From: an uncultured Gammaproteobacteria bacterium
Lineage (GTDB): Bacteria; Patescibacteriota; Patescibacteriia; PEXW01
Reading direction: 5' to 3'
DNA: 64,000 nucleotides
Assembly (NCBI GenBank): GCA_964486505.1
Contig: CAZAMC010000003.1
Span: 19,505-83,504 of the forward strand
Shown: positions 1 through 64,000 of the stretch, piece after piece
Numbering within the stretch: position 1 is the stretch's first letter
How the letters are laid out: the number at the start of each line of letters is the position of its first letter
Notes under the pieces: generated by a model
Seen by the model: the letters and a program-made list of their open reading frames with translations, nothing else
What the model was told of the DNA's origin: nothing
The model's database searches: none
Position numbers and translations under genes: made by a program

Positions 1-214
1 GGCGATCGGAGAAGAGCGCCACCCCCCAGGCCACAAGAATGAAAGCAGCGTAAACAGCCATTCCACCCAGAAGCGGGGTGGCAACCGGCTGGATTTTTCG
101 GTCGGGAGCTGTCTCGGGTGCGTCTACAATGTTTCGCCGCCGCGCCCAGCGGATGACCAGGGGGGTGAGGCCAGCGGAGATGCCAAACGCGAGAATCGCG
201 GCCACGTAAATCAT
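1..214 (-). CDS. Partial (5' end only; runs off window) UDP-GlcNAc:undecaprenyl-phosphate GlcNAc-1-P transferase family (WecA/TagO/MraY-like)
   Basis: Manual reverse-complement translation gives MIYVAAILAFGISAGLTPLVIRWARRRNIVDAPETAPDRKIQPVATPLLGGMAVYAAF..., matching the WecA/TagO N-terminal motif VDxP..RK.H....P..GG..VYA. The frame stays open to position 1. The ATG at 212-214 overlaps the ruvX stop (ATGA). Confidence 0.5.
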   Translation of the reverse strand, partial: MIYVAAILAFGISAGLTPLVIRWARRRNIVDAPETAPDRKIQPVATPLLGGMAVYAAFILVAWGVALFSDR

Positions 215-606
215 TGCTGCAAGTCGAGGTGGGTTTGGAGAATCGCTACCGCCGCGCGCACGTCGTCCGGAACGTTCCGCTTGCCTGCATCCCGCAGCTC
301 CTGTTGCGCCCGTTGTGAGGTTAGCCGCTCGTCAACCAAAGCCACGGGGAGCTGAAGAACATTTGCCAGATCCGCTGCCACTTCCCGCACGCGGCTGGTT
401 TGCGCCGTGTCCTTTCCAGAAAGCCCCAGGGGTAAGCCGAGGACAATCCGATCAACATGCTCGGCTGCCACAACCTCCTGAATGACCGCAATGGCATGAG
501 GGAATGAACGAACTTCGTAGGCACGTAAAGGAAAGGCCCAATGGGTATCGGGGCTTATGGCCAGGCCTAAGCGCCGCTCACCCCAATCAATGGCCAGAAT
601 ACTCAT
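211..606 (-). CDS. ruvX: Holliday-junction resolvase-like / pre-16S rRNA nuclease YqgF (RuvX)
   Basis: 131 aa, MSILAIDWGERRLGLAISPD... fits the YqgF/RuvX fold motifs. It overlaps map by 4 nt. Confidence 0.75.
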   Translation of the reverse strand: MSILAIDWGERRLGLAISPDTHWAFPLRAYEVRSFPHAIAVIQEVVAAEHVDRIVLGLPLGLSGKDTAQTSRVREVAADLANVLQLPVALVDERLTSQRAQQELRDAGKRNVPDDVRAAVAILQTHLDLQQ

Positions 607-1349
607 AGGGCCGTTACTACTTCGGCACCCGTTGCCGTAACCACCAGCGTGTGCTCGTAGTGAGCTGCCAAGCTGTGGTCAGCGGTCTGCACGGTCCAGC
701 CGTCTGTCGCCGTAGTCACGTCGTAGTGCCCGGCGGTCACCATGGGCTCTACGGCAATGACTATGCCCTCTGGCAAAAGCGCGCCACTGCCTGGGGAGCC
801 GTAATTTGGAACTTTCGGATCCTCGTGCACGTGCTCACCCACACCGTGCCCCACTAGCGCCCGAACCACGCTAAACCCTTGCGCTTCCACGTACGTTTGC
901 ACTGCATGGCCAACGTCGCCCGTGCGGACTCCGGCTCGAATAACCTGGTGCGCAATCCAGAAGGCTTTCTCAGTAACTTCAATAAGACGCCGAGCCTTCC
1001 GACGAAGAGTGCCAACGCCCACCGTCACCGCTGCATCGGTAATGTAGCCCTTATAGCGCACGCCACAGTCCAAACCCACTACGTCCCCGTCAGCCAGCGG
1101 CTTGGCCGTGGGAATGCCGTGCACAACAGCGGTGTTGACGGAAACGCACAACGTCGCCGGAAAACCCTGGTACCCCTTGAAGGCGGGTTCGCCACCGGCT
1201 TCACGGATAGTTTTCTCCGCCAGAGCATCTAGGGCTAAAGGTGTTGCACCGGGGACCGCCGCGGCGGCTACGGCCGCAAGCGTGCGTGCCAAAATTGCCC
1301 CGCCTTCCCGGAGGGCAGCGAGGTCTTTCGCGGCCTTCAGAATGGTCAT
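603..1349 (-). CDS. map: Methionine aminopeptidase type I
   Basis: 248 aa with MetAP metal-ligand regions (HGIP..., D..D.., H..E..E). Its position after adk at the end of the spc cluster is canonical. Confidence 0.9.
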   Translation of the reverse strand: MTILKAAKDLAALREGGAILARTLAAVAAAAVPGATPLALDALAEKTIREAGGEPAFKGYQGFPATLCVSVNTAVVHGIPTAKPLADGDVVGLDCGVRYKGYITDAAVTVGVGTLRRKARRLIEVTEKAFWIAHQVIRAGVRTGDVGHAVQTYVEAQGFSVVRALVGHGVGEHVHEDPKVPNYGSPGSGALLPEGIVIAVEPMVTAGHYDVTTATDGWTVQTADHSLAAHYEHTLVVTATGAEVVTAL

Positions 1350-2026
1350 AGGTACGGGACTAGGGCTTGAAGAACTTCTCGAAAAACCCCCGAAATGGAC
1401 TGCTCGCCATCAACTTCGAGCAAGCGCCCATGCTCACGGTAAAAATCAGTAAGTTTTTCAATCCGGTCTGTGTACGTGTCGTAGCGCTTTTGGGCCAGCT
1501 CGGCGGTGTCATCTGACCGCTGGATCAACTGGCCCCCGCACACGGCACAGCGGTTCGCCTGGTACGCTGCGTCATTCGGATGGTAGACGTGCTGGTCAGC
1601 CGGGCAGAAGCGTCGCTTGCTCATTCGCTCAACCGCTTCACTCCGTGATACACGAATAGAAACGGCGAGGGGGGCGCGCATGTCAAAAACCTTCGTGAGC
1701 CGCTCAAGCTCTAGTGCTTGTGGCACCGAGAGCGGGAAGGCGTCAAAAACAAAACCGGTCTTCCGGTGCAGGCGCTGCAGCTCCCGTTCCACAAGCTGCA
1801 CAGCCACATTGTCGGGCTGAGGAATACCCGCGTCGTAGCGCGCCTTCACTTCATCGGCAAGGGCATCACCTCTGCCAGCGTGTTCACGGATTGCCCGAAT
1901 GAGGTCGCCGGTGGCGAGATGGTACAACGAAAAGCGCTCCGTGAGGAGCTCGGCTTGCGTACCCTTCCCCGATCCTGGCGGGCCAACGAGGACGAGGTTC
2001 AGCGGACGTGGGTGCGACGTGTGCAT
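1346..2026 (-). CDS. adk: Adenylate kinase with zinc lid
   Basis: P-loop GPPGSGKGTQAE; lid CPADQHVYH...CAVCGG. Confidence 0.9.
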   Translation of the reverse strand: MHTSHPRPLNLVLVGPPGSGKGTQAELLTERFSLYHLATGDLIRAIREHAGRGDALADEVKARYDAGIPQPDNVAVQLVERELQRLHRKTGFVFDAFPLSVPQALELERLTKVFDMRAPLAVSIRVSRSEAVERMSKRRFCPADQHVYHPNDAAYQANRCAVCGGQLIQRSDDTAELAQKRYDTYTDRIEKLTDFYREHGRLLEVDGEQSISGVFREVLQALVPYL

Positions 2027-2162
2027 GACTGTGACGTGGGTACTATACCAGGCTGCGCTGAAACTGGAAGAGGACCAGGCGTATGAGTAGAGAGTGAGGA
2101 GTGAGACTTACGGCCCAGGCCCTCACTCGGCACCCATACGCACCACGCGGCACATGCCGCTC

Positions 2163-3452
2163 CTATTTGTAAAACGCTTCGTAATCCCGCATAACCAGCT
2201 GCGCTTGCACTTGCTTCACGCTCTCCAACACCACGGATACAACGATGAGGAGGCTGGTGCCTCCAATGGCCAGATTCTGCGCGCTCGTGGCTTGCTGCAT
2301 GACTGTGGGGAGCACCGCAATGACACCCAGGAAGAGTGCCCCACCCAAGATGATGCGATTCGAAACGAAACTCAAGTAGTGAGCCGTCGGTTCACCAGGC
2401 CGGATCCCAGGAATGAACCCGCCCTGCTTCTGCAGGTTCTCGGCAATCTTTCGGGGTTGGAAGACCACTGCCGTGTAGAAATACGTAAAGGCCACCACGA
2501 GGACGAAATACGCAGCGCCGTAGAACGTCTGATTCTGGAAAGTATCCCGCACCCACACGGCGGTATTCGCGAGCCAAGGAATGGGGCTAGCGGTAAAGAA
2601 CTGCGCGATGAGCGGCGGCACGAGGATTATGGAGACGGCGAAGATGATGGGAATAACCCCAGCCTGGTTTACCCGAAGGGGCAAGTGGGTGTTCACGCCA
2701 GCGCCCCCGACGGCCTGCGTACCAATCAACCGCTTGGCATAGGTAACGGGAATATTCCGCTGGCCTTCTGTAACAAAGACCACCCCGGCAATAGTAATCG
2801 CCCCAATGGCCAAGAATGCCACGATGGTGAATAGCATAGAGGGGTCATAGGTGGCCACGAACTGCTGCACCGAGCTGGGCAGCTGGGCGATGATCCCCGC
2901 GAAGATGAGCAGGGAAATACCGTTGCCAACTTTCTTCTCATTGATGATCTCGCCAATCCACATGAGAAGCATGGTCCCGCCTACCACCGCTGCAATGGCG
3001 GTAATTGTTTGGAACGTGGTCAGAGAACCAAGAATCTCGGCTGCACCTTGCCGCTTGAGGAAGATGAGCGTGCTGTACCCCTGCAGGATGGCGAGGGGAA
3101 CGGTGAGCACTCGCGTGTACTGGTTAATGCGGTTCTGCCCTTGCTCACCCTCTTTCTGGATGGCCTCTAACCGTGGAATAACCATGGTCAAGAGCTGCAT
3201 GATGATGGACGCAGTAATGTACGGACCAACGCCGAGCATGACAATAGAGAAGTTCTGCAGGCCACCACCGGAGAACAGATTGAGCAGGCCGAGGAGCTGG
3301 TTCCCTTGCAGCACGCGCTGCAAACCGGTGGGGTCTACGCCCGGAATTGGGATGTGGGCCAGAATGCGAAACACCACGAGCATCGCCAAAACAAAGAGAA
3401 GCGTGTTTCGGAGTTCACGCGCGCGCCAGAGCTGACGTAGCCGCTCGATCAT
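2163..3452 (-). CDS. secY: Preprotein translocase subunit SecY
   Basis: 429 aa multi-TM protein with SecY signature segments, sitting between rplO and adk. Confidence 0.95.
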   Translation of the reverse strand: MIERLRQLWRARELRNTLLFVLAMLVVFRILAHIPIPGVDPTGLQRVLQGNQLLGLLNLFSGGGLQNFSIVMLGVGPYITASIIMQLLTMVIPRLEAIQKEGEQGQNRINQYTRVLTVPLAILQGYSTLIFLKRQGAAEILGSLTTFQTITAIAAVVGGTMLLMWIGEIINEKKVGNGISLLIFAGIIAQLPSSVQQFVATYDPSMLFTIVAFLAIGAITIAGVVFVTEGQRNIPVTYAKRLIGTQAVGGAGVNTHLPLRVNQAGVIPIIFAVSIILVPPLIAQFFTASPIPWLANTAVWVRDTFQNQTFYGAAYFVLVVAFTYFYTAVVFQPRKIAENLQKQGGFIPGIRPGEPTAHYLSFVSNRIILGGALFLGVIAVLPTVMQQATSAQNLAIGGTSLLIVVSVVLESVKQVQAQLVMRDYEAFYK

Positions 3453-3946
3453 TGCTGTTGAGCTTGCCGCTTAGCCAACTGCCGTGCAGGCAGCGGCTGC
3501 TGCGGAACGGCGAGAGTAAACGTCTTGCCACCGGCCTTCTCAATGGCCGCTTTCGCTGTCGCTGAGAAAGCGTGAGCATGTACTTCCAGGGCAACGTTGA
3601 GCGTCCCCAGCGCCAAAATTTTCACGTAGGCAGCAGACGGAATGAGGCGCTTCTGCAAAAGCTTGGCGGGGGTTACAATCGCGCCCGCCGGGAAAACTGC
3701 CAGCTGCCCAACATTTACAACAGCTGCCTTGTCATGCTGGCTTAAAAAACCACGCGACTTGGGGAGCTGGAGCAACATTTGCTTCAATCCCCGCTTTCGA
3801 CCGTGCTTCCGGCCGCCGCTGCGCGCGCGTTGACCTTTAATGCCGCGGCCGCTAAATGCGCCATGCCCGGAAGCATTCCCACGGCCAACACGAACCGAGC
3901 GAGAGGTGCTACCAGCAGTAGGTTTGAGAGTGTGGAGGTGAGACAT
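3449..3946 (-). CDS. rplO: 50S ribosomal protein L15
   Basis: GRGNASGHGAFSGRGIKGQRARSGG motif. It follows rpsE directly, with no rpmD between. Confidence 0.9.
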   Translation of the reverse strand: MSHLHTLKPTAGSTSRSVRVGRGNASGHGAFSGRGIKGQRARSGGRKHGRKRGLKQMLLQLPKSRGFLSQHDKAAVVNVGQLAVFPAGAIVTPAKLLQKRLIPSAAYVKILALGTLNVALEVHAHAFSATAKAAIEKAGGKTFTLAVPQQPLPARQLAKRQAQQQ

Positions 3947-3951
3947 GGAAT

Positions 3952-4470
3952 TTAGGTAGAAGCAGCGGAGGTAGTTGCACGCTTCTTCCGCGGCTGCAGC
4001 TGACTGAGCGCCAAAAGCACGGCGCGAACATTATTAATCTTGTTCTTCGAACCAAGCATCTTGCTCACCACGTCCTTAATGCCAGCTAGGTCGAGCACAG
4101 CACGAGCGGCACCACCGGCAATAACCCCCGAGCCAGTTGGGGCGGGCTTCAGGAGGACGCGAGCCGCGCGGAATTTCACATTGACGGCGTGAGGAATTGT
4201 CCCCCGCTCCGTTACCACGGTGATGAGCCGCTTTTTCGCGGCGGTCACCGCCTTCTCAACCGAGCCTTGCACATCGGCGCCCTTGGCCAACCCCATGGCC
4301 ACGCGGCCCTTTCGGTCACCAATGACGACGCACGCTCGGAAGCGCATGCGCTTACCGCCGGCGACAACGCGTGTCACGCGGGAGAGGTCAATAGTCTTTT
4401 GATCAAATTCCGACTTCTCGCGGGGTTTGCGATCGCGACGGGGTCCGGATTGAAGGCGTCCTGGAGGCAT
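3952..4470 (-). CDS. rpsE: 30S ribosomal protein S5
   Basis: VTRVVAGGKRMRFRACVVIGD...GLAKGADVQ S5 signature. Confidence 0.9.
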   Translation of the reverse strand: MPPGRLQSGPRRDRKPREKSEFDQKTIDLSRVTRVVAGGKRMRFRACVVIGDRKGRVAMGLAKGADVQGSVEKAVTAAKKRLITVVTERGTIPHAVNVKFRAARVLLKPAPTGSGVIAGGAARAVLDLAGIKDVVSKMLGSKNKINNVRAVLLALSQLQPRKKRATTSAAST

Positions 4471-4479
4471 AGGGTGAGT

Positions 4480-4854
4480 TTAGAACTGAAGACCGCCAGC
4501 CCGAGCGCCATCCGCAAGGGCGCGAACGCGGCCATGGTAACGGTAACCAGCAGTATCGAAGACAACTTTAGAAATTTTCTTGGTCTTGGCGCGTTCGGCA
4601 AGCAACTTTCCAACGGCCGTAGCGACGGCTACTTTGCGCGTTTCTTCCTTGGACGCTTTGGGGAGGTTGCTCAAGTGCTTGTCCGAAACGGCGAGGATGG
4701 TTTTCCCCGCAGCGTCATCAACGAGCTGACAGCTAATGTGCTTCGCGCTGCGAAAAACCACAAGGCGAGGGCGATCAGCCAAACCCGTCACGCGGCTACG
4801 CACGCGGCGGTGGCGCTGAAGTCGGCGGGCGGAGCGAGAAGAGGTAATAGTCAT
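4480..4854 (-). CDS. rplR: 50S ribosomal protein L18
   Basis: [14 protein letters not shown]...[20 protein letters not shown]. Confidence 0.9.
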
Positions 4855-4861
4855 AAGGATG

Positions 4862-5413
4862 CTACTTGGCGCCAGCGGCCTTCACGACCTTTCCGGCTTT
4901 TCGGCGGATGACTTCCCCAGCGTACTTAATCCCCTTACCCTTGTACGGTTCCGGTGGTTTGAGGCGACGAATGGTAGCCGCGGTTTCACCCACGCGCTGC
5001 TTATCTGCGCCTGTAACGATGATAGCATTTTTCTCCACCGCTAACGTGATACCCGCTGGCGGTGCAAAGGTAATGGGGTGCGAGAAACCGAGGGCCAGTT
5101 CCAAAGCCGTACCCTTGAGAATGGCCTTGAAACCAACACCCGTGAGTTCGAGGCGCTTTTCAAAACCTTTCGTTACGCCCTCCACGGCGTTCGCCAACAG
5201 CTGGCGGCTGAGGCCCCACAGGGCACGGTCGTTGCGGTTGTTCGGGGATGGCACTGTGACAACCAGGTTCTGTGCATCCACAGCCACGTTGACGCGGTGG
5301 TGGAGACGCATTTCAAGTTCTCCCTTTGGGCCTTTTACCGAAACGTCAGGCGCTTTCACGTTCACCGTGACGCCGGCAGGGATTGCAATGGGAAGTTTAC
5401 CAATACGCGACAT
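4862..5413 (-). CDS. rplF: 50S ribosomal protein L6
   Basis: Start set at the internal [15 protein letters not shown] (cat at 5411-5413), 5 nt after the rpsH stop. The ORF-track 5' extension to 5515 was rejected. Confidence 0.9.
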
Positions 5414-5417
5414 AAGA

Positions 5418-5801
5418 TTAGGCAACAGTGCAGAGGAGCTCGCCACCAACGTGGGCTTTCCGAGCTTCACGGTCAGTGATGACACCTTTTGGAGTAGAGA
5501 GGATGGCCATACCAATCCCGTTCTTCACCCGCGGAATTGCGCCAGCCGACACGTATACCCGCCGACCGGGCTTTGACTCACGCGTTACCTGCTGGACAAA
5601 AGACGTGCCATCCGGGTTGTACTTGAGCGTCACGGTAAACGTCCGCTGGTCGGGAGAAGGAATGGCCGCTGCCAAGTAGAGCTCGCGGACAAGAATAGTA
5701 GCGATAGAAAATCGCATTTTCGAGTACGGGATGGTGACGGTCCGGTGTCGGGCAAGGCCCGCATTCCGGATCCGCGTGAGCATGTCAGCAATTGGGTCCA
5801 T
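5418..5801 (-). CDS. rpsH: 30S ribosomal protein S8
   Basis: MDPIADMLTRIRNAGLARH... Confidence 0.9.
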   Translation of the reverse strand: MDPIADMLTRIRNAGLARHRTVTIPYSKMRFSIATILVRELYLAAAIPSPDQRTFTVTLKYNPDGTSFVQQVTRESKPGRRVYVSAGAIPRVKNGIGMAILSTPKGVITDREARKAHVGGELLCTVA

Positions 5802-5817
5802 AGGGAATCAGTATGAG

Positions 5818-6003
5818 TTACCAGCTTGCCTTACGGAGGCCGGGCACGTCGCCCTTGTTCGCCAGCTCCCGCAAGCAAATACGACAGAGATTAAACTTCC
5901 GCATGTAGCCACGGCTCCGACCACAGCGCCAGCACCGACGAACGATGCGCGTGCTGTACTTCGGCCGGCGGTTCGATTTCGCAATTTGTCCGGTAGTTGC
6001 CAT
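5818..6003 (-). CDS. rpsZ: 30S ribosomal protein S14 type Z (zinc-binding)
   Basis: 61 aa, [20 protein letters not shown]. Confidence 0.9.
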
Positions 6004-6009
6004 AGGTCG

Positions 6010-6630
6010 TTAGTTCTTCGCCTTCTTCGGGGCGTCTTTGGAAGGGCGGGTGGGGAATTGCTCCTCCTGTTCGCCGCTCGCCCGGAATGGGAAGCCGAGG
6101 TGTTCCATGAGTAGGCGACCGGCTTTGGCATTCTCGGCCGTCATGGCAATGACGACCTCCAAACCGTGCAGTTTTTCCACTTCATCAGATCGAATCTCCG
6201 GGAAGGCCAGGTGTTCTTTAAATCCCAAGGTGTAGTTCCCCTGGCCATCAAAGGCGGTGGGGGAAATGCCGCGGAAGTCACGGACACGCGGGAGAGCAGC
6301 GTTAATGAGCTTATCGAGGAACTCGTACATGCGGCGACCGCGGAGTGTCACTTTTGCACCGATAGCCATCCCCTGCCGAATCTTGAAAGCAGAAACGGAC
6401 TTCTTCGCTTTGGTGAGTACGGGCTTCTGGCCGGTAATACGCGTCAACGTGGACACAACCGCTTCTTGGAGTTTTGGATCTTTAATACCATTTCCAAAGC
6501 CAACGTTGATGACCACTTTCGTTACCCGTGGAACTGCGTGCGGGTTGGTGGTACCCAAGGCTTTTTCCAAAGCGGGAATCACTTGGGTGCGGTACTTACC
6601 GAGAAGTCGTGGAAATGTGGGAGCGGTCAT
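6010..6630 (-). CDS. rplE: 50S ribosomal protein L5 (with basic/acidic C-terminal tail)
   Basis: Start at MTAPTFPRLLGKY (ATGA overlap with rplX at 6627-6630). L5 core KVVINVGFG...; extra C-terminal ~30 aa ...QEEQFPTRPSKDAPKKAKN. Confidence 0.9.
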   Translation of the reverse strand: MTAPTFPRLLGKYRTQVIPALEKALGTTNPHAVPRVTKVVINVGFGNGIKDPKLQEAVVSTLTRITGQKPVLTKAKKSVSAFKIRQGMAIGAKVTLRGRRMYEFLDKLINAALPRVRDFRGISPTAFDGQGNYTLGFKEHLAFPEIRSDEVEKLHGLEVVIAMTAENAKAGRLLMEHLGFPFRASGEQEEQFPTRPSKDAPKKAKN

Positions 6631-6941
6631 ACGCGGAAGGGAGTTTGGCAGGAAGCGCACACGCGTTGCTTCTGGCCGTCGGCACCAATCTGATTCTTCA
6701 AGCGACGGGGCTTGCTGCACTTTTCACAGTAGAGCGCAACATTTGATGCTGGGAGGGGCGCGAAAAAGGTAATCTTCTGGCCCTTTTCGGTGCTGCGGCG
6801 CGTCCGGATGTGGCGCGTGCGCTCGTTTACCCCTTCAAGGACCACAAGCTGCTTCACCGGGAAAACCTGCATGACCTTCCCCTTCTTCCCGCGCTCGCGG
6901 CCGCGGATGACCATCGCATTGTCGCCAGTCTTCAAGTGCAT
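6627..6941 (-). CDS. rplX: 50S ribosomal protein L24 with C-terminal C4 zinc-ribbon extension
   Basis: KOW domain AMVIRGRERGKKGKVMQV..., then YCEKCSKPRRL...RVCASCQTPF (CxxC-N18-CxxC). Confidence 0.85.
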   Translation of the reverse strand: MHLKTGDNAMVIRGRERGKKGKVMQVFPVKQLVVLEGVNERTRHIRTRRSTEKGQKITFFAPLPASNVALYCEKCSKPRRLKNQIGADGQKQRVCASCQTPFRV

Positions 6942-6945
6942 ACGG

Positions 6946-7317
6946 CTAGAGAACTTCAGGAGCGAGGGAGATGAGCTTCGTGAACCCGCGGGCTTTCAAC
7001 TCGCGTGCCACCGGACCGAAAATGCGCGTGCCTTTTGGTTCCTTAGACTTCTGGTCAACAATGACCGCTGCATTATCGTCGAAACGAATGTAGGTTCCGT
7101 CTGCCCGTCGCGTTTCCTTGCGCTGGCGGACAATAACCGCGTGGTGGACTTCACTCTTCTTCACCGCGGCATGCGGAATGGCAACTTTCACAACCACGCG
7201 GACGATGTCCCCAATACGGGCGTACCGCTTCTTGTACCCACCGAGCACGGTAATGAGCTCGAGCTCACGTGCGCCGGTGTTGTCTGCTGCCGTTAATCGT
7301 GATCGAAGTTGCACCAT
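6946..7317 (-). CDS. rplN: 50S ribosomal protein L14
   Basis: [27 protein letters not shown]... Confidence 0.9.
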
Positions 7318-7323
7318 AGGAAG

Positions 7324-7563
7324 TTAGGGCAGGATGCGCCAACGCTTGGAACGGGAAATTGGCCGGCACTCCACGAAATTCACCTTCTGTCCAACAGCGT
7401 ACGAGCCGGTCGGAGCGTGCACGGCGTACTTCCGGCTCACGCGGTAGCGCTTGCCGTACTTCGGGTGCACAATGACACGGTCAACCCGTACAACCACCGT
7501 CTTCGCCATCTTGGTGGAAACGACGGTGCCAGTAAACGTGCGGGGATTTGGAGTGGTAGCCAT
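7324..7563 (-). CDS. rpsQ: 30S ribosomal protein S17
   Basis: TFTGTVVSTKMAKTVVVRVDR... Confidence 0.9.
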   Translation of the reverse strand: MATTPNPRTFTGTVVSTKMAKTVVVRVDRVIVHPKYGKRYRVSRKYAVHAPTGSYAVGQKVNFVECRPISRSKRWRILP

Positions 7564-7572
7564 AGAGAAGAA

Positions 7573-7809
7573 TTACGCCTTGCTGGCAGACTTCGCCACT
7601 GGTGGCGTTACCACGGGTGACGAGTTTGCTGGTGTAGAGAGGAGGGTAAGAATACGCGCAATCACTTTGCGAACCTCGCGGATCTCCCGAACATCTTTGT
7701 GGGCGTCTTGCGAGACTCGAAAGCGCAGGTCGCGCAGGCGCTCACGCCCTTCGGCGAGGAGTGTGCGGAGTTCGGCTGGAGTCTTCTGCTTGAGGTCTTT
7801 GAGTTCCAT
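7573..7809 (-). CDS. rpmC: 50S ribosomal protein L29 (C-terminal extension)
   Basis: MELKDLKQKTPAELRTLLAEGRERL... Confidence 0.85.
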   Translation of the reverse strand: MELKDLKQKTPAELRTLLAEGRERLRDLRFRVSQDAHKDVREIREVRKVIARILTLLSTPANSSPVVTPPVAKSASKA

Positions 7810-7815
7810 AGGAGC

Positions 7816-8232
7816 TTACTGGGTCTGAGCCTTTGTGACAAATTTCGTCTTCACCGAGAGCTTGTACGCGGCGAGCTGCATTGACTGGCGGGCAGTGGCT
7901 TCTGGAATACCATCCACTTCAAACATAATCGTGCCAGGCTTAATGGGCGCAACGTAGTGGTCCACTGGACCCTTGCCGCCACCCATACGGATTTCTGAAC
8001 CTTTAATCGTAACGGGCTTGTCCGGAAATATGCGGATCCACACCTTACCACCCCGATGCAAGAAACGGGTAATGGCGCGCCGAGCCGCTTCGATTTGCCG
8101 CGCAGAGATCCAGCCAGACTCTGTGGCCTTCAAACCGTACGCGCCGAAACTGACGCGGAGTTTCTGCGTGGCATTCCCACGGATATGCCCGCGGTGGTGC
8201 TTTCGGTGCTTGACTTTCTTCGGCGTGAACAT
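7816..8232 (-). CDS. rplP: 50S ribosomal protein L16
   Basis: MFTPKKVKHRKHHRGHIRG... Confidence 0.9.
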   Translation of the reverse strand: MFTPKKVKHRKHHRGHIRGNATQKLRVSFGAYGLKATESGWISARQIEAARRAITRFLHRGGKVWIRIFPDKPVTIKGSEIRMGGGKGPVDHYVAPIKPGTIMFEVDGIPEATARQSMQLAAYKLSVKTKFVTKAQTQ

Positions 8233-8238
8233 AGGGAG

Positions 8239-8889
8239 TTAATTTGCTTCTTCTTTCTTACGGAATACGTCGCCCCGGTAAATCCAAGCCTTCACCCCAA
8301 TGGCGCCGTACGTGGTGAATGCTGCGCCGCGGGCAAAATCGACATCAGCGCGCAACGTTTGGAGCGGGAGCTTCCCCCACGTGAGCTGTTCAGTGCGGGC
8401 GATGTCTGCACCGTTCAAACGACCAGCAACCATCACTTTCACGCCCTGGCCGCCCGCTTTCTTCACCTGCTCGACCGACTGCTTAAGAATCCGACGGAAG
8501 GGCAAGCGCTTCTCAAGCTGTTCAATCATATTCTGGACCACCAGCTGAGCCACAAGGGAGGGATTTGCAACTTCCTGAATATTGAGCTTGAACTTCGTCT
8601 TCGGGGGGACGTACTTCAACAGAGCGGCCTTCAAGTCTTCCACGCCCGCTCCCCCCCGACCGATCACAATGCCGGGCTTCGCCGTAATGATTGTTACCAC
8701 CACCGCATTCCCCGAGCGCTCTATCTCAATGCGAGCAACGCCAGCATTCCGCAACTTCTTGCGTAAGAACGATTTCACTTCCAAGTCTTGCTTCAGCGTT
8801 TGGTGAAAGCTGCGCTTGGAATACCACTTCGACGACCATTCGGTCGTAATGCCAAGGCGGTGAGCGATAGGGTGAACTTTGTGTCCCAT
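8239..8889 (-). CDS. rpsC: 30S ribosomal protein S3
   Basis: MGHKVHPIAHRLGITTEWSSKWY..., KH domain. Confidence 0.9.
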   Translation of the reverse strand: MGHKVHPIAHRLGITTEWSSKWYSKRSFHQTLKQDLEVKSFLRKKLRNAGVARIEIERSGNAVVVTIITAKPGIVIGRGGAGVEDLKAALLKYVPPKTKFKLNIQEVANPSLVAQLVVQNMIEQLEKRLPFRRILKQSVEQVKKAGGQGVKVMVAGRLNGADIARTEQLTWGKLPLQTLRADVDFARGAAFTTYGAIGVKAWIYRGDVFRKKEEAN

Positions 8890-8898
8890 AGAAGTAAG

Positions 8899-9342
8899 CT
8901 AGGCGGCTGGCTTCGGTGAAGGAGAAGAGGTCTTGGGCGGCTCGGCGTGCTTTGTGTCCTTTTTCTCCGTTGGCTTCGTGACGGACTTCTTCACGGCTGA
9001 GGCCTTGGGGGTATGCGTATCCAGGGTGAGGGTAATGTGAGAGGCATGCTTGAGAATGGTGGTGGCGCGGCCTTGGGCGTGCGGCATGAAGCGCTTCAGA
9101 CGTGGAGCCATATCAACGGTAATCGCGCTGATGCGCAGGTGCGCGGGGTTCTCTTTCCCTTTCGTTTTGGCGTTAGCCACTGCGGACTTCAGCAAGGTGA
9201 GGAGGGACGCGGCGCTCCCCTTCGGCAAGTGCGTCAAAATGGTGACGGCTTCTTCCACGGCTTTCCCGCGCAGGAGGTCCGCCACTAAGCGAACCTTGCG
9301 GGGGGAAATGCGGATATTTCGAAGGGTTGCAGACGTTACCAT
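8899..9342 (-). CDS. rplV: 50S ribosomal protein L22 (Lys/Pro-rich C-terminal tail)
   Basis: ATLRNIRISPRKVRLVADLLRGK... Confidence 0.9.
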   Translation of the reverse strand: MVTSATLRNIRISPRKVRLVADLLRGKAVEEAVTILTHLPKGSAASLLTLLKSAVANAKTKGKENPAHLRISAITVDMAPRLKRFMPHAQGRATTILKHASHITLTLDTHTPKASAVKKSVTKPTEKKDTKHAEPPKTSSPSPKPAA

Positions 9343-9348
9343 ACAACG

Positions 9349-9687
9349 TTACTTAGCGGGGGGCACTGCCTTAGGAGCTGCCGCAGGCGCAGCCGCTGCA
9401 GCTGCTGCTGCCATCTCGGCTTCTTTCTGCATACGGCCACCATGTCGGACGAACTTCCGGGTTGGAGAAAACTCACCCAAGCGATGACCAACCATGTTCT
9501 CGGAAACGATGACAGTAATGTGGTTCTTCCCGTTGTGCACCCCGAAGGCGAAACCAACCATTTCCGGAGTTATCACTGAATCGCGGGACCAGGTCTTGAT
9601 GACCGTCTTATCACCAACGCGAAGCTTACCGACCTTCTTCAGGAGTTTTGCATCGGTGAACGGACCTTTTTTTAGGGATCGTGACAT
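9349..9687 (-). CDS. rpsS: 30S ribosomal protein S19 (poly-Ala C-terminal tail)
   Basis: [19 protein letters not shown]...; tail [24 protein letters not shown]. Confidence 0.9.
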
Positions 9688-9691
9688 AGGC

Positions 9692-10537
9692 CTAGCCCTT
9701 CTTCGCCGGTCGGCGTTTGAGAATGAAACGGTCAGAGAACTTGCCCGCGCGACGAGTCTTTACCCCAAGGGCGGGCTTCCCCCACGGGGTCTTCGGGTGC
9801 TTCATACCAATCGGTTGGTTACCTTCACCACCACCATGCGGGTGGTCAACTGGATTCATAACTTTCCCGCGGACCGTTGGCCGAAAACCTTTCAAGATGA
9901 CCCGACCTGCCTTCCCGAGGCGGACATTGCTGTGATCAATGTTGGAAATTTGCCCGAGGGAGGCGCGTGCCTGTGCTGGAATGGCGCGAATTTCGCCCGA
10001 CGGCATCTTCACCTGCGCCATGCCCCCTTCCACCGCCATGATCACTGCCGACGCCCCAGCGGAACGTACGCTGATGCCGCCGCGCCCAGGTTGGAGTTCT
10101 AGACTGTGGATGGGCATGCCAACCGGAATATCCTGAAGGGGCATGCGGTTACCGACGGTCACTTCAACACGCTTTGTTGCGCTCACTACCTGCGCACCCG
10201 GCTTTAAGTCTGCTGGTGCCAAGATGTACCGCTTCTCGCCATCGGCGTACTGCAGCAACGCCAGGTAGGCGGTGCGGTTTGGATCGTACTCAATGCCTAC
10301 TACCGTGCCCGGCATATCGAGCTTATCCTGGAGGAAATCTACAGTGCGCAGGAGGCGCTTGGCGCCACCGCCCCGATGCCGCGTGGTGATCTTGCCTTGG
10401 TTATTGCGGCCACCCGTGCGGAGCTTTGGCCCGAGAAGCGACTTCTCCGGGGTGTTCTTCGTCACCTCGGTCTTCCAGCCACGCACGCCGGCATGGCGTC
10501 GCCCAGGAGTTGTTGGTTTGTAGAGTTTAAATGCCAT
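9692..10537 (-). CDS. rplB: 50S ribosomal protein L2
   Basis: 281 aa; ...[24 protein letters not shown]... Confidence 0.95.
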
Positions 10538-10538
10538 A

Positions 10539-10988
10539 CTAGCTCGTTACATCAATAGTCTTGCCGGTGGGGAGAGTAACCGTCGCTTTCTTCCAGGACT
10601 TCTGCGTGCCCTTCACCAGGCCAAAGCGGATGGCCTTGCCCTTTACGGTCCGCGTCGTTACGTGCACGGGGCGCACACCGTAGGCAGCGAAGACCGCATC
10701 GCGCACTTCAACCTTCCCCGCCGTCGTCGGCACGGCAAACACGTACTGGTTCAGGCTGGTTAGACGAGTAGACTTCTCGGTGAGGATGGGCCGCAGGAGT
10801 GTGCGGTGCGCGTGGCGGGTGTTCGCCTTCAGAACGCGCGGCTTCTTTGTGGCTTTCTCTGCTTTCTCGGTTTTCGGCGCTTCCGCTTCCTTGGCTGGCG
10901 TAGCCGCAACGGCCTCCTTGGCGTTTGCCGGTTTCTTATCCTTGCCCACGTCTTGGTGCTTCTTGCGAAGTCGATCGAAAAGTCCCAT
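10539..10988 (-). CDS. rplW: 50S ribosomal protein L23 (N-terminal Lys/Ala-rich extension)
   Basis: Start set at MGLFDRLRKK (cat at 10986-10988), 4 nt after the rplD stop. L23 core HRTLLRPILTEKST.... Confidence 0.85.
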   Translation of the reverse strand: MGLFDRLRKKHQDVGKDKKPANAKEAVAATPAKEAEAPKTEKAEKATKKPRVLKANTRHAHRTLLRPILTEKSTRLTSLNQYVFAVPTTAGKVEVRDAVFAAYGVRPVHVTTRTVKGKAIRFGLVKGTQKSWKKATVTLPTGKTIDVTS

Positions 10989-10992
10989 ACGA

Positions 10993-11646
10993 TTAGGTGC
11001 TGTGCTTCTTAAAGAAGGTGTTCGCGATAACATCGAGGCTGGCAACCGGGAGCACGAGGTGGTGGCTGCGAAGAACATCGTAGGCGTTCAGGCTGTCGGC
11101 GCGGAGAACCGTAACATCCTGGAGGTTCCGCGTAGCGAGAACGAGCTTCGTGTCATGGCTTGCAGGAATCACTGTGGTCTTGCGCACGGCCTTGAGTTTC
11201 TTCAGCAAACCAGCAACAGGTTTGGTCTTGCCATCGGCGGGCAGCGCTTCCACGAGGAGGAGGTGGTGCTTCGCAGCGAGGGTTGAAAGGGCCATGGCCA
11301 AAGCCTTGCGTCGAACTTTTACCGGGAGCTGCTTAGACCAGTTGCGGCCCGTGCGCGGGCCAAAGATGACGCCGCCACCCCGCCACTGCGGGCTGCGAAT
11401 AGAACCTTGCCGTGCGTTTCCCGTTCCCTTCTGGCGCCACGGCTTCTTGCCGCCGCCCCGCACTTCCGCTTTGGTCTTGCTGTGCGCTAAACCCAAACGC
11501 TGATTGGCCAAATGGGCAGTCGTCACCAGGTGCAAGAGCCCCGTGTCCACAGCGACACCGAAAATGGCTGGATCAAGCTGCACGTCCTTCGTGGGCTTAC
11601 CCTCGAGGTCGTACACCTTGGCCACAAGTTTTGCAGCGGTTGCCAT
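10993..11646 (-). CDS. rplD: 50S ribosomal protein L4
   Basis: Start at MATAAKLVAKVYDLEGK (cat at 11644-11646). Confidence 0.9.
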   Translation of the reverse strand: MATAAKLVAKVYDLEGKPTKDVQLDPAIFGVAVDTGLLHLVTTAHLANQRLGLAHSKTKAEVRGGGKKPWRQKGTGNARQGSIRSPQWRGGGVIFGPRTGRNWSKQLPVKVRRKALAMALSTLAAKHHLLLVEALPADGKTKPVAGLLKKLKAVRKTTVIPASHDTKLVLATRNLQDVTVLRADSLNAYDVLRSHHLVLPVASLDVIANTFFKKHST

Positions 11647-11647
11647 A

Positions 11648-12253
11648 CTACGCAGACTGGATGAGGAGGAGGGACCCACGGCTGCCAGGAACCGCGCCCT
11701 TGAGGGCTATCAAATTCTTGCTGGCGTCAACTTCCACGACTTCAAGATTCTCGACGGTGGTTTTCTGGCCACCCATGCGACCAGCCATGCGCAAACCCTT
11801 CATGACGTGCTGCGGGAAGGTGGCGCCAATCGAGCCGGGCATGCGGAGGTTATCCTTGTGGCCGTGCGAGGCCGGACCGCCGCGGAAACCGTGGCGGCGC
11901 ACAACCCCTTGAAAACCTTTGCCTTTGGCAGTGCCGGTGACACGCACGACATTCCCAACGGCAAACGTTGATGCATCTATGAGCTTCCCGCGCTCCAGCC
12001 CCTGTGTGTCATCTACCCGAACTTCCTTCAGGTGCGCATTTGCTTGCAGATCTTTCGTATGGCCGGCGCGGGCCTTGGTGGCGTGTTTCGCAGTACCAAA
12101 GCTCAACTGCACAGCCGAGTACCCGTCCTTATCGGCGGTCTTCACCTGGGCAACAACGCACGGGCCAGCCTCCACGAGGGTCACCGGCACGACGGCGCCA
12201 TTCTCATGGAACCGCTGCGTCATACCAATTTTTTTTGCGAGGATGAAGGACAT
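11648..12253 (-). CDS. rplC: 50S ribosomal protein L3
   Basis: Start at MSFILAKKIGMTQRF (cat at 12251-12253). Confidence 0.9.
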   Translation of the reverse strand: MSFILAKKIGMTQRFHENGAVVPVTLVEAGPCVVAQVKTADKDGYSAVQLSFGTAKHATKARAGHTKDLQANAHLKEVRVDDTQGLERGKLIDASTFAVGNVVRVTGTAKGKGFQGVVRRHGFRGGPASHGHKDNLRMPGSIGATFPQHVMKGLRMAGRMGGQKTTVENLEVVEVDASKNLIALKGAVPGSRGSLLLIQSA

Positions 12254-12446
12254 GGTCTGAGAAAAAGAAAATCTGGCCAATGACTGCCAGATGTCGGTCC
12301 ACGTGGGTGGACGTCCATGGCGAGTCGTTATCCCGGGCTTACGGGTGAACTGGTGCGACTATTGTCAGCCCGAGAACCTACTGCCTGCGTACGCTGCGGT
12401 AGGGTCGGCGTCCCACGGAGTGGGCAGACGACCTCACCGCATTGAA

Positions 12447-12797
12447 CTACATCTTAATTTCTACGTCAACCCCGGCGGGCAAGTTCAGGTTCATGAGGGC
12501 GTCAACGGTCTTGGCCGTGGGGTCTAGAATATCCAGCAAGCGCTTGTGGGTGCGCATTTCGTACTGCTCGCGCGAGTTCTTGTGCGCAAACGAGGAACGA
12601 ATAACCGTAAAACGATTTCGTTCGGTTGGCAGGGGCACAGGCCCGCGCACGCTCGCGCCCGTCCGTTTCACGGTGTCGATGATCGTGCGGATAGATTGGT
12701 CGATGATCTTGTGGTCGTACCCACGGATCCGAATGCGGATGCGCTGGTGGACCTCTTCTTCGACTGTCTGTACGGGTTGTGGGGTAGCGTCTGCCAT
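12447..12797 (-). CDS. rpsJ: 30S ribosomal protein S10
   Basis: Start at [10 protein letters not shown]... (cat at 12795-12797). [16 protein letters not shown]... S10 signature. Confidence 0.9.
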
Positions 12798-12864
12798 GGA
12801 ACGAGCTAAGGAGCGGGAGAAACCTCGCCCGCCCCGCAACAGCGGGACGGGCGAGGGTAAAGTA

Positions 12865-14052
12865 TTACTTAATAATCTTGGTCACAACTCCGGCGCCAAC
12901 CGTGTGGCCACCTTCGCGGATCGCGAAGCGCTGGTTCTCTTCCAAAGCCACCGGGGCGACGAGCTTCACAACAAGGTTTACTGTATCACCCGGCATGACC
13001 ATTTCCGCGCCGGCCGGAAGTTCTACTTCACCGGTAACATCCGTGGTGCGGATGTAGAACTGCGGCTTGTACCCCTTTAAAAACGGGGTGTGGCGGCCGC
13101 CTTCTTCCTTGGTGAGAATGTAGCACTTCGTTTCAAAGTCGGTGTGCGGGGTAATAGTGCCCGGCTTGGCAACAACTTGGCCGCGCTCCACTTCATCCTT
13201 CTTCGTACCGCGGAGGAGCAAACCAGCATTATCACCTGCTTGGCCCTGGTCGAGCTGCTTCTTAAACATCTCGATACCCGTCACGACGGTTTTCGAGGTG
13301 GCCTTCAGCCCAACAATTTCGATTTCCTCGTTGAGCTTAATTGCGCCACGCTCGATGCGCCCGGTAACCACCGTGCCTCGACCTTCGATGGAGAACACGT
13401 CTTCAACCGGCATGAGGAAGGGCTTATCAAGATCGCGCTTTGGCTCTGGAATGTACTCGTCCAACGTCTTAACGAGCTGGAGGATAGATTCCTGTGCCGC
13501 TTTGTCACCCTCGAGGGCCTTGAGGGCCGACCCGCGGATGATGGGGGTGGTGTCGCCTGGGAACTCGTACTTCTTCAGGAGGTCGCGGATTTCGACTTCG
13601 ACGAGGTCAATGAGTTCGGCATCGTTCACCATATCGACCTTGTTCAAGAAAACCACGATGTACGGCACACCCACCTGGCGAGCGAGCAAGATGTGCTCAC
13701 GAGTCTGGGGCATGGGACCGTCAGCTGCAGAGACGACGAGTACTGCGCCGTCCATCTGGGCGGCACCGGTGATCATGTTCTTCACGTAGTCGGCGTGCCC
13801 GGGGCAGTCGACGTGCGCGTAGTGGCGCTTCTCTGATTCGTATTCCACGTGCGCCGTAGCAATGGTAATACCGCGCGCCTTCTCTTCCGGCGCGTTGTCG
13901 ATTTGGTCGACGCCCTTCTGCTGGGCTTTCATGCCGTGATCAGCAAGGGTCTTGAGAATAGCCGCAGTGAGCGTGGTCTTCCCATGGTCAACGTGACCAA
14001 TGGTCCCAACGTTCACGTGTGGCTTGCTGCGGTCAAAGGTTTCTGCTGCCAT
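12865..14052 (-). CDS. tuf: Elongation factor Tu
   Basis: 395 aa; [26 protein letters not shown] motifs. Confidence 0.95.
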
Positions 14053-14153
14053 AGACGTGAGAATTAATGGCTAGGGTTAGAGAAAGTGGAGAAAATGAGT
14101 GCGAACGTGAGCATACCAACCTCTTGCCAACTTGGCAAGGGGGCCGCCCTCGG

Positions 14154-16241
14154 CTAACCCGCGGGCTGGACTGCGGACTTCTCAATAATCCCTTGGGCAA
14201 CGTTCCGAGGGACTTCTGCGTAGTGGCTGAACTCCATGCTGTAGGAAGCACGGCCCTGGGTCATGGACCGAAGGGCGGTGGCGTAGCCAAACATCTCGGC
14301 CAGCGGGACATCGGCATCAATAACCCGCATTTGGCCACGGTCACGCATTTCCTTAATCTGGGCCCGTTTGCTATTCAGGTCACCAATGACATCGCCCATG
14401 AACGATTCCGGTGTTACCGCTTCAACTTTCATAATTGGCTCCAAAAGGATGGGCTTGGCTTTCTTGCACGCAGCCTGCACAGCCATGGAGCCCGCAATCT
14501 TGAATGCCATTTCCGAAGAGTCAACTTCGTGGTAGCTGCCGTCGTACACCGTAGCTTTCACATCAATCATCGGGAAGCCGGCAATGATGCCGCGGTCGAG
14601 GGCTTCGGCAATGCCTTTGTTGATGGGCTGGATGTACTCCTTCGGAATAGTGCCGCCCTTTACGTCGTCAACGAATTCGTAGCCCTTCCCCTTCTCGTTG
14701 GGCTCAACTTTCACCCAGCAGTGGCCGTACTGACCGCGGCCACCGGTCTGGCGAATGTACTTCCCTTCAGCATCGCCAGTCGTGGTGATCGTTTCCTTAT
14801 AGGCTACCTGCGGTTTCCCAACGTTCGCTTCTACTTTGAACTCCCGCTTCATACGGTCAACGATGATATCCAAGTGCAATTCACCCATGCCCGAGATAAT
14901 GGTCTGGTTAGTTTCCTCGTTGAATTTCACCCGGAAAGTCGGGTCTTCTTCAGCCAGACGCTGAATAGCGGTACCCATTTTCTCTTGGTCGGCCTTGGTC
15001 TTTGGCTCAATGGCTAAGTCGATGACCGGCGTGGGGAAGGTGATGGATTCCAGCACCACGTGGTGGTCAGGATCGCAGATGGTATGACCAGTGAAGGTGT
15101 TCTTCAGGCCCACAATGGCGGCAATCTCTCCCGCGTACACTTCCTGCACTTCTTCGCGGTGGTTGGCGTGCAGGCGAACGATACGGCCGACGCGTTCCTT
15201 CTCTCTGGTGGACGTGTTGTAGACGTACGACCCTGCAGTCAGCGTGCCCGTGTAAATGCGGAAGAACGCAAGCTTCCCAACGAATGGGTCGGCCGCGATC
15301 TTAAAGACCAACCCGGCGAATGGCTTGGTATCATCCGGCGAACAGACAACTTCCGCATTCGTCTTTGGGTCAATGCCTTTGGCAGCCGGAATTTCGAGGG
15401 GATTTGGCAAGTAGTCCACCACCGCGTCTAGCAATAGCTGTACCCCCTTGTTCTTCAGGGCCGACCCGCACATGACGGGCACGATTTCATTGGTAATCAC
15501 GGCCTTGCGGAGCGTCGCCTTCAACGCCTCGAGGGGTGGCTCTTTACCCTCTAAGTACTGGTTCAGAAGTGCTTCGTCTTGCTCCACGATGGCCTCAATG
15601 AGTTTGTGGCGGAATTCCTCCACCTTGTCTTTCATGTCAGCGGGGACTTCAATCTGCTGCACGTCCTTACCAAGGTCATCCTTGTAGACGTACGCCGTGC
15701 GGGTGAAGAGGTCGATGACGCCCTGGAACGTCTCCGCGGCACCGATTGGCAACTGCAGAGGATGCGCACGGGTGGTGAGGCGTTCGTGGATGGATTTGAG
15801 GTCGTAGTCGAAGTCCGCGCCCATGCGGTCCATCTTGTTGATGAAGCAAATGCGCGGCACGCCAAACTTCTCGGCTTGGTGCCAGACGGTCTCGGACTGC
15901 GATTCCACGCCCGCCACGCCGTCGAAGACCACCACGCCCCCGTCGAGCACCCGCAAGCTGCGCTGCACTTCTACGGTGAAGTCAATGTGCCCAGGCGTGT
16001 CGATGAGGTTGATGCGCTTGCCGTTCCAGAAGCAGGTGGTGGCGGCAGCCGTGATGGTGATCCCGCGCTCTTTCTCCTGCTCCATCCAGTCCATTTCGGC
16101 GGCGCCTTCGTGCACTTCACCAATCTTGTGCTTCTTGCCCGTGTAGAACAAAATGCGCTCGGACACGGTGGTCTTGCCTGCATCAATGTGGGCAATAATG
16201 CCAATGTTTCGAGTGTTTTCTAGCGAGTATTCACGGGCCAT
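14154..16241 (-). CDS. fusA: Elongation factor G
   Basis: 695 aa; [21 protein letters not shown]. Confidence 0.95.
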
Positions 16242-16319
16242 ACGGAAGGGAAAGTGGCTAGTTATAGAAACGGCGGCTGATACGCCGCGAAATACGAAGG
16301 CCGAGCCAGCGGAGGCGCC

Positions 16320-16784
16320 TTACGCGAAGTGGGCAAAGGCGCGGTTCGCCTCAGCCATGCGGTGCACGTCCAGTTTCTTCTTCACCGCGTCGCCTTCGTT
16401 ATTGATGGCTGCCACGAGCTCCGCGGCAAGCTTCTCGGCCATTGGCCGACCTTTCTTGCTGCGGGCGGCGCCCAGAATCCAACGGAACGCCAGGGCTTGC
16501 CGGCGATCACCGCGAACTTCCATTGGAACTTGGTAATTAGAGCCACCCACGCGCTTGGCCTTCACTTCAACAGTTGGCGCAATGTTGCGAATGGCGAGGT
16601 CAAAACCTTCCACCGGCGGCTTACCGGTCTTCTCCTGCACGATGTCGAGGGCGCGGTAGACAATAGCCTGCGCAACGGTCTTCTTGCCACGCTCCATGAC
16701 AAAGTTGATAAACTTACCGAGAACGGGGTTGCCGTACTTCGGATCGGGAGCAATGCGTCGTTTGGGAGCTTGTTTGCCGCGCAT
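16320..16784 (-). CDS. rpsG: 30S ribosomal protein S7
   Basis: 154 aa S7 family. Confidence 0.9.
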   Translation of the reverse strand: MRGKQAPKRRIAPDPKYGNPVLGKFINFVMERGKKTVAQAIVYRALDIVQEKTGKPPVEGFDLAIRNIAPTVEVKAKRVGGSNYQVPMEVRGDRRQALAFRWILGAARSKKGRPMAEKLAAELVAAINNEGDAVKKKLDVHRMAEANRAFAHFA

Positions 16785-16787
16785 AGG

Positions 16788-17201
16788 TTAGCCTTTCTTG
16801 GCGCCGTACAAACTGCGGCCCTGCTTGCGGTTCGCTACGCCCTGCGTGTCGTATACGCCGCGGACAATGTGGTAACGAACACCCGGGAGATCTTTAACAC
16901 GGCCACCGCGGATGAGGACAATGGAGTGCTCCTGGAGATTATGACCGATTCCCGGAATGTAGGCGGTTACTTCCATACCATTCGAGAGGCGAACACGGGC
17001 AATTTTCCGAAGCGCCGAGTTTGGCTTCTTCGGCGTAGTGGTTGTCACCTTCACGCACACCCCCCGCTTAAATGGGCTGCCTTCCGGCAGGTTGTGGCGG
17101 TAGCGCTTGAGCGGGTTGAGCACCGGCTGGAGGGCCGGCGTCTTGGACTTCAGCTTGTTGGTGGCCCGACCACGACGGACGAGCTGGTTAACGGTTGGCA
17201 T
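16788..17201 (-). CDS. rpsL: 30S ribosomal protein S12
   Basis: [12 protein letters not shown]...; [10 protein letters not shown]. Confidence 0.95.
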
Positions 17202-17327
17202 GCTGGAGTAATGAAAATCCGGTAGGGGCGAGGGCAGCCCTACGTGAACGAGTCAGCGGAGGGGCGGTAACCGGAAATCTGCAGGAGCGAATGTACCACG
17301 CCGCTCCACGTGCGTCAAGCGCGAGTC

Positions 17328-17957
17328 CTACGGGATGATGACCCGGAAGGCTACATCCTCTACGGCCCCAAAAACCCTGCTCAAGAGTGGCTGCCCAAGG
17401 AAGACGAGGCCGACGAGGATAACGAACCCGTACTTATTGAAGAATTCTACAATTCCGTGAAAACGGTCCGGCAGGAGGTTGAGGAGTTTCGAGCCATCCA
17501 GCGGAGGCACGGGCAGGAGGTTGAAGAGCATGAGCACGATGTTGAACTGCACCAACAAAGCCAAAAAATTCAGGAGGAGGTTCGTGTTGGGCAAGTCCCC
17601 AAATTGCAGAACGACCCGCAAAATAATGCCGAAAACAATAAGCCCTACCAGGTTGGAAGCCGGACCAGCTAGGGAGACGATCGCCGGCCCCCAGCGTCGG
17701 GCCTTGAGGTTGTACGGATTGAAGGGCACGGGTTTCCCCCACCCAAAGCCAACCAGGACGAGCGCGATGAAGCCCCATGGATCAACGTGCGAGAGAGGGT
17801 TCAGGGTCACCCGGCCTTCCAGCTCGGCAGTACTGTCCCCTTGGAGCTTGGCGACGATGGCGTGGCTAAATTCGTGGATGGTGATGGCCACAACAATGGC
17901 CAGCACCCAGGCGACCGCCAGGGGTGGATTGGAGGAGAGGAGATTCAAGAACGGCAT
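17328..17957 (-). CDS. Peptidase M50 family (site-2 protease-like) membrane metalloprotease
   Basis: HEFSH (HExxH) in a TM helix; LDG motif (LLPVPPLDGSKLL). Confidence 0.7.
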   Translation of the reverse strand: MPFLNLLSSNPPLAVAWVLAIVVAITIHEFSHAIVAKLQGDSTAELEGRVTLNPLSHVDPWGFIALVLVGFGWGKPVPFNPYNLKARRWGPAIVSLAGPASNLVGLIVFGIILRVVLQFGDLPNTNLLLNFLALLVQFNIVLMLFNLLPVPPLDGSKLLNLLPDRFHGIVEFFNKYGFVILVGLVFLGQPLLSRVFGAVEDVAFRVIIP

Positions 17958-18016
17958 AGGACTTGCCAGGATAGGTAACGCGTGGTAGTCTGCACAGCAC
18001 TAGCGTAGCATACTCT

Positions 18017-18196
18017 ATGGCACGAACCTGTTCCATCTGCGGTCGGGGTGCGCTGAAAGGCAACATGCGCAGCCACTCCAAGATTGCCACCATCAAGCGG
18101 CAGCACGTTAACGTGCAAACCTTGTTTGTGGGCGGCAAGCGCGTTACCGCTTGCACATCTTGCATCCGGAGCAACGCCCGCAAGAGCGCCAAGTAA
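18017..18196 (+). CDS. rpmB: 50S ribosomal protein L28 (zinc-ribbon type), 59 aa - absent from the ORF track (<60 aa)
   Basis: Manual translation MARTCSICGRGALKGNMRSHSKIATIKRQHVNVQTLFVGGKRVTACTSCIRSNARKSAK*. L28 signature GNN/MRSHS, plus CxxC...CxxC. Confidence 0.8.
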   Translation: MARTCSICGRGALKGNMRSHSKIATIKRQHVNVQTLFVGGKRVTACTSCIRSNARKSAK

Positions 18197-18242
18197 CCCC
18201 CCTGCACTATAGAAAAATGCTCCGCTACGCGGAGCATTTTAG

Positions 18243-19034
18243 TTAGAAAAGGTACTTGGCAATGTCGCCAATGAACGCATATGCGAAGAGTGACAGGACC
18301 GCGAGTACACCCACAACTCGGAAGGGTGTAACGATCTTCGGCGTGTAGCGCTCGGCCAACTTGGCAATGATGTTCCCCACATCCAGTATTGGGAACGGGA
18401 GCGAGTTGAGCAGCCCCAGAGAAAAGCTGAAGATGGCCACCCGAGTAACCACCTCTTCCCAACTTGGTGCCTGCGCGAACGCGATAATTTCCGATGGGCC
18501 GGCTTGCCGCAACGGCACGAGGTACAGACCGTAAGCGGTAAACGCGAGGGCAAAAAGTGAGGTGAGCGGCAGGAGGAAGGCCGAAAGCGGGCGCCGTAGC
18601 CAAAAGATGCAACCGGCCACAGCTAAGGGGATGACAAAATTCCAACTGCCCTTCAGCAGGACAAGCAACGCAATGAGGGTTACGGCCCCTGTGTAATTGG
18701 CGAGAATCCCTGCTCCGTACACTTCAGCGTAGTCCACGTACCCCAGCCGCTTCATGTACACGATTCCCCGAAGCGTTGGTTTCACGTAGGCGCCAATTAG
18801 CAACGGATGCAGGCAGAAGTACACTGGCACTTTCCCGCCCCGGACGCGTACCCGCAGGTGCGGCACTTTGGGCAGAGGGATCCCCAAACCAATTTCGGTC
18901 ACGGGAATGTTGTGTCGCCGCATGGCCAAGTAGTGCCCGAGCTCGTGCGCCATGACAATGGCAACGAAACCGAACAGCGTAATGGTAAAGAGCACCTGAA
19001 GCCTCCTTTGTTTTCTTGCTTTTTTGTACGCCAA
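18243..19034 (-). CDS. Second peptidase M50 family membrane metalloprotease (paralog)
   Basis: HELGH in TM; LPFPILDVG; multi-TM. Confidence 0.65.
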   Translation of the reverse strand: MAYKKARKQRRLQVLFTITLFGFVAIVMAHELGHYLAMRRHNIPVTEIGLGIPLPKVPHLRVRVRGGKVPVYFCLHPLLIGAYVKPTLRGIVYMKRLGYVDYAEVYGAGILANYTGAVTLIALLVLLKGSWNFVIPLAVAGCIFWLRRPLSAFLLPLTSLFALAFTAYGLYLVPLRQAGPSEIIAFAQAPSWEEVVTRVAIFSFSLGLLNSLPFPILDVGNIIAKLAERYTPKIVTPFRVVGVLAVLSLFAYAFIGDIAKYLF

Positions 19035-19094
19035 CGGTACGGCTTTCTACCGCAGCCGTCAATGCTCGACGAGAAGAAAAACTTCTCGGGCGAG

Positions 19095-19832
19095 CTACAA
19101 GTACTGCACGAGTTGTTCAGGATGGAGTAATGGCCAATCGTGCACGCCCACTACCCGGTTGAGCTGTGCATTGGGCATGATACGGACCAATTCTTCTCCT
19201 ACCGCTACGGGCACAAAATCATCCTGGTCGCCCCAGAGAATAGTCGTAGGAATTGACACCTGCTTGGCCTCCGCTCGAACATCGAGTCGCTTACATTCGT
19301 TTGCCAGGCGGAAGAGGTCACGCGGATTATGCGTGAGGTTGTACCCAAACGCCGCCACGACGTTTTGCATGTAACGCCGCGGCGCGTGTGCGACATTCTG
19401 CGCTTCCTTCTGCAACCACTGCACGTTCCAAGTGGCGCTCTTCCGCTGAATGGGCGCGCCAAGTGGATCAATGAGGATGAGTTTCCGCACCAGCCCGGGC
19501 GGGAGGAGCGACGCAGCCACAATGGCCACCGCCCCACCAAATGAATGACCGACCAAAATGCAGTCGTGGAGGCCAAGGTGAGTGAGCCATTCGGCGTAGA
19601 GCTTCCCAAAATCGTGAACCCCAAAATCCGGCCGGGGGAGGCGTTGAGATTTTCCATGCCCCACGAGGGAGGGAGTGAAGACGCAGTACTTGTCGGCCAA
19701 CAACTCCCGCACGTGCTGGGTCCCGCCCGCATGCACACTCCAGCCGTGCAAGAATACCAGCGGCGCGCCGGAACCCGCGCTGTAACTGTGAATATGCATC
19801 CCCTGAATATGGTGGCTGTGCTCCTGGTGCAT
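19095..19832 (-). CDS. Alpha/beta-hydrolase fold protein
   Basis: GHSFGG nucleophile elbow; HGW...; 245 aa. Confidence 0.65.
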   Translation of the reverse strand: MHQEHSHHIQGMHIHSYSAGSGAPLVFLHGWSVHAGGTQHVRELLADKYCVFTPSLVGHGKSQRLPRPDFGVHDFGKLYAEWLTHLGLHDCILVGHSFGGAVAIVAASLLPPGLVRKLILIDPLGAPIQRKSATWNVQWLQKEAQNVAHAPRRYMQNVVAAFGYNLTHNPRDLFRLANECKRLDVRAEAKQVSIPTTILWGDQDDFVPVAVGEELVRIMPNAQLNRVVGVHDWPLLHPEQLVQYL

Positions 19833-19855
19833 ACCTCCATCCTACCACGTTGCCC

Positions 19856-19864
19856 TGCTATACT
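19856..19864 (+). promoter_or_regulatory. Extended -10 TGCTATACT, 6 nt upstream of ATG 19871 (leaderless)
   Basis: Plus-strand instance of the recurring motif. Confidence 0.45.
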
Positions 19865-19870
19865 CTGGCC

Positions 19871-20314
19871 ATGCCTTCACTTTTCGCCCTCCTCCTCTTT
19901 GCCCTTCTCACGGCGAGTTTACACGCCTGGATGGAAATTGAGATTGAGGGGCCAAATGGCTGGGCGGCAAAGCTGCCAACGAAACGGTACGACACTACAT
20001 TGGCCCGCCTCATCTTTGGCGTACCCATTACGCGATACCACCTGGTGATGATGGCGACCATTCTGGCATTCGCTCACCTCCCTGCCCTCTTCGTTGCGCC
20101 CTGGACGTTTGCGCATGAACTCGTTGTCTTCGGGTACGTCATCCTTCACTTTACGTTGGAAGACTTCTTGTGGTTTGTGTTCAATCCCGCTTATGGAATT
20201 CGAAAATTTTCTAAGCAGAACATCTGGTGGCACAGCCGCTGGTTCCTTGGCCTACCCCTGGCCTACTGGACTGGACTGCCTGTTGGTCTTGCCTTGCTGC
20301 TGCTAGGCATGTAA
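19871..20314 (+). CDS. Hypothetical integral membrane protein (start moved to MPSLFALL...)
   Basis: 4 predicted TM helices. TGCTATACT extended -10 lies 6 nt upstream of ATG 19871 (leaderless). Confidence 0.45.
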   Translation: MPSLFALLLFALLTASLHAWMEIEIEGPNGWAAKLPTKRYDTTLARLIFGVPITRYHLVMMATILAFAHLPALFVAPWTFAHELVVFGYVILHFTLEDFLWFVFNPAYGIRKFSKQNIWWHSRWFLGLPLAYWTGLPVGLALLLLGM

Positions 20315-20380
20315 CGGCTATTGACGGTGAGCCGGAACGCGCTAAGCTACGGAGAATAAAACTGTTCATTGGAGGAACTC

Positions 20381-20851
20381 ATGCTTGAAAAGGAAGCCTT
20401 TGCCCTACTGACGAAAAGGGTGTGGCACATGCTTGAAAACAACGAGCCGATCAGCCCGTCGGTGACAGATGCGATAAACCACTTAGAGCCACAAGCTTTC
20501 CACGAGCCAGTTGCTCGGGCGGTGCTCACGCAAATGACCCGAGAAATTGGGCGGACTGTGGCCCCCGCCCTAACTGAAACTGGCGATGATTTCATCGGCT
20601 CGGTTGCACTCGCCTTCGCTATCCTTGCGGAATCGGATCGGCCGCCAAAGTACATCGGGTACACCGCCCACACATTTGCGGAAATGCTCATTGAGCAATT
20701 CTGCAAAGCCTACGCACGGTCGGTCAACATGAACGCCCCGGTGAAGGTGGACATCCCAACGTCCGCACCCCGCGCGCTGAGCCTGCGCGAGCGTTTGCAA
20801 GAAATGAAACCCACCGCCTTCGGTCGGTACACATTTCCAGCGAAAATCTGA
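20381..20851 (+). CDS. Hypothetical protein
   Basis: ATG 20381 is preceded by GGAGGA (20371-20376). Followed by an 11-bp-stem terminator. Confidence 0.45.
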   Translation: MLEKEAFALLTKRVWHMLENNEPISPSVTDAINHLEPQAFHEPVARAVLTQMTREIGRTVAPALTETGDDFIGSVALAFAILAESDRPPKYIGYTAHTFAEMLIEQFCKAYARSVNMNAPVKVDIPTSAPRALSLRERLQEMKPTAFGRYTFPAKI

Positions 20852-20858
20852 ACCTCAA

Positions 20859-20894
20859 CTGCCCGAGCCCACCTATGGCTCGGGCAGTTTCTTG
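20859..20894 (+). terminator. Rho-independent terminator (ctgcccgagcc-N7-ggctcgggcag + TTTCTT)
   Basis: Perfect 11-bp inverted repeat followed by a T-run; also abuts the tRNA-Pro 3' end on the other strand. Confidence 0.6.
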
Positions 20895-20904
20895 TAGGTT
20901 CGGG

Positions 20905-20977
20905 TCGGGGTGCCGGGACTTGAACCCGGGGCCTCTTGCACCCCATGCAAGCGCGCTACCAACTGCGCCACACCCCG
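20905..20977 (-). tRNA. tRNA-Pro (anticodon GGG)
   Basis: Manual fold of the reverse complement CGGGGTGTGGCGCAGTTGGTAGCGCGCTTGCATGGGGTGCAAGAGGCCCCGGGTTCAAGTCCCGGCACCCCGA. Anticodon loop AT-GGG-GT; T-loop TTCAAGT; 7-bp acceptor. Confidence 0.8.
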
Positions 20978-21041
20978 ACCAGAACCTACAAAAGCTACGG
21001 TGCATGGTACCCCGTGCCAGCGCATCGAGCAAGACCGATTT

Positions 21042-21905
21042 TTACTTCTCGTCGTCTTCGTGGTGCTTGGCTGACCCAATCATCTGCACCATACCATTGA
21101 AGAGCTCGATGAACGCGTGGTCTGCGCCCCGCCCCTTTAAGGCCAGCTGATGATGGCTGTCGCCGTGCGAGACGTTGTACATACCCTGCCCAAGGATCCG
21201 GAACGGCCGGCTCATGCGCTGGGCAAACCACCAAGAAATGAGAACAAAGACGGGCAAGGCGGCGAGGTCAACCAAGGCAAGTGCACCGAGCACGTCGTTG
21301 CGTTGTGCATTGATGAAACTGGAGGACAGGTCAACACCCAAGACTGCAACGCTCACGCCTTCGGCATTCTTTACGGGGGCGTAGCCCGAGAGCCAGGCGC
21401 CCCACTTATCGTAGGTAATTTCGTCATCGGCGCTCGGTTGGCGCAAGCCTTCTTCCAGCTGGGGGAAGTCGGCCGTATCATACTCCTCGCCCAAGTTTGC
21501 CTTGAGCTCGGCGTCATCAATGGCCCCGTTCCCGTTCTGGTCAGCAGTCTCTTTGCCACTGACGACGAACGTCATGAGGTGCGGCGTACTCGTGGGCCGG
21601 AGCGTGTAGATGTCATCAATTTTCGGGTTGCCATCCATCACTGACTGAAAGTACTTTTCAATCTGCACGTACGCCGAGCTGGTCTGCTGCTCCGGGGACG
21701 TGAGTTGCTCATGCACATCCACCGGGACATTCGCCGCAACGCTCACGGCAATACTCTGCAATGTATCCTGCGTCTCGCGAAAAAGTTTGGTGGTGCGCAC
21801 AAAGTACAGGGCTGCACTTACAGCCGCCGTCATAACCACGAACACAATCAACGTGTGGACGAAGACAAACCGCCGGTAGGGATGAAAACTTGTGTGAATG
21901 TCCAT
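21042..21905 (-). CDS. Membrane sensor-like protein: TM - extracytoplasmic Cache-like domain (Ca-binding DQNGNGAIDDAEL loop) - TM - HAMP-like segment, no output domain
   Basis: Two TM helices bracket a ~180 aa extracytoplasmic domain. The C-terminal ~50 aa after TM2 (RMSRPFRILGQG...) resembles HAMP, and the ORF ends there. Confidence 0.45.
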   Translation of the reverse strand: MDIHTSFHPYRRFVFVHTLIVFVVMTAAVSAALYFVRTTKLFRETQDTLQSIAVSVAANVPVDVHEQLTSPEQQTSSAYVQIEKYFQSVMDGNPKIDDIYTLRPTSTPHLMTFVVSGKETADQNGNGAIDDAELKANLGEEYDTADFPQLEEGLRQPSADDEITYDKWGAWLSGYAPVKNAEGVSVAVLGVDLSSSFINAQRNDVLGALALVDLAALPVFVLISWWFAQRMSRPFRILGQGMYNVSHGDSHHQLALKGRGADHAFIELFNGMVQMIGSAKHHEDDEK

Positions 21906-21948
21906 AGGTATATTCTAGCCTATTCTAGTGGGGGTTACGAGGTGCCAG

Positions 21949-22296
21949 CTATTCCAGAAACACCTGGAGCGCCTCGAGTAGCTCGTGTTTGACGGCATCG
22001 GGCGGTTGGGGGTCTTTCTCTGGATACTGTTGTTTGAGGGCATGCAGGCGAATTTTGATTGCCTCTACAGCCTGCTCCTGGGCAACCAGGGCTTCGGGTG
22101 GGAAGGCGGCTTGGTACTTAGGGCTCGACATGTACGTCTCAATAACAAACACCGTGCTCCCAAAACACGACAGCCAGTCGTTGGCAGTCCGCGAAAATTC
22201 ATCCTCAATTCTGCTCGGGGCCTCGCGAATGGCTTGCCGGAGCTGGGCTACCCGGTCCTCACTAAGTTCTGGAGTGGGACGCTCGCCTTCGGTCAT
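21949..22296 (-). CDS. Hypothetical protein (start moved to MTEGERPTPE..., 115 aa)
   Basis: TGCTATACT extended -10 lies 6 nt upstream of ATG 22296. The ORF-track extension to 22479 would overlap the riboswitch region. Confidence 0.4.
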   Translation of the reverse strand: MTEGERPTPELSEDRVAQLRQAIREAPSRIEDEFSRTANDWLSCFGSTVFVIETYMSSPKYQAAFPPEALVAQEQAVEAIKIRLHALKQQYPEKDPQPPDAVKHELLEALQVFLE

Positions 22297-22302
22297 GCAG
22301 CA

Positions 22303-22311
22303 AGTATAGCA
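22303..22311 (-). promoter_or_regulatory. Extended -10 TGCTATACT, 6 nt upstream of ATG 22296 (leaderless)
   Basis: Minus-strand instance. Confidence 0.45.
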
Positions 22312-22394
22312 CCCGCCAATTTCCCGAAAGGGAACGGTTCGGGATCGCCATTGGCAAGCATCGAGCTGGTCTGCTACACTGCTGCTACAATTCG

Positions 22395-22501
22395 CGTATC
22401 CAGAGTGCTGGGAAGGGAACTCGCCCGCTATCACCCAGCCGGCAACTCGTCCTGCAGCTGCAGGACTCCAGTGCTCCATCGAGCCCGCAAGGGAAGATAC
22501 G
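22395..22501 (+). promoter_or_regulatory. Candidate SAM-I (S-box) riboswitch aptamer in the metK leader
   Basis: P1 CGUAUC...GAUACG. AGAG, GAAGGGA, GCCCG and GGCAAC elements are in SAM-I order. The P3 base GGCA/UGCU is extended by a perfect 16-nt palindrome UCCUGCAGCUGCAGGA. There is a GUGCUCCAUCGAG J3/4-like segment and a P4 CCC-GCAA-GGG. TGCTACAAT -10 at 22383-22391 puts the TSS at P1. Confidence 0.45.
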
Positions 22502-22562
22502 AGGCGCTCATCGTACTACCTTCTGTGTCGCGGAAGGTCTTTCACCGTTAACGACCCTGCGT

Positions 22563-23588
22563 ATGCTCACTACCACCGAATCGGTTACCATTGGCCACCC
22601 GGACAAAATCTGCGACCAAATTTCTGACGCCATTGTCGATGCGTACCTGCTGCAGGATCCCCTTTCCCGCGTAGCCGTGAACAGCATGGGCTCGCACGGG
22701 ACGCTCTTCATCGGCGGGGAGGCGACCTCCAAAGGCGCGGTAGATCATGCCAAGCTGGCGCAAGAGCTGTACCAAGAAATTGGCTACACCGAGGAATTAA
22801 AGATGGTAGTCAACGTTGTGCCGCAGTCGCCGGACATCGCCCAAGGGGTGGACACCGGGGGCGCGGGTGACCAAGGTATTATGTACGGCTACGCAACCGA
22901 TGAAACACCCGAGATGCTCCCCCGCCAAGTTGTAGCCGCGCACGCCCTCACACGGGGGCTCACCGCCCTCCGGGCAAAGCCGGGCTTCGAATGGCTGCGG
23001 CCAGATGGGAAGTCCCAAGTGACCTACGAGGACGGCAGACTAAAAACCATTCTCGTCTCCTGCCAACATACAGAGAACATCGAGCAGCCCGAAATTCAAG
23101 CGCAACTCACCCAACACCTCTTCCAGCCCCTGTTTGGCGACTTGTCGAATGTCGAAGTACTCGTGAACCCCACGGGCCGCTTTGTGCAAGGCGGCTTCTA
23201 CGCCGATACGGGGCTCACCGGCCGCAAAATTATGGTAGACACCTACGGCGGTCTCATTCCGCACGGCGGCGGTGCCTTCAGCGGGAAAGACCCAACCAAA
23301 GTGGATCGCTCGGCGGCGTACTTCTGCCGCTACGTCGCTCGCCAACTGGTGAAGCGTGGCCTCTGCCACCATGCCACGGTGCGCGTTGCCTACGCCATTG
23401 GCCGAGCCGAACCAGTGATGGTCGATGTTGAAGGCGATGGTGATGACGGCCTCCATGAAGCGGTGCAAAAGGAATTCGACTTCCGCCCCAAGGCGATTAT
23501 TGAACGTCTTGACCTGCGAAAACCCATTTACCGCCAGACGGCCATGAACGGCCACTTTGGGAATCCAGACTTCCCCTGGGAAAAGTAG
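22563..23588 (+). CDS. metK: S-adenosylmethionine synthetase (compact 341-aa form)
   Basis: GHPDKICDQISDA, DQGIMYGYA, GGGAFSGKDPTKVDRS motifs. Confidence 0.9.
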   Translation: MLTTTESVTIGHPDKICDQISDAIVDAYLLQDPLSRVAVNSMGSHGTLFIGGEATSKGAVDHAKLAQELYQEIGYTEELKMVVNVVPQSPDIAQGVDTGGAGDQGIMYGYATDETPEMLPRQVVAAHALTRGLTALRAKPGFEWLRPDGKSQVTYEDGRLKTILVSCQHTENIEQPEIQAQLTQHLFQPLFGDLSNVEVLVNPTGRFVQGGFYADTGLTGRKIMVDTYGGLIPHGGGAFSGKDPTKVDRSAAYFCRYVARQLVKRGLCHHATVRVAYAIGRAEPVMVDVEGDGDDGLHEAVQKEFDFRPKAIIERLDLRKPIYRQTAMNGHFGNPDFPWEK

Positions 23589-23651
23589 TATATCGTTGAC
23601 AACGAGTAGGGTAGCGCCTAGAGTTTTGCTACAAACACAACGGAGGAAAAC

Positions 23652-23915
23652 ATGGCACGATTTCCTGGCTACCTCATCGAGAACCCCAATGGGAATAGTC
23701 ACCTCATCCCACTGGTGATCACAACCGAGCACCGTGGACTCTGCATCCGCATCGACGTTCCCAAAGAACACCCGAACTTTGCCAATGCCTCAGACCGACT
23801 CCAGCAGGTTATCCTGGCCTTGCAGGAGGCAGGCATCAAGCACGAGGTACTCCGCGTAAGTTCGAGCCACAACCGGCTGCCCGACTGCGTGTGCATCTCC
23901 TGCGAAAAGGCGTAG
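23652..23915 (+). CDS. Hypothetical small protein (87 aa) with C-terminal CxCxxC
   Basis: Own TTGACA-N17-TAGAGT promoter (23596-23624), GGAGGA SD, and a downstream terminator. Confidence 0.45.
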   Translation: MARFPGYLIENPNGNSHLIPLVITTEHRGLCIRIDVPKEHPNFANASDRLQQVILALQEAGIKHEVLRVSSSHNRLPDCVCISCEKA

Positions 23916-23928
23916 TGCAACTTCAATG

Positions 23929-23955
23929 AAAAAGCCCCGACCGGGGCTTTTTGCT
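23929..23955. terminator. Bidirectional rho-independent terminator aaaaaGCCCCGaccgGGGGCttttt
   Basis: GC stem flanked by an A-run and a T-run, between convergent genes (23652-23915 + and ndk -). Confidence 0.65.
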
Positions 23956-23969
23956 TAGTGGAGTATTGA

Positions 23970-24566
23970 TTAGAACTGGATGTCCTCTTCCATGCGCTTG
24001 TACGCGTGGACTTCATCTTCAGCAAACCAGTTCGCAATTTCGTGCTTAGCCTCTTCCGGGGTTTCTGAAGCATGGAGTATGTTGTGCACCGCGCGCTTTT
24101 CCTTGTTCGCCGCCGCCGCGGAATCCACCGAGTAGTCCCCCCGAATGGTGCCCATGTCGGCCATGTACGGCATCGTTACCCCTGCAATCTTGCGAACCAT
24201 GTCCACCGCGTGCACGCCCTGTACGACCATTTTCACCACCGGACCAGTGGTCATAAAATCCAGGAGCCACCCCCGCACCATCTTGCCAATCTCCAGCAAG
24301 TCGGTGGTGCCGAGTTCGCCTTCCAAATCGTAGCCGTACTTCTCGTAGGTCTTGTGGGTTTTCTCGCCCAGGCGGCGTGTCCAGGCCTCATCCTTGGGGT
24401 AGTGTTTGTCCATTTCTTCTCGTGCGGCCCAAATCATCTTCAATGCAATGACCTTCAAGCCCCGCTGCTCAAAGCGGTGAATGATATCACCAATGAGACC
24501 ACGCTTCACGCCGTCGGGTTTGACCAGAACGAGCGTTCGCTCTTCGCGAGGATGGGGAGCTGCCAT
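23970..24566 (-). CDS. ndk: Nucleoside diphosphate kinase (extended, 198 aa)
   Basis: LVLVKPDGV, NILHASE (active-site His region); ~50 aa insertion. Confidence 0.85.
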   Translation of the reverse strand: MAAPHPREERTLVLVKPDGVKRGLIGDIIHRFEQRGLKVIALKMIWAAREEMDKHYPKDEAWTRRLGEKTHKTYEKYGYDLEGELGTTDLLEIGKMVRGWLLDFMTTGPVVKMVVQGVHAVDMVRKIAGVTMPYMADMGTIRGDYSVDSAAAANKEKRAVHNILHASETPEEAKHEIANWFAEDEVHAYKRMEEDIQF

Positions 24567-24578
24567 AGGTCGGATGCG

Positions 24579-24959
24579 TTACAGTTTGAGAAGTTCCTTC
24601 ACCTTCTCCACGATGGCCGCGGGAGTGAAGTTCGTTTTAATGAAGTAGTCGGTCGCCCCCAGCTGCCGGCCTTTCTGCACGTCTTCTTCCTGGCCGAGGT
24701 TGGTGAGCATGACCACAGGGGTGTCTTTGAATTCTGATGTCTTCCGGAGTTCCTGCAGAACCTGAAAACCATCCATCTTCGGCATGATGATGTCCAGCAA
24801 AATGATATCGGGCTTTTCCTTCTTCACCATTTCCAGGCCGGCAAAACCGTCCGGCGCATGGTGGAGCTCGTACCCTTCCTTTGTGAACTTCGTGGTGTAC
24901 ATCTCGGCGATCAGCGGATCGTCCTCGATGAGCGCGACACTGGGTTTCTGCTTTGCCAT
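24579..24959 (-). CDS. Single-domain response regulator (REC only, CheY-like)
   Basis: DD pair IEDD, phospho-acceptor ILLDIIMP, ...TNLGQEEDVQKG..ATDYFIK. Paralog of 42776-43195. Confidence 0.8.
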   Translation of the reverse strand: MAKQKPSVALIEDDPLIAEMYTTKFTKEGYELHHAPDGFAGLEMVKKEKPDIILLDIIMPKMDGFQVLQELRKTSEFKDTPVVMLTNLGQEEDVQKGRQLGATDYFIKTNFTPAAIVEKVKELLKL

Positions 24960-24965
24960 AGTCCT

Positions 24966-24994
24966 ACCCTAGCATGCGTTTTTCAGCCATGCAA
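24966..24994 (-). promoter_or_regulatory. TTGCAT-N17-TAGGGT promoter ending 6 nt upstream of the REC ATG (leaderless), inside the gatA 3' end
   Basis: Read on the minus strand: TTGCATggctgaaaaacgcatgcTAGGGTaggactATG. Confidence 0.4.
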
Positions 24995-26464
24995 CGTTCC
25001 GGTAGCTGGGGAAAGCTGCACAAAACCGCTCTCGGCTTCGTATCCCGCGGCCGCCCGAAAAAGCTTGGCTTCCCCAAAGCGTGGCGCAATGAACTGCCCG
25101 CCAACTGGCATTTTGTGCGCGAAGCCAATGGGCATAGAAATGGCGGGGAGGTTGGCAATGTTCGCGGGTACCGTAAAAATGTCCGACAGGTACATAGTGA
25201 GCGGGTCATTGTACTTCTCCCCCAGTGGGAAGGCCACGGATGGCGAGGTGGGCCCGAAGAGGACATCCACATTCGCAAACGCCGCATCGAAATCCTTGGC
25301 GACAGTGCTCATGAGCGCGTAGGCGCGGTGGTAGTAACGGTCAGCGTACCCTTTCGAAAGGGTGTAGGTGCCCAGGATGCTCCGGCGCTGCGCTTCGGGG
25401 CCAAGGCCTGCGGATCGCACCCGCGTGGTGTACTGCTCAAAAGATTCCCCGGCTTTACCGGTTGGTTCCACACTGAGGCCGTACCGAATACCATCGTACC
25501 GTGCCAAATTGGACGACACCTCACTCGTGACGATGACGTAGTACAGCGCCAGTGACAAGTGTGCCGCGGGCACGCGGACGGGCACCAGCTTTGCCCCGGC
25601 CTGTTCCATACAGTGCAACGCTTCCTGCACGCGGGCAGTGACTTCCTCATCCATCCCCTGCACCAAAGCGTCTTCCATGTAGCCCACCCGCAAGCCCGCT
25701 AAGCCGCCAGTGAGGACACTCGAAGGTATGGCCGATCCAGCAACCGTGGTTGCATCTTGCGGGTCCACGCCCGCAACCGCATTAAACACGGCGAGGGCAT
25801 CCGCCGTGCAGCGGGCAAAGGGACCAATTTGATCGAGGGAAGACGACAGGGCGATGAGGCCGTTGCGCGAGACGCGACCGTAGGTTGGTTTAAATCCCAC
25901 CACCCCGCAGAAACTGGCCGGCTGGCGGATTGAGCCTCCGGTGTCGGAGCCCAGAGCGACCAGGGCTTCGCGGGCAGCCACAGCCACGGCCGAACCTCCG
26001 GATGAACCGCCGGGGACGCGAGCCGGATCCCACGGGTTGCGCGTCTTCTGGTACGCCGAATTTTCGGTGGACGAACCCATGGCAAATTCATCGAGGTTCG
26101 TTTTTCCAACAATGACCGCGCCCGCATCCAGCAGTCGCTGCACTGCCGTGGCCGTGTACGGTGCAACGTAGGGCTCCAAGACTTTAGAAGCTGCGGTCGT
26201 CGGCGTGCCTGTGAGGCAGAGGTTGTCTTTTATTGCCACGGGTACACCGAAGAGCGCGTTGGGCTTTTCGCCCGCTTGAAGACGCCTATCGAGCTCCTCG
26301 GCCCGCGCAATTGCGCGTTCCCCCATGATGTGCAGGAAAGCGCAGAGCCGGGCATCTTGCTTCGTTATGCTGTCTAAGTACGCGCTCGTCACCGCCTCCA
26401 CGCCAATACGGCCGCTCGCGTACTCGTCGTGTAATTGCGCAATGGTGTAGTCCTTCACATCCAT
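24983..26464 (-). CDS. gatA: Glutamyl/aspartyl-tRNA amidotransferase subunit A
   Basis: Amidase signature GGSSGGSAVAVAA; 493 aa. Confidence 0.9.
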   Translation of the reverse strand: MDVKDYTIAQLHDEYASGRIGVEAVTSAYLDSITKQDARLCAFLHIMGERAIARAEELDRRLQAGEKPNALFGVPVAIKDNLCLTGTPTTAASKVLEPYVAPYTATAVQRLLDAGAVIVGKTNLDEFAMGSSTENSAYQKTRNPWDPARVPGGSSGGSAVAVAAREALVALGSDTGGSIRQPASFCGVVGFKPTYGRVSRNGLIALSSSLDQIGPFARCTADALAVFNAVAGVDPQDATTVAGSAIPSSVLTGGLAGLRVGYMEDALVQGMDEEVTARVQEALHCMEQAGAKLVPVRVPAAHLSLALYYVIVTSEVSSNLARYDGIRYGLSVEPTGKAGESFEQYTTRVRSAGLGPEAQRRSILGTYTLSKGYADRYYHRAYALMSTVAKDFDAAFANVDVLFGPTSPSVAFPLGEKYNDPLTMYLSDIFTVPANIANLPAISMPIGFAHKMPVGGQFIAPRFGEAKLFRAAAGYEAESGFVQLSPATGTLHG

Positions 26465-26466
26465 AC

Positions 26467-26775
26467 TCAGGTTGTGGGCGGTGAAACGACGAATGACCCA
26501 TCCCGCGTGGGCGCTTGGGCTACCAGACGAACTGCATCTGCCGGCATGGCTATGTCTTCTCGCACATCATACGGGGTAACTGGGCTACGACGCTGGCCCT
26601 CAACTGCTGGAACGTCGCTCTGGTTAATTTGGTCAAGGTAATCCAGCACGCGGGAAAGTTGCTCCGCGTACATCTGACGTTGGGCGAGTGTTTGCGAAAG
26701 CCGTACAAGCTTGCCTAGGTGGACGATGTCAGCGTCGGTAAAATGCATAGGCACAGTATACCACCCACGGTGCAT
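26467..26775 (-). CDS. gatC: Asp/Glu-tRNA amidotransferase subunit C
   Basis: ~95-102 aa, directly upstream of gatA. ...DIVHLGKLVRL...L..IL.Y...I pattern. Start may instead be the ATG at 26748. Confidence 0.65.
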   Translation of the reverse strand: MHRGWYTVPMHFTDADIVHLGKLVRLSQTLAQRQMYAEQLSRVLDYLDQINQSDVPAVEGQRRSPVTPYDVREDIAMPADAVRLVAQAPTRDGSFVVSPPTT

Positions 26776-26850
26776 TGACAGGATAGCCAGAAAACTCTAC
26801 GCTCACCGGAATACAAAAGTATCCACACCACCAGCAGGGAGGCTGATGCA

Positions 26851-27480
26851 TTGAAAAGGAGTAAGGCCGCACCGAAACACGGCGAGCGCCAGCTCTCATC
26901 TGACCCGACCATCGCTCGCGCCCAACTCGGGGATCAGGTTGCTCTTGGTGAACTTACCCAAGAGTACCGGGATCGCTGTACGAACTTCCTCTTCAGAATC
27001 CTTCAGGACGCTGAACTCGCCGCGGAAGTATACCAAGACGTGTGCGTGAAGCTCGTCGGGTACATCGCCAACTACGATGCTACCTATCAATTCACTACCT
27101 GGCTGTACACGGTAGCGAAGAACATGGCCTTCAACCACTTACGGCGGAGGAAGAAGTACGAATTCGTTGACATTGAGACCATTGCCGGCGAGCTGCCCAG
27201 CCCCGATGGTCGGCCAGATGTCCATCTGCACCGTAGCGACATCACCCGCGCCGTGGCAGAGGCTGTAGCCTCGTTGCCAGAGAAAATGCACGAAGCGTTT
27301 ACCCTCGTACGGCTGCGTGGGTTCAGCTACGAAGAGGCGGCGATGAAGCTTGACCTGCCCATTGGGACGGTAAAGTCACGCGTGACACGCGCGCACGAGG
27401 AAATCCGCACCTTCTTCAGACTGTACTACCCCGAGCTCATCCCCCCGCGCTCTCGCGCAAAAAAACTCGCTCGTTTCTAA
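26851..27480 (+). CDS. ECF-type RNA polymerase sigma-70 family factor
   Basis: Region 2 (YQDVCVKLV...TWLYTVAKNMAFNHLRRR) and region 4 HTH (LRGFSYEEAAMKLDLPIGTVKSRVTRA). TTG start 9 nt after GGGAGG. Confidence 0.8.
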   Translation: MKRSKAAPKHGERQLSSDPTIARAQLGDQVALGELTQEYRDRCTNFLFRILQDAELAAEVYQDVCVKLVGYIANYDATYQFTTWLYTVAKNMAFNHLRRRKKYEFVDIETIAGELPSPDGRPDVHLHRSDITRAVAEAVASLPEKMHEAFTLVRLRGFSYEEAAMKLDLPIGTVKSRVTRAHEEIRTFFRLYYPELIPPRSRAKKLARF

Positions 27481-30420
<2,940 letters not shown>

Positions 30421-30424
<4 letters not shown>

Positions 30425-32337
30425 GAAATTGGGCAGTACCCTTCTTCCGGTCCCAAGAAGGACGGCTGGGTGAGAATGTCGTAGGAGTCAAACGTCGTCG
30501 TCCGGTTTATCTGGCAAAAGTTGAAGCCCCCACCACACTGCGCACTCGCATCACAGAGAATTGTGGGGTCATTACTACACTGACCAAAGCCTCCAGAAAA
30601 GTTAGACTCGGTGTTCGCGGGGCTCCGAATAATGAGGAAGCGCGTCGTCACACCCGGGTTGACCGTAATGGGTGTAGGGAGGATGCAGCTACTCGCCGCG
30701 CCGCCATTGAAGGGCTGAATTGTCTGCTCTTGCGCCTTCAGGCTAAGCGACGAGGCATCGGACTGCGTATCGTAGTTGAAGAAGAAAGTAGGACTCGCGC
30801 CACCATTTTCGATGTAGTTCACCTTCACTGTGCGGTTAAACTTCCCCCGGATACGAACGTAATAGTTACACGGCCCAATAGTGCAGTCGGCAAAAGGGGC
30901 ATCGGGCACCACGACGCCAAACTTGTGGGAATTTTGGCCATATGCCGCATTGGTATTGTACTCCGTGAACCCACATTCCACGCTCTGGGGCACATTCCCG
31001 ACAATAGTCTGGAGGCACTTGAAATCAATTGACTGCGTGTCGGTGGTTGTGCCACCGGGGTTAAGCCACAGCTTATTTGCGCCACCAGCCACGCCGTTAC
31101 AGTACGTACTCGTGCTAGCGAAATCGGCGCCGCAATGAACACCTTGCCAATTCTTCCCCTCATGGTTTGGCCCAATAAGTTGGCAGAGCCTGGGCGCGCC
31201 TGGACAAAAGGTGACTTGGTTGACGCCGTAGTAGGTCGTGCACCAATTACGCCCATTGCCATTGCAATCATCCCATTGACCTTGGGCATTCAATTCTGGT
31301 TCACTGGGATTTATGTTTGCCTCAAATTGATAGGGCCCAAAGGTTTTCACATCTTCAGAAACTGATAACTCAATGCTCTTCTCGAGCGTCCGCTCGCTGA
31401 AGATGACAAAGTCGAAGAGCGAGGAAAGCGGCAGCGACCAAGGAAAGGTGGCGACGAGGGCTTGTTTCTGGTTTTTCCCAGAACTCACCGATTTCAACCG
31501 GATCTGGCTGGTGGGTTTGGGGTTCAGGTAGGCATTGAAATTCTTAACGTCCCCGTTCCCGCCCGTGGTTGGCTTCAAGGGAGTAATGCGGATGCGGAAA
31601 CCGGCTAGCGTTGAGGAAAGGGTCGGCTCAAAAGCGGGGTAAAACTGCGTCAAGGGGATCTGCGCACCTTTACCGCCACTCTCGGGAAGCGTGCAGGTGC
31701 TGGAACTCGAAAAATTGGTAAATGAAACCAACACTCGCTGTGAACGAGAGCTCTCTAACCGGGAATTCCACGCAATCCACGTAACTTCCAGCACTTCATC
31801 ATTCGCCCCATCATTGCTCTCCGCGTACACGCAGAGCGTGGGCGCATTGAAGTCTACTGGCGCCCCGGCAACGTTGAGTGAGTCGTCGACGTCGTACATT
31901 TCGACATACACACTCTGGTTCTCAGGTAACTCCGGAATCGTTTCCCCCACGCTCGTCTGGTCGGTAGAGCTCACAAGCTTTGTATCCCCGGTGGGGAAAA
32001 ACGCTTGATTTTCGGCAACGATGATATTTGGGTGCCCACCCTCGCCGACCGGTAGTTCCAGGTCGCGGACTTTCGTGAGAGCGCCAGCCAGGGTTTCACT
32101 GGTCTTCAGCAGTTGCACGGCGTGCAGCCCCTGTTCCAAGCCCGATTCCGCTGCGTAGTACCCTTCGTGCGTGTTGGAAACGACTTCATTAATGCGAACC
32201 TGGGTGACAACCACGGTGCTCACGGTAATGCCAATCGCTACAACAGCCGACATAATCAGCACTGCCAGAATCATGGTTATGCCCCGTTGTTTCTTCCCGA
32301 CTCGGCTAATTCGCATAACGGTTGAACTTATCGGCAT
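30421..32337 (-). CDS. PilX-like large minor pilin / pilus tip protein with Cys-rich C-terminal domain
   Basis: N-terminus KKQRGITMILAVLIMSAVVAIG...EGYYAAESGLEQGL resembles the PilX_N domain. 638 aa, 20+ Cys. Last gene of the minor-pilin operon. Confidence 0.55.
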
Positions 32338-33079
32338 TCTTAAAAACCCGGCTGGCTATGGTCGTCTGGAACGTCTGGCTCACGGTCTGCTGGCCCCCAA
32401 GCCGACTAATGTGCATGCTAAAGGTCACCCGGGGGTGGAATGGGTAGAAGTCATCGCCCACGTCGGTAGTATCGTAGCTGAACTTCTGCGGCGTACAGTA
32501 ACAAGTAGCGCCCTTTGTGAACTGGCACTCACTCGTGACGGGATTCAAGCATAACGTGCCCCAACGACATCCCAAATCGTCAGTGCAGACGTCAGGCACC
32601 TGGGCTGCGTACGGATCTTCGGACGGCGCGACGGCAAAAGTCAAATTGCTCACGGTGAGTACGCTGGGCGTAACGCTCGACCATGAAGAAGCGAAGCTTA
32701 CGTCATCACACGCCGTCGTTTCGGCTACCGGGAGCGTGAGTTTTTCGACGACACTGTTCTGAAGCCGGTACCGAACCTGACGATTGAGCGCGTCAACAAT
32801 GACCAGGCAGTTCTTTCCGGTGCCGTCCAAAGGCGCAAAAAGTTTTGTCCGTTCCAGGGGGAACTGGGTTTTGTAGTACGCGTAATCTACAACACCTTCG
32901 CGCAGCTGGTCCGCAATTTCTTCAATGAGCGCCCGAGCGTCGCTCTGCAGCTCCTGCTGTGAAACAGTACGACGCTGCTGCTGAACGTAGAAGACGAATA
33001 AATTCACGGCCAGTAACGATGCAATACTAAACACTCCGAGGGTAACCACTACTTCAATGAGGGTAAAGCCACGACGCAT
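32306..33079 (-). CDS. Type IV minor pilin (PilW-like), prepilin leader MRRG|FTLIEVVV
   Basis: Class III signal G-FTLIE with E+5. Confidence 0.65.
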   Translation of the reverse strand: MRRGFTLIEVVVTLGVFSIASLLAVNLFVFYVQQQRRTVSQQELQSDARALIEEIADQLREGVVDYAYYKTQFPLERTKLFAPLDGTGKNCLVIVDALNRQVRYRLQNSVVEKLTLPVAETTACDDVSFASSWSSVTPSVLTVSNLTFAVAPSEDPYAAQVPDVCTDDLGCRWGTLCLNPVTSECQFTKGATCYCTPQKFSYDTTDVGDDFYPFHPRVTFSMHISRLGGQQTVSQTFQTTIASRVFKNADKFNRYAN

Positions 33080-33083
33080 AACC

Positions 33084-34238
33084 TTATATGTTAATCCAGT
33101 CGTAGAGGTACTCTTGGTAGCTCACCCGGGTCCGGCTCGTGGGCGTGGGCCAGCGCACTTCGCTGGTCACCAGCACGCCCTCCTTCACTGCCTCAATGTT
33201 GTTCAGCCACCCTTTCACATACCGCGCATGGTCGTAGCAGTTTCCGGCGGAATTTTGGTCCATGACCCACTCCACGTATGGCCCGGTGCCATTCTCCCGG
33301 CCTTTGCAGACCGACTGGAACGTAACCACCCGGTAAAATTTTGTTGGCTGGGCGCCCACCAAACCGCTCACGTTCTGGGTAAACGTACCGTTCACCTCAT
33401 AGACCTGTGAGCTGGCAACATTATCCCAGGCTTCTTGCAGGGTGTAGTTGCCGGTGTCCAGAGCCGTGGACGACGGTGCGGTGAAAAACTTCAACGTCGA
33501 TGATGGAGTCGTTACAGTTCCGGACGGGAAAAGGGCAATGGTAGGATACCCCGCCTGGTAATTGAACGAATTCAAGAACATTTCAGAAATCAAGAAAGAC
33601 AGGTCACCAATGTCGGGCCGCGCTGGACTTGAGTTACTGAAGTTACAGGTCGTCTTCTGTATAGTAGAGCCATCCCAGTACGGTAGGTGCCCAGTATTGT
33701 TGTTGTCACATCCCGGGGGGAGAATCGTTAGGTTTATGTAGAGGTACTCAATGAGCGTTTGGACGTCACACATAATTGCGTCTTCATTCCCTTGGTGTAC
33801 ATCATCACTCACTCCCGTGCACATAGCCTGGGTGTTCGGGTCGGAAGCGTACTTGCCACAGCCTTCACGGTCGTAGAATTTGCACTGCCCACTGGCGTCA
33901 ATATCACCAAGGTCGTATTTGTCTTTGTAATCAACGCCGCCCAACGTTGCACTCTTCTGTACTTTCGCCGCCAGGTACTTGTCCCACGCGCCCCCCGCAA
34001 ACTCTACAGCACTCAACGCCCCCGCGTTGCGGTGAGCGTACGCGAGTTCCATCCCCTCCCGGGCCAAGTTCTGGGCAACAATGCGGTCTTGGTTTACACG
34101 GCCCAAGTTAATGGTGGTCAGTATGAGCACCAGGCTGCCCACTACCCCAATCATAAGTACGCCAATAGCCAGCACGCCTTCCAGGAGCGACGTTCCGCGG
34201 GGGAACTTAGTTCGGTGTAGCAAAGTTGCAATCCGCAT
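33084..34238 (-). CDS. Type IV minor pilin (PilV-like), GTSLLEGVLAIGVLMIG
   Basis: PilV-type N-terminal motif with E+5. Confidence 0.6.
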   Translation of the reverse strand: MRIATLLHRTKFPRGTSLLEGVLAIGVLMIGVVGSLVLILTTINLGRVNQDRIVAQNLAREGMELAYAHRNAGALSAVEFAGGAWDKYLAAKVQKSATLGGVDYKDKYDLGDIDASGQCKFYDREGCGKYASDPNTQAMCTGVSDDVHQGNEDAIMCDVQTLIEYLYINLTILPPGCDNNNTGHLPYWDGSTIQKTTCNFSNSSPARPDIGDLSFLISEMFLNSFNYQAGYPTIALFPSGTVTTPSSTLKFFTAPSSTALDTGNYTLQEAWDNVASSQVYEVNGTFTQNVSGLVGAQPTKFYRVVTFQSVCKGRENGTGPYVEWVMDQNSAGNCYDHARYVKGWLNNIEAVKEGVLVTSEVRWPTPTSRTRVSYQEYLYDWINI

Positions 34239-35244
34239 CGATGTACTGGGTAACGACGTTGCTATTTGTGACTTTTACCACGCGGCAACTCGCCGAGGGC
34301 CGATCGGTGAGCCCAAACATAATTTCAACTGCTGTTACCGGATTCGCCAAATCAAGAGCTGGGGTCACGGCCGCGGTAAGGGGCGCGTACTCAGCCACGT
34401 TATCGGAAAGCTTCACTTCGCGGCCATCGGGCGCAAGGTAACGTATCGTGGCCGCAATCGGGTACGGTTGGCCACCCATTGTGCCAAGTAAATCTGTCGC
34501 GGCCGAATACGGATTCGGAACTTGCTTCGACTGCCAAGGCGAACTCTCGCCACAGCTCACCCAATTCTTGGTCATCCCCGGGGGGTTCTTCGCCCAGGTC
34601 ACCCGTACATTCTGAATCTTGGCATGGGAATCCACAGTGTACTTGGCTACTTGGGTATCCCCCTTCGGGAGCGTTTGAAACAGCAGTGTCGCAATTCCAT
34701 CGGGTGGGAAAATACCATTCGAGTCGTTCATGCCATACTCGGGTGGGAAACACGCGCCGAGTGCTCCGGATCCACTCCCAAAACAATTCGTTCGATCGGC
34801 GACGTAGTAGTAACTCTGGCGCGCATTCGAAATGAGCGCGTAATCGGTACTCGCCGAACTATTGTAGCAACTGAATGCCAACATAAAACCTTTCGGCGGC
34901 ACAGGACTCGCCGCCTCACACGCGGTTCCAATTTTTGGGCAGCAGTGACTGCTGCACCCGGAAGTGCCACTATCGGCGGCACACTTCCCGTTCACCAGCG
35001 CACACGTACACGGCAGGCCGGTTCGATGGTAGCAGAAAAACTGCTGCGTCCCTGCTGCAGTTTGCTCTTGCACAAGCCGCAGCCGACTCATGAACAACGA
35101 TGACTCACGTTGCAGTAGGCTGTCCTGATTTGCGCGTTGGTAGTTGGCGGTTACCAGCACAATGAGAATGCCGCTGATGAGGAGGGTGAGGCTTATTTCA
35201 ATGAGGGTGAAACCCCGAGGGTGCTTACGAGGATTCATAGACAT
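34207..35244 (-). CDS. Type IV minor pilin (FimT/GspH-like), ...PRG|FTLIEISLTLL
   Basis: Prepilin signal; LRLVQEQT motif shared with the next paralog. Start at MSMNPRK or MNPRK is uncertain. Confidence 0.6.
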   Translation of the reverse strand: MSMNPRKHPRGFTLIEISLTLLISGILIVLVTANYQRANQDSLLQRESSLFMSRLRLVQEQTAAGTQQFFCYHRTGLPCTCALVNGKCAADSGTSGCSSHCCPKIGTACEAASPVPPKGFMLAFSCYNSSASTDYALISNARQSYYYVADRTNCFGSGSGALGACFPPEYGMNDSNGIFPPDGIATLLFQTLPKGDTQVAKYTVDSHAKIQNVRVTWAKNPPGMTKNWVSCGESSPWQSKQVPNPYSAATDLLGTMGGQPYPIAATIRYLAPDGREVKLSDNVAEYAPLTAAVTPALDLANPVTAVEIMFGLTDRPSASCRVVKVTNSNVVTQYIDADCNFATPN

Positions 35245-35248
35245 ACGC

Positions 35249-36178
35249 TTAGCTAGCGAAGCTGCAGTTCTCATCAATGTGCTGGGAAATGACGCCTTCT
35301 TTCGTCATCCGGATTACCCGGCAGTCAATTACCCGGTTCTTCAGGCCCAGCATGATGTCCACCTGTGACCAGCTCTTCCCGGTAGTGCCAATGACACCGT
35401 CTACTGCTGCAGTATCGCTGATATTGTCATTCAGCACCACTGCCCGGCCGCCCGGAGGGAGGAAGCGAATGAAAGCTTGCAACGGGTAGTCCGGTGGCAC
35501 GTCATCAGCATGAACGGGCTCTAGCTTCCCATTCCAGGGTGAACCACCCAGGTATGCGCCATTGCGGCAGCGAACCTTTGCCGCACTCTGGGTTTCGGTT
35601 AACTGGATATCAACGATGCTCACTTTTGCATCCAGGTCATGCTGCGCGGTTTGGGGGTCACCCTTGGACCGCGAGAGAATCTCGTAGACGCTGGCAATGC
35701 CATCGGCGGCATTCGTTGTCCACTGCGACCCATCACCGAACACGGGCGGGTAGCACAGGGCCCCGGTCGAACCGCACTGCACGAAGTCGGCCACCGTAAC
35801 GTAGCGGCTTGCCCCGAGCGCACTGGTGGCAAGCTGTGATGCAGGGTACGCCGGTTGGGGGCAAGTGAAGAGCACGCCGTACCCTCCGGCAGGTGTGGTC
35901 TCGGCTTGGCAGGTACCGGGTGAGCACTGGCTATCGGCTGTGCAGAGTGTGCCGGTATCTTCCGTACAGGTGCGAATAGTCGTTCCAGCCGACGTTTGCT
36001 CCTGCGCCAGCCGGATATCGGCTACCAGCAGCGCCGCCTGGCGAACCAGTAAACTATCGTCACTCCCCCGGTTGTACCGTGCGAGGATGAGCCCCAGCAG
36101 TACCGAAAAAATCCCCATCGCGACGAGCACCTCGACGAGTGAGAAGCCTTGATGTTGGAGTTGAGGTTGAGCGGGCAT
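35249..36178 (-). CDS. Type IV minor pilin (FimT/GspH-like paralog), ...HQG|FSLVEVLVAMG
   Basis: Start reset to MPAQPQLQHQGFSLVEV (cat at 36176-36178), 8 nt after the pilD stop. IRLAQEQT motif. Confidence 0.6.
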   Translation of the reverse strand: MPAQPQLQHQGFSLVEVLVAMGIFSVLLGLILARYNRGSDDSLLVRQAALLVADIRLAQEQTSAGTTIRTCTEDTGTLCTADSQCSPGTCQAETTPAGGYGVLFTCPQPAYPASQLATSALGASRYVTVADFVQCGSTGALCYPPVFGDGSQWTTNAADGIASVYEILSRSKGDPQTAQHDLDAKVSIVDIQLTETQSAAKVRCRNGAYLGGSPWNGKLEPVHADDVPPDYPLQAFIRFLPPGGRAVVLNDNISDTAAVDGVIGTTGKSWSQVDIMLGLKNRVIDCRVIRMTKEGVISQHIDENCSFAS

Positions 36179-36186
36179 ATTTCGCG

Positions 36187-36993
36187 CTACCACCCAAGTG
36201 CGCGTTGGTACCAGGATACCACGCTGGGACCGAAAAGGAAGGTCAGCACACTCGCAAATGCTAGAAAACTTCCAAAAGGAATAGCCGTCTTGAAGGTCAC
36301 TCGCCCGCGCAGGAGGAGCACCACGGCCCACACACTGCCCACTACATAGGCAACAAAAAGTGCAGCGAGGGTGTAGGGCAAGCCCAAGAAGATGCCCATG
36401 AGCGCGCCCAGCCGGATGTCGCCCGATCCCACCCACCGGCCTTTCGACACGGCCCACTGTGCCGCAAACCAACCGGCGCCAGCGGCCGCGGCCAACACAA
36501 TAGTCCCCAGCTCTCTGAGCATACCGGACGCTACCGCTTCGCTGCCAAAGTGCGTCACCCGCAGAATTTGCACGATGCCAAGAACCACCATGCCCGATAC
36601 ACTGACGCGATCGGGGACAATGCCAAACTTTCCATCAATAACCCCCAAGACCACAAACCACGCTCCCCCAAGAATGCCCAGGAGCGCGAGCACACTCACC
36701 CCAAACTGCCATGCGGTGAGACCAAAAATCGCTGCCGTGAGAAGTTCTACCGCAAGGTATTGGGCGCTAATAGATTTGTGACAGTACCGGCACCGCCCGC
36801 GCAGGGCTAGATAACTAAAGACGGGTATGAGGTCGAGGACATGGAGTACATGCCGGCAGCGAGGACAGCGCGAACGATTCTTCACGCCAACCACCCGCCG
36901 GCCCTTGGGGATGCGGAGAATGAGGACGTTCAAAAAACTCCCAACGAGAGCGCCGAGGATTACTGCCACGGTTATGGTAAACCCGGCCGGCAT
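36187..36993 (-). CDS. pilD: Prepilin peptidase (A24 family)
   Basis: N-terminal CPRC...CRYC zinc motif; multi-TM; catalytic Asp regions VIDGKFGIVPD and GSGD. Confidence 0.85.
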   Translation of the reverse strand: MPAGFTITVAVILGALVGSFLNVLILRIPKGRRVVGVKNRSRCPRCRHVLHVLDLIPVFSYLALRGRCRYCHKSISAQYLAVELLTAAIFGLTAWQFGVSVLALLGILGGAWFVVLGVIDGKFGIVPDRVSVSGMVVLGIVQILRVTHFGSEAVASGMLRELGTIVLAAAAGAGWFAAQWAVSKGRWVGSGDIRLGALMGIFLGLPYTLAALFVAYVVGSVWAVVLLLRGRVTFKTAIPFGSFLAFASVLTFLFGPSVVSWYQRALGW

Positions 36994-36998
36994 GGCCG

Positions 36999-37415
36999 TT
37001 AGCGAATTCCCGCCGGAGTGAGCGTGTGGCGACCAGCCGCTAGGCCCGTGGCGCCCTTTTCCAACGTGAATGCCACTTCGTAGCTTGTCGCATCGGGCAC
37101 CTTGGTCACCAGGTAATCGCCGCCCCGCGGATCTCGCAGTGTACTAATGGTAGAAAAATCCTGCGCTAAGTTGCAGGTGCGAACGGGAACATTGGCTGTG
37201 CTACACCCATTCTGCGCCGCACCCGCGTAGCTGGCCGTGCGATTGTACAGCAGCAAAAACCCAACCTGGAGCCGAGCCATATCAGCTACGCGTTGGGCAT
37301 CGCGCGACTTAGCTCGCTCTGCACTAATGAGCCGAACGCCAATGAAGAGCACCACGAGCACGATGAGTGCCGCCACTACCATGCTGATCATGGAAACCCC
37401 CCGAGGCTGCTGCAT
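36999..37415 (-). CDS. Pilin-like protein lacking Glu+5 (MQQPRG|VSMISMVVAALIVLVV)
   Basis: Pilin-like hydrophobic N-helix and ...AERAKSRDAQRVADMARLQ...; TGCTATACT -10 lies 8 nt upstream of ATG. Confidence 0.5.
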   Translation of the reverse strand: MQQPRGVSMISMVVAALIVLVVLFIGVRLISAERAKSRDAQRVADMARLQVGFLLLYNRTASYAGAAQNGCSTANVPVRTCNLAQDFSTISTLRDPRGGDYLVTKVPDATSYEVAFTLEKGATGLAAGRHTLTPAGIR

Positions 37416-37423
37416 ATGGCCCT

Positions 37424-37432
37424 AGTATAGCA
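37424..37432 (-). promoter_or_regulatory. Extended -10 TGCTATACT, 8 nt upstream of ATG 37415 (leaderless)
   Basis: Motif recurs at six-plus gene starts in this window. Confidence 0.45.
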
Positions 37433-37435
37433 CGC

Positions 37436-39232
37436 CTACTGAGCCTGCAGTTGCTTCTGGATACCCGCTCGGAGCGTCTGCATATTCACGATATCTGTAG
37501 CGTAGGCAGGGTTGGCCGACCACGACCCTTCGGGATACGCCGCCAAAGCTTTGTCAACAACCGCTACGGCATCGGCCAGACGTTTCTGTGAAATGAGGAA
37601 GTTGGCGTACTCCCCAGCAATGTCTAAGTGGAAGGCATTGTCATACGTCACAGCCTTCTGAAAAGCGTGCTCTGCGTCCGCGTAGCGCCGGTCGGAATAC
37701 TCCACGCGGCCCAGTAGCCGGTACGTGAAGTAATTTGTGGGTGCCCATGCCAATGCTCGGTGCAGCTGCTCACGAGCCCGTTGGAGTGCGCCAGCATCGC
37801 CAGGAGCGCTCACCCACAGCGCTTCGGCAAGTTGGTTGCGACGCGTGGGGTCGGGGTCGTAGCGCAAGCCTTGCGCGTATGTTTGCACGGCGCTCTCGGC
37901 TTCCCCATGCGCTAACGCCCGGTCGGCCCGTTCAAAGTAGGTCCAGGCATACGCCACGCCCAAACCCCGAACGAAAACAATGAGGGCGATCACAACCATG
38001 ACGCTGGTCACGGCAAATCCTGCACGTCTGTTCGGCGCGGTGGTTGGGCCAGCCAGCAAGCCGGCCAGGATGAAAAATGCCACCCACACCGCGGGGAAAT
38101 GCCAACCAAAATCCACGGCGGCGGCAATAGCGCTCCCGCCAATAGCGACGCTCAACCAGGCAAGGTGCCTCTGGTCGGCATTCAAGTCTCGAAAGCGCTC
38201 CGCCACCCGCATCGCCAAAATTATGAACCCGCCCACGAACGCCAGCGCCACCAGCCCGCCGGCTTCTGCGGCAATCTCTAGGTACGCATTGTGGGTGTAC
38301 CGTGGTTGCTCAAAGAGCGTTCGCGCGTATCGCGGGTACGAAATTTGGTATGCCCCAAGCCCCACCCCGGTAAATGGACGGTCGATGAGCATGTCCACGG
38401 CGCTCTGCGCAAAATGCCACCGCTGGCTAAAGCTGGAACGGAAGTGCTCCCCTGAGATGACTTGATCAAGCCGAATTCCCGCTTGGAAGCTCTTCAGCTG
38501 CACCGATCGAAGCCCAACTACCCCTCCCAACAGCACCAACAGAATACCCAGGCTCCACACCACGCGGCGAACATTTACCACGCGCCGGCCAGCTATTACT
38601 ATGCCAATGATGGCGGCCAGGCCCAACCCAAACCATGCCGTGTAGGAATACGTCCGCAGGAGAGCAACGGCAATCACCCCCACGCCGAACCAAGACACAA
38701 TCCGCCAACGGCGCGAGCTACCCAGGGCAACGGCAACACCCACCGGCAGAACGAGCGCTAAGAATGCGCCGAGAGCATTCGCGTTGCCAAGCAGCCCCCC
38801 AGCCCGGTCTGCGCCTTCGGTGAACTGGCTTACCAACGCCCACGCGGCACTGCCCGCCCCGCCAACAAAAACCCAACGGAGTACGTTAGGAACATACGGC
38901 CCAGGGATTTCCCGAGCGGCAATGAACGTGGTGAAGCCGATGAACAGGTACGTGAGGTTCCGAACCGACGCGTAGTGCTGCTGTGACCACACTGCCGTAA
39001 GGGCTGCCAGTGCAAATGTGGCAAGGAACCACACCGTGGGTGAACGCCAGCCTCCCGCCAAAGGGTGCGCGTGGCGAGAAAAAATGACGAGGAGCAACGT
39101 GAGAATGCCAAGAACCGCATCCACCCAAGGTGACCAGTCACCCCCAATGACCGTGGCTACCAGGAAGGCAACCACGAGCGACACGGGCAATATGGATTCG
39201 CGGTGGAGGATCATGCCTAGGGTTGCGGGCAC
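37436..39232 (-). CDS. Wzy_C (O-antigen ligase/PglL-PilO-type oligosaccharyltransferase) family membrane protein with C-terminal TPR repeats
   Basis: 10+ TM; periplasmic-loop motif DRPFTGVGLGAYQISY...YTHNAYLEIAAEAGG; C-terminal ~170 aa TPR-like. The start overlaps the pilin stop by 16 nt. Confidence 0.7.
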   Translation of the reverse strand: MPATLGMILHRESILPVSLVVAFLVATVIGGDWSPWVDAVLGILTLLLVIFSRHAHPLAGGWRSPTVWFLATFALAALTAVWSQQHYASVRNLTYLFIGFTTFIAAREIPGPYVPNVLRWVFVGGAGSAAWALVSQFTEGADRAGGLLGNANALGAFLALVLPVGVAVALGSSRRWRIVSWFGVGVIAVALLRTYSYTAWFGLGLAAIIGIVIAGRRVVNVRRVVWSLGILLVLLGGVVGLRSVQLKSFQAGIRLDQVISGEHFRSSFSQRWHFAQSAVDMLIDRPFTGVGLGAYQISYPRYARTLFEQPRYTHNAYLEIAAEAGGLVALAFVGGFIILAMRVAERFRDLNADQRHLAWLSVAIGGSAIAAAVDFGWHFPAVWVAFFILAGLLAGPTTAPNRRAGFAVTSVMVVIALIVFVRGLGVAYAWTYFERADRALAHGEAESAVQTYAQGLRYDPDPTRRNQLAEALWVSAPGDAGALQRAREQLHRALAWAPTNYFTYRLLGRVEYSDRRYADAEHAFQKAVTYDNAFHLDIAGEYANFLISQKRLADAVAVVDKALAAYPEGSWSANPAYATDIVNMQTLRAGIQKQLQAQ

Positions 39233-39696
39233 GCAGTCACGGCTGCTTCGTCGGCTGTGCTTTTGCTATAGCTCAGCACCCACCATGACCCCGGATTCAC
39301 CGGGCGCTCAAGGAAAGCGTACAAGGTGTAGTTCCCGTTTGGTCGCCCCTCGCTATCGTCACATGCCAAATAGTAGTACCACTCATTTGCACTCGGCGCG
39401 TCTGGCAACTGACCCATGAACTTGGGTTCACCAATGAGCGCGTCGTAGAGCACGTTGCCTGTCGTGCTCGTGTTGTTAAACGGCAACGCCGATGCCTGCG
39501 GCGGGAAGTTCCCAAAGGCATCGTAGTAGAGGGCCAGGGCAGTTCGGACTGAACCCAGGTCGGTCTTACGCTTTGAGTCTCGGGCTCGTTCCCGAGCGCC
39601 CTGCATGGCAATGAGGCCGATAGCGGAAAGGATGCCGATGACCGCAATGACAACTAGCAACTCGATGAGGGTAAAGCCCGATCTGCGTTTCTCCAT
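39217..39696 (-). CDS. Type IV pilin (major-pilin candidate A2), MEKRRSG|[16 protein letters not shown]
   Basis: Canonical prepilin signal with E+5; 160 aa. TGCTATACT -10 lies 6 nt upstream of ATG 39696. Confidence 0.8.
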   Translation of the reverse strand: MEKRRSGFTLIELLVVIAVIGILSAIGLIAMQGARERARDSKRKTDLGSVRTALALYYDAFGNFPPQASALPFNNTSTTGNVLYDALIGEPKFMGQLPDAPSANEWYYYLACDDSEGRPNGNYTLYAFLERPVNPGSWWVLSYSKSTADEAAVTACPQP

Positions 39697-39702
39697 GGCC
39701 AC

Positions 39703-39711
39703 AGTATAGCA
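39703..39711 (-). promoter_or_regulatory. Extended -10 TGCTATACT, 6 nt upstream of the pilin A2 ATG (leaderless)
   Basis: Immediately follows the pilin A1 terminator hairpin. Confidence 0.45.
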
Positions 39712-39736
39712 AAAGAGCGCCTCGTGAGCGCTCTTT
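39712..39736 (-). terminator. Hairpin AAAGAGCGC-N7-GCGCTCTTT after pilin A1
   Basis: Perfect 9-bp stem followed by a T-rich run on the minus strand. Confidence 0.5.
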
Positions 39737-39750
39737 GTGCTTTCAGTAGA

Positions 39751-40257
39751 TTACAAGTAGGTTACGGCGCACGTGCTGGTGTTCAACGTTGCATCACTGT
39801 TTAGTGCTTCTCCTGCTGTACCTTGCGTGTAACTCACAACCCACCATGCATTTTGATTCGCTGGTCGCTCCAGGTTGGTGTACAAAATGTAGGTGTCGTG
39901 ATCCGCTGCTGCAGTAACGTCGCACGTCTTGTAGTAGTACGTGTCCGATGTCTGCGCCATCTTCGGCAGCTTGGAGATGAACTTCTGGGATGAGCCCACA
40001 AGGCCCATGCCAATGGAGTTCACTGTTTGGAATCGGTCATCAAACTCAATGCGCACGAAGGCGGGCGGGAAGTTCTGATACGTATCGTAATACAGCGCCA
40101 AACCCGTCCGGACCTGGCCGGCGTCGCTCTTGCGCTGGCTGTCGCGGGCCTTTTCACGTGCCCCGTTGAGGGCGATGAGGCCGACGGCAGACAGGATACC
40201 GATGATGGCAATAACCACCAAGAGTTCGATGAGGGTAAAACCTTTTCGGTTCGTCAT
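39751..40257 (-). CDS. Type IV pilin (major-pilin candidate A1), MTNRKG|[16 protein letters not shown]
   Basis: Start reset to ATG 40257, preceded by AAGGGAGGTGA SD. Promoter TGCTATACT at 40415-40423 gives a ~150-nt leader. Confidence 0.8.
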
Positions 40258-40414
40258 GTCTGTCACCTCCCTTCGCTTTATGCGGCGAGGCGGATGTCTG
40301 TTTGGGGGATCAGTGATCAGTACTGAACCACCCATCCTCCCTGTCGCCCAGGTAGCTCGACAGCCACTGGGTAACGCAGTTCAGGACAATCCGCAGCCAC
40401 GACAAGATAGATAG

Positions 40415-40423
40415 AGTATAGCA
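40415..40423 (-). promoter_or_regulatory. Extended -10 TGCTATACT upstream of pilin A1 (long leader)
   Basis: Same 9-mer as the leaderless promoters. Confidence 0.4.
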
Positions 40424-40452
40424 GTTTTTCGCCAACCTGACCAGCACCAACG

Positions 40453-41661
40453 CTACGTAATGGCGTTGCTCACGTTGTAGATTGGCAGCAAAATTGAAGA
40501 AACCATGAAGCCCACACCCACGCCCATGAGGAGCAAAATCACCGGCTCAATGAGCGCAACCAGGTTCCGGACGAGGGCGTCTAGCTCGTTCTCGTAGAAC
40601 TGCGCCACTTTGAGCAACACCTGATCCAACCGACCCGACTGTTCACCCACGCTCATCATCTGGGAAAGCATGAGCGGCACTTGCTTGCTGCGGACGAATA
40701 CGGTGGTAATGGAATTGCCGTCTTCAACCTCCCGAATGGTCTTGTCGAGGATGCCCGAGTACACGTGGTTGCCTACCACTTCCGAGGTAATGCCCAGGGC
40801 CTGGGAAATCGGCACACCGGAGGCCAAGAGTGTGGACAGCGACCGGGCCAGGCGGGTGAGGTAAATCATGGTAAAAATCTTGCCACCAATGGGCATCCGG
40901 AGCTTCACAATGTCCAAAATCCGTCGGCCATTCGCGGTCTTCCGCCAGTAGTAGAAGCCCACAACCACGCCGACGAAGAGCGCAATGACAATGTACCACT
41001 GGTTGCGCATGAAGTTGCTCGTCCAGATCAGGAGCTTGGTTGTAAGCGGGAGCTCCACGCCACCCTGGGTGAAAATTTCAAGAAGTTTTGGCAGGACAAA
41101 AACAACCATCACAATTGCTACCACGACCACCGCGAAGAGCACGACCGCCGGGTAAATGAAGGCCCCCCGGACACGGCTCATGATGCCGTAATCTTTCTCG
41201 CGCTGGTCGGCAAGGTAGATGAGGACTTCGTCCAGCTTGCCGGTGGTTTCACCAGATCGGATCATGGACACGAAGAAGGTGTTGAACACGTTCGGGTAAC
41301 GCGCCATTGCTGCCGAAAGCTTGGCGCCGCCATCGACTTCATCCAGGATGTCCGACAAAATCATCTTGAAGTGCACGTTCTTGGTTTGGCGCACCAGAAT
41401 GCGCAGGGCGCGGACGATTGGCACGTTAGCCGAAATCATCACGGAAAGCTGCCGAGCAAAAATGACTTGCTCCTTAACGGTTACCCGACGGAACAAATCC
41501 GCACTGAAGAACTTCGCGCTCTTCGCCCGCTCTTTCAGGCTCACAATGGTCAGCTGCTTCTCCCGTAGGGTGTCGTACGCAACGGACTCCGATGGCGCGA
41601 CAACGGCACCTTCAACAGTCTGGCCTCCTAAATTTTTGGCGCGGTAATCGTAGATCGCCAT
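40453..41661 (-). CDS. pilC: Type IV pilus platform protein PilC (GspF family)
   Basis: 402 aa; two GspF repeats; 3 TM. Confidence 0.9.
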   Translation of the reverse strand: MAIYDYRAKNLGGQTVEGAVVAPSESVAYDTLREKQLTIVSLKERAKSAKFFSADLFRRVTVKEQVIFARQLSVMISANVPIVRALRILVRQTKNVHFKMILSDILDEVDGGAKLSAAMARYPNVFNTFFVSMIRSGETTGKLDEVLIYLADQREKDYGIMSRVRGAFIYPAVVLFAVVVVAIVMVVFVLPKLLEIFTQGGVELPLTTKLLIWTSNFMRNQWYIVIALFVGVVVGFYYWRKTANGRRILDIVKLRMPIGGKIFTMIYLTRLARSLSTLLASGVPISQALGITSEVVGNHVYSGILDKTIREVEDGNSITTVFVRSKQVPLMLSQMMSVGEQSGRLDQVLLKVAQFYENELDALVRNLVALIEPVILLLMGVGVGFMVSSILLPIYNVSNAIT

Positions 41662-41664
41662 ACG

Positions 41665-42741
41665 CTAGCTCCGGTTCGCAATCGAACGAATGTTGGCCGG
41701 GTCCACGGCCATCGCCTCGGCATCGGCGAGCTGAATGTCGCCCGTGCGCACGTACTCCGCGAGCGAGCGATCCAAGGAAATTGCTCCCTCTTCACGTGCC
41801 GTTTGCACGGCGTTGGCGAGCTGGAGGAACTGGCCATCCCGCACGAGTGCCCGCAGGCCGGTGGTGGGAGTGAGGACCCCACAGACGAGAATGCGCCCCC
41901 CACCCATGCGCGGCACCAGCCGCTGGTTGAGGATGCCAATGAGGGATTCGGCCAGGTGTTTGCGCGCCCACGCCTGCTCATCACTGGGGAAGGCGGCGGT
42001 GAGGAGTTCCAGGGCCTGCACAGAGGAGTCGGTGGTCATGGAGGCAATGACGAGCCGGCCGCTGTGTACCGCCCGCACGCACGCCTGCATGCTCGCCGCA
42101 TCCTCAAGCTCGCTCACCACGAGCACGTCCACATCTTCGCGGTCAGCCCCCGCAATGCCCGCGGCGGTCGTGGGGACGTCCGACCCAACTTCCCGCTGCT
42201 CAATGATGCTCTTCTCACTAGAAAACAAAAACTCAATCGGCCGTTCAATGGTCACCAGGTGTGCCGCCCGCTTGTGGTTAATGCTATTCACCATGGCGGC
42301 CATGGTCGTGGTGCGACCAGAACCGTAAGGGCCCACCAAGAGCACGAGGCCGTGTGTACTCTGGGCATACTGCTCGACAACCGCGGGCAATCCCAGGTCT
42401 TGAATTGTTGGAATTGCATCCGGGATGTACCGCAGGTCGAGGGAGAGATTCCCCTTCTGGTACTTGGCCACCAGCCGGAAACGGAGCTTCCCTTCCAGCG
42501 TCAAGGTGGTACGCAAGTCCCGTTCCCGCTCCAACGCCTCCCGCTGAGCCGGGCTGAGGATTGCTTCAACGTAGGCACGGAGCAGGTCCACGCTCAACGG
42601 CGCTTCTTGTTCCAACGTTAAAAGTTTGCCGTCGACGCGAAAGACGGGCGGGCTGCCCGCAAGCAAATGCACATCCGACGCCCGATACTGGGTGGCTTGA
42701 ATGAGGATGCGCGAGATTGCTTGTTGCTCAGAGGTAAGCAT
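41665..42741 (-). CDS. pilT: PilT-like retraction ATPase homolog with degenerate Walker A (GPYGSGRTTT) and His-box
   Basis: PilT fold and size (358 aa). The P-loop Lys is replaced by Arg. The canonical His-box (…TGHLVF.TLHT…) reads SGRLVIASMTT. Confidence 0.75.
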   Translation of the reverse strand: MLTSEQQAISRILIQATQYRASDVHLLAGSPPVFRVDGKLLTLEQEAPLSVDLLRAYVEAILSPAQREALERERDLRTTLTLEGKLRFRLVAKYQKGNLSLDLRYIPDAIPTIQDLGLPAVVEQYAQSTHGLVLLVGPYGSGRTTTMAAMVNSINHKRAAHLVTIERPIEFLFSSEKSIIEQREVGSDVPTTAAGIAGADREDVDVLVVSELEDAASMQACVRAVHSGRLVIASMTTDSSVQALELLTAAFPSDEQAWARKHLAESLIGILNQRLVPRMGGGRILVCGVLTPTTGLRALVRDGQFLQLANAVQTAREEGAISLDRSLAEYVRTGDIQLADAEAMAVDPANIRSIANRS

Positions 42742-42775
42742 GGTCGAGGGGTAGGCGGGCGACGAGGTTCCAGCG

Positions 42776-43195
42776 TTACTTCACCAGACGCTTTACTTTT
42801 GCCACAACTTCCGAGGGCATGAAGTGGGCTTTAATAAGGTAGTCGGTAGCGCCTAGTGCAAAACCCTTCTGCACGTCTTCCTTCTGGCCCAGGTTAGTGA
42901 GGAGTACCACTGTGGTGGCCTTTGTCTGAGGGTCTGCCTTTACTTCTTTCAAAACATCGAAGCCACTCTTCTTGGGTAAGACGACGTCCAGTAGCATGAG
43001 CTGGGGCTGCTCCCGTTTGGCAAGAACCAGCGCTTGTTCGCCGTCACTCGCGAGCACAACACGAAAGCCCTCGAGCTCGAGCTTTGTTACGTACATACCG
43101 GCCAAAAAGGTATCATCCTCAACGAGGAGAATTGTGCGCTTGCGGCTCTTTTCGGCCGGGCGCGAGGCGCCATTCTTCTTCAGTGCTTGGGGCAT
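42776..43195 (-). CDS. Single-domain response regulator (REC only; PilH/PilG-like position)
   Basis: LLVEDD, LMLLDVVLP, TNLGQKEDVQKG..ATDYLIK. Sits between pilT and pilB. Confidence 0.8.
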   Translation of the reverse strand: MPQALKKNGASRPAEKSRKRTILLVEDDTFLAGMYVTKLELEGFRVVLASDGEQALVLAKREQPQLMLLDVVLPKKSGFDVLKEVKADPQTKATTVVLLTNLGQKEDVQKGFALGATDYLIKAHFMPSEVVAKVKRLVK

Positions 43196-43207
43196 AAGGT
43201 GGGATTA

Positions 43208-44971
43208 TTACTCTTGCGTAGCGCGCAAAACTTCTTCAACGGTGGTCATCCCCAACGTGGCCTTCACAAAACCATCTTGCTGCATGGTGATGACGCCCTG
43301 CCGCTTCGCTTCGGCTTTAATGTCGGCGAGCTTCGAACCGCTGGTGATGATTTGCTGGAGCTGATCGGTAACCTCAATGACCTCGGCCACGACCAAGCGG
43401 CCTTTGTACCCGCTGTTCCCGCAGCGCGTGCAGCCTTTCCCGTGCATGAACTGCATCTTATTTTCTAGAGAGAAGTCCTTCGGGAGCGCTTGAACTGGGG
43501 CGGTGCGGAGCGAATCTATAACTTCTTGCTGTGTGGATTTCGGAATCTCCTGTGGTTCTTTGCAGTACTCACAAATGCGGCGCACCAGACGTTGGGCAAT
43601 AATTGTAGAAAGTGAGGAGGCAATGAGGAACGGTTCCACTTTCATATCTATGAGGCGCGGAATGGCCCCAAAGGCATCGTTGGTGTGGAGGGTGGAGAAC
43701 ACCAAGTGACCAGTGAGGGCGGCGTTGACGGCGAGCTCCGCCGTCTCGGTATCGCGAATTTCACCAACCATGACCACGTCGGGGTCTTGGCGCAGGATAG
43801 AACGCAGGCCGTTGGCAAAGGTGAGCCCGACTTCCGGGTTAATCTGGCTCTGGTTCACGCCTTCCATGTGGTACTCCACCGGATCTTCCAGGGTGACGAT
43901 GTTAATGTCTTCCGTGTTAATCATGCCCAGCAGCGTGTACAGCGTGGTCGACTTACCCGAGCCAGTGGGGCCCGTGCTGAGCACCATGCCCTGGGTGGAA
44001 TCGAGCGACTTCACCAGAACCTCTTTTTCGCGGGCAATGAAGCCCAGGTCGTCCAGATTCAGCTTCTTGGCCGATGAGTCAAGAATACGCATGACGACCT
44101 TCTCATTGTTCATGAGCGGCAAGGTGGAAACGCGTAGGTCAATGGACTTGCCGTCAACTTCGGTGTGGAAGCGTCCGTCTTGCGGCAGACGAGTTTCATC
44201 CAGCTTGAGGTTAGAGATGACCTTAATGCGCGCTACGATAGCGGCGTGCACGTACGGCGGAAGCTTAATGGAAGTATGAAGGATGCCATCAACACGGTAG
44301 CGGACGCGCGAGCCTTCGGCCGTTGGCTCAACGTGGATATCGGAGGCGCTGCCTTCAATGGCGTGGCGCAGAATAACCGCCACCATTTTCGAGACCGGCG
44401 CCGTCTTAATGACTTCCTCAATGCCCTTATCGGCTAAGCTAATCTCATCAAGGGGGCTCGTGGTTGGCTTCTCCGTGGGGGTGGCGGCTTCCAGCGCTTC
44501 CTGCACTTCAGCGGTGAGACTGGCGTACTGTTTGAGTATGCTGGTGATGGCCGAGGCAGACGCAATGTGGTACTTGAGCACAAAGTTCCGGTTCCGAGCC
44601 AGGAACTCCACCGCTTCCAACGCCCGGAAGTTGGTCGGGTCAACCAGAGCTATGCTCAACTCGTGCCCATCCTTAGCAAAAGCGACGAGCTGGTAGTTCT
44701 TCGCGAGGTCCCGCGGAATAATGTTCAGGAGGTCGGGCGAAATGACGCGGCCTTGGAGATCGATGTACGGGATTTGAAATACCTCGGCGCGGGCTTGGGC
44801 GATACTGTCGTCACGGACATAGCCTTGTTTTTCAAGTATCTCAAGAACCGAGACATGCTTCGCCCGTGCTTCCCGCTGGGCAATATCCAACTGCTCACGC
44901 GAAATGGCTTTCTGTTCTAGCAGAACAGCCGCGATGTCGCGCAGGGGTGTTTGTTGCACAGCAGTGGTCAT
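43208..44971 (-). CDS. pilB: Type IV pilus assembly ATPase PilB (GspE family)
   Basis: N-terminal GSPII_E_N domain; Walker A GPTGSGKSTT; tetra-Cys CEYC...CTRC. Confidence 0.9.
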   Translation of the reverse strand: MTTAVQQTPLRDIAAVLLEQKAISREQLDIAQREARAKHVSVLEILEKQGYVRDDSIAQARAEVFQIPYIDLQGRVISPDLLNIIPRDLAKNYQLVAFAKDGHELSIALVDPTNFRALEAVEFLARNRNFVLKYHIASASAITSILKQYASLTAEVQEALEAATPTEKPTTSPLDEISLADKGIEEVIKTAPVSKMVAVILRHAIEGSASDIHVEPTAEGSRVRYRVDGILHTSIKLPPYVHAAIVARIKVISNLKLDETRLPQDGRFHTEVDGKSIDLRVSTLPLMNNEKVVMRILDSSAKKLNLDDLGFIAREKEVLVKSLDSTQGMVLSTGPTGSGKSTTLYTLLGMINTEDINIVTLEDPVEYHMEGVNQSQINPEVGLTFANGLRSILRQDPDVVMVGEIRDTETAELAVNAALTGHLVFSTLHTNDAFGAIPRLIDMKVEPFLIASSLSTIIAQRLVRRICEYCKEPQEIPKSTQQEVIDSLRTAPVQALPKDFSLENKMQFMHGKGCTRCGNSGYKGRLVVAEVIEVTDQLQQIITSGSKLADIKAEAKRQGVITMQQDGFVKATLGMTTVEEVLRATQE

Positions 44972-46152
44972 AGGGCGATGAAGGGGTTCGCCCGACCGGG
45001 TACGGATAAATCTTGAGTTGTCGATCGATTTCCCGCATTGTCAACAGCCACGACGGTGTAGTACGCCGTCGCGCCCGCCACGACTTCGGTATCTTCAAAG
45101 CACAAGGTTTTTGCGCATTCAGTGCCAGTCAATTGCGCTGCATCCTGAAGTTGAACCAGGTCTTTCACAAGCTTCGACGCTACTAAAGCGCCAAGATTCA
45201 TGGCCTGGTTCGAGCGGAAAATGCGGTACTCCACGACATCGGCAGACGAGGACGGCTCCCAGGTTACCCGCATGCGCGGCTGGGCGCTATTCGTTGTATC
45301 GAGGATCGCCCGCACTCCATCGGGCGGGTTCGGTGCGGTTGTGTCCGTTGCGAGCACGCTCACTGTGGCGGGCGTACCACTCCCCGTTGCGCCCACCCAG
45401 CGGAATGTGTAGAAGTGCAGTCCCGCCCGACCGCTCGCATCTTCAAACGTGCTGCCGTCGGTGCCCAACCGGGCTACCCGGGCCCCGAGGACCCCCACTT
45501 CTGCCGACCGGTACACTTCAACGTTCTCAAATTCGCCATTCGGTTTCCCATACTGCAGGGTCACACCATTGTCATCGGCGCGTGTGACACTCACCAATCC
45601 GCCCACCGAACCCGCCGCGGCAGACACCTGTGGCGACTCTTGGAGTATCGATTGTTGAATGTAAACTACTTCGTAGGTAATGCGCGTGCCTGTTGGCGCC
45701 TCACGGAAGACGTAGGTCGTTGACGGCACCGGTAAGGTTGCCAAATTCTTGCGTTCTTCACTCCCCACAATCTGGTTCACCCGCACGAGCGTCGCTCGAG
45801 TCTCGTCCGTTGGGCGTTCCCACGTGAGGAGCACGGCGCTCCCGGTTTGCATGTCAAACCCCTGCAGTGATTTTGGTGGGAGCAGCAGTTCCGATGGACG
45901 ACTTGCCGAGGCCTGCGTAATGAGGGCCGTCCCCTGCTTGGGCACAAGGCCGTAGAAACGGCTATCACTGAAGAGATCTTGTCCAAAATCAGTGGGTACG
46001 GTTTTCTTCGCTGGCGCTTGCGTAACCCCCACCGGCTCCGCCCCGCTGAAAAAATTCACGTACACAACGTACCCTGCTAGAAGTGCAAGGGCCACGCCGC
46101 CCCCAATGAGGAGGTAGCGAATGCGATTTGGGGCTTGTTTTTGGACGAGCAT
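44968..46152 (-). CDS. Single-pass membrane protein with two fibronectin type III-like domains (possible PilP/Q-replacing component)
   Basis: N-terminal TM, then VLLTWERPTD... and MRVTWEPSSSADVVEYRIFRS...YYTVVAVDNAGNRS FN3 signatures. Confidence 0.5.
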   Translation of the reverse strand: MLVQKQAPNRIRYLLIGGGVALALLAGYVVYVNFFSGAEPVGVTQAPAKKTVPTDFGQDLFSDSRFYGLVPKQGTALITQASASRPSELLLPPKSLQGFDMQTGSAVLLTWERPTDETRATLVRVNQIVGSEERKNLATLPVPSTTYVFREAPTGTRITYEVVYIQQSILQESPQVSAAAGSVGGLVSVTRADDNGVTLQYGKPNGEFENVEVYRSAEVGVLGARVARLGTDGSTFEDASGRAGLHFYTFRWVGATGSGTPATVSVLATDTTAPNPPDGVRAILDTTNSAQPRMRVTWEPSSSADVVEYRIFRSNQAMNLGALVASKLVKDLVQLQDAAQLTGTECAKTLCFEDTEVVAGATAYYTVVAVDNAGNRSTTQDLSVPGRANPFIAL

Positions 46153-46155
46153 ACG

Positions 46156-46752
46156 TTACTGCTGGAGGTAGTAGCTACGGAAAGAAAAGCTGTACGACGT
46201 GGGGGTAGACCCGCTGGAAGGCGTGTGTGAAATTGCCGTGAGATCCAAGAGGGGGGCTTGCCGGGATACTACATCGAGGAAATTCTTTAATTGGGTATAG
46301 TTCAACTGACCACCCAGAATGACGGAGACGGTAAGGGTGTGAACATTGCTCGCCGTTGCTTGCTCGGCAGTTGAAGCGATAACCGCCCCATCGGCAACGG
46401 ATACCGAGAGGAGCTCCATGCTTGCCTCGCGGGCAAAGGCTTGCATTTGCCGGAAAATACCAGGCACATCTTTGCCCTTAGGCAACACCGCATCCAGGCG
46501 CGCGAGGTCATCGTTCGAGATGGTGCGGAGTTCAGCCCGAAGCGCCTGCAGATCTTTCAGGTATTCCTCTTGCACTTTCAGTGTCTCAAGCTTCTGGTTG
46601 TAATTCAGCCCACCTAATTCTTTCACGGTCCGGTACCGCGGCACAATAATGGTGTAGGCGCCAATGATGAGCACGAGCACGGCAACAACAGCGCCAACTG
46701 CCAAAATGTGGCGGAGGAGGAAGCGGGTAATGCTGGTGAGAGACAAGCGCAT
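46156..46752 (-). CDS. pilO: PilO-like inner-membrane pilus alignment protein
   Basis: N-terminal TM plus coiled coil plus ferredoxin-like C-terminus; position after pilN. Confidence 0.6.
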   Translation of the reverse strand: MRLSLTSITRFLLRHILAVGAVVAVLVLIIGAYTIIVPRYRTVKELGGLNYNQKLETLKVQEEYLKDLQALRAELRTISNDDLARLDAVLPKGKDVPGIFRQMQAFAREASMELLSVSVADGAVIASTAEQATASNVHTLTVSVILGGQLNYTQLKNFLDVVSRQAPLLDLTAISHTPSSGSTPTSYSFSFRSYYLQQ

Positions 46753-46754
46753 GG

Positions 46755-48035
46755 TTAGCGGTAGAAAATCGTTGGTACGACGTGCATGGAAATAGAGAAC
46801 GTCACCAGCGGCTCAGCAGTTGGTGCAGTTTGGCCTGGAGGGGTAGCAGAGGGGGAACCGCCTGTAGACTGGGTGGATCGGGTAGCGGTGGAAATCGTTA
46901 CATCGGTAATGAAATCGGTGGCACGCTGGAACGTGAGCAGCTGGTCGCCCACATCATTAAAGGACTTCGCGGTGGCATTGAGGGTAACGGTACCGGAAAT
47001 GTCTACTGACATGCTGGAGTACGCCACATTCGGCAGGGTTACCGCTTCCAGCCGCTTGAAGAACTCGTCCCAGTAGACGTGCTGGCTCAGCAAGGTACGC
47101 ACATCATTTGCGCGTTGCTTCAAGACGAGCGCATCTTGGAGATCAACAGTTTCATATTCCCGAGCCGCGTGCAGGGCTTGCTGGTACTGTTCGTCAACAC
47201 GCTGCACTTTGTTCTCTAAGTTTCTTTGGTAGAAGTAAAGTCCCAAGCTCACCGCCGTCACGAGGAGGATTGCGCTCCCCACGGTGATGAGCGCAAAGAG
47301 GCGATTGCGAGGGGAAACTTCCGGCTGAAATTCTTCCGGGACCAAGTTGACATTTAATCCTTGCCCCAGGACGGGCGCGCCATTGGTCGCGGCCGGCGCC
47401 ACTTCCGGACGAGCTGGAGCAACAGATTTTCGTACCGGCTGGAATGCCGGTGGGGGTGGCGGTGCAGGTACGACGGGGACAGACGGGCGTTGCACCGGGG
47501 CCACCGGAGGCAGCGGTTTTACGGCCGGTGGAGGAGGCGGTGGCGGTGGGGCCCAAACTTGTCGTTTCGGTTCTGGTCTAACTGGCGCCGTCGGTGCCGG
47601 TGGGGGTGGAGGGGGAGGAACAGCGGCCCGGGGGGTTACGCCTGGTGCATCCGGCCGGGATGCAGAAGCTGCAGACTTTGAAAACAAGCGCGTGAAAAAG
47701 CTCGCGTCGGTTTCTGTCGGCCTGGGTTGCGTCGGTAACCGATCACTCATCGTCTCCAGGCGAGTGACTAGCCCAACGGGTGCGGCAGGATGGGGGATCT
47801 TCGGGGCAGGTGGCGGAGGTGGTGGCGCCGCAGGCTTCGCTTTGGCTGGCAACTTCGGGGCACGTTTAAAAATTCGCTTGAAGAATTCTAGCACTCCACC
47901 CACTCGAACAACGCGCTCCTGGAAGACCCGGTCATCCGGTTTGGTCATTTCCACAAGCTGCTCAGGCTGAGCGGGTTTATCACCGCGCTTCAGCTGCTTG
48001 TCTTTGGTCGGGAGTAAATTAATGTTGGATTCCAT
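46755..48035 (-). CDS. pilN: PilN-like protein with ~230-aa proline-rich insertion between the INLLP motif and the TM helix
   Basis: MESNINLLPTKDK (PilM-binding motif). Runs of PPPPPPP, three or more. TM LFALITVGSAILLVTAVSLGLYF plus coiled coil. Confidence 0.65.
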   Translation of the reverse strand: MESNINLLPTKDKQLKRGDKPAQPEQLVEMTKPDDRVFQERVVRVGGVLEFFKRIFKRAPKLPAKAKPAAPPPPPPAPKIPHPAAPVGLVTRLETMSDRLPTQPRPTETDASFFTRLFSKSAASASRPDAPGVTPRAAVPPPPPPPAPTAPVRPEPKRQVWAPPPPPPPPAVKPLPPVAPVQRPSVPVVPAPPPPPAFQPVRKSVAPARPEVAPAATNGAPVLGQGLNVNLVPEEFQPEVSPRNRLFALITVGSAILLVTAVSLGLYFYQRNLENKVQRVDEQYQQALHAAREYETVDLQDALVLKQRANDVRTLLSQHVYWDEFFKRLEAVTLPNVAYSSMSVDISGTVTLNATAKSFNDVGDQLLTFQRATDFITDVTISTATRSTQSTGGSPSATPPGQTAPTAEPLVTFSISMHVVPTIFYR

Positions 48036-48043
48036 ACCTGGGC

Positions 48044-49156
48044 CTACGCACTAAGTTGACGGAGACCAAGACCAACGGCCACGGCGAAACGCGGGCCAAT
48101 TTCATTCCATACCGGCTTCAGTTCCACGGGGTACGAAATACGGGCCCAGGGATCACCAATGTAGGTCCGGATGTTGAGGAGTTTTGTGAAGTACTCTGGC
48201 AAATTTGTGAGGAACGCCGACCCACCCGCGAGAATAATTTTATCAATGCTCCGGCCTGTGCCTTGGTTTTGGAACAGGTTCAGCACGTACCGAATTTCGT
48301 TGGTTATTGAATTCACCACGAATTCGATGGCTTTGGGGATGTTGCTATCTGCAGCACCCTGGGTGGAAATGAAGAAGTCCCGCTTGAATTGCTCGGCGCG
48401 ATCATTGCTCACGCGCAACGTACTGGCAATGGTCTTGGTAATTGTGTCGCCCCCAACATCAATAGAGCGCGTAAGCATGGGGATGCCCTCGCTGAACACC
48501 ACAATGTCAGTGGCCACCGCCCCAATGTCCACAATCATGATCGGTGCCCGATCGTGGCCAATGAGTGAACGCTCCAGGGCAAATGCTTCGGTTTCCAGGG
48601 CCACCAGCTGCAAATCAGCGGCTTTGAATATCTCCATGTACCGCTGGACTAGGTTCTTCGGCGCCGCGGTCAGCAACACTTTCATGTCCTTTGTAGCCGC
48701 CTTACTCTCATCCGCTTTCGGCTCGGGTGGCCGAGCAACGTTGGCACCGGCAACTTTTGCGGCCAGCGTGTCGTCCTTCAGCACCTCCCAGTCCAGAATC
48801 ATTTCATCCACAGGCATGGGGACGAACTTCTTCGCCTCCCACTTCACGGCGGACATCAGCTCCTTCTTGGACATCTGCGGCAGCGAGATGATTGAACTGA
48901 ATACCGTAAAGCTCGGCAGCGAGGTTACCGCTAGACGGGAAGTTGTCCGTGACGCTTTCACAACTTGCTTCAGCGCATCTACAATGGCTCGCATTTCGTC
49001 GGCCACGCTGTTCTTCAAGAGGTCGCTGCGCTTCTCGGCAAAACCATAGGTCACCAACGTTGGCCGCCCATTATCTGACCGTAATTCGACAGCCTTAATT
49101 GAAGAGCCGCCAATATCGACGCCGAGGAAACTTTGCTTTGAAGAAAAGAGGGGCAT
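48044..49156 (-). CDS. pilM: PilM (actin-like ATPase)
   Basis: FLGVDIGGSSIKAVEL N-terminal motif; 370 aa. Confidence 0.8.
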   Translation of the reverse strand: MPLFSSKQSFLGVDIGGSSIKAVELRSDNGRPTLVTYGFAEKRSDLLKNSVADEMRAIVDALKQVVKASRTTSRLAVTSLPSFTVFSSIISLPQMSKKELMSAVKWEAKKFVPMPVDEMILDWEVLKDDTLAAKVAGANVARPPEPKADESKAATKDMKVLLTAAPKNLVQRYMEIFKAADLQLVALETEAFALERSLIGHDRAPIMIVDIGAVATDIVVFSEGIPMLTRSIDVGGDTITKTIASTLRVSNDRAEQFKRDFFISTQGAADSNIPKAIEFVVNSITNEIRYVLNLFQNQGTGRSIDKIILAGGSAFLTNLPEYFTKLLNIRTYIGDPWARISYPVELKPVWNEIGPRFAVAVGLGLRQLSA

Positions 49157-49163
49157 GGGGAAT

Positions 49164-52100
49164 TTATGGCAATTCTCGGGTAGGATTGGGCAGCGCTTTC
49201 GTTACATCCTCTAGGCCGGGGGGCGGATTCAGGAAGAGCCGCTGGTCAAACGTTACCTGCTCCGCCGGCTCGTCAATCGTGTCGAGTGCGCCCGTGCGGG
49301 TAAAGTTGAACTTCCGGGCAAAGAGGAGGCCTTCAATGGTAAGTGGATTGCACTTCTTATCGGTGCCCCCGCAGAAAGCGGCATCAGCATCGTTCCCAGT
49401 ATCAAAGGCGCCACCACACCCATCGAAGCCGTACTCAGAAGCGGTGCACGCTGCCGATGGAGTATCGGCATTGAGGTCAGGATCTTTTGACGAGTCCCGG
49501 CCGATAACAATGAAGGCGCCGGTAATGCGATTGACCTCTTTCGCAATGCTCACGTTCCCCCGCACTATGAATGCCGCCGCCATAGAATCCCGTATGGAAG
49601 CGGGGGTAACCGCTGCAAGGTCAAGGTCTTTGGTAGGATCTGAGGCAATGATATTATAATGAATTTTTAGATCACCGTCCACTACGAACGTGATGTTCCG
49701 CGGCAAGGTTTGGCCAACTGTATAGGGCATGCGCCACACCCAACGGATAGTAGTGCCTAAGGGGTGATCACTCGCGGTATAGGGGTTCCCGCTTATGGTT
49801 CGTACACCGGTTAACTGATTCCCACTCTTACCGGTGTAGCTCAAGTACTCTTCTTTCCCGCTGCCCGTGCCAAGAATTACGGTGCCAGACAAGGGGTACG
49901 TGGCACTTGGGGTTGGGAAATTGGCTGCTGAGGCCAGCGTGAGCGTGCCCCCAGCGCCATTAATCGCTGCCCGCTGCCCACTGACCGCCACCGTGAGCGT
50001 TGAGGCCGCAATATTGGCCTCATTCGGGTCGTGCCCAATGGTCAAGTCGCCTTGGATGTGCACAACTTGGTTCTCAATAGCATCCAACGGGATGTCCGGA
50101 GGCGAACCACCACCCCCTGGCGGGGTATACGCAAACTGACCCGCCAGCTCATTCACGGTCCAGTCCACGGGCGTTGTGCCATTCTTGGTGGTCACGAAGA
50201 TTTTTTGGCCAAAACGGTTTGTAGAACGTTGGTAATCTTTTGTACCCAGAATGTCATTGTATGGGGCGAGCCCCGTCACATCTTTCGTTAGACCACCAAC
50301 GTCAAGTTTGCCAAGAGCATTGCGGTAGGTGGCGGTTGAGGTCTGTACGGACGGGAAACCAAACGTGTTCGGCGCCGAAGCACTATCACGGCCAAAGAGC
50401 TCGGGCGCAGTAGTGCCCAGCGACCGCGAGCAATCGGTATAATTCCCGTCAAACCCACACGCGCTATCCCCGGCAAGCAAATTCTGGAGGAAATCTATGG
50501 AAGCCGAAGAACCTGGTGATACAGACTGGCCCGACGGGTGCGCCAGTGGTTGCAACGTGCCGTTGGTTTCAATGCGATAGGTACTCACGTAACACGCTTC
50601 ATCCCCGTCGCCGTCACCATCCAAGTCGCGGCCGCAGGACGTTAACCGTTCTCCGGTTAAGCGTTGGGCATCGGGCAATTGGAAATTCCCCGCATCGGCG
50701 CCGCCACCGTTGACGTAAATATTCCCGAAGAGCGTTTCTAACCAGGCATACCCCAAGAAGATGAGCGGGTTGAAACGAATCCACCCGTACTCCCCGCTCC
50801 ACGCCCAACCAGAAAGAAGGTAACCATTCCCCGAATAGTACGCATTCACGCCGTAGTCACCGCCTGCTGCGTATACAGGCGTTCCAATAGAGTAATTCCG
50901 AAGAATGTCATTCGTCACCAAATTCAGTACAGGTTCACCAAAAATATCGGTGCCGATGCTTGAGTAGTAGAAGTACTCTTCGCCGATAATGCCAATTTCA
51001 TTCTTCCCGGTAACGACTGGGTCGGGGAAGGTGCTTGCATCAACAACAGGGAGCTGCGAATTCCCTGAAGCATACGCTCGTCGCAGGGTTGAGGTCTTTG
51101 TGGAATCCCGCCAGTAGCCTTGGAAACGCACCCACCCGCCTTCGGCGTCTCGGCACCGGTACGTGCCGCCCCCAATGTCCTGGTAATTGCAGAGATTCAA
51201 GAAACGCCCCCAACCATTGAGCCGTTGGGACGTCTTGTCGTACTTTAACGTAGGGTCACTCGTCAACACGCTGTTGCGATATGCCTGTCCGGGTGGGTTG
51301 CCGTAGTTGTTGTCATCGGTCAGCGGATCGGCATCACCACAGTTGCCCACGGCCCCGCAGTCGTAGGCGCTATGCAGACGGTTGAAGCTTAAAAAACCAG
51401 CATTACTGGACCAGCCAAATCCGCTCGCGGCGTACGTCATGTCTGTTGGCGTGGGGGAAAAGTTAACAGTGGGCGGAGAATTAACCGGCGCCACCGCAAG
51501 ACTAGTGCCGTACGGTGAGCTCCCCGGTGGCGCGCACGCATCCGTGGACTTTGCATTCGCACAGTTCATTGAGAGCCAACCAAAGTTCGATGACCAGCCG
51601 TAGCCATACACGTTACCCCCCGAATTCGCAGTGAAGGCCAACGCTTGCGCACCCACCCGTTCCCACGCCACAGGTGGTAACCCGCTATTCAAGGTCACGG
51701 CTCCTGAAGTTACCGGTGGCATTATCGGCGAGTATGCCTGCCCCGTAACGCCAGTGCTATCATCAAAGACCGCAGTTGTAGACCAGGTATAGGATGCAGG
51801 GGGGACTTGGTCCTCTTTAAAAATTGCCAATCGGTTGGTGGATAAATCGCGCATGGCTAGGTATGCCGAGTTTCCATGGAAACCCACCACCGGTGCCGCG
51901 TACGTACTTGCCCCAATGTACGGAGAAGCGCCAAAGGTTGCGTGGGCTACGCTGTTTGCCTGCTGGCCAATGATAAGTGGAATAGACATCACGCGCACGT
52001 GGTTCTGGTGCGCTTGGTCCTGTGCGTACGTTGTGGATGTGTTGTCGTGCCCTCCTTCATACGCGATAACCAGCCGAGACGAATCGGTGCCGGTGGGCAG

Positions 52101-53345
52101 CGCTGCTGCGGAAAAGCTAAAAGATAGTGCCCCAATGTTCGGCGCGCCAGAAGTGGGAGAGCACGCGTCCAGCCAAATTGCCGGCTCAACGTTTTTTACC
52201 GTATAGGGAATCCAGGAATTCGCATTCGCTTTATCCGCCATCACCGAAACCTGCATACCCAGTATGTACGGCAAACTTTGATAACAATTAACTACGTCCA
52301 CCGAGAACTCGCGTCCAACAACACGGACGATTGCGGGGGAAGCATCGGTACCTGTGGGCACGAGAATCGTCTGCGCATCACCAGATAAAGGCCAATTGTA
52401 CCGCTTCCAGAACGCCCAGGGGTCATCACCGCTGACAAGTCCATAGTCGGGAACGCCATCAGAATTCGTATCGGTCAGGCTCTTGCCCATGTTGCTCAGC
52501 TGCCAGGTTGGATTCGCAGTGGTGAAGTTATCGGTATAGAAAAGGAAGGTGTAGCCATCGGCACAACTTGTGTGAAAATCCATCACCACCCACAGACGCT
52601 CACCCGCGCCGTACTTCTGGGCCAGCACCGAGGTTGTTGCCGCTCCTTCATACGTGCTGTTACCAGGGCAGTTCCCGAGCTGTGGCCAGGGTCGTACCGA
52701 CGCAGCATAGGGAACGTGGTTGTGCGTGGAAGCGGCGCCCATGACCCATTGCTTGGTGCTTGGATTCCAAGTGAGCTTCTGGACGTGAACACTACCATTG
52801 CCCGCAGTGTCGCCCGTGTACGCCACCCAAATACTGGAGCGATCCCAGCTTTGCGTAACCGTGTAGTCAAGGCGCAGCCGGCTGCCCGTGTTCACCAGAA
52901 GAACGGGGAGGTACTGGGTTGCGCTCTCAATAGCGCGTGACCAGGTGACGCCTTTGTCGCGACTCATTTTAAATTCAATCCGGCAGAGCTTATGGCTGGC
53001 GTCTATAACTGTGCACGCACTATCGTCGTCATTCACATAGGCCACAAAGAAAGCCTCTACCCCGGGCTCTGGCTCCATGTACAGCATCTTGGTTCGCTCC
53101 TGCCGCTCCGGCCGCCACGCGTATACGTTATCGGAAAAAGAAAAGGGGGCTATCTCCCTCTCCCACCCAAAATTTTCGTACGGGGTTGCCGCCTCCGCGT
53201 ATTGAGCTCCACTAACAATTGTCGTAGGGGTGGTAAGTGCCGCCTGCGCTACTCCTGACGTTACAAAAAACCCAATCAGCGAAAACGCCGCAGCCCAGAG
53301 TGAGCCGCGGAACCACTTTGCATTACGCCATGTGCTAACAAGCAT
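49164..53345 (-). CDS. Giant secreted surface protein (~1394 aa) with BNR/Asp-box, GW-aromatic repeats and DxDxDG Ca-binding run
   Basis: Start reset to MLVSTWRNAKWFRGSLWAAAFSLIGFFVTSGVAQA (signal peptide). SRDKGVTW Asp-box. Repeats GWSSNFGWLSMN, GFGWSSNAGFLSFN, NGWGRFLNL, GGWVRFQGYW, GWAWSGEYGWIRFN. DLDGDGDGDE. Confidence 0.6.
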   Translation of the reverse strand: MLVSTWRNAKWFRGSLWAAAFSLIGFFVTSGVAQAALTTPTTIVSGAQYAEAATPYENFGWEREIAPFSFSDNVYAWRPERQERTKMLYMEPEPGVEAFFVAYVNDDDSACTVIDASHKLCRIEFKMSRDKGVTWSRAIESATQYLPVLLVNTGSRLRLDYTVTQSWDRSSIWVAYTGDTAGNGSVHVQKLTWNPSTKQWVMGAASTHNHVPYAASVRPWPQLGNCPGNSTYEGAATTSVLAQKYGAGERLWVVMDFHTSCADGYTFLFYTDNFTTANPTWQLSNMGKSLTDTNSDGVPDYGLVSGDDPWAFWKRYNWPLSGDAQTILVPTGTDASPAIVRVVGREFSVDVVNCYQSLPYILGMQVSVMADKANANSWIPYTVKNVEPAIWLDACSPTSGAPNIGALSFSFSAAALPTGTDSSRLVIAYEGGHDNTSTTYAQDQAHQNHVRVMSIPLIIGQQANSVAHATFGASPYIGASTYAAPVVGFHGNSAYLAMRDLSTNRLAIFKEDQVPPASYTWSTTAVFDDSTGVTGQAYSPIMPPVTSGAVTLNSGLPPVAWERVGAQALAFTANSGGNVYGYGWSSNFGWLSMNCANAKSTDACAPPGSSPYGTSLAVAPVNSPPTVNFSPTPTDMTYAASGFGWSSNAGFLSFNRLHSAYDCGAVGNCGDADPLTDDNNYGNPPGQAYRNSVLTSDPTLKYDKTSQRLNGWGRFLNLCNYQDIGGGTYRCRDAEGGWVRFQGYWRDSTKTSTLRRAYASGNSQLPVVDASTFPDPVVTGKNEIGIIGEEYFYYSSIGTDIFGEPVLNLVTNDILRNYSIGTPVYAAGGDYGVNAYYSGNGYLLSGWAWSGEYGWIRFNPLIFLGYAWLETLFGNIYVNGGGADAGNFQLPDAQRLTGERLTSCGRDLDGDGDGDEACYVSTYRIETNGTLQPLAHPSGQSVSPGSSASIDFLQNLLAGDSACGFDGNYTDCSRSLGTTAPELFGRDSASAPNTFGFPSVQTSTATYRNALGKLDVGGLTKDVTGLAPYNDILGTKDYQRSTNRFGQKIFVTTKNGTTPVDWTVNELAGQFAYTPPGGGGSPPDIPLDAIENQVVHIQGDLTIGHDPNEANIAASTLTVAVSGQRAAINGAGGTLTLASAANFPTPSATYPLSGTVILGTGSGKEEYLSYTGKSGNQLTGVRTISGNPYTASDHPLGTTIRWVWRMPYTVGQTLPRNITFVVDGDLKIHYNIIASDPTKDLDLAAVTPASIRDSMAAAFIVRGNVSIAKEVNRITGAFIVIGRDSSKDPDLNADTPSAACTASEYGFDGCGGAFDTGNDADAAFCGGTDKKCNPLTIEGLLFARKFNFTRTGALDTIDEPAEQVTFDQRLFLNPPPGLEDVTKALPNPTRELP

Positions 53346-53367
53346 GGGAGTGTTGTTTTGTAAAAAT

Positions 53368-53376
53368 ATTGTACCA
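53368..53376 (-). promoter_or_regulatory. Extended -10 TGGTACAAT, 22 nt upstream of the giant-protein ATG
   Basis: Follows the terminator of the upstream adhesin-like gene. Confidence 0.4.
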
Positions 53377-53412
53377 TGAAAAACATAAAAAAGCAAGGGC
53401 TTCAGTTTCACT
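53376..53412 (-). terminator. Rho-independent terminator AAGGGCTTCAG-N5-CTGAAGCCCTT + T6
   Basis: 11-bp stem and T-run on the minus strand after the 602-aa gene. Confidence 0.55.
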
Positions 53413-53441
53413 GAAGCCCTTGGGATACCAAAGTTGTTAAT

Positions 53442-55250
53442 CTAGGTCGTAGGGCCAGTTACGTCTCCACCAATAATGGATCCGCACACACACCCGGAAG
53501 ACGGGGCCGAGTTATAGCACCCGGCTGGGTATGTATCGACCTTGCTTCCAACAGTGCAGGTTATCGTGCCATTGCAACACGAGCGACCGGGCCCACACGG
53601 ACCACCCGCCATACACGTATTCCGCGTAACGACTGGGCGGGTGTAACTTGCGCACTCGTTCGTTGGGCCGGGGCAAGTGGGGTGGAAAAGCCGCATCGTC
53701 TCGGTATAGGTGGTGTTGAACACGTGAACCACGGTGTTCGTCGTATCCGAGCAGTTGGTTCCTGCTGCCGGTGTGATGTCATTGCTCCCGTCCGTTAGCA
53801 GGTCAACGCGGCAGGAAACCCCAGTAATCCCGCCGTAGTTGGTCGAGTCAGTAATGTTCACGAACTGCGTGAGTTCAGACCGCTGCGCTACAGAGAATAT
53901 GGGCCGAAACATATTAATGTTCACGGACTTCGTTGTGCCTGGCGGGCCAACATCATCGCTGATTGTGAGTTTCGGCGACTTCACACCGCTCGTTACACCA
54001 GAAGGGTAGCGCACTGTGGGGTTTGCCACAGTTCCCGCAAAGACAAAGCCTCCGGCGTTCACACAAGTCGCATTCGGGTCTGTGCTCTGGCAATCAACAT
54101 CGTTCAAGGCGTCTTCACCGAAGTCCCAGGCGTACGTAGCGGTGCCGGTAACCGTAACCGCGGAGGTCGTGAAATTGAAGTTGCTTGTATACCCATTCCC
54201 CGTTGGATCAACCGCTAAGGTAAAGTTTGGTGCACCACAGACGGCGGCCTCATCCCGATACCGCAAGCTCACCCGGACTTTCGTATTCGCATTGGCAGTC
54301 TGCAGGTACAGCTTGCCGTAGAACACGCCACTCGAGCATTCACGGTACTCGGCAAAGTTGGTCGCGTCCACGGCGGGACGCCAGAAAATGTTCGGCGCGG
54401 TTGTATCCGCGTCGTACATCACGTCCAGACCAACGATGTGGAACGTATTGTCAGTTGTTATTTGAACGTAGTCGGGGCTTACGCTGTTGGTAAAGTCAAC
54501 AAGCTTCCCTGTGGGCCCAACGTTGCTAACGTCGAAAGTCCGCTCGTAGACACCGCCGGATGGTGATGGGTAGTTTTGGTCACGAATCGAATTCGCCACA
54601 GCGCCCACTGCCGCGCCCCCAACTTGTAACGTCCCCACGATGTTCACATTGCCCGTGAGTGTCGTGGTACCGGCAACCGTTAGGTTCCCTCCACCAATAA
54701 TGTCAACGTTGCCTTGGAACTGCCCGGCAGGCGAACCAAGTGCGTAAATACCGCGACCGCCAACACTCGTGGCTTGAATCGCATCGCCGGTCCCTGCCGT
54801 AGCACTAGCTTGCAGTGCCGCAGCGCCGGTGTCAGTCTTCGCGACAATTGCAAACGTGTCTGTGCTGTAGACATTTATAGCTTGACCAGCTTGCGCGGCT
54901 CGCTGCAATGAGTACGCCACCCCAGGAGCAGGGTCGGGCGTTTCACCCAAGAGGAGGTTCCCCAAAACCTGGAGCTTCTTGTTCGCCGTAGACTGGCCCA
55001 CGTACACCGGTGTCTGCACAACCTGCGCTGTAGTTTTATCACTTGGCGCCAGGAAGAGCGGGCTACTGGTATTACAGCCGCTCGGGCCTGTGGGATCGTT
55101 CGGGTTGCAGGTGGGATCCCGGAATTCCGTAGCAGAGGTCTGCGCGTACACGCGTATTCCAAAACCAGCCACAATGCCAACCATACCGACCAGGACATAC
55201 GTGGCCCAACGTGGCCAAGTGACTGCCGTTGCACGGGTGCTTGTAGGCAT
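53442..55250 (-). CDS. Secreted/anchored adhesin-like protein (602 aa) with beta-helix-like G/T/V-rich repeats and Cys-rich C-terminal domain
   Basis: Start reset to MPTSTRATAVTWPRWATYVLVGMVGIVAGF (cat at 55248-55250). GNLTVAGTTTLTGNVNIVGTLQVGG. C-terminal has more than 14 Cys in 90 aa. Confidence 0.5.
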   Translation of the reverse strand: MPTSTRATAVTWPRWATYVLVGMVGIVAGFGIRVYAQTSATEFRDPTCNPNDPTGPSGCNTSSPLFLAPSDKTTAQVVQTPVYVGQSTANKKLQVLGNLLLGETPDPAPGVAYSLQRAAQAGQAINVYSTDTFAIVAKTDTGAAALQASATAGTGDAIQATSVGGRGIYALGSPAGQFQGNVDIIGGGNLTVAGTTTLTGNVNIVGTLQVGGAAVGAVANSIRDQNYPSPSGGVYERTFDVSNVGPTGKLVDFTNSVSPDYVQITTDNTFHIVGLDVMYDADTTAPNIFWRPAVDATNFAEYRECSSGVFYGKLYLQTANANTKVRVSLRYRDEAAVCGAPNFTLAVDPTGNGYTSNFNFTTSAVTVTGTATYAWDFGEDALNDVDCQSTDPNATCVNAGGFVFAGTVANPTVRYPSGVTSGVKSPKLTISDDVGPPGTTKSVNINMFRPIFSVAQRSELTQFVNITDSTNYGGITGVSCRVDLLTDGSNDITPAAGTNCSDTTNTVVHVFNTTYTETMRLFHPTCPGPTNECASYTRPVVTRNTCMAGGPCGPGRSCCNGTITCTVGSKVDTYPAGCYNSAPSSGCVCGSIIGGDVTGPTT

Positions 55251-55288
55251 GGCTTTTTTGGTTATCGTTGCGGGTAAACCCTGCGTAC

Positions 55289-55319
55289 GGTATACTCCAG
55301 GGGTTAGCGGCAGTATACC
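55289..55319. promoter_or_regulatory. Inverted repeat GGTATACT-N15-AGTATACC in a divergent promoter region
   Basis: Each arm contains TATACT/TATACC -10 hexamers on opposite strands. Same arms are found upstream of clpC. Confidence 0.45.
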
Positions 55320-55343
55320 ATTTTCCCCTAACCTTGTACACCT

Positions 55344-55823
55344 ATGAGCGAGCGCAAGCCAGTTGCCCAGCTCCCGGCCCAGCAAAAGGCCATTCTCGGC
55401 ACCGCTATTGTTGCTCTCCTCCTGGTTGCTGCCGCGGGAACCGCATTTTGGTACGGCCGGCAGAGTGCCAGCAATACCAACACCTCAGCAAACTCCACGA
55501 ACACCGATACCACCGCCACGCCGGGCACTGATGAGCCCAACACACCAGCAAAGATTGCGGGCAAGGTGGTGAAGGTGCTTGGGGATAGTATTGAAATCAA
55601 CACCGGCTCCGGAGAAACCACACGCACAGTAACCGCCGTCATCAGCAAAGCAACTGAGCTCCGAAAAATTGACTACCGCTCGATTCCAAAAAATGGCGTG
55701 GGTAATGGTGTGCCCCTAAAGAAAGATGAAATTACTACCGGCGCTTCGGTCGTTGTTGCGGCGGACGACGTTTCGAGTAATAAAATCGAAGCCAGTAAAG
55801 TGAGCCTCCTCATCTACCCCTAA
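55344..55823 (+). CDS. Hypothetical membrane-anchored small protein (159 aa) with S/T/N-rich linker and beta-rich domain
   Basis: N-terminal TM, low-complexity TNTSANSTNTDTTATPGTDEPNTP. Confidence 0.45.
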   Translation: MSERKPVAQLPAQQKAILGTAIVALLLVAAAGTAFWYGRQSASNTNTSANSTNTDTTATPGTDEPNTPAKIAGKVVKVLGDSIEINTGSGETTRTVTAVISKATELRKIDYRSIPKNGVGNGVPLKKDEITTGASVVVAADDVSSNKIEASKVSLLIYP

Positions 55824-55847
55824 ACTCTCCTTTACCTCACGTATCCT

Positions 55848-56411
55848 ATGGCAGTCCTCTGGATAATCCTCATAGTCATTATTCTCGCTATCGGCTGGAC
55901 CTGGATGGGTTACAATCGCCTCGTCCGCCTCAAGAACCAGTCCGAAGAAGCCTGGTCCGACATTGACGTACAGCTCAAGCGGCGCTACGACCTCATCCCC
56001 AACCTCGTAGAAACGGTGAAGGGGTATGCCACGCACGAGCGCGAACTATTCGAGAAGGTTACGCAGGCCCGCGCCGCGGCCATGGGCGCCACCGGTTTTG
56101 CCGACAAGTCCCAAGCCGAGAACATGCTCTCCCAGACGCTGAAGTCGCTGTTCGCCGTTGCAGAGAACTACCCCACCCTGAAAGCCAACGAAAACTTTGC
56201 CAAGCTGCAGGATGAACTGGCCGACACGGAGAATAAAATCCAGGCCTCGCGCCGCTTCTACAATGGTAACGTTCGCGACCTCAACACCGCCATTGAGCAG
56301 TTCCCCACGAACATGCTGGCGGGCTGGTTCAAGTTCACCAAGCGTGAATTCTTTGAACTAGAAGAGGACGAGAAAGCAGCCGCGAAGAAGCCCGTGGACG
56401 TGAAGTTCTAG
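55848..56411 (+). CDS. lemA: LemA family protein
   Basis: N-terminal TM plus NRLVRLKNQSEEAWSDIDVQLKRRYDLIPNLVETVKGYA. Confidence 0.8.
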   Translation: MAVLWIILIVIILAIGWTWMGYNRLVRLKNQSEEAWSDIDVQLKRRYDLIPNLVETVKGYATHERELFEKVTQARAAAMGATGFADKSQAENMLSQTLKSLFAVAENYPTLKANENFAKLQDELADTENKIQASRRFYNGNVRDLNTAIEQFPTNMLAGWFKFTKREFFELEEDEKAAAKKPVDVKF

Positions 56412-56475
56412 TACACCTCCGCACACACCTAAACCAGCGCGGGCAAGAATGCCCGCGCTGTGTTATATATACAGT

Positions 56476-57366
56476 ATGACTACCTACTCGCAAGTCTCCA
56501 TCAACAAGCGCCGGAGTATTGTCCTCATTTTGGCGTTCATCGTCATCATCGGTGCCCTTGCCTACGTGTTTAGCCGCGCGTACGAAGCCGGGCCGGGTGC
56601 CGTAGTCCTCGCTATCATTCTCTCTACGGGAATGGCTATGATTGGCTACGCGAGTGGTGACAAGCTGGCCCTCTGGACTGCTGGGGCGGTGGAAGTAACC
56701 AAGGAGCAAAACCCGTACCTCGTACGGTTGGTAGAGAACCTAGCCATCACCGCGGGCCTACCTATGCCGCGGGTCTACGTGATGCAGGACGAAATGATCA
56801 ACGCATTTGCCACGGGCCGGAATCCTGAGCGAGCCTCCATTGCCGTAACCACCGGGGCGCTAGAAAAGCTGGAGAACGAAGAACTCGAAGGCGTCCTTGC
56901 ACACGAGCTATCCCACATTGGCAACTACGACATTCGGTTCATGACCCTAGTCGCGGTTTTGGTAGGCATCATTAGCCTGCTCGCCAACTGGTTCATCCGC
57001 ATGAACTTCTTTGGCGGCCGCCGCTCTAGCGACCGGAATAACGCCGCGGGAATTTTCTTCCTCGTTGGCATTGTCTTGTCTATCCTCGCACCCATCGCCG
57101 CCACGCTCATCCAGCTGGCAGTCTCTCGCAAGCGTGAATTCTTAGCGGATGCCGCGGGGGCCCAGCTCACCCGCTACCCCGAAGGGCTGGCTCGCGCCTT
57201 GGAGAAAATTGGCACTCAGGATGGCCGCATGCGCGGAGCGAGCAACGCCACGGCGCACCTCTTCATTGCGAACCCCTTCGGCGCCGTTACGAAGCACGGC
57301 TTGAGCAAGCTCTTCTCCACGCACCCGCCTGTTGAAGAGCGCATCAAGATCCTGCGGGGCATGTAA
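56476..57366 (+). CDS. htpX: HtpX-like M48 zinc metalloprotease
   Basis: HELSHIGNYD (HExxH); 4 TM. Start at MTTYSQVS (the upstream ATG at 56449 is also possible). Confidence 0.8.
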   Translation: MTTYSQVSINKRRSIVLILAFIVIIGALAYVFSRAYEAGPGAVVLAIILSTGMAMIGYASGDKLALWTAGAVEVTKEQNPYLVRLVENLAITAGLPMPRVYVMQDEMINAFATGRNPERASIAVTTGALEKLENEELEGVLAHELSHIGNYDIRFMTLVAVLVGIISLLANWFIRMNFFGGRRSSDRNNAAGIFFLVGIVLSILAPIAATLIQLAVSRKREFLADAAGAQLTRYPEGLARALEKIGTQDGRMRGASNATAHLFIANPFGAVTKHGLSKLFSTHPPVEERIKILRGM

Positions 57367-57377
57367 CCGAACGACGT

Positions 57378-57403
57378 ACGGGTTTTGACAAAACCCGTTT
57401 TTT
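57378..57403 (+). terminator. Rho-independent terminator ACGGGTTTTG-aca-AAAACCCGT + T6
   Basis: After the htpX stop. Confidence 0.6.
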
Positions 57404-57598
57404 GCGCTATACTTACTGCCGTAGAGTGAGTTTCATCTCAGCATCTACACGTAGGACACGCCTCGCGTGTCTGAAAAACAGAAATCAAAAGTTCTTGAGC
57501 CTGCACCCCATTGATGGCTCATCAAACATAGATGTTTGAAGAGCGTCATCCTTTCCTGGTTGGCGCTTCTTCTCTTTGGGCAATAAACGCATTGACAC

Positions 57599-57623
57599 GG
57601 TATACTATACCCAGTAGTATACC
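57599..57623 (+). promoter_or_regulatory. Inverted repeat GGTATACTA-N7-TAGTATACC overlapping the clpC -10 region
   Basis: Perfect 9-bp arms; 9 nt upstream of ATG 57632. Confidence 0.45.
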
Positions 57624-57631
57624 GAGAACCA

Positions 57632-60121
57632 ATGCCCCCCATCCTCAGCAAGTTCACTACCCACCTGCGCGAGGTCTTGGTAAAAGCCACGAACTTCGCG
57701 GCTGGCAATCGGGCTCGCACCACCGGCCCGGAACATTTGCTGTACGCTCTCGGCGTACAGAAAGGCTCCATTGCCTACGAAATCCTACAGAAAGCCAACC
57801 TCAACCTAGACCGCGTGCGCCAGAGCATCCAGCTGCGGGATAGCGGCGCCGACCTGCAGCCCGCCACCACGGCCCCCGCAAAACCACCGCTCGCCCCAGA
57901 CAGCAAAGCTGCAATTGAGAAGAGTGGCATCATCGCCGCGAAGTACAACCATCGCTACATTGGCACGGAGCACGTCCTCTACGGCTTGCTGAAGCTCCAG
58001 AGCCCCTTCGTCCAGAAAATGTGGCGCGAGCAGAACATTGACCCCAGCGAAATGCTGGGCCAGGTCGTGCTCGTGCTTCGCTCAACGTCAAAATTCCCCG
58101 ACCTCACCGAACTCTTTGAAGACGTGAAAGAAGAGAAGAGTGAACGCCGGAACCAGAGCAAAACACCCGCGCTGGATTTCTTTGCGACGGACTTAACGGA
58201 TCCCAAGCTGCAAGCCACCATTGATCCGGTGATTGGCCGAAAGGCGGAAATTGAACGCTTGGTACACATCCTCTCCCGTCGCACGAAGAACAACCCAGTG
58301 CTCCTTGGTGACCCGGGTGTTGGGAAAACCGCCATCGTGGAAGGGCTGGCCAAGAAGGTAGTAAACGGGGAGGTGCCGGAGGCCTTGCAGGGCAAACGCA
58401 TCCTGCGGCTGGACCTCTCGCTCATTGTGGCGGGCACCATGTACCGCGGCGAGTTTGAATCCCGACTCAAGCAAATTATTGAGGAGATCACTGCTGACCC
58501 ACGCATCATTGTCTTCATTGACGAGATTCACACTATTATCGGGGCCGGTTCTGCCTCGGGCAGCATGGACGCGGCGAACATTCTTAAGCCGGCATTGGCT
58601 CGCGGTGAACTCCGCGTCATTGGCGCTACCACGCTGGATGAGTACCGCAAGCACATTGAGTCCGACGCCGCCCTCGAGCGCCGCTTCCAGCCCATTATTG
58701 TTCCGGAACCAACGCTCGCCGAGACCGAACAAATTCTGGAGGGGCTCCGGCCGAATTACGAACGCTTCCACCAAGTGAGCATTTCCCGCGAAGCCATTGT
58801 AGCGGCGGTTGAGCTTTCGGAACGCTACATTCAGGATAAGTTCCTGCCCGACAAAGCCATTGACCTCATTGACGAAGCAGCAGCGAAGCGAAAAGTGGAA
58901 CGCGGCGGTTCCCCAGAGGCCAAGAAGATTCGCACCCTGGAACTCCAGCTCGAGGACTTGGAAGTGCAGAAAGACAAGGCTGTTCTCCAAGAACGTTTCG
59001 AAGAAGCCCTTACCCTCAAAGGGGCGGCCGAGAAAGCGCGGGAAAAACTTGCGCAGCTCATCAACGGAAGTCCCACTAAACACAAGACCCTGGCCACCAT
59101 TACGCGCAAAGACATTGCCGACGTGGTGAGCCGGATTACCAGTGTCCCCCTCCGCGACCTGGTGAGTGAAGAACGAGACCGCCTACTCAAACTGGAAGAT
59201 CGCCTAAAGGCCCACGTCATTGGGCAAGATGAGGCTGCGCACGCCATTGCCGATGCCATCCGCCGCTCCCGCGTGGGCTTGCGCAACCACAACCGGCCCA
59301 TTGGCTCATTCATCTTCATGGGCCCCAGCGGCGTGGGGAAAACTGAAATGGCCAAAGTCCTGGCCCGAGAAATATTTGAGGACGAGAGCGCACTCATCCG
59401 CATTGACATGAGCGAGTTTGGTGAGAGTTTCAACGTCTCCAAGCTCATTGGCGCGCCGGCGGGCTACGTGGGCTACAAAGAGGGTAACAAGCTCACCGAG
59501 CCAGTCCGTCGCAAACCCTACTCCGTGGTGCTCTTCGACGAAGTGGAAAAGGCTCATCCCGACGTGTTCAACCTCCTCCTGCAAGTACTCGAGGATGGAC
59601 AGCTCACCGATGGCACGGGCAAGCAGGTGAACTTCAAAAACACCATCATCATCTTCACCAGCAACGTTGGGCTGGAAAGCCTCAACCAGACGGCGAAGCT
59701 CGGTTTCGAAACCGGATCGGCAGACGCGCGGAAAGTGGCCGAGGCGCGCTTTGAAGAAATCAGCCACGAAGTAACCGGCCAACTCCACGAGCAGTTCCGA
59801 CCAGAATTCCTCAACCGCATCGACAAGGTTATTGTCTTCCGACCGCTCACTGCTAAGGACGTAAAACAGATTGTTCAGCTTCAGGTTGCTGAACTGCAAG
59901 TACTGGCGGCCGCCCAGGGCTTTAAGCTCACTCTAACCCCGGCGGCCACCAAGCGTATTGCCGAGCTCGGCTTCTCGCCCGAACAGGGGGCGCGCGCCAT
60001 TCGCAAAGTCATCCAGGATGAGGTGGAAAACCCCTTGGCCCGGGCGATTCTCGAGAAGAAGTTTGCACGTGGCGCAGCCATTACCGTGAATGCCGGTAAG
60101 CACGGCTTCACCATCAAATAA
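57632..60121 (+). CDS. clpC: ATP-dependent Clp protease ATP-binding subunit ClpC/ClpB-type AAA+ chaperone
   Basis: Two Clp_N repeats and two AAA modules ([15 protein letters not shown]; [15 protein letters not shown]). Confidence 0.9.
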
Positions 60122-60125
60122 CCCT

Positions 60126-60776
60126 ATGATTGAACGGGCGCGGGCGGCGGCCACACGAGTTGGTCGTTTTTTGCTGGATGCCCTGGCGCCCCACCGTTGC
60201 CCCGGCTGCGGGAAGGTGGGTGTGGTGGTGTGCGAAAACTGCTGGCAGGCCATGCCCAAGCGTGCCCAGGTGACCCCGGGCCCATCCCCCCTCCTCATGA
60301 CGGTAACCGCCACAACCTACGATGAGCCAATAACCCAGCAGCTCATCCAGTGCTTGAAGTACGAAGGCATTCGAGACGCCGCCACTCCGCTGGGCGAACT
60401 CTTGGCCACCGCCCTGGAACCTATGCGGCAAGAGGGCGACGTGCTCGTGCCAATCCCCTTGCACCCGCGGCGCGAGCGCGAACGCGGATTCAACCAAAGT
60501 CTCCTGCTTGCCGAAACCATTGCCAAGAAGACCCAGCTGCCCGTGGCCCAGCCCCTGCAGCGCTCCCGCCCAACCAAACCCCAGGTAGAGTGCTCGGCCG
60601 AAGAGCGACGTACAAACCTGGAGGCGGCCTTTACAGCCGAGCCCGTAACGGCGAACCGGATTATTCTCGTGGACGACGTAACCACGACGAGCACCACCTT
60701 TGCAGAAGCGGCAAAAGCCCTTCGTAAAGTCACCGATGCACCAATCATCGGCTTAGCGGTGGCGCGGGGTGGGTAG
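60126..60776 (+). CDS. comFC: ComF family protein (ComFC-like phosphoribosyltransferase with N-terminal zinc ribbon)
   Basis: CPGCG...CENC; PRTase motif ILVDDVTTTSTT. Confidence 0.75.
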   Translation: MIERARAAATRVGRFLLDALAPHRCPGCGKVGVVVCENCWQAMPKRAQVTPGPSPLLMTVTATTYDEPITQQLIQCLKYEGIRDAATPLGELLATALEPMRQEGDVLVPIPLHPRRERERGFNQSLLLAETIAKKTQLPVAQPLQRSRPTKPQVECSAEERRTNLEAAFTAEPVTANRIILVDDVTTTSTTFAEAAKALRKVTDAPIIGLAVARGG

Positions 60777-60789
60777 TGCCAACACGTGC

Positions 60790-60822
60790 AAATAAAAACA
60801 GGGACGACGAGAATCGTCCCTG
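60790..60822 (-). terminator. Hairpin CAGGGACGA-N6-TCGTCCCTG + TTTTTATTT (minus strand)
   Basis: Follows the minus-strand gene 60829-61131. Confidence 0.5.
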
Positions 60823-60828
60823 CCGTAC

Positions 60829-61131
60829 CTACGCAGCTTCCAAGAGAAGCTGAAAGTGTTCCTGCAAACAGCGTTCAGTTTTTTTCCAGAGCCTGGCTGC
60901 TTTCCTCTGGTGTCCGGCATCCTCAGCGGCCTCTGCCTGGTCGTGCCAACCTGCTGCCTCGACTCGCTTAGCTACTGCAGCAAAGGCTTGCGAAGCACTA
61001 AGCCCAAACTGGAGCTGGTAGAGCTTTGACATAGTTTTCAGCAACTTGCCTTTCTGCCTACGGTGGTGGGCCTGCCACCAACTCACTTCGTAGAAAGCAA
61101 GGGTTCTTGCATGTTTGGAAATTCGTACCAT
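60829..61131 (-). CDS. Hypothetical protein (100 aa)
   Basis: Has TTGACA-N17-TAGGAT promoter (61168-61196) and GAGGT SD. Confidence 0.35.
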   Translation of the reverse strand: MVRISKHARTLAFYEVSWWQAHHRRQKGKLLKTMSKLYQLQFGLSASQAFAAVAKRVEAAGWHDQAEAAEDAGHQRKAARLWKKTERCLQEHFQLLLEAA

Positions 61132-61231
61132 TTTTACCTCACATTTTTAGCTTTCTGCTTTCGGTAAATCCTAAGGCGCCCCTTTGGTAATGTCAACCTG
61201 AATAATAAATAAGAGAGCCTGAACAGCTCTC

Positions 61232-61798
61232 TTATTCTAATGAACCTTGCCGCTCTGCAAGAACGAGGTACGCGCAGAGGTCGGCCTTCACCGCGCAGCT
61301 GAGGGGTTCTGGAACTTCCACAAACTCCACAATGTCCAAGTAGTGCAGTTCCTGGAGATGCGTGATGCTCGGGTGTCCTTGGCGCAGAGTGAGCTGCAAC
61401 AGCTCCCGCTCCACATCAGCCGAGTTGAGCTCGAGGACTGCTGCGTCCCGAGCGTGAACGGGTACGTGGCGACCCACTTCCTCCCACCCCCGCGGTGTGA
61501 GAAAGCAAACACTGCGCGCGTTAAACTTTACTACGCCCTTCACGTACCAGCGTCTCTGCGCAACCCAACCCGCCTCTGCCTTCACTGCCGCTTCCAAACG
61601 CGGCAGGTCTACATTGAGTACCTTTAAAGAGTACAGGCAGACAAGTGCGAGGGCTACAACTGCAAGGCAAAGCGCAATCAGTTGACCACGTGCCGCCTGC
61701 GCCCCGCCGGATGACGTACAGTAGGTGTACAGCGCCAGGCATCCAAGAACAACGAGACTGGCGACTTTAATCACCTGAATCTTACGGTGCATGGTCAT
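61232..61798 (-). CDS. Hypothetical membrane protein (188 aa)
   Basis: Two N-terminal TM. TTGACA-N16-TAGGGT promoter (61837-61864), GGAGGG SD. Confidence 0.4.
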   Translation of the reverse strand: MTMHRKIQVIKVASLVVLGCLALYTYCTSSGGAQAARGQLIALCLAVVALALVCLYSLKVLNVDLPRLEAAVKAEAGWVAQRRWYVKGVVKFNARSVCFLTPRGWEEVGRHVPVHARDAAVLELNSADVERELLQLTLRQGHPSITHLQELHYLDIVEFVEVPEPLSCAVKADLCAYLVLAERQGSLE

Positions 61799-61932
61799 GT
61801 GCCCTCCGCTGTAAATTGTTTCAATGTGCTACCGCGACCCTAGCATGGTACTCGGTACTGTCAACTACTCAAATAAGACGCTCAGCAAAAAACCAGCCGG
61901 GTAACGGACTGGCGGTGGGGGCAGGACAGAGT

Positions 61933-62009
61933 TGGTGCGCCCGGCAGGATTTGAACCTACGACCTCAAGCTCCGCAAGCTTGCGCTCTATCCAACTGAGC
62001 TACGGGCGC
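61933..62009 (-). tRNA. tRNA-Arg (anticodon read as GCG), CCA encoded
   Basis: RC GCGCCCGTAGCTCAGTTGGATAGAGCGCAAGCTTGCGGAGCTTGAGGTCGTAGGTTCAAATCCTGCCGGGCGCACCA; cloverleaf folds. Terminator hairpin plus T6 at 61887-61912. Confidence 0.75.
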
Positions 62010-62056
62010 GTGTACGTGAACACTATCTGTACCATGGCGCGGAAGCCATGGCAAGG

Positions 62057-62560
62057 TTAAATTTTGAACATGCGCCCCAGCCGATCGGTAAGGTCTTCAG
62101 CTTCCCGCTCCAGATCCTCTCGGATGTACTTCTGGAGAACGGTACGCACCTTTAATGGATTTTCTTGTTGCAATGGAATGGGGTAGGAGGGACGGAATCC
62201 ACTCTTAAAAGTTAAGTACAGCACTTTAACTTCCGGTGGTTCAAACGCAATCCAAAAAGTGGCAAACTCCCGGAAGCGGTACACCCGGTCGCCGATTGTG
62301 ATACCGTCCTCATGCACGGAAAATTGCACCTTCACCGGCTGAAGGAAGTCGCGGGCGACCATTGTTACGACGATCAGGATGATGATGATGGAGAACAGGA
62401 AATTTCTCGTGACGATGGCGTAGATAAACAGCCCTACAGCCAGTAACCCAGAAACTGCGTACCAGCCCATGCCGCGTTCGTACCGGTGGAAGGAAGGAAA
62501 TTCCCACTTCAGAAGCGTCTGGGGTTGTGTGGTTCGATTAGGGTTGCTACTCTGATCCAT
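62057..62560 (-). CDS. Hypothetical membrane protein with two TM and PH-like C-terminal domain (start moved to MDQSSNP...)
   Basis: TGCTATACT -10 lies 9 nt upstream of ATG 62560. Confidence 0.4.
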   Translation of the reverse strand: MDQSSNPNRTTQPQTLLKWEFPSFHRYERGMGWYAVSGLLAVGLFIYAIVTRNFLFSIIIILIVVTMVARDFLQPVKVQFSVHEDGITIGDRVYRFREFATFWIAFEPPEVKVLYLTFKSGFRPSYPIPLQQENPLKVRTVLQKYIREDLEREAEDLTDRLGRMFKI

Positions 62561-62569
62561 ACGTGGCAG

Positions 62570-62578
62570 AGTATAGCA
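62570..62578 (-). promoter_or_regulatory. Extended -10 TGCTATACT, 9 nt upstream of ATG 62560 (leaderless)
   Basis: Same motif family. Confidence 0.45.
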
Positions 62579-62593
62579 CGTTCCGTTCATATT

Positions 62594-62687
62594 GGAGAGG
62601 TGGCCGAGTGGCTGAAGGCGGCAGGTTGCTAACCTGTTATACGGTGTTAAAGCCGTATCGAGAGTTCGAATCTCTCCCTCTCCGCCA
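62594..62687 (+). tRNA. tRNA-Ser (anticodon GCT), long variable arm, CCA encoded
   Basis: GGAGAGGTGGCCGAGTGG...CAGGTTGCTAACCTG...GAGAGTTCGAATCTCTCCCTCTCCGCCA. Confidence 0.8.
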
Positions 62688-62769
62688 GCGCGTTCTATAA
62701 TTGGCCTGACACATGGGTCATTCTCGCTATGCGAGCTCCTGCCCTATTGATCAGGCTGAGTAATTTACG

Positions 62770-62858
62770 GGTGGGGTGGCGGAGTGGTCGATCGCGGCGG
62801 TCTTGAAAACCGTTAGGGTGAATAGCCCTCGCAGGTTCGAATCCTGCCCCCACCGCCA
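62770..62858 (+). tRNA. tRNA-Ser (anticodon TGA), long variable arm, CCA encoded
   Basis: GGTGGGGTGGCGGAGTGGTCGATCGCGGCGGTCTTGAAAACCGTT...GCAGGTTCGAATCCTGCCCCCACCGCCA. TCTATAAT -10 at 62692-62699 upstream. Confidence 0.8.
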
Positions 62859-62896
62859 CTAAACCCCAGCGCTAGCTCTTGGTGTATCCTTAGAGT

Positions 62897-64000
62897 ATGC
62901 TTTCGCTTTCTACACCGGTCACCCAGCTCGTGGGCGTTGGGCCGTCAGCGGCTACACGCTTGAAACGCCTCGGCATTACCACGGCCCAAGACCTCCTGTG
63001 GCACCTCCCCTTCCGCTACGAAGACCTCACCCGCGTTGAACGCATCATTGACGTACGCGGTAACACCACAGTCTCCATCCGGGGGAAGCTTCAGCTCCTG
63101 AGCTCTCGACGCGCCGCTCGTCGTCGCGGCATGTTGGTGTTGGAGGCGATCGTCGCTGACGACACGGGCAGCCTGAAGGTTGTGTGGTTCAACCAGCCCT
63201 TCCTAGCCAAGGCACTGCGGCCAGGCGACGTGCTGTGGTTGGCCGGCAAGGTGGAGCACAATCACTTCGGTACCACGCTCGTAAACCCCACCTGGGAAAA
63301 ACGCGAAAACCCCCTGCATAGCGCCGGCGTTATTCCCATCTACCCCCTCACGGATGGCCTGACGCAAAAGCAGATGCGGCACTTCATCCACCAAGCGCTG
63401 CCCCTGGCCGCACAGCTCCCCGATCGGCTCCCTGCATCCCTTTCAACTCAAAAGCCGCTGGACCACCTCCAGGCAGCACTCTACCACGTGCACGAACCAA
63501 AGACGTTTGCCGACATTGCGGCAGGCCGTCGCCGACTTGGTTTTGAGGAGCTCCTCATCGTCCATTTAGCAGTCCTGCAAGAACGGGCCGCCCTCACGCA
63601 GGCCTCGAGTGTGCGCATTCCTTTTGACCAAGAAAAGACAGTCGCTTTTGTCCAACGCCTGCCCTTCACCCTCACCCCGGGCCAGAAACGTTCGGCGTGG
63701 GACATCCTCCAGGACATGGATACACCGCACCCTATGAACCGTCTCGTGGAAGGTGACGTGGGCTCTGGAAAGACCGTAGTGGCGGCGATTGCCATTCTCA
63801 ACGTAACGGCTGCCGGATGCCAGACCGCGTACCTCGCGCCTACCGAAATATTGGCACGGCAGCACTTTGAAAAAATCACCAAGCTGCTCAAGCCTTTCAA
63901 TACGCGCGTGGGCCTTTTCACGCAAGCTAGCCGGCGGCTTTCCACAACGGAAAAGCCAGTGACGAAAACCGCCATGCTCCAGGCCCTCCGAGATGGAAAT
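62897..64000 (+). CDS. recG: ATP-dependent DNA helicase RecG (5' part; continues beyond window; absent from the ORF track)
   Basis: Manual translation MLSLSTPVTQLVGVGPSAATRLKRLGITTAQDLLWHLPFRYED... (wedge domain) ...GDVGSGKTVVAAIAIL (Walker A); no stop before 64000. Confidence 0.85.
   Translation, partial: MLSLSTPVTQLVGVGPSAATRLKRLGITTAQDLLWHLPFRYEDLTRVERIIDVRGNTTVSIRGKLQLLSSRRAARRRGMLVLEAIVADDTGSLKVVWFNQPFLAKALRPGDVLWLAGKVEHNHFGTTLVNPTWEKRENPLHSAGVIPIYPLTDGLTQKQMRHFIHQALPLAAQLPDRLPASLSTQKPLDHLQAALYHVHEPKTFADIAAGRRRLGFEELLIVHLAVLQERAALTQASSVRIPFDQEKTVAFVQRLPFTLTPGQKRSAWDILQDMDTPHPMNRLVEGDVGSGKTVVAAIAILNVTAAGCQTAYLAPTEILARQHFEKITKLLKPFNTRVGLFTQASRRLSTTEKPVTKTAMLQALRDGN

Follow-up and report, generated by a model that had tools for sequence, protein, structure and literature searches.

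Several genes in a 64,000-nt stretch of DNA (the window throughout), from an uncultivated Patescibacteria/Parcubacteria-type (CPR) MAG of about 57% GC, are preceded by the same nine-base box, TGCTATACT, a few nucleotides before the start codon. The first-pass annotation had read this box as the mark of a leaderless-mRNA promoter class, coexisting with a distinct class of TTGACA promoters followed by Shine-Dalgarno (SD) leaders. In this work, we ask what the box is, where its transcripts would begin, and whether two promoter and translation-initiation architectures exist side by side in this genome.

Excess, form and placement of the box

Exact TGCTATACT occurs six times in the window, against 0.09 copies expected from dinucleotide shuffles, and none of 100 such shuffles reached six copies. 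The recurrence reported earlier is thus real: the copies lie at 19856-19864(+), 22303-22311(-), 37424-37432(-), 39703-39711(-), 40415-40423(-) and 62570-62578(-), all of them upstream of genes and in sense orientation, and the variants listed at 22383-22391, 53368-53376(-), 55289 and 57599 are also present. The degenerate family TGNTATAMT has nine occurrences in the window (0.92 expected), six of which have, 5-9 nt downstream, an ATG at the head of an ORF of 60 codons or more (binomial P=2e-8; positional null 0.025). The hexamer TATACT occurs 15 times and TATAAT 5 times (nulls 5.4 and 6.8, respectively), and C or G nearly always fills the position between TG and hexamer. The loose pattern TGNTANNNT showed no overall enrichment in the window (66 vs 60), so that the informative parts are the strong consensus and its position only.

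All six copies carry TG one base upstream of TAnnnT, at -15/-14 (TGn), as do three extra leaderless sites, TGGTATACT, TGGTAGGAT and TGCTAGGGT. The best -35 match reaches 2-4/6 at the six TGCTATACT sites and 1-3/6 at the three extra ones, the null mean being 2.3 in both cases. Judged from its sequence, the box is a -35-independent extended -10 promoter, TGnTATACT.

The five ATGs originally assigned to TGCTATACT (19871, 22296, 37415, 39696 and 62560) follow it after 6, 6, 8, 6 and 9 nt, and a GGAGG-type motif is absent at all of them, as had been claimed. Together with three leaderless sites beyond that set (ATG 19832, 24959 and 26748), there are eight genes with spacers of 6 nt (six genes), 8 nt (one) and 9 nt (one), at which the -10 places the start of transcription at the start codon or at most 5 nt from it. 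No SD stands between promoter and start codon at these sites; only one spacer resembles an SD, ggaggt at 19832, but just 1 nt separates it from the ATG and the orthologs have agagct and aggcac instead. Divergent intergenic regions of 33-102 nt hold five of the eight sites, and the other three come just past an upstream stop codon or terminator. Only first genes of transcription units are concerned, none of them within the ribosomal-protein operon.

The same distance emerges independently of gene calls. We tallied TGNTANNNT ends upstream of every ATG with an open frame of 100 codons or more. The d=6 bin held 5 in the window, where the background per bin is about 0.35, and 7 in approximately 190 kb from relatives, with a background of about 1; for TA[TC]A[AC]T the relatives had 10 in this bin and a background of about 0.9 (Poisson P=4e-8). 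Across 8 genomes, the major-pilin promoter is variable in the 6 nt that follow the hexamer and becomes invariant exactly at the 7th nt, an A, which is the position held by the A of the ATG in genes with a 6-nt spacer. A 6-nt spacer combined with the usual start 7 nt past the box would therefore put transcription initiation on the A of the ATG and yield a leaderless mRNA. From this geometry and its conservation we infer leaderless status; the 8- and 9-nt spacers (37415 and 62560) may correspond to leaders of 1-2 nt instead of strictly leaderless RNAs.

Predicted leaderless sites and their orthologs

At orthologous genes of relatives, in genomes of 42-59% GC, the box and its distance to the ATG are kept while the spacer sequences drift. 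In one place two boxes stand back-to-back. On the plus strand, TGCTATACT (19856..19864) lies 6 nt before ATG 19871 of a 147-aa membrane protein, predicted to be leaderless; this ATG is fixed as the start by the L026 ortholog, whose alignment begins at residue 1 and whose ATG is preceded by a stop codon at 3 nt. On the minus strand, TGGTAGGAT (19839..19847), which the first-pass annotation had not included, lies 6 nt before ATG 19832 of an alpha/beta hydrolase, also predicted to be leaderless. The -10 box is conserved in 3/3 genomes for the hydrolase, in the forms TGGTAGCAT-6-ATG (L023) and TGCTAGCAT-6-ATG (L026), without conservation of the spacer. A separate box precedes each of the divergent ATGs 19832 and 19871, between which there are only 38 nt, and likewise, at 6 nt, each of the NUDIX and hydrolase ATGs of L026, with 35 nt between them; this leaves no room for a leader.

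Two further sites lie on the minus strand. At 24966..24994, TTGCAT-N17-(TGC)TAGGGT ends 6 nt before ATG 24959 of a response regulator followed by ndk; its description as a leaderless promoter of the -35 type stood, and its -35 is partial and TTG-type only (3/6 to TTGACA). The box is conserved in 2/2 genomes, the L023 ortholog having TGGTAGCAT-9-ATG. The second, TGGTATACT at 26755..26763, is a new addition, 6 nt before ATG 26748 of gatC, which is followed by gatA; here too the box is conserved in 2/2 genomes, as TGCTACAAT-6-ATG in L023 despite a different upstream gene there.

Two more minus-strand sites precede a pilus-cluster gene and a prepilin gene. The box at 37424..37432 begins 3 nt past the stop codon of the upstream gene and ends 8 nt before ATG 37415 of a 138-aa membrane protein in the pilus cluster; a -10 box stands 6-8 nt before the ATG in 7/8 genomes, with varying spacer, and in this comparison the majority of orthologs keep TGn as TGC or TGG, whereas L006, L009 and L010 have GTG. 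The box at 39703..39711 lies 6 nt before ATG 39696 of a second prepilin and adjoins the T-tract of an upstream terminator hairpin (-15.3 kcal/mol); where a box directly adjoins a terminator in this way, no -35 is possible. For this prepilin the box at leaderless spacing is conserved in 4/7 genomes (the window plus 6 relatives), with L004, L012 and L008 as the relatives concerned. In L009, L011 and L005 the box is 16-22 nt from the ATG and no SD is present, which indicates that strict leaderlessness is not obligatory for these genes.

The remaining minus-strand sites are TGCTATACT at 22303..22311, 6 nt before ATG 22296 of a 115-aa protein and divergent from the metK promoter, and TGCTATACT at 62570..62578, 9 nt before ATG 62560 of a 167-aa protein and 16 nt from a divergent tRNA-Ser gene. 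Neither protein has an ortholog among the fetched relatives' loci or a family assignment. A possible additional leaderless start, w/o comparative support, is ATG 21905 of a 287-aa protein, 6 nt after a TAGAAT hexamer that has no TGn (21912..21917, minus strand).

These starts have consequences for annotation. It had been proposed that the box moves the start codon inward in each of the five original cases; this holds for four, 37415 being already the first start of its ORF, and longer versions would begin at TTG 19850, ATG 22479 and ATG 62590. The resulting rule for start correction is valid, although the same starts are found in existing public annotation (Logan assemblies have the 115-aa and 159-aa products, NCBI the 245-aa hydrolase), an independent call yielding the same 115-aa product from 22296. 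The starts are further corroborated by the prepilin leader peptide MEKRRSG|FTLIE, by the domain boundaries of GatC and the response regulator, and by ortholog N-termini.

Promoters with a -35 element, leaders and Shine-Dalgarno sequences

The classical sigma-70 form also occurs upstream of genes in the window: TTGACA-N16-18-TANNNT has 6 exact sites (0.62 expected), 6/6 of them intergenic, with TTGACG variants at 20321, 19034 and 17290. The elements annotated at 23596-23624, 61168-61196, 61837-61864 and 24966-24994 were all recovered. Seven first-in-unit genes have a GGAGG-type SD 4-9 nt upstream of the start, complementarity being judged against the canonical 16S 3' end; the window itself contains none. 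Leaders with such motifs follow TTGACA-N17-TAGAGT (23596..23624, +; GGAGG 5 nt before ATG 23652), TTGACA-N17-TAGGAT (61168..61196, -; GAGGT before ATG 61131), TTGACA-N16-(TGC)TAGGGT (61837..61864, -; GGAGG before ATG 61798), TTGACA-N17-TACGCT (26775..26803, +; GGGAGG before TTG 26851 of an ECF-type sigma factor), TTGACG-N16-TAAGCT (20321..20348, +; GGAGG before ATG 20381, the L023 ortholog having TTGACA-N16-TAGACT and then AGGAG) and TTGACG-N17-TACCGT (19034..19062, -; GGAGG 6 nt before GTG 18995 of an M50 peptidase). A TTGAC(A/G) -35 is present in 6/7 SD-led first-in-unit genes and in 2/20 others (Fisher P=6e-4, for a post hoc grouping of only n=27).

A second promoter type, with TTGAC(A/G) and a weaker TAGRRT-like -10, hence does exist, mostly before SD-led genes, but it is not strictly coupled to them, and the proposal of two discrete architectures is only partly supported. 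TGCTATACT itself drives a pilin leader of about 150 nt with the SD GGGAGGTGA; TTGCAT-N17-TGCTAGGGT (24966-24994) is predicted to be leaderless; TTGACA-N17-TAGTAT (57592..57620, +), which overlaps the inverted repeat GGTATACT-N9-AGTATACC, is nearly so, standing 11 nt before ATG 57632 of a Clp ATPase with a predicted leader of about 4 nt; and TGGTAGGAT, in which TGn precedes a hexamer of TAGRRT type and a -35 is absent, is predicted to be leaderless too.

The leadered pilin mRNA is one of these mixed cases. Its box (40415..40423, -) is conserved in all close relatives, the predicted +1 is A 40408, where invariance starts, and a conserved 5' UTR (40258..40408, -) precedes ATG 40257, the true start of the major pilin. 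The leader ends in a perfect SD at 40263-40271, 5 nt before the ATG, and an SD is kept in close relatives 5-7 nt before the ATG (GGGGGTGA in L007 and L012).

In the metK promoter region (22351..22391, +), TTGGCA-N18-(TGC)TACACT at 22351-22380 overlaps the box TGCTACAAT at 22383-22391. This box, which had been thought to feed the riboswitch, exists, but the riboswitch 5' end (22393) agrees better with the element at 22351-22380. The metK leader itself (22393..22503, +) matches RF00162 over its full length, model positions 1-108 of 108, directly upstream of metK; at 28.2 bits (E=2e-4, local search) the match is below the Rfam gathering score of 44.4, and we regard the element as a probable divergent member of the SAM-I riboswitches.

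The two-class scheme moreover missed the largest class, that of leadered or operon-internal genes without any SD. About 90% of 68 starts have none (SD-bearing, about 7-9/68), among them those of tuf, rpsL and the entire ribosomal-protein operon. They show a C-C-T context just before the ATG, with C at -3 and -2; at -1, 65% of starts have U, and G is virtually excluded. SD-less leaders follow TTGCCA-N17-(TGG)TATGCT of tuf (14110..14138, -; about 50 nt) and TTGACG-N17-(TGG)TACATT of rpsL (17290..17318, -; about 80 nt), and a short one follows TGGTACAAT (53368..53376, -), 22 nt before the in-frame ATG 53345 of a 1415-aa ORF. No TATACT-type box was found before operon-internal genes, the ribosomal-protein operon having only C/T-rich spacers; a 'group B' type of non-SD ribosome-binding motif, placed before all genes including internal ones, is thus not what is seen.

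One polymerase or several systems

TGCTATACT is the main promoter box of this Patescibacteria (CPR) bacterium, and we consider it likely that it represents the consensus extended -10 of a housekeeping sigma-70-type polymerase, free of a -35 and giving leaderless mRNAs. Such a polymerase, presumably of the sigma-70 type, would read TGn plus TATACT without a -35 and start about 7 nt downstream of the hexamer; as the boxes stand 6, 8 or 9 nt from the ATG at eight genes, the transcripts should begin with AUG or a leader of 1-2 nt. The ribosome with initiator tRNA would then bind the 5'-terminal AUG without an SD, probably by 70S-type leaderless initiation. The identical box would also drive leadered mRNAs (major pilin, metK), and a weaker TAGRRT-type -10 would be compensated either by TGn or by a TTGAC(A/G) -35. 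The promoter 'classes' would therefore be modular standard elements used by one polymerase and not separate systems.

Two regulons with different sigma factors, in which TATACT (TGn) serves leaderless or SD-less genes and TTGACA-N17-TAGRRT serves SD-led ones, so that promoter and translation are coupled, seem rather improbable to us. They would explain the uneven distribution of TTGAC(A/G) noted above, which is kept in the one available ortholog pair (20381 and its L023 counterpart), and the ECF-type sigma gene of the window (26851-27480) has such a promoter itself. However, that distribution comes from a small grouping made post hoc, the relatives' loci hold too few such promoters, and the mixed cases run across it: the pilin, 24959, 19832, and rpsL and tuf, with TTGACG or TTGCCA before SD-less leaders. 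Furthermore, TTGACA with TAnnnT is the ordinary primary-sigma consensus and not an ECF-type motif, and it is usual for promoters to offset a weak -10 with a -35.

The scarcity of SD sequences means that some non-SD signal must exist, and the box could in principle be that signal, transcribed as an A/U-rich ribosome-binding or enhancer element of 'group B' logic with promoters further upstream; its retention 16-22 nt from the ATG in L009, L011 and L005 would fit. We hold this to be very unlikely, given that the box is absent before operon-internal genes and sits where a promoter is needed, in short divergent regions or directly past terminators, that no other promoter would fit between divergent ATGs separated by 35-38 nt, that the conserved TG upstream of the hexamer is a contact of polymerase and not of the ribosome, and that the pilin gene has this 9-mer about 165 nt before its ATG, with conservation beginning at the predicted +1. 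An origin by chance, or as end copies of a dispersed repeat or mobile element, is refuted. Full identity of the six sites is confined to the 9-mer: the flanks share 26% identity, the random level, and the copies are therefore not a dispersed repeat. The shuffles, the uniform sense orientation and the ortholog conservation across genomes of different GC content speak equally against it.

Among known systems, the closest is GeneMarkS-2 'group C', in which 25-50% of operons carry a Pribnow box 6-8 nt before the gene start (PMC6028130) and which includes the leaderless genes of Mycobacterium, Streptomyces, Corynebacterium and Deinococcus-Thermus (PMC6028130, PMC3160421, PMC3898074). As there, a TAnnnT-type -10 ends 6-9 nt before the ATG, without SD and at first genes only, the share of leaderless units is comparable (8-12 of about 27, vs 25-50% reported), and leaderless genes coexist with SD-led ones. 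In contrast, the -10 described here is unusually sharp (TG(C/G)TATACT vs a loose TANNNT), the remaining genes mostly have no SD whereas leadered genes of group C use one, and the lineage is Patescibacteria/CPR. Full-text literature searches brought up no account of leaderless genes or start signals in Patescibacteria/CPR. The architecture matches that of the known group C and the novelty is taxonomic, its layout being apparently not yet described for CPR.

Extended -10 promoters are known from E. coli, Firmicutes and mycobacteria. The boxes of the window share with them the TG one base upstream of the hexamer and -35 matches at background level, and differ in having TATACT instead of TATAAT and nearly always C or G as intervening base. 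The TGn promoters of sigma-70-family polymerases are cited in PMC12641261. The form of TTGACA-N16-17-TAGAGT/TAGGAT/TAGGGT is the same as that of another consensus; this is a resemblance only, to another phylum. The consensus in question, TTGAC(Pu)-N16-18-TAG(Pu)(Pu)T, is that of the 'E. coli-like' promoters of Streptomyces and other actinobacteria. Bacteroidetes, with their SD-independent initiation, belong to 'group B' of GeneMarkS-2 (PMC3155529); as in them, most genes of the window, ribosomal-protein genes included, have no SD and few use a canonical one, but the start context is pyrimidine-rich (C at -3/-2, T at -1) and not A-rich, and leaderless starts are frequent.

A broader possibility, which we put forward tentatively and regard as somewhat doubtful, is that this CPR clade initiates almost without SD, with a third to half of its units leaderless, a pyrimidine context elsewhere and SD for few genes. 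The leaderless units would be driven by the sharp, -35-less TG(C/G)TATACT, nearly all other genes, tuf and the ribosomal-protein operon included, would use the pyrimidine context, and only a few, the major pilin among them, would keep a canonical SD, which at the pilin would lie in a conserved, SD-sequestering 5' UTR. CPR ribosomes are already known to be reduced. If true, this would amount to a start-site code undescribed for any phylum, operating in reduced ribosomes.

Extended -10 boxes at a fixed distance from start codons

The 64-kb window contains six copies of the 9-mer TGCTATACT, at exactly the coordinates given in the first-pass annotation; 0.09 copies are expected and none of 100 dinucleotide-preserving shuffles reached six. 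The 9-mer is built like an extended -10 element, a TAnnnT hexamer preceded, after one intervening base, by TG. The wider family TGNTATAMT is also over-represented in the window (9 observed versus 0.92 expected), and at 6 of these 9 sites an ORF-opening ATG follows 5-9 nt downstream, an event with a chance of 0.025 at random positions (binomial P=2e-8). Five copies of TGCTATACT precede ATG 19871, 22296, 37415, 39696 and 62560 by 6, 6, 8, 6 and 9 nt, respectively, with no GGAGG-type motif in between, and the ORFs opened by these codons comprise 115-167 codons. The sixth copy (40415-40423) serves the major pilin gene, which starts at ATG 40257 and not, as previously read, at 40335, so that a leader of about 150 nt lies between. 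A dispersed repeat was ruled out as the origin of the copies: their flanks (45 nt upstream and 28 nt downstream) are 26% identical, which is the random level, and the 9-mer is therefore a short signal. The variant boxes and the four TTGACA/TTGCAT sites named in the first-pass annotation were all found in the window. Two further sites of the leaderless type had been missed, TGGTAGGAT 6 nt before ATG 19832 (alpha/beta hydrolase) and TGGTATACT 6 nt before ATG 26748 (gatC); a third, TGCTAGGGT 6 nt before ATG 24959 (response regulator), had been placed among the TTGCAT promoters. Possible additional cases without the TGn are TAGAAT and TATCCT, 6 nt from ATG 21905 and ATG 62897, respectively, and TAGCAT, 5 nt from ATG 18017 of rpmB.

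We consider it highly probable, judging from the sequence, that these genes are transcribed from extended -10 promoters as leaderless mRNAs. The spacer is exactly 6 nt at six of the eight leaderless-type sites, and the A of the ATG is therefore the 7th nucleotide after the hexamer, the canonical transcription start position (PMC12641261); spacers of 8-9 nt may leave leaders of 1-2 nt. When the major-pilin promoter is aligned from eight genomes, the first 6 nt downstream of the hexamer are variable and the sequence becomes invariant at exactly the 7th, an A, as would be expected if the conserved pilin RNA started there. The spacing was also assessed independently of gene calls, by counting box ends at each distance upstream of every ATG opening an ORF of at least 100 codons. 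At a distance of 6 nt, TGNTANNNT was found 5 times in the window versus about 0.35 per bin elsewhere, and 7 times versus about 1 in roughly 190 kb of sequence from relatives, where TA[TC]A[AC]T reached 10 versus about 0.9 (Poisson P=4e-8). This count, over about 250 kb and not a whole genome, comes near to the enrichment scan proposed in the first-pass annotation. Moreover, the divergent ATG 19832 (-) and ATG 19871 (+) are 38 nt apart and have a box each, and the NUDIX and hydrolase ATGs of a related locus (L026) are 35 nt apart with a box at 6 nt from each; such closely spaced start codons leave no room for leaders.

The start codons themselves are backed by several lines of evidence: (i) the prepilin leader peptide MEKRRSG/FTLIE for the second pilin, (ii) Pfam domain boundaries for GatC and the response regulator, (iii) for a 147-aa protein, an L026 ortholog aligned from residue 1 with a stop codon 3 nt upstream, and (iv) public gene calls that already contain the 115-, 159- and 245-aa products. 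The claim that the box moves the start codon inward held in four of five cases only, since 37415 is already the first start of its own ORF; the derived rule for start correction is sound, but existing gene callers already apply it.

Orthologs of the hydrolase, gatC and response-regulator genes were obtained by protein search and contig look-ups. The hydrolase box lies 6 nt from the ATG in the window (TGGTAGGAT), L023 (TGGTAGCAT) and L026 (TGCTAGCAT), with the spacers ggaggt, agagct and aggcac, respectively, and that of gatC lies at 6 nt in the window (TGGTATACT) and L023 (TGCTACAAT), with a different upstream neighbour gene in each. For the response regulator, the box lies at 6 nt in the window and at 9 nt in L023. 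The gene for a 138-aa pilus-cluster protein has TGCTATACT at 8 nt in the window, L004 and L011, GTGTATACT at 6 nt in L006, L009 and L010, and TATAAT at 6 nt in L008, and the second pilin has its box at 6-8 nt in the window, L004, L012 and L008. No orthologs for the sites at 22296 and 62560 were present among the relatives' loci obtained, and querying metagenomes with the hydrolase (19095-19832) retrieved distant homologs only (23-40% identity). Spacing, ortholog footprints and start-codon evidence thus support, at the level of sequence, the leaderless promoters proposed earlier. In other second-pilin orthologs (L009, 12893-12926; L011, 9680-9709; L005, about 14090-14121) the box is kept 16-22 nt from the ATG with no Shine-Dalgarno (SD) sequence. 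Because the distance of this box varies between these relatives and the window (39696-39711), leaderless starts and short SD-less leaders seem to be interchangeable in this clade.

Promoter elements and leader type

The best matches to a -35 element did not exceed the random level: the six TGCTATACT sites agree with it in 2-4 of 6 positions and the three additional leaderless-type sites in 1-3 of 6, where the null mean is 2.3. The box at 39703-39711 directly adjoins the T-tract of the major pilin gene's terminator, a strong hairpin (-15.3 kcal/mol), so that no room is left for a -35, and the same order of terminator and box is seen at 57377-57413. Boxes abutting the T-tract of the preceding intrinsic terminator were observed at 39712-39735 (-) and 57377-57402 (+), for instance as gcgctcttt immediately followed by TGCTATACT, and the junction at the pilin locus is kept across relatives (L004, L006, L009, L010, L011 and L012). 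A generic promoter/terminator scan, which cannot detect promoters lacking a -35, placed terminators only modestly above shuffles (17 versus 11.9 +/- 3.0 and 9 versus 4.4 +/- 2.3).

The first-pass annotation had proposed two coupled architectures, leaderless TGCTATACT promoters and TTGACA-N17-TAGrrT promoters with SD leaders. This coupling is supported only loosely, as promoter type does not define leader type. TGCTATACT at 40415 gives rise to the leader of about 150 nt, whose last element, GGGAGGTGA, is separated from ATG 40257 by five nt, and box, leader and SD are conserved in all close relatives. The boxes TGCTACACT/TGCTACAAT serve the metK leader, the TTGCAT-N17-TGCTAGGGT promoter at 24959 is leaderless by spacing, a TTGACA-N17-TAGTAT promoter lies 11 nt upstream of the Clp ATPase ATG 57632, and TGGTAGGAT (19832) combines a TAGRRT hexamer and TGn, without a -35, with leaderless spacing. 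The simplest account would be a single polymerase that recognises modular elements: with TGn present, a strong TATACT hexamer would need no -35, while a weak TAGRRT-type hexamer would be helped by either TGn or TTGACA. That promoter type and SD use are truly associated, with a TTGAC(A/G) -35 accompanying SD-led genes, is in our judgement the minority reading. Such a -35 is found in 6 of 7 SD-led first-in-unit genes versus 2 of 20 others (Fisher P=6e-4; about 27 genes), and the single ortholog pair at hand (L023, 9916-) keeps both elements; the grouping was, however, made post hoc on this small sample, and the relatives' loci contain just one TTGAC[AG]-N16-18-TAnnnT site, too few for the same comparison. 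The sigma factor encoded at 26851 is unsupported as a reader of the TTGACA class: it is of the ECF type, and ECF promoters look different.

For metK, a probable divergent SAM-I aptamer was found upstream of the gene (region 22393-22562, +) as a full-length match in a local search (E=2e-4), with a score of 28.2 bits that is below the Rfam gathering score of 44.4. The box at 22351-22380 fits the aptamer 5' end at 22393 better than the promoter chosen previously. The aptamer is followed by a short terminator-like hairpin (ccttc...gaagg) with tcttt, and the metK start codon has no SD.

Genes without Shine-Dalgarno sequences and other leaders

Genes that have no SD and are neither leaderless nor SD-led constitute a class missing from the first-pass annotation. 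First-in-unit genes comprise 8 that are leaderless with TGn, about 4 that are probably leaderless, 7 that are SD-led and about 7-8 with a leader without SD. ATG is used at 66 of 68 curated starts and a GGAGG-type SD is present at approximately 7-9 of them; it is absent throughout the S10-spc ribosomal-protein operon, from tuf, fusA and rpsL, and from most of the pilus genes. The nearly SD-free set covers 211-17201 (-) in addition to most other genes. The 68 starts show a pyrimidine context instead (C at -3 in 35, C at -2 in 35, T at -1 in 44, G at -1 in one), exemplified by ttaactccctATG and taagctcctATG. Position -1 of 86 ortholog starts from relatives is T in 41, C in 30, A in 11 and G in 4, the ribosomal-protein genes of L023 and L026 show the same pyrimidine pattern before the ATG, and CCT directly precedes 17 ORF-opening ATGs in the window versus about 6.5 at other offsets. 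The conservation of the pilin GGGAGGTGA argues that a canonical anti-SD still exists, the 16S gene being located outside the window.

In an alignment of eight genomes, the major-pilin 5' UTR (40258-40408, -) stands out as a conserved RNA, about 150 nt long, that contains three invariant blocks: AUCUUGUCGUGG, located at the 5' end, GAUGGGUGGUUCAGUACUGAUCACUGAUCCCC and GAAGGGAGGUGACAG. In the predicted consensus fold, the 5' end pairs with the stretch between SD and start codon and would sequester the SD. Covariation is scarce (2 pairs), folding of the single sequence gives z=-2.4, and Rfam contains no match to this UTR; it could be an unclassified cis-regulatory element.

Other arrangements were also observed. 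An inverted repeat, GGTATACT-N15-AGTATACC, lies at 55289-55319 between divergent genes starting at 55250 (-) and 55344 (+), and GGTATACT-N9-AGTATACC lies at 57599-57623, shortly before the Clp ATPase gene (ATG 57632); both arrangements are either facing pairs of -10 boxes or the operator of some regulator. The window's best full-consensus promoter, TTGACA-N17-TATACT (region 57385-57631, +), comes directly after the terminator of the upstream gene. The approximately 180 nt between it and the next promoter hold no convincing ORF, and an Rfam E-value search of 57370-57650 gave no match; the stretch may encode a small RNA or belong to a long Clp leader. At 62545-62594, the promoter of the gene at 62560 (-) overlaps head-to-head a candidate tRNA-Ser promoter, TGCTACTCT (62545-62553, +), which would fall within the first codons of that protein gene.

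Lineage and significance

PilC (40453-41661) is 78-91% identical to proteins of MAGs labelled Patescibacteria group, Parcubacteria or Kerfeldbacteria, and window proteins have exact copies in an assembly of the Logan metagenome collection and in a 216.9-kb NCBI contig. The window therefore stems from an uncultivated CPR bacterium whose GC content, about 57%, is unusually high. To our knowledge, there is essentially no characterisation of promoters and translation start signals in CPR/Patescibacteria, as hardly any of these bacteria have been cultivated; the sole transcription-start dataset is reportedly that of Nanosynbacter lyticus TM7x. Among the papers available for full-text search, none was found that describes leaderless genes, promoters or SD usage in Patescibacteria, CPR or Saccharibacteria.

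A comparable organization is the "group C" of GeneMarkS-2, whose defining trait is that 25-50% of operons have a Pribnow box at 6-8 nt from the start of the gene; 90% of Actinobacteria belong to it, as do 97% of Deinococcus-Thermus (PMC6028130; see also PMC3160421 and PMC3898074). The window genes share every sequence-level feature that defines this group. What is new here is the lineage, and also how sharp the consensus is; the mechanism is ordinary. Leaderless initiation is textbook knowledge for Actinobacteria and Deinococcus, and the value of the finding therefore lies in its extension to a new deep-branching group and not in a new principle. The sharp consensus and the fixed 6-nt distance can be used to define transcription units and to correct gene starts in these MAGs, and the consensus points to promoter parts that could serve the small number of genetic systems under development in CPR/Patescibacteria. 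The more unusual by-products are the nearly SD-free gene set with its C-C-U/AUG context and the conserved pilin leader with its predicted structure. The consensus and its distance to the start codon also indicate that the reduced ribosomes of CPR bacteria routinely handle leaderless and SD-less mRNAs.

Follow-up and report, generated by a model that had tools for sequence, protein, structure and literature searches.

A divergent SAM-I-type riboswitch predicted before metK in a Patescibacteria bacterium, with no canonical kink-turn in P2

SAM-I riboswitches located before metK are textbook biology, and the basic call of one more is ordinary. In Patescibacteria (CPR), to our knowledge, hardly any riboswitch regulation has been described, and a full-text literature search returned no paper in which Patescibacteria and a SAM riboswitch are both mentioned. 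Structural knowledge of which SAM-I residues contact SAM reportedly comes from Montange and Batey in 2006. The SAM-I/IV (RF01725) and SAM-IV (RF00634) riboswitches of Rfam clan CL00012 combine a SAM-I-like core with a P2 lacking a kink-turn, and are stabilised by a second pseudoknot, in which the P3 loop pairs with the 3' tail.

The G·A pairs of the SAM-I kink-turn have been described as "highly conserved" (PMC3764141), and in the T. tengcongensis riboswitch disruption of the 1b·1n pair abolishes SAM binding (PMC3651934). Kinks engineered by the Lilley laboratory (G2nA, G2nU/G3nU and a pk-turn swap) indicate that the SAM-I fold tolerates non-standard kinks, the bend being held by tertiary contacts (PMC3651934, PMC3672288). 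The G2nA variant bound SAM with a Kd of 0.31 μM (PMC3651934), and the pk-turn swap, a kink that is not a K-turn, still bound SAM at an affinity about 1000-fold lower (Kd 300 μM; PMC3672288); the literature predicts lower SAM affinity without a K-turn (PMC3651934, PMC3672288). In the k-junctions that have been described, it is the non-bulged strand that a third helix interrupts, with the G·A pairs still in place (PMC4316175), and in the 4L81 SAM-I/IV construct P2 is a plain hairpin, GGGG-GAGA-CCCC (PMC5393176).

We analysed a 64-kb window, by which we mean the whole stretch of 64,000 nucleotides. The initial annotation had placed a candidate SAM-I riboswitch in the metK leader, for which it expected an RF00162 match with E<1e-3 at about 22395-22501 on the + strand. 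A targeted Rfam scan of 321 nt returned RF00162 (SAM-I) at 22393-22503(+), covering all 108 model positions (1-108) with 28.2 bits and E=1.9e-4, a match seen in the targeted search only and scoring below the RF00162 gathering score of 44.4. SAM-I was the best match after competition within clan CL00012, RF00521 (SAM-II) gave no match at E<=10 in the targeted scan, and whole-window Rfam scans, at the gathering threshold and also at E<=1, contained no SAM match. A clade model, R1, built from the window, L081 and L118 only, scored 125.8 bits at the aptamer, its sole match in the 64-kb window, and in a reciprocal search also retrieved, from Bacillota and Clostridia, 13 classical SAM-I leaders that precede metK. 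The motif order AGAG, GAAGGGA, GCCCG, GGCAAC, GTGCTCCATCGAG and CCC-GCAA-GGG was found where it had been annotated. Two further sequencing runs of this organism, L126 and L127, gave a 100% identical leader, which makes an assembly error unlikely. Samples SRR14932662 and SRR14932695 contain the identical leader. Feature coordinates are given in Table 1.

Table 1. Positions of the metK leader features in the window.
Feature	Position	Strand	Description
Likely promoter	22351..22380	+	-35 TTGGCA 22351-22356, 18-nt spacer, extended -10 TGcTACACT 22372-22380
yACAAy motif (TACAAT)	22386..22391	+	conserved; 1-12 nt before P1 in all clade members
SAM-I-type aptamer	22393..22503	+	111 nt, four-way junction; matched by RF00162 and clade model R1
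P1 5' strand	22393..22400	+	CGCGUAUC; pairs with 22496-22503 GAUACGAG; 7/8 positions paired
P2	22405..22440	+	P2a 22405-22412 with 22434-22440; P2b GGG 22415-22417 with CCC 22424-22426
P2 internal loop	AA 22413-22414 opposite GCUAUCA 22427-22433	+	2-nt/7-nt; in place of kink-turn
P2 terminal loop	22418-22423	+	AACUCG
Pseudoknot 5' strand	22420..22423	+	CUCG; pairs with CGAG 22480-22483 (J3/4); four Watson-Crick pairs
P3	22441..22475	+	predicted SAM-binding base GGCAAC 22441-22446 opposite AGUGCU 22470-22475; distal hairpin 22449-22466
P4	22484..22493	+	CCC-GCAA-GGG, GNRA loop; followed by J4/1 AA 22494-22495
Pocket positions	22398, 22399, 22403, 22443, 22444, 22472, 22473, 22497, 22498	+	same order as A6...U88
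Candidate antiterminator	22486..22527	+	CGCAAGGG-A-AG-A-UACGA with UCGUA-CU-A-CCUU-C-UGUG; tip hairpin 22498-22515
Terminator-like hairpin	22518..22538	+	ACCUUCUG-UGUCG-CGGAAGGU; -10.5 to -11.0 kcal/mol
Weak U-rich tail	22539..22549	+	CUUUCACCGUU, directly after hairpin
metK	22563..23588	+	341-aa S-adenosylmethionine synthetase; ATG at 22563; putatively regulated gene

Full-length RF00162 matches precede metK in relatives both above the gathering score (L088, 68.1 bits; L002, 56.2 bits) and below it (L085, 43.5; L001, 40.2; L087, 38.3; and L081, 28.0 bits), and the aptamer-before-metK layout is shared with ten relatives. Because relatives carry SAM-I aptamers before metK, homology to SAM-I is settled. 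From these sequence comparisons we conclude that the leader element is a real, divergent SAM-I-type riboswitch that shares a common ancestor with canonical SAM-I (S-box) riboswitches, and it is probable that it is a functional, SAM-sensing riboswitch of SAM-I descent controlling metK in a Patescibacteria (Parcubacteria-like) host; its aptamer would accordingly be predicted to bind SAM. No riboswitch was found in the leader of L083, a close relative with an 84% identical MetK, and the element is thus dispensable in at least one lineage. A search of genome contigs with MetK yielded mainly distant phyla, with L001 and L002 as the only useful Parcubacteria. The clade signature CTCGCCCG...CAAC...GTGCNNNNTCGAGCCC matched 31 loci in a metagenome scan, where L118 alone was real and the other 30 were rejected as chance matches in GC-rich coding DNA.

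All three S-AdoMet synthetase Pfam domains (N-terminal, central and C-terminal; E=1.6e-25 to 1.3e-55) are found in the product of the downstream gene. The nearest homologues of this protein are Patescibacteria MetK proteins. The organism is an ultrasmall Patescibacteria/Parcubacteria (CPR) bacterium and not a Firmicute; the initial annotation had spoken of "Firmicutes-like" lineages.

The window element resembles SAM-I/S-box riboswitches (RF00162; for instance the T. tengcongensis metF leader and those of yitJ and metK in B. subtilis) in having P1-P4 around a four-way junction in the same order, AGAG in J1/2, a pocket made up of the P3 GGCAAC/GUGC bulge and the A-U/U-A pairs of P1, a pseudoknot between the P2 loop and J3/4, a location in a metK leader, and a post-P1 hairpin that would overlap a candidate alternative pairing with the P1 3' strand. 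It departs from them in an extra bulged pair in P2a, a minimal P4 (3 bp and GCAA), a J4/1 that is one nucleotide shorter, a CUCG:CGAG pseudoknot in place of the usual NNGG:CCNN, a weak U-tail, a Patescibacteria host, a score of 28 bits against the gathering 44.4, and in P2, where there is no canonical kink-turn. All of the SAM-pocket equivalents (A6, U7, G11, C44, A45, U57, G58, A87 and U88 in T. tengcongensis numbering), which can be compared with a published list of highly conserved SAM-I residues (PMC3764141), are present in the window; A22398 and U22399 in P1 are the equivalents of A6 and U7. The minimum free energy (MFE) fold of the leader does not contain the four-way junction, and its stability is near expectation (z=-0.99), but plain MFE is uninformative for a pseudoknotted aptamer.

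The helices were evaluated in a 25-sequence alignment fitted to the model, in which 92.2% of cells pair, against 36-47% with slid partners, and both-side changes occur in 22 of 34 pairs. MAFFT misaligned distal P3, P4 and the 3' end, and the covariance-model alignment and a hand alignment of the clade, in which all helices are intact in the window, were used instead. The initial annotation had named P1 as CGUAUC/GAUACG, and CGTATC at 22395-22400 does pair with GATACG at 22496-22501; pair 4 of P1 is U-A in 15 sequences and G-C in 10. The P3 base pairs C-G, A-U and C-G are invariant (25/25), the closing pair U22479-A22495 is kept in 23 of 25 sequences, and the pairs of P4 covary between C-G and G-C across the alignment. 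P1-P4 covary in relatives, the point on which the initial annotation had thought its proposal could fail. The pseudoknot columns are unpaired in the model structure, yet 92.9% of their cells pair, compared with 24-60% when slid, and the middle pair shows a compensatory flip, being G-C in 12 sequences and C-G in 7.

Distal P3 had been annotated as a perfect 16-nt palindrome with two PstI sites. The palindrome and the sites are there, but its true length is 18 nt, with the 16-mer nested within it; the arms 22449-22457 and 22458-22466, GTCCTGCAG/CTGCAGGAC, form a 7-bp stem with an AGCU loop. In the hand alignment this helix differs in length among relatives and carries compensatory changes. It is merely distal P3, length-variable in relatives, and the PstI sites are incidental.

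Over the 70-nt aptamer core the window is identical to L081, L121, L128 and L129 at 60-61 of 70 positions (86-87%), compared with 39-48% identity at four-fold sites of metK in those relatives (p about 1e-12 to 1e-16), which places the aptamer core under selection. All 9-10 differences from L081, L118, L128 and L129 fall in junctions, loops or lower P1, and L121 adds one compensatory P2b pair to those differences.

The initial annotation had described the K-turn as "not obvious", and it is indeed absent. A standard kink-turn combines a 3-nt bulge with tandem G·A and A·G pairs; here C22432 stands at 1b and A22413 at 2n. In the window, a C·A at 1b·1n and an A·A at 2b·2n occupy the positions where tandem G·A pairs (G35·A20, A36·G19) are expected, within the 2/7-nt loop; the 5' strand of the kink site reads GAA, and its 3' strand, GCUAUCAC, has no GA dinucleotide. 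Around this site every P2a and P2b position is paired in the window, the loop-edge pair 22412:22434, a G-C shared by the window and L121, is replaced by A-U in L081, L118, L128 and L129, and P2b in L121 is GAG/CUC, a compensatory change. The kink-turn is likewise absent in L081, L118, L128 and L129, and is retained in L085 and L087. The replacement loop is conserved in both length and pattern, as G-N-N-A-U-N-A opposite R-A, and retains A1n and A2b. In the close relatives L121 and L125, extra helices of 36-78 nt are inserted at the kink site. The two GC-rich insertions of L121 were considered as copies of one mobile element, a notion that found no support (local alignment score 18 vs 14.8±2.1 for shuffles).

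We tentatively propose that the kink-turn has been replaced in two ways: in some members by the conserved 2/7-nt loop with its covarying closing pair, and in close relatives by a three-way junction created by a 36-78-nt helix in the bulged strand. If true, long-range docking would here rely on a kink module that is both natural and new, and a natural RNA would contradict the mutational finding that SAM binding does not survive removal of the 1b·1n G·A. It also might be that the variant is tuned to another SAM concentration range in ultrasmall symbionts.

SAM-I/IV and SAM-IV share with this locus a SAM-I-like core and a P2 without kink-turn, but P2 here keeps a long asymmetric internal loop rather than being a plain hairpin, and their second pseudoknot is unsupported: between the P3 loop and the sequence 3' of P1 the best complementarity is 3 nt (P=0.81 vs shuffles), with no consistency among clade members. 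The idea that the P3 loop makes a kissing contact with the post-P1 hairpin was also rejected (P=0.81 in the window, with inconsistent pairing in the clade). The engineered G2nA RNA has, like the window, an A·A at 2b·2n; the window in addition has no G at 1b, a position whose partner, A1n, could not be mutated in the engineered RNA without loss of binding. The engineered kinks were designed, whereas the window holds a natural variant conserved by selection. L121 and L125 are reminiscent of k-junctions, such as those of some TPP riboswitches, in that a third helix at the P2 kink site makes a three-way junction, but the bulged (3') strand is the one that carries their helix, they lack the G·A pairs, and the window itself has no third helix.

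The aptamer 3' end lies 59 nt upstream of metK, and the initial annotation's weak hairpin plus CUUUC was recovered in this interval as a hairpin followed by TCTTTC. Homologous hairpins, with a first pair that is A-U, G·U or G-C, are found in L081, L118, L121, L128 and L129. At the same place L085 and L087 have a terminator hairpin followed by UUAUUUUUU, with six T in a row. Their terminators are predicted at -9.7/-12.4 kcal/mol and their antiterminators at -18.3/-17.3 kcal/mol, a classical design that is clear in these two only. In the window the tail, CUUUCACC, is weak in comparison with this genome's canonical terminator at 23930-23955, one clear terminator that was spotted by eye, and L121 is essentially without a U-tail. 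A consensus terminator scan made no call at the window hairpin; a generic scan of 12-32 kb, which showed no enrichment (27 vs 22.2±5.2 in shuffles), provides no calibration of the genome's terminators. In the candidate antiterminator, the 5' half of the terminator is taken up by the 3' side of P4, J4/1 and the 3' strand of P1. This structure folds once the terminator 3' half is blocked; it is predicted at -13.6 kcal/mol against -10.5 for the terminator, and is no more stable than shuffles (z=-0.19).

The conserved hairpin at 22518-22538 is probably a SAM-dependent terminator, with termination predicted at the weak U-tail. Under the mechanism we propose, transcription would start near 22387 and the RNA 22393-22503 would adopt the SAM-I four-way junction, in which the P2 loop forms a pseudoknot with J3/4 and an intact SAM pocket lies between P1 and P3; the 2-nt/7-nt loop would presumably still bend P2 so that its terminal loop docks. 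When SAM is abundant, binding would lock P1 and P4, the hairpin would form, and transcription would stop before metK (OFF). At low SAM, the 5' half of the hairpin may instead be captured by the 3' side of P4, J4/1 and the 3' strand of P1 to give the modelled antiterminator, and metK would be transcribed.

Upstream of the aptamer, the initial annotation had read two tandem extended -10 elements, TGCTACACT at 22372-22380 and TGCTACAAT at 22383-22391. Both sequences are present and the first likely belongs to the promoter; the second, with its TACAAT, more likely overlaps the transcription start. The putative promoter at 22351-22380 is the sole sigma-70-like site in 22100-22800 (0.2 expected from shuffles), and an extended -10, TGyTAnAnT, lies at equal distance from P1 in L081, L085, L087, L125, L128, L129 and L001. 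Spacing and conservation suggest that TACAAT probably overlaps the start, with +1 near A22387, since a start about 7 nt past the first -10 keeps P1 whole and one past the second motif would truncate it.

Three other explanations were weighed against a SAM-sensing terminator riboswitch. That the SAM-I resemblance arose by chance in a GC-rich divergent intergenic region might be suggested by the sub-gathering score, the missing whole-window match, the unremarkable MFE z-score and the 30 chance matches to the signature pattern, but it is effectively refuted by the homologous aptamers that precede metK in relatives with graded scores of up to 68 bits, the classical leaders retrieved with R1, and the high conservation of the core relative to neutral sites; the helices and pseudoknot covary as well. 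It is unlikely, though far more credible than chance, that the aptamer no longer senses SAM, its kink-turn loss having inactivated it or given it another role, be it as an attenuator or constitutive leader, as a binding site for a protein, or in sensing another ligand or much higher SAM. The abolished binding of the K-turn-disrupted model riboswitch (PMC3651934) and the 300 μM Kd of the pk-turn substitution (PMC3672288) favour such a loss, as do the tolerance of the kink site for insertions in L125 and L121, the loss of the whole element in L083 and the sub-threshold Rfam score. Strong purifying selection has nevertheless kept the P3 bulge, the pseudoknot and all SAM-contact positions, the replacement loop is itself conserved, and the metK context is unchanged; retention of the pocket while neutral sites are near saturation would be hard to explain unless the ligand pocket were still used.

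Also improbable, by a slightly smaller margin, is that the aptamer is functional and acts by a route other than intrinsic termination, namely through translation initiation, mRNA stability or Rho-type termination, with J3/4-P4 pairing at long range with the start-codon region or with the hairpin in a non-terminator role. The weak or nearly absent U-tails, the silent consensus scan and the statistically unsupported antiterminator would all fit this, and in the window MFE fold GAGC/CCGC/GGG of J3/4-P4 pairs with CCC/GCG/GCUC around the AUG. Translational SAM-I riboswitches do exist, for example with the RBS within the P1 3' side (PMC2258182). Set against these points, there is no Shine-Dalgarno upstream of metK to sequester, and SD-like motifs precede just 8 of 52 crude ORFs in this genome, on which grounds sequestration was rejected. 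In the window, the GGAAGG of the hairpin lies 25 nt from the AUG. About 190 nt separate the hairpin from the ATG in L121, a distance that makes start-codon occlusion by it impossible there. The start-region pairing is not position-conserved among L081, L128 and L129, and the terminator and antiterminator are clear in L085 and L087. The resemblance of a GCGUAU at the start codon to the P1 5' strand shows no conservation among relatives and was taken as coincidence.

With a functional SAM-sensing riboswitch of SAM-I descent as the preferred reading, the series of metK leaders with SAM-I-type aptamers implies that these bacteria with reduced genomes make, and homeostatically control, their own SAM. 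The kink-turn, deemed essential from mutational work, would here have been replaced under purifying selection by another loop or an inserted helix, and the kink-site variants could serve as natural test cases of the way in which RNA tertiary folds accommodate exchanged architectural modules. The variant is invisible to standard Rfam annotation, and it has caused MetK start codons to be called wrongly within the leader; a clade-specific model would fix both its detection and these miscalled starts.

A targeted Rfam scan of 22300-22620 placed the SAM-I family RF00162 at 22393-22503 (+), across model positions 1-108 of 108 (28.2 bits, E=1.9e-4), and found no SAM-II at E≤10. The initial annotation, which had proposed a SAM-I riboswitch in the metK leader, had looked to such a match for support. 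The score lies below the RF00162 gathering score of 44.4 bits and would not by itself justify family membership. Scanned at its gathering threshold, Rfam returned four tRNAs only and no SAM match from the 64-kb window, and none was listed in a permissive scan of the whole window (E≤1), in which the filters drop the element; the element is invisible to routine annotation. Weak sub-threshold Rfam matches occurred at 53387-53439 (-), 61935-62009 (+) and 62629-62684 (-). A BjrC68 sRNA match reached 24.9 bits (E=0.035). The other two, Plastid-ycf2 and Plastid-psbI-rps4, each fall antisense to a tRNA gene, which almost certainly makes them artefacts.

When metK loci were gathered from relatives whose MetK is 56-90% identical and scanned with Rfam, full-length RF00162 matches appeared directly upstream of metK (see table), and this graded series at one syntenic position is the strongest evidence for reading the window element as a diverged homologue of SAM-I. 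L121 and L084 (on the same contig as L125) carry aptamers that Rfam misses because of large insertions. A covariance model, R1, for which the window, L081 and L118 sequences were given a SAM-I structure by hand, found exactly one site in the window, 22393-22503, and recovered all members of the clade of close Patescibacteria relatives as well as 13 classical SAM-I leaders preceding metK in Bacillota and Clostridia. The riboswitch is absent from L083 (MetK 84% identical), whose metK is preceded at 61 nt by a tRNA of the same orientation, and is therefore polymorphic within the clade. Public gene calls start MetK of L084, L087 and L129 12-64 codons too early, at 2501, 532 and 1201, inside the riboswitch or leader, because the RNA element was unrecognised (proteins P0005, P0007 and P0123 are called at 363, 405 and 353 aa, versus 341 aa).

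Features of the metK leader and of related loci (L-numbers denote metK loci of relatives or other sequencing runs)
Locus	Feature	Position	Strand	Remarks
Window	likely sigma-70-like promoter TTGGCA, 18 nt, TGcTACACT	22351-22380	+	sole such site in region
Window	extended -10 TGCTACACT	22372-22380	+	upstream motif of initial annotation; from sequence
Window	"second -10" TGCTACAAT	22383-22391	+	upstream motif of initial annotation; from sequence
Window	P1 strands CGTATC / GATACG	22395-22400 / 22496-22501	+	from sequence
Window	palindrome GTCCTGCAG/CTGCAGGAC	22449-22466		18 nt; 16-mer of initial annotation and both PstI sites nested inside
Window	terminator-like hairpin	22518-22538	+	downstream of P1; -10.5 to -11 kcal/mol
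L083	tRNA	173-245 (within 1-330)		homologue of window tRNA 20905-20977
L125 (= L084)	aptamer	1266-1441		36-nt K-turn-site loop, 55-nt extended P3; no Rfam match
L088 / L089	full-length RF00162, directly upstream of metK			68.1 bits
L002	full-length RF00162, directly upstream of metK			56.2 bits
L085 / L086	full-length RF00162, directly upstream of metK			43.5 bits
L001	full-length RF00162, directly upstream of metK			40.2 bits
L087	full-length RF00162, directly upstream of metK			38.3 bits
L081	full-length RF00162, directly upstream of metK			28.0 bits

Re-reading of the sequence located every motif listed in the initial annotation at the coordinates given there, including the SAM-I-like blocks in order, the CCC/GGG hairpin with its GCAA cap, and a hairpin then TCTTTC in the leader of metK (ATG at 22563). 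Hand alignment of the clade showed P1, P2a, P2b, P3 and P4 all intact in the window, with a compensatory change of P2b from GGG/CCC to GAG/CUC in L121. In a 25-sequence alignment 92.2% of cells pair, versus 36-47% with partners slid, both partners have changed in 22 of 34 pairs, and covariation scores 0.304 versus 0.121 in shuffles (0/500 reach 0.304), the alignment having been fitted to R1's structure so that the pairing figures are not independent of the model. The pseudoknot is an independent test because the P2-loop and J3/4 columns lie outside that structure: 92.9% of their cells pair, versus 24-60% slid, and at the middle pair 12 sequences have G-C and 7, the window's clade, have C-G. 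The window itself joins CUCG (22420-22423) to CGAG (22480-22483) by four Watson-Crick pairs.

Equivalents of A6, U7, G11, C44, A45, U57, G58, A87 and U88 (T. tengcongensis numbering), which from established structural knowledge we also take to be the SAM-pocket residues, are all present. The list of pocket and conserved residues was drawn from PMC3764141. Against L081, L121, L128 and L129, four-fold degenerate metK sites are 39-48% identical, near saturation, and identity across the 70 nt of the aptamer core is 86-87% (binomial p ~1e-12 to 1e-16). The 9-10 differences from L081, L118, L128 and L129 all fall in junctions, loops or lower P1, and L121 differs additionally by one compensatory P2b pair. 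Structure and pocket are thus under purifying selection, and the element is not a relic.

The kink-turn (K-turn) of P2 is absent from the window, which has C·A and A·A where the family has tandem G·A, and the 3' strand at the kink site holds no GA dinucleotide; the family pairs G35·A20 and A36·G19 are "highly conserved" (PMC3764141). The site is a conserved loop in the window, L081, L118, L128 and L129, with R-A opposite G-N-N-A-U-N-A, and the pair that closes it shows covariation, being A-U in L081, L118, L128 and L129 and G-C in the window and L121. The canonical K-turn is kept in L085 and L087 (MetK 72-74% identical). The T. tengcongensis riboswitch loses SAM binding on mutation to A1nC or A1nU but tolerates G2nA, with a Kd of 0.31 uM (PMC3651934), and after a pk-turn swap SAM was still bound, at 300 uM (PMC3672288). 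The window thus holds a natural K-turn-less SAM-I fold kept by selection. A SAM-I/IV-like second pseudoknot, tested as compensation for the lost K-turn, was unsupported.

At the kink site L121 has a 78-nt loop including a branched insertion (-41 kcal/mol), and the 36-nt L125 loop contains a hairpin. The 3' arms of the two P2 insertions match at 13/15 nt; this may point to a common origin of the insertions but conflicts with MetK-based relationships. In described k-junctions it is the non-bulged strand that bears the third helix (PMC4316175), a placement from which L121 and L125 differ. L121 holds two large GC-rich structured insertions (1103-1500) although its MetK shares at least 90% identity with L081 MetK; the second (~170 nt, -62 kcal/mol) separates the terminator-like hairpin from the metK ATG, and the two showed no significant similarity to each other.

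Relative to canonical SAM-I, P2a of the window also gains a bulged pair, P4 is minimal (CCC-GCAA-GGG) and J4/1 is shorter by one nucleotide, and it is these departures together with K-turn loss that account for the low Rfam score. The P3 palindrome of the initial annotation is perfect and contains both PstI sites, at a length of 18 rather than 16 nt; it is no more than the distal part of a length-variable P3, which spans 4-8 bp in close relatives and forms a 55-nt arm in L125. The syntenic graded series, reciprocal model, covariation and selection support the SAM-I interpretation; the element is a bona fide SAM-I riboswitch homologue that would control metK. Two strict family tests, the gathering score and the K-turn, failed, and the element is therefore placed within clan CL00012, in the SAM-I lineage, as a variant lacking the K-turn and not as a standard member.

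The extended -10 and the yACAAy motif after it keep a fixed spacing in relatives. From spacing and conservation, the "second -10" that the initial annotation took for a promoter is read here as the initiation region, and we infer a start ~7 nt past the first -10 (A22387), leaving P1 intact. The hairpin downstream of P1 is kept in L081, L118, L121, L128 and L129, with A-U, G·U or G-C as its first pair. In the AT-richer L085 and L087 a hairpin at the equivalent position is followed by UUAUUUUUU, and antiterminator versus terminator energies of -18.3 vs -9.7 and -17.3 vs -12.4 kcal/mol, respectively (z=-3.3 in L085), mark a classical S-box design. The window hairpin's tail is only CUUUCACCGUU, though the genome has a textbook terminator at 23930-23955. 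With the terminator 3' half blocked in folding, 22486-22502 (P4 3' side, J4/1 and P1 3' strand) pairs with 22511-22527 in a candidate antiterminator, a 15-bp interrupted helix (-13.6 kcal/mol) that has the topology expected and is no stabler than shuffles (z=-0.19). Sequestration of a Shine-Dalgarno sequence is unlikely: none precedes metK, and 8/52 ORFs have one, a rough count from crudely called window ORFs taken at the first in-frame start codon; the organism appears to rely little on such initiation. The L121 hairpin lies ~190 nt from the metK ATG. Most likely SAM would stabilise P1, the downstream hairpin would form and transcription would terminate prematurely, making an OFF switch of which the termination step and antiterminator are the predicted parts. 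In L085 (2355-2500) a U6 P3 loop could pair with the A6 run that directly follows P1 on its 3' side; the complementarity CUUUUUU:AAAAAAG (P=0.005 vs shuffles) has no equivalent in L087 and is probably coincidence.

The ORF at 22563-23588 encodes a 341-aa MetK in which each of the three S-AdoMet-synthetase domains was matched. Its closest homologues are all Patescibacteria (CPR), namely Parcubacteria, Liptonbacteria, Wolfebacteria and Sungbacteria, so that the host is not a Firmicute; window G+C is 57%. A SAM riboswitch before metK is an ordinary kind of element, and a full-text literature search for Patescibacteria together with SAM riboswitches returned no paper. The new aspects are modest: the CPR host, the invisibility to routine annotation and the natural kink-turn replacement. 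An ORF listing gave a minus-strand ORF (21949-22479, 176 aa) overlapping the aptamer. This ORF is over-extended: the product called in L126 and L128 has 115 aa and ends at 22296, which leaves the element in a 266-nt divergent intergenic region. No Pfam family matched the 115-aa protein, whose divergent placement upstream of metK is conserved. The leader is 100% identical in two further sequencing runs (L126, L127).

Downstream, the textbook terminator at 23930-23955, a bidirectional intrinsic one (AAAAAGCCCCGaccgGGGGCTTTTT), lies between a small + strand ORF (23652-23915) and convergent ndk; a consensus terminator scan missed it, probably with its A/T runs absorbed into the stem. A near-consensus promoter (TTGACA, 17 nt, TAGAGT; 23596-23624) and a GGAGG Shine-Dalgarno sequence precede an 87-aa ORF inserted between metK and ndk, for which no Pfam annotation is on record. 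The same slot holds no gene in L081 and L121; in L083 it is occupied by an unrelated gene (97 aa) of opposite orientation.

Follow-up and report, generated by a model that had tools for sequence, protein, structure and literature searches.

A secretin-less type IVa-like pilus locus, very probably of a Patescibacteria bacterium, with a PilT homologue degenerate in its catalytic motifs

Gene content and transcription units

The window analyzed here is a stretch of 64 kb out of a contig of ~217 kb. Between positions 30421 and 55385 its minus strand carries 20 tightly packed, co-oriented genes of a type IVa-like pilus system without a secretin. Component identities were assigned with Pfam and NCBIfam profiles on the open reading frames (ORFs) of the window, and the searches confirmed PilM, PilB, PilC, PilD, a REC-only regulator, a Wzy_C+TPR protein and six prepilin-type proteins. 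Every component named in an initial annotation was recovered at the same place on that strand; its total of nineteen genes was a miscount, as its own list sums to 20. Intergenic gaps are at most 48 nt, except for 117 nt before the first pilin gene (pilin A). Pfam profiles detected no secretin in the locus, in line with the annotated lack of PilQ, and no other candidate conduit for the pilus. The genes from the head of the locus to pilC are as follows.

53442..55250, minus strand: large secreted protein A, 602 aa (ATG at 55250; ORF reaches 55385)
53394..53422, minus strand: predicted intrinsic-terminator hairpin after gene A (13-bp stem, then T-run)
53368..53396, minus strand: predicted promoter of the protein B-pilM operon, extended -10 (TTGCTT-N15-TGgTACAAT)
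49164..53345, minus strand: large secreted protein B, 1393 aa (ATG at 53345; ORF reaches 53411)
48044..49156, minus strand: PilM, actin-like cytoplasmic ring protein (PF11104, 154.4 bits)
46755..48035, minus strand: extended PilN, 426 aa (PF05137, 17.7 bits, under the Pfam cut-off)
46156..46752, minus strand: PilO-like protein (PF04350, 16.6 bits, under the Pfam cut-off; position conserved)
44968..46152, minus strand: membrane-anchored FN3 protein in the pilP position after PilO (family profile)
43208..44971, minus strand: PilB extension ATPase with MshEN N-terminal domain (T2SSE 435 bits, MshEN 61 bits; motifs canonical)
42776..43195, minus strand: single-domain CheY-like receiver, REC (PF00072, 73.7 bits)
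41665..42741, minus strand: PilT*, PilT-family homologue with four degenerate catalytic motifs (T2SSE 78 bits, TIGR01420 304.8 bits)
40453..41661, minus strand: PilC platform protein (T2SSF 193.9 bits, in two stretches)
40415..40443, minus strand: promoter-like site before the pilin genes (TGGTCA-17-TGcTATACT; consensus match only)

The genes fall into at least three predicted transcription units. Protein A stands alone with its own terminator. The second unit, with a conserved promoter, comprises protein B, pilM, extended pilN, pilO, the FN3 protein gene, pilB, REC, pilT* and pilC. The third, preceded by a promoter-like site, is the pilin block: two paralogous pilins, the Wzy_C+TPR gene, a Glu5-less pilin-derived gene, pilD and five minor pilins. 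Overall counts of consensus sites were not above those of shuffled controls. The sites that follow gene A recur in relatives: an equivalent GC-rich hairpin with T-run was found in L003, L004 and L005, and a promoter in the same place reads TTGACT-N15-TGgTA(C/A)AAT in these three loci and TTGACT-N15-TGtTAAAAT in L086. The region is not the single operon initially proposed: between A and B lie a strong predicted terminator and then a predicted promoter, both of them conserved.

Conservation in Patescibacteria

The entire gene order is syntenic in five related species (L002-L006). The core order recurs in three remoter Patescibacteria lineages (L082, the complete genome CP060223.1; L086; L087) together with the same flanking genes, LemA/M48 and LigA/Metallophos. 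The remote lineages also keep REC between pilB and pilT, a degenerate PilT, a long PilN and a 139-aa pilin-like gene before pilD. Because of this synteny the locus is lineage-typical rather than a one-off, and the combination of features can no longer be called unprecedented. All of the closest PilB loci come from Patescibacteria metagenome-assembled genomes, which bears out the reading as a complete secretin-less pilus system of that group. We consider it very probable that this type IVa-like pilus locus lies on the chromosome of a Patescibacteria (CPR) bacterium and has come down by vertical descent within the lineage. The core Patescibacteria pilus set has already been published for Nanosynbacter lyticus TM7x (PMC11623550).

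PilM, extended PilN, PilO and the FN3 membrane protein

The proposed PilM/PilN/PilO subcomplex is firm for PilM; PilN and PilO score below the Pfam cut-offs and are assigned less firmly, with support from their place in the gene order, the INLLP motif and a membrane-spanning segment. The PilO counterparts in L082 and L086 likewise match Pfam PilO at a faint or weak level. PilN begins with MESNINLLP, continues through a proline-rich linker to a second motif, GLNVNLVPEE, and then has a membrane-spanning segment and the PilN core. The second INLLP-type motif thus lies within a cytoplasmic proline-rich extension of about 220-230 aa; proline makes up 16% of the protein and 30% of the linker, in agreement with its description as proline-rich. 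The short cytoplasmic part of PilN is known to bind PilM (PMC4471445). The gene in the PilN position encodes 343-447 aa in all nine loci with a degenerate PilT vs. 101-295 aa (median 210) in 63 loci whose PilT is canonical. The long extension occurs only in the former, which come from related lineages and are not independent observations.

The protein in the pilP position is anchored by a membrane-spanning segment and carries an FGxDLFxDxRF motif, FN3 modules in tandem and, C-terminally, the motif GRxNPF. Its annotation as an FN3 protein was upheld at the family level: the family profile matches FN3 modules of titin (8e-11) and fibronectin (1e-9), and Pfam fn3 matches four of the seven family members. 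The stop of its gene overlaps the pilB start by 4 nt.

PilB, the receiver and PilT*

PilB scored 575 bits with TIGR02538 vs. 537 bits with the GspE model. The REC gene was present between pilT and pilB as annotated; it is no peculiarity of this locus, as 44 of the 74 Patescibacteria loci examined have the same arrangement.

PilT* reaches 304.8 bits with TIGR01420 over its full length, against a cut-off of 319.1. Its motifs were compared with those of canonical PilTs from 60+ other Patescibacteria loci, of the PilB of the window and of Aquifex PilT (2EWV). The changes are GSGK to GSGR, IEDP to IERP, GEMRD to SELED, and TGHLV..LHT to SGRLV..MTT; the mutated P-loop noted earlier was confirmed, with Walker A reading GSGRTT. 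PilT* is under purifying selection as strong as that on PilB (dN/dS vs. L002 of 0.033 and 0.039, respectively). Among its 120 closest database homologues, 118 lack at least one catalytic signature, as do 73 of 150 HMMER representatives.

The pilin block

The genes of this block are as follows.

39751..40257, minus strand: pilin A, 168-aa precursor (MTNRKG|FTLIE; N_methyl 37.7 bits; ATG at 40257, ORF to 40335)
39217..39702, minus strand: pilin B, paralogue of pilin A at 53% identity by BLASTP (N_methyl 35.5 bits)
37436..39232, minus strand: Wzy_C membrane domain with C-terminal TPR (Wzy_C 71.7 bits, TPR_19 37.9 bits)
36999..37415, minus strand: Glu5-less pilin-derived protein, 138 aa (PRG|VSMIS; conserved before pilD)
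36187..36993, minus strand: PilD prepilin peptidase (A24_N_bact 112.6 bits, Peptidase_A24 32 bits)
35249..36178, minus strand: minor pilin 1, 309 aa (QG|FSLVE; N_methyl 29.5 bits; sub-threshold GspH, GspI)
34207..35244, minus strand: minor pilin 2 (RG|FTLIE; N_methyl 22.6 bits; GspH 29.9 bits, sub-cut-off)
33084..34238, minus strand: minor pilin 3 (RG|TSLLE, from the ORF translation; TIGR02523 PilV 24.4 bits, sub-cut-off)
32306..33079, minus strand: minor pilin 4 (RRG|FTLIE; N_methyl 25.8 bits)
30421..32337, minus strand: large minor pilin-like protein 5, ~630 aa (RG|ITMIL, from the ORF translation)

Pilin A, the probable major pilin, has a GGAGG ribosome-binding site ahead of its start and is followed by a hairpin with T-run at ~39712-39736. 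Between the Wzy_C+TPR ORF and the stop of pilin B there is an overlap of 16 nt, and the same adjacency is seen in L002, L005 and L006. The best match of its TPR region is the TPR domain of human OGT. Genes of Wzy_C-family O-oligosaccharyltransferases often lie beside those of their targets (PMC3643930, PMC9829042), and TfpW, whose gene immediately follows pilA, likewise crosses the membrane several times and ends in a TPR domain (bioRxiv 10.1101/2020.04.19.049825). The protein is a candidate pilin O-oligosaccharyltransferase.

The Glu5-less pilin-derived gene precedes pilD in L002, L004, L005, L006, L082, L086 and L087, and the L082 member retains G|LGLIE. Pfam detected the N_methyl prepilin motif in five genes. 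Minor pilins 1 and 2 are paralogues (32% identity). Protein 5 lacks Glu5, contains 18 Cys and gave no Pfam or NCBIfam match; it resembles GspK/PilX in position and in the missing Glu5, and weak homologues close the minor-pilin run in L007 and L082. The FimT/GspH, PilV, PilW and PilX labels of the minor pilins derive solely from sub-threshold N-terminal matches and gene order.

The large secreted proteins

Neither protein A nor protein B matched a Pfam or NCBIfam domain or a PDB sequence. Protein A begins with a signal or anchor sequence (VYA|Q), and its C-terminus is rich in Cys; homologues of 25-31% identity lie upstream of the protein B homologue in L003, L004 and L005. In protein B we identified a Sec signal peptide (AQA|A), a single BNR-like SxDxGxTW motif and three copies of GWxWSxxxGWxxF. 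Its C-terminal domain, ~150 aa long and ending in ...LNPPPGLEDVTKALPNPTR, is conserved. The stop of the protein B gene lies 7 nt from pilM (5-10 nt in close relatives). The family is directly upstream of pilM wherever found (L002-L005, L007, L008, L082-L087), and an HMM of the C-terminal domain and GWxWS motif matched solely the gene in that place.

Pilus function and alternative explanations

A type II secretion system (T2SS) was considered as the identity of the locus and rejected. We regard a T2SS or a dedicated competence pseudopilus, instead of a surface pilus, as highly improbable. The pilins do have GspG as their top model, at 44.2 bits and below the cut-off of 88.85, the minor pilins have sub-threshold GspH, GspI and ComG matches, and a comFC-like gene lies nearby (60090-60776). 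However, PilM, PilN, PilO and a PilT-family gene are present, the secretin, GspC, GspL and GspM are absent, the ATPase fits PilB above GspE or ComGA, and in TM7x the homologous locus produces real pili (PMC11623550). The comFC-like gene, initially placed 5 kb downstream, is in fact on the plus strand, opposite to the pilus genes, at a distance of 4.7 kb past the operon head; uptake of DNA through this pilus would not conflict with its being a surface pilus. As for PilT*, its sequence suggests a protein that keeps the PilT fold and signature and is probably incapable of ATP hydrolysis. Walker A Lys-to-Arg proteins sometimes still bind nucleotide, so residual activity is possible. A fully conventional retractile system, with PilT* as a working ATPase using arginine-based catalysis, would be in keeping with the strong purifying selection and with the retention of a glycine-rich P-loop, of the glutamate of Walker B (SELED) and of a recognizable AIRNLIRE-like segment (GLRALVRD); the substitutes, P-loop Arg and the Arg replacing the first histidine, are conserved too, which suggests a maintained ligand pocket. 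We nevertheless consider it improbable: the Walker A lysine, Asp-box aspartate, Walker B glycine and arginine and both His-box histidines have changed together, other family members have no P-loop altogether (e.g., GTANAEQST in L007), and the canonical signatures are invariant in the PilB of the window and 60+ other Patescibacteria PilTs.

The placement of two giant proteins at the head of the pilM operon held for B, which shares the conserved promoter, and failed for the separately terminated A. That the large proteins, above all A, are passengers, i.e., ordinary surface proteins merely adjoining the pilus genes, is a possible but not favored reading. Gene A is equipped with a promoter-like site of its own and with a strong terminator kept in L003-L005, protein A was detected in the closest clade only, and the more distant loci have different large proteins at that position (in L082 a PQQ_2 propeller protein, in L087 proteins of 631 and 676 aa); yet every lineage examined has some large secreted protein in this position. 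For B, the shared promoter and invariable place next to pilM argue against an unrelated gene. In PilY1/PilC the C-terminal domain is conserved and the N-terminal one species-specific (PMC4471445), and protein B similarly combines its family-wide C-terminal domain with an N-terminal two thirds highly variable in length and sequence (562 to 1415 aa). By this analogy B may tentatively be seen as pilus-associated, most likely acting in adhesion or at the cell surface in the manner of PilY1, and otherwise as a component of the machine within the envelope; the adhesin-like character first ascribed to the giant proteins had no domain or fold behind it. It is rather unlikely that B is a structural part and no adhesin, serving pilus passage through the wall or S-layer or docking of PilNO/FN3 to the envelope. 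The invariable position of B as first gene of the pilM operon, beside the alignment-complex genes and not the minor pilins, the highly conserved C-terminal domain and extreme tail, and the lack of a conduit candidate would fit such a role, but variable N-termini typify surface-exposed binding proteins, and no membrane anchor is visible in B besides the signal peptide.

In the mechanism we propose for the surface pilus, PilD would cleave the G|F(T/S)L(I/V)E prepilins and the minor pilins would prime assembly. PilB, docked on PilC within the PilMNO scaffold, would polymerize pilin A (and B), and the filament would exit via a secretin-less envelope. The Wzy_C+TPR enzyme may O-glycosylate the adjoining pilin, like TfpO/PglL and TfpW. 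PilT* could form a non-catalytic hexamer at the machine base, as a competitor of PilB or an adaptor/switch, whose engagement would be controlled by the neighboring CheY-like REC and the co-evolved double-motif PilN extension. Retraction, if any, would be passive or powered by an ATPase encoded elsewhere; PilU-powered retraction is still supported by an ATPase-dead PilT (PMC6821130).

We concluded that the locus is the standard type IV pilus cluster of a deep-branching lineage within the ultra-small Patescibacteria and ordinary in outline. It departs from the ordinary in the motif-less PilT homologue, the extended PilN and the lineage-specific large secreted protein heading the pilM operon. Judged by its motifs, PilT* belongs to a large and so far unremarked family of motif-degenerate PilT proteins.

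Organization and Conservation of the Pilus Locus

The pilus locus is an unbroken run of 20 ORFs on the minus strand (30421-55385), with an intergenic spacing of -32 to +48 nt, the one exception being 117 nt before the first pilin gene. The initial annotation had counted 19 genes, although its own list sums to 20, and the end coordinate it gave, 55250, marks the start codon (ATG) of gene one in the run. The parts it had named were borne out by profile searches (PilM, PilB, REC, the PilT-like protein, PilC, PilD, the Wzy_C+TPR protein and the prepilins), and these searches likewise found no secretin among the 20 genes. The window is core chromosome, since its first ∼17 kb carry the ribosomal-protein supercluster (bases 1-17000, minus strand: S7, EF-G, EF-Tu, L23, L2, L5, S5, L15, SecY, adenylate kinase (Adk) and methionine aminopeptidase (Map)). 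Genes outside the locus that are used below are as follows:

55848-57366, plus strand: LemA and M48 peptidase, flank at the locus head
27508-30424: Metallophos phosphoesterase and LigA, flank at the locus tail
60090-60776, plus strand: ComFC/ComF-family gene (double zinc ribbon at the N-terminus, DZR_2 23.7 bits, below cut-off; RGFNQS motif; PRT-type motif)
20902-20978, 61933-62009 and 62594-62858: four tRNA genes, Pro-GGG, Arg-GCG, Ser-GCT and Ser-TGA

The tRNA genes all lie outside the pilus locus, and no integration signs were seen at the four tRNAs of the window.

We scanned PilB against one genome per GTDB species. Close matches came only from Patescibacteria-type MAGs, with 76-91% identity in five species (L002-L006), 52% in a Kerfeldbacteria MAG (L007) and ∼40-46% in dozens of Paceibacteria, Nomurabacteria and 'Saccharibacteria' MAGs. 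In the five close relatives, tblastn with all 20 proteins showed that the complete gene order is kept as far as the contigs extend: protein A, protein B, pilM, pilN, pilO, the FN3 protein, pilB, REC, pilT and pilC, followed by two pilins, Wzy_C+TPR, the Glu5-less pilin-like gene, pilD and the minor pilins. Homologues of the PilT-like protein led to three further loci in more distant genomes: L082 (in the complete 1.08-Mb genome CP060223.1), L086 and L087. Their common core begins with one to three large secreted proteins, pilM, a long pilN, pilO and a ∼100-aa gene, and goes on with pilB, REC, pilT, pilC, pilins, a 139-144-aa pilin-like gene, pilD and four minor pilins.

The flanking genes of the locus recur as well (Metallophos and LigA in L082, LemA and LigA in L086, M48 with LemA in L083; the stretch covered in L087 stops short of both flanks). 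Because these flank genes recur in distant Patescibacteria, the chromosomal position of the locus is also conserved. Core and flanks are common to distant genomes, and the locus is therefore old and vertically inherited in a broad lineage, with no special assembly here. The components flagged earlier are non-canonical indeed, but their combination, which had been taken as unusual, is the norm for this lineage.

A comFC gene had been placed 5 kb downstream of the locus. The ComFC-like gene lies instead beyond the operon head and on the opposite strand, directly after a ClpB-like gene (57632-60121) whose end it overlaps by 32 nt. Its PRT-type motif, IILVDDVTTTSTT, has a serine where glycine is usual. 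A downstream comFC at ∼25 kb was also considered and rejected, GatA, Ndk and MetK being found there instead. Elsewhere in the window (17328-19034, minus strand), two adjoining ORFs both match Peptidase_M50, the site-2 protease family, and another frame spans their junction; they may be one gene, split or frameshifted, or two genes in tandem.

The PilT Homologue Has Replaced All Four Catalytic Signatures

The PilT-family homologue of the window (PilT*; 41665-42741, minus strand) was aligned to canonical PilTs of other Patescibacteria loci and to the window's own PilB. A change in its P-loop had been pointed out in the initial annotation. The P-loop is altered, and the alignment extends the change much further, to all four catalytic signatures.

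Catalytic motifs of canonical PilT and of the window protein
Walker A: canonical GPxGxGKST; window GPYGSGRTT
Asp box: canonical TIEDPIE; window TIERPIE
Walker B: canonical IGEMRD; window VSELED
His box: canonical ETGHLVxSTLHTN; window HSGRLVIASMTTD

The replaced residues comprise the Walker A lysine, the Asp-box aspartate, the Walker B GEMRD and both histidines of the His box. The same motif differences appear against the crystallised Aquifex PilT 2EWV, to which PilT* aligns over its full length (E = 9e-67). The family model TIGR01420 covers positions 2-342 of 343 and scores 304.8 bits (cut-off 319.1). PilT* thus resembles canonical PilT (Aquifex aeolicus 2EWV/2GSZ, Pseudomonas aeruginosa 3JVV) in full-length alignment and in its pilB-pilC position, but differs in having its catalytic motifs replaced and a score just below the family cut-off. 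The motif set of a catalytically competent PilT was not found at the locus; the homologue is present with all four signatures replaced. From these substitutions, PilT* is most probably unable to hydrolyse ATP.

The gene is not decaying, because its dN/dS against L002 (0.033) is like that of PilB (0.039) and PilM (0.039), ratios that are approximate since dS is saturated. The degenerate state is common to L002-L007, L082, L086 and L087, and canonical PilT was found in L008-L081. Among the best 120 database homologues of PilT*, 97 are without all four signatures and two are canonical. When 150 representatives from an exhaustive HMMER search were inspected, 73 were without at least one signature and 23 without all four. 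The family consensus reads GSGR ... IE[KRQ]P ... SE[LM]E ... S[GS]RLV..MNT. In databases its members are named 'PilT/PilU family type 4a pilus ATPase' or 'twitching motility protein PilT', and we found no description of PilT degeneracy in CPR in the open-access literature.

No PilU or second PilT-like P-loop is encoded in the 64-kb window. Tandem PilT-PilT fusions of 660-1024 aa are numerous in databases (P0012-P0021, P0038, P0043). Their interpretation as a dead half joined to a live half was rejected, since both halves are canonical in the majority of them, P0038 and P0043 being the only mixed cases.

That PilT can have a role without catalysis has a precedent in engineered ATPase-dead PilT of Vibrio cholerae and Acinetobacter baylyi, which still supported PilU-powered retraction (PMC6821130, PMC6762196). 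The likeness is that retraction via a partner can still require, and be supported by, a PilT hexamer devoid of ATPase activity. However, those cases are engineered point mutants that need PilU, whereas the loss described here is natural, ancient and family-wide, with no PilU in the window.

An Extended PilN Accompanies the Degenerate PilT

PilM was matched above cut-off (PilM_2, 154.4 bits). PilN and PilO both scored below their Pfam cut-offs (17.7 vs. 22.8 bits and 16.6 vs. 22 bits, respectively) and were provisionally assigned from position, topology, the INLLP motif and conserved synteny. PilN has 426 aa and starts with MESNINLLP, the same motif type as an ordinary PilN start. A linker of ∼220-230 aa follows (30% proline, with four runs of six to eight prolines), and a second motif, GLNVNLVPEE, stands immediately ahead of the membrane-spanning segment and PilN core. 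L002-L006 keep the two motifs as well as the linker, and a long PilN with an N-terminal INLL-type start is also found in L007, L082, L086 and L087.

The gene in PilN position measures 343-447 aa in nine of nine degenerate-PilT loci, compared with a median of 210 aa (range 101-295 aa) in 63 canonical-PilT loci. Since the loci are phylogenetically related, this is a correlation of long PilN with degenerate PilT and does not prove that the two are coupled. The short cytoplasmic segment of PilN is a known binding site for PilM (PMC4471445). If PilN carries two motifs of this kind on a long and flexible tether, as its sequence reads, this would imply a remodelled cytoplasmic ring. A description of an extended PilN in CPR was not found in the open-access literature.

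In the PilMNOP system of Gram-negative T4aP, the order pilM-pilN-pilO is likewise followed by a gene for a small membrane-tethered protein, and PilN has the same INLLP-type start. There, pilQ comes next, whereas the window has no PilQ; the PilN of the window differs further by its proline-rich insert and duplicated motif. Its fourth-position protein is a membrane-anchored protein with FN3 modules (44968-46152, minus strand) that does not match the PilP profile.

Alignment of the FN3 protein family shows a membrane-spanning segment, an FGxDLFxDPRF...LxP motif, tandem FN3 modules and a C-terminal GRxNPF. The family profile matches FN3 modules of titin (8.4e-11) and fibronectin (1.4e-9), and the Pfam fn3 model matches four of seven family members (best E = 2.2e-9). 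Searched by itself, the protein of the window has no Pfam match, so that the FN3 membrane protein proposed earlier is confirmed at the family level. Its AlphaFold2 single-sequence model is of low confidence (mean pLDDT 36.0). In L082, L086 and L087 the counterpart has ∼100 aa and carries the two end motifs without FN3; the FN3 modules are therefore an insertion, made in the clade of the window, into a small conserved protein at the pilP position. Assignment of the FN3 protein as PilP, prompted by that position and by the GRxNPF tail, was not supported by any PilP profile match and stands only as a lead. Secretin and PilP profiles matched none of the 20 genes or their relatives, and the absence of PilQ and PilP fits a cell without an outer membrane.

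PilB, PilC, the REC Protein and the Class of Machine

The extension ATPase has its catalytic motifs intact. PilB (43208-44971, minus strand) matches T2SSE (435 bits) plus an MshEN domain and retains GPTGSGKST, LEDPVE, VGEIRD and TGHLVFSTLHT; its best-scoring model is TIGR02538 (575 bits, below the cut-off of 675). The N-terminal MshEN match scores 61 bits, and an MshE-related c-di-GMP-binding motif is sub-threshold there (22.2 vs. 38 bits). PilC is above cut-off (T2SSF, 193.9 bits).

The REC protein encoded between pilB and pilT (PF00072, 73.7 bits) has the full set of conserved residues, readable in EDD, LLDVVLP, LLT and YLIKA. The acidic pocket, phospho-acceptor aspartate, conserved threonine and lysine of CheY-like proteins are all present. 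Of 74 Patescibacteria loci, 44 have a REC gene separating pilB from pilT, which makes it a common trait of the superphylum and not one peculiar to the window. Outside the locus, a 287-aa ORF (21042-21905, minus strand) shows weak C-terminal matches to sensor histidine kinases (NCBIfam E ∼1e-4) and is a possible partner of the orphan REC.

The initial annotation had named a type II secretion system with pseudopilins as the finding that would overturn its assignment. A T2SS was not supported: there is no secretin, PilMNO stand in place of GspL/GspM, a PilT-family gene is present, and the PilB model scores above the GspE model on the ATPase.

The nearest dissected counterpart is T4P locus 1 of TM7x (Nanosynbacter lyticus, Saccharibacteria), which likewise is a single secretin-less locus of a Patescibacteria member, with PilM, PilN, PilO, PilB, PilT, PilC, PilD and about five pilins (PMC11623550). 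Its largest minor pilin has an extra domain, and roles in host binding and twitching were shown experimentally (PMC11623550). The Walker A and B boxes of the TM7x ATPases are reported to be well conserved (PMC11623550), whereas the PilT of the window is without all four motifs. Likewise, the PilN of a Saccharibacteria-labelled locus (L008) has 240 aa, in contrast to 426 aa with two motifs in the window. The TM7x report does not describe a Wzy_C+TPR gene, a triple-FN3 protein or large proteins at the operon head (PMC11623550).

Large Secreted Proteins at the Operon Head

Two large proteins are encoded upstream of pilM, protein A (602 aa; 53442-55250) and protein B (1393 aa from its true start, ATG 53345; 49164-53345). 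Both have Sec-type signal peptides by inspection (VYA/Q in protein A and AQA/A in protein B). The sequence between them holds two predicted signals:

53422-53394, minus strand: terminator, a 13-bp GC-rich hairpin plus T-run after protein A
53396-53368, minus strand: promoter TTGCTT-N15-TGgTACAAT, directly after the terminator and ahead of protein B

The hairpin is by far the strongest terminator-like site of the region, and equivalent hairpins follow the protein A homologues in L003, L004 and L005. The same three loci have TTGACT-N15-TGgTA(C/A)AAT at the promoter position, and in L086 the one large protein is preceded by TTGACT-N15-TGtTAAAAT. With a predicted terminator and a predicted promoter between the two genes, protein B heads the pilM operon and protein A forms a separate unit.

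Protein B gave no Pfam or NCBIfam match and no match to PDB sequences at E ≤ 10 in profile searches, and no Pfam family matches protein A, protein B or five relatives of protein B. Word-index searches for protein B homologues returned the protein itself only, or five proteins; the same kind of search was productive for PilT*. Relatives were found by synteny and a custom HMM. The family is defined by its last ∼150 residues, which end in LNPPPGLxDVxKALPNPTR, together with GWxWSxxxGWxxF motifs. The N-terminal part ranges from nothing to ∼800 residues, and in the window copy it has one BNR-like SxDxGxTW motif. In the loci examined, the family occurs only in the gene immediately upstream of pilM (L002-L005, L007, L008, L082-L087). 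An AlphaFold2 model of residues 590-1415 from a six-sequence alignment was unusable (mean pLDDT 36.8). A conserved protein ahead of pilM in CPR was not found described in the open-access literature.

In PilY1/PilC proteins the C-terminal domain is conserved and the N-terminal part varies (PMC4471445). Protein B is similar in being large, Sec-secreted, non-pilin and encoded with pilus genes, and in its conserved C-terminus and variable N-terminus. It differs in having no propeller-family match and in the position of its gene, ahead of pilM and not among the minor pilins. The C-terminal beta-propeller of PilY1/PilC was found in neither protein A nor protein B. The sequences give no indication of homology between protein B and that family. 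Protein B may be a PilY1-like surface factor that associates with the pilus, or else belong to the machine as one of its envelope components.

In L082 (1-1295, CP060223.1), a PQQ_2 beta-propeller domain is present in the first of the large proteins that precede the pilM operon. Propellers also occur in PilX2 and PilY1 of TM7x, a hint that binding modules of this type are recurrent at pilus loci. In L083 (8410-9588 and 527-919), an AAA/DUF4143 ATPase gene and a small ORF lie between a 1431-aa protein and the protein B homologue, with a PDDEXK_3 gene close by; these head genes look like inserted mobile or defence-type genes.

Pilins, PilD and the Wzy_C+TPR Gene

The N_methyl profile scored above cut-off in five genes. 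A sixth gene has a visible G/TSLLE, and two further pilin-like genes are without Glu5. Pilins A and B are 53% identical, with processing sites MTNRKG/FTLIE and RRSG/FTLIE. Pilin A is enclosed by two predicted signals:

40443-40415, minus strand: promoter-like site TGGTCA-17-TGcTATACT before pilin A
39712-39736, minus strand: hairpin plus T-run after pilin A

This arrangement fits a highly expressed major pilin. A second TGcTATACT element follows the hairpin, ahead of pilin B. The leader of pilin A (∼150 nt, within 40250-40455, minus strand) folds strongly, at -75.5 kcal/mol for 206 nt with no shuffled-sequence baseline.

There is a 16-nt overlap between the ORF of the Wzy_C+TPR gene (37436-39232, minus strand) and the pilin B stop, and this adjacency is kept in L002, L005 and L006. 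It encodes a multi-pass membrane protein with a PF04932 match of 71.7 bits (cut-off 31.7), and the best match to its TPR part is the one in human OGT. The Wzy_C membrane-domain family includes TfpO, PglL and WaaL (PMC9829042, PMC3643930), and the TPR of P. aeruginosa TfpW likewise resembles that of human OGT (bioRxiv 10.1101/2020.04.19.049825). The window protein shares the Wzy_C domain with TfpO/PglL and the C-terminal TPR domain with TfpW, and its gene directly follows a pilin gene, as with pilin O-oligosaccharyltransferases. It merges the TfpO catalytic family with a TfpW TPR tail. In L087, the pilin genes include a GT2 glycosyltransferase, a TPR protein and a methyltransferase instead; pilin modification therefore looks like a recurrent theme.

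PilD is above cut-off for A24_N_bact (112.6 bits) and Peptidase_A24 (32 bits). The 138-aa gene before pilD aligns with the pilin alpha-1 region, and its family profile gives a weak match to Geobacter PilA-N (1e-3). The L082 member has the canonical G/LGLIE and the clade of the window G/VSMIS. Judged by its sequence, the gene is pilin-derived. There are five minor pilins, of which the first two are paralogues with 32% identity and the last has ∼630 aa and is without Glu5. The number stood, and the labels attached to them earlier (GspH, PilV and others) rest on sub-threshold N-terminal matches.

Proposed Working of the Machine and Its Significance

What was observed directly is which parts are present, their synteny, the state of their motifs and the sequence signals that mark three transcription units. 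From established T4aP biology, prepilins would be processed by PilD and minor pilins would prime assembly; PilB, acting on PilC inside the PilMNO scaffold, would then extend a filament of pilin A and/or pilin B through the secretin-less envelope. The pilin may be glycosylated by the Wzy_C+TPR enzyme, given the position of its gene. We expect PilT* to sit as a non-catalytic hexamer at the base of the machine, either as a competitor of PilB or as an adaptor, under control of the adjacent CheY-like protein and the extended PilN.

We consider it possible, if on balance doubtful, that the pseudo-ATPase PilT*, a co-evolved PilN tether and the CheY-like neighbor together form a so far unrecognised clutch or switch, independent of hydrolysis, that chooses between extension and (passive) retraction, accompanied by a new family of surface proteins. 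If such a clutch exists, a dead PilT would serve the main, perhaps the only, T4P of a deep Patescibacteria lineage, and PilN would carry a proline-rich tether with a second PilM-binding motif. The surface proteins at the operon head would be pilus-associated and defined by a conserved C-terminal docking domain.

The core set of Patescibacteria T4P is already known, the TM7x loci having been dissected (PMC11623550). As far as the searchable literature shows, the following are undescribed: the loss of catalytic motifs from the locus PilT throughout a family in a deep lineage, the accompanying proline-rich PilN with its two motifs, the conserved C-terminal-domain family heading the pilM operon, and the Wzy_C+TPR hybrid adjoining a pilin. 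These features are variants within a known kind of machine.

T4P are the best-supported tool of Patescibacteria for finding and binding hosts and probably for taking up DNA, and how the pilus is built and retracted is an acknowledged open question (PMC11623550). If the retraction motor has indeed been replaced lineage-wide by a non-catalytic homologue, then twitching, attachment and DNA uptake would need a different principle; retraction could be passive, or depend on a bifunctional PilB or on a remote ATPase. Annotation of the PilT* family as ordinary PilT/PilU will mislead metabolic and lifestyle inference from MAGs. The double-motif PilN offers a testable handle on the organization of the cytoplasmic ring, and candidate host-binding proteins across CPR can be sought with the conserved C-terminal domain encoded just ahead of pilM as a search key.
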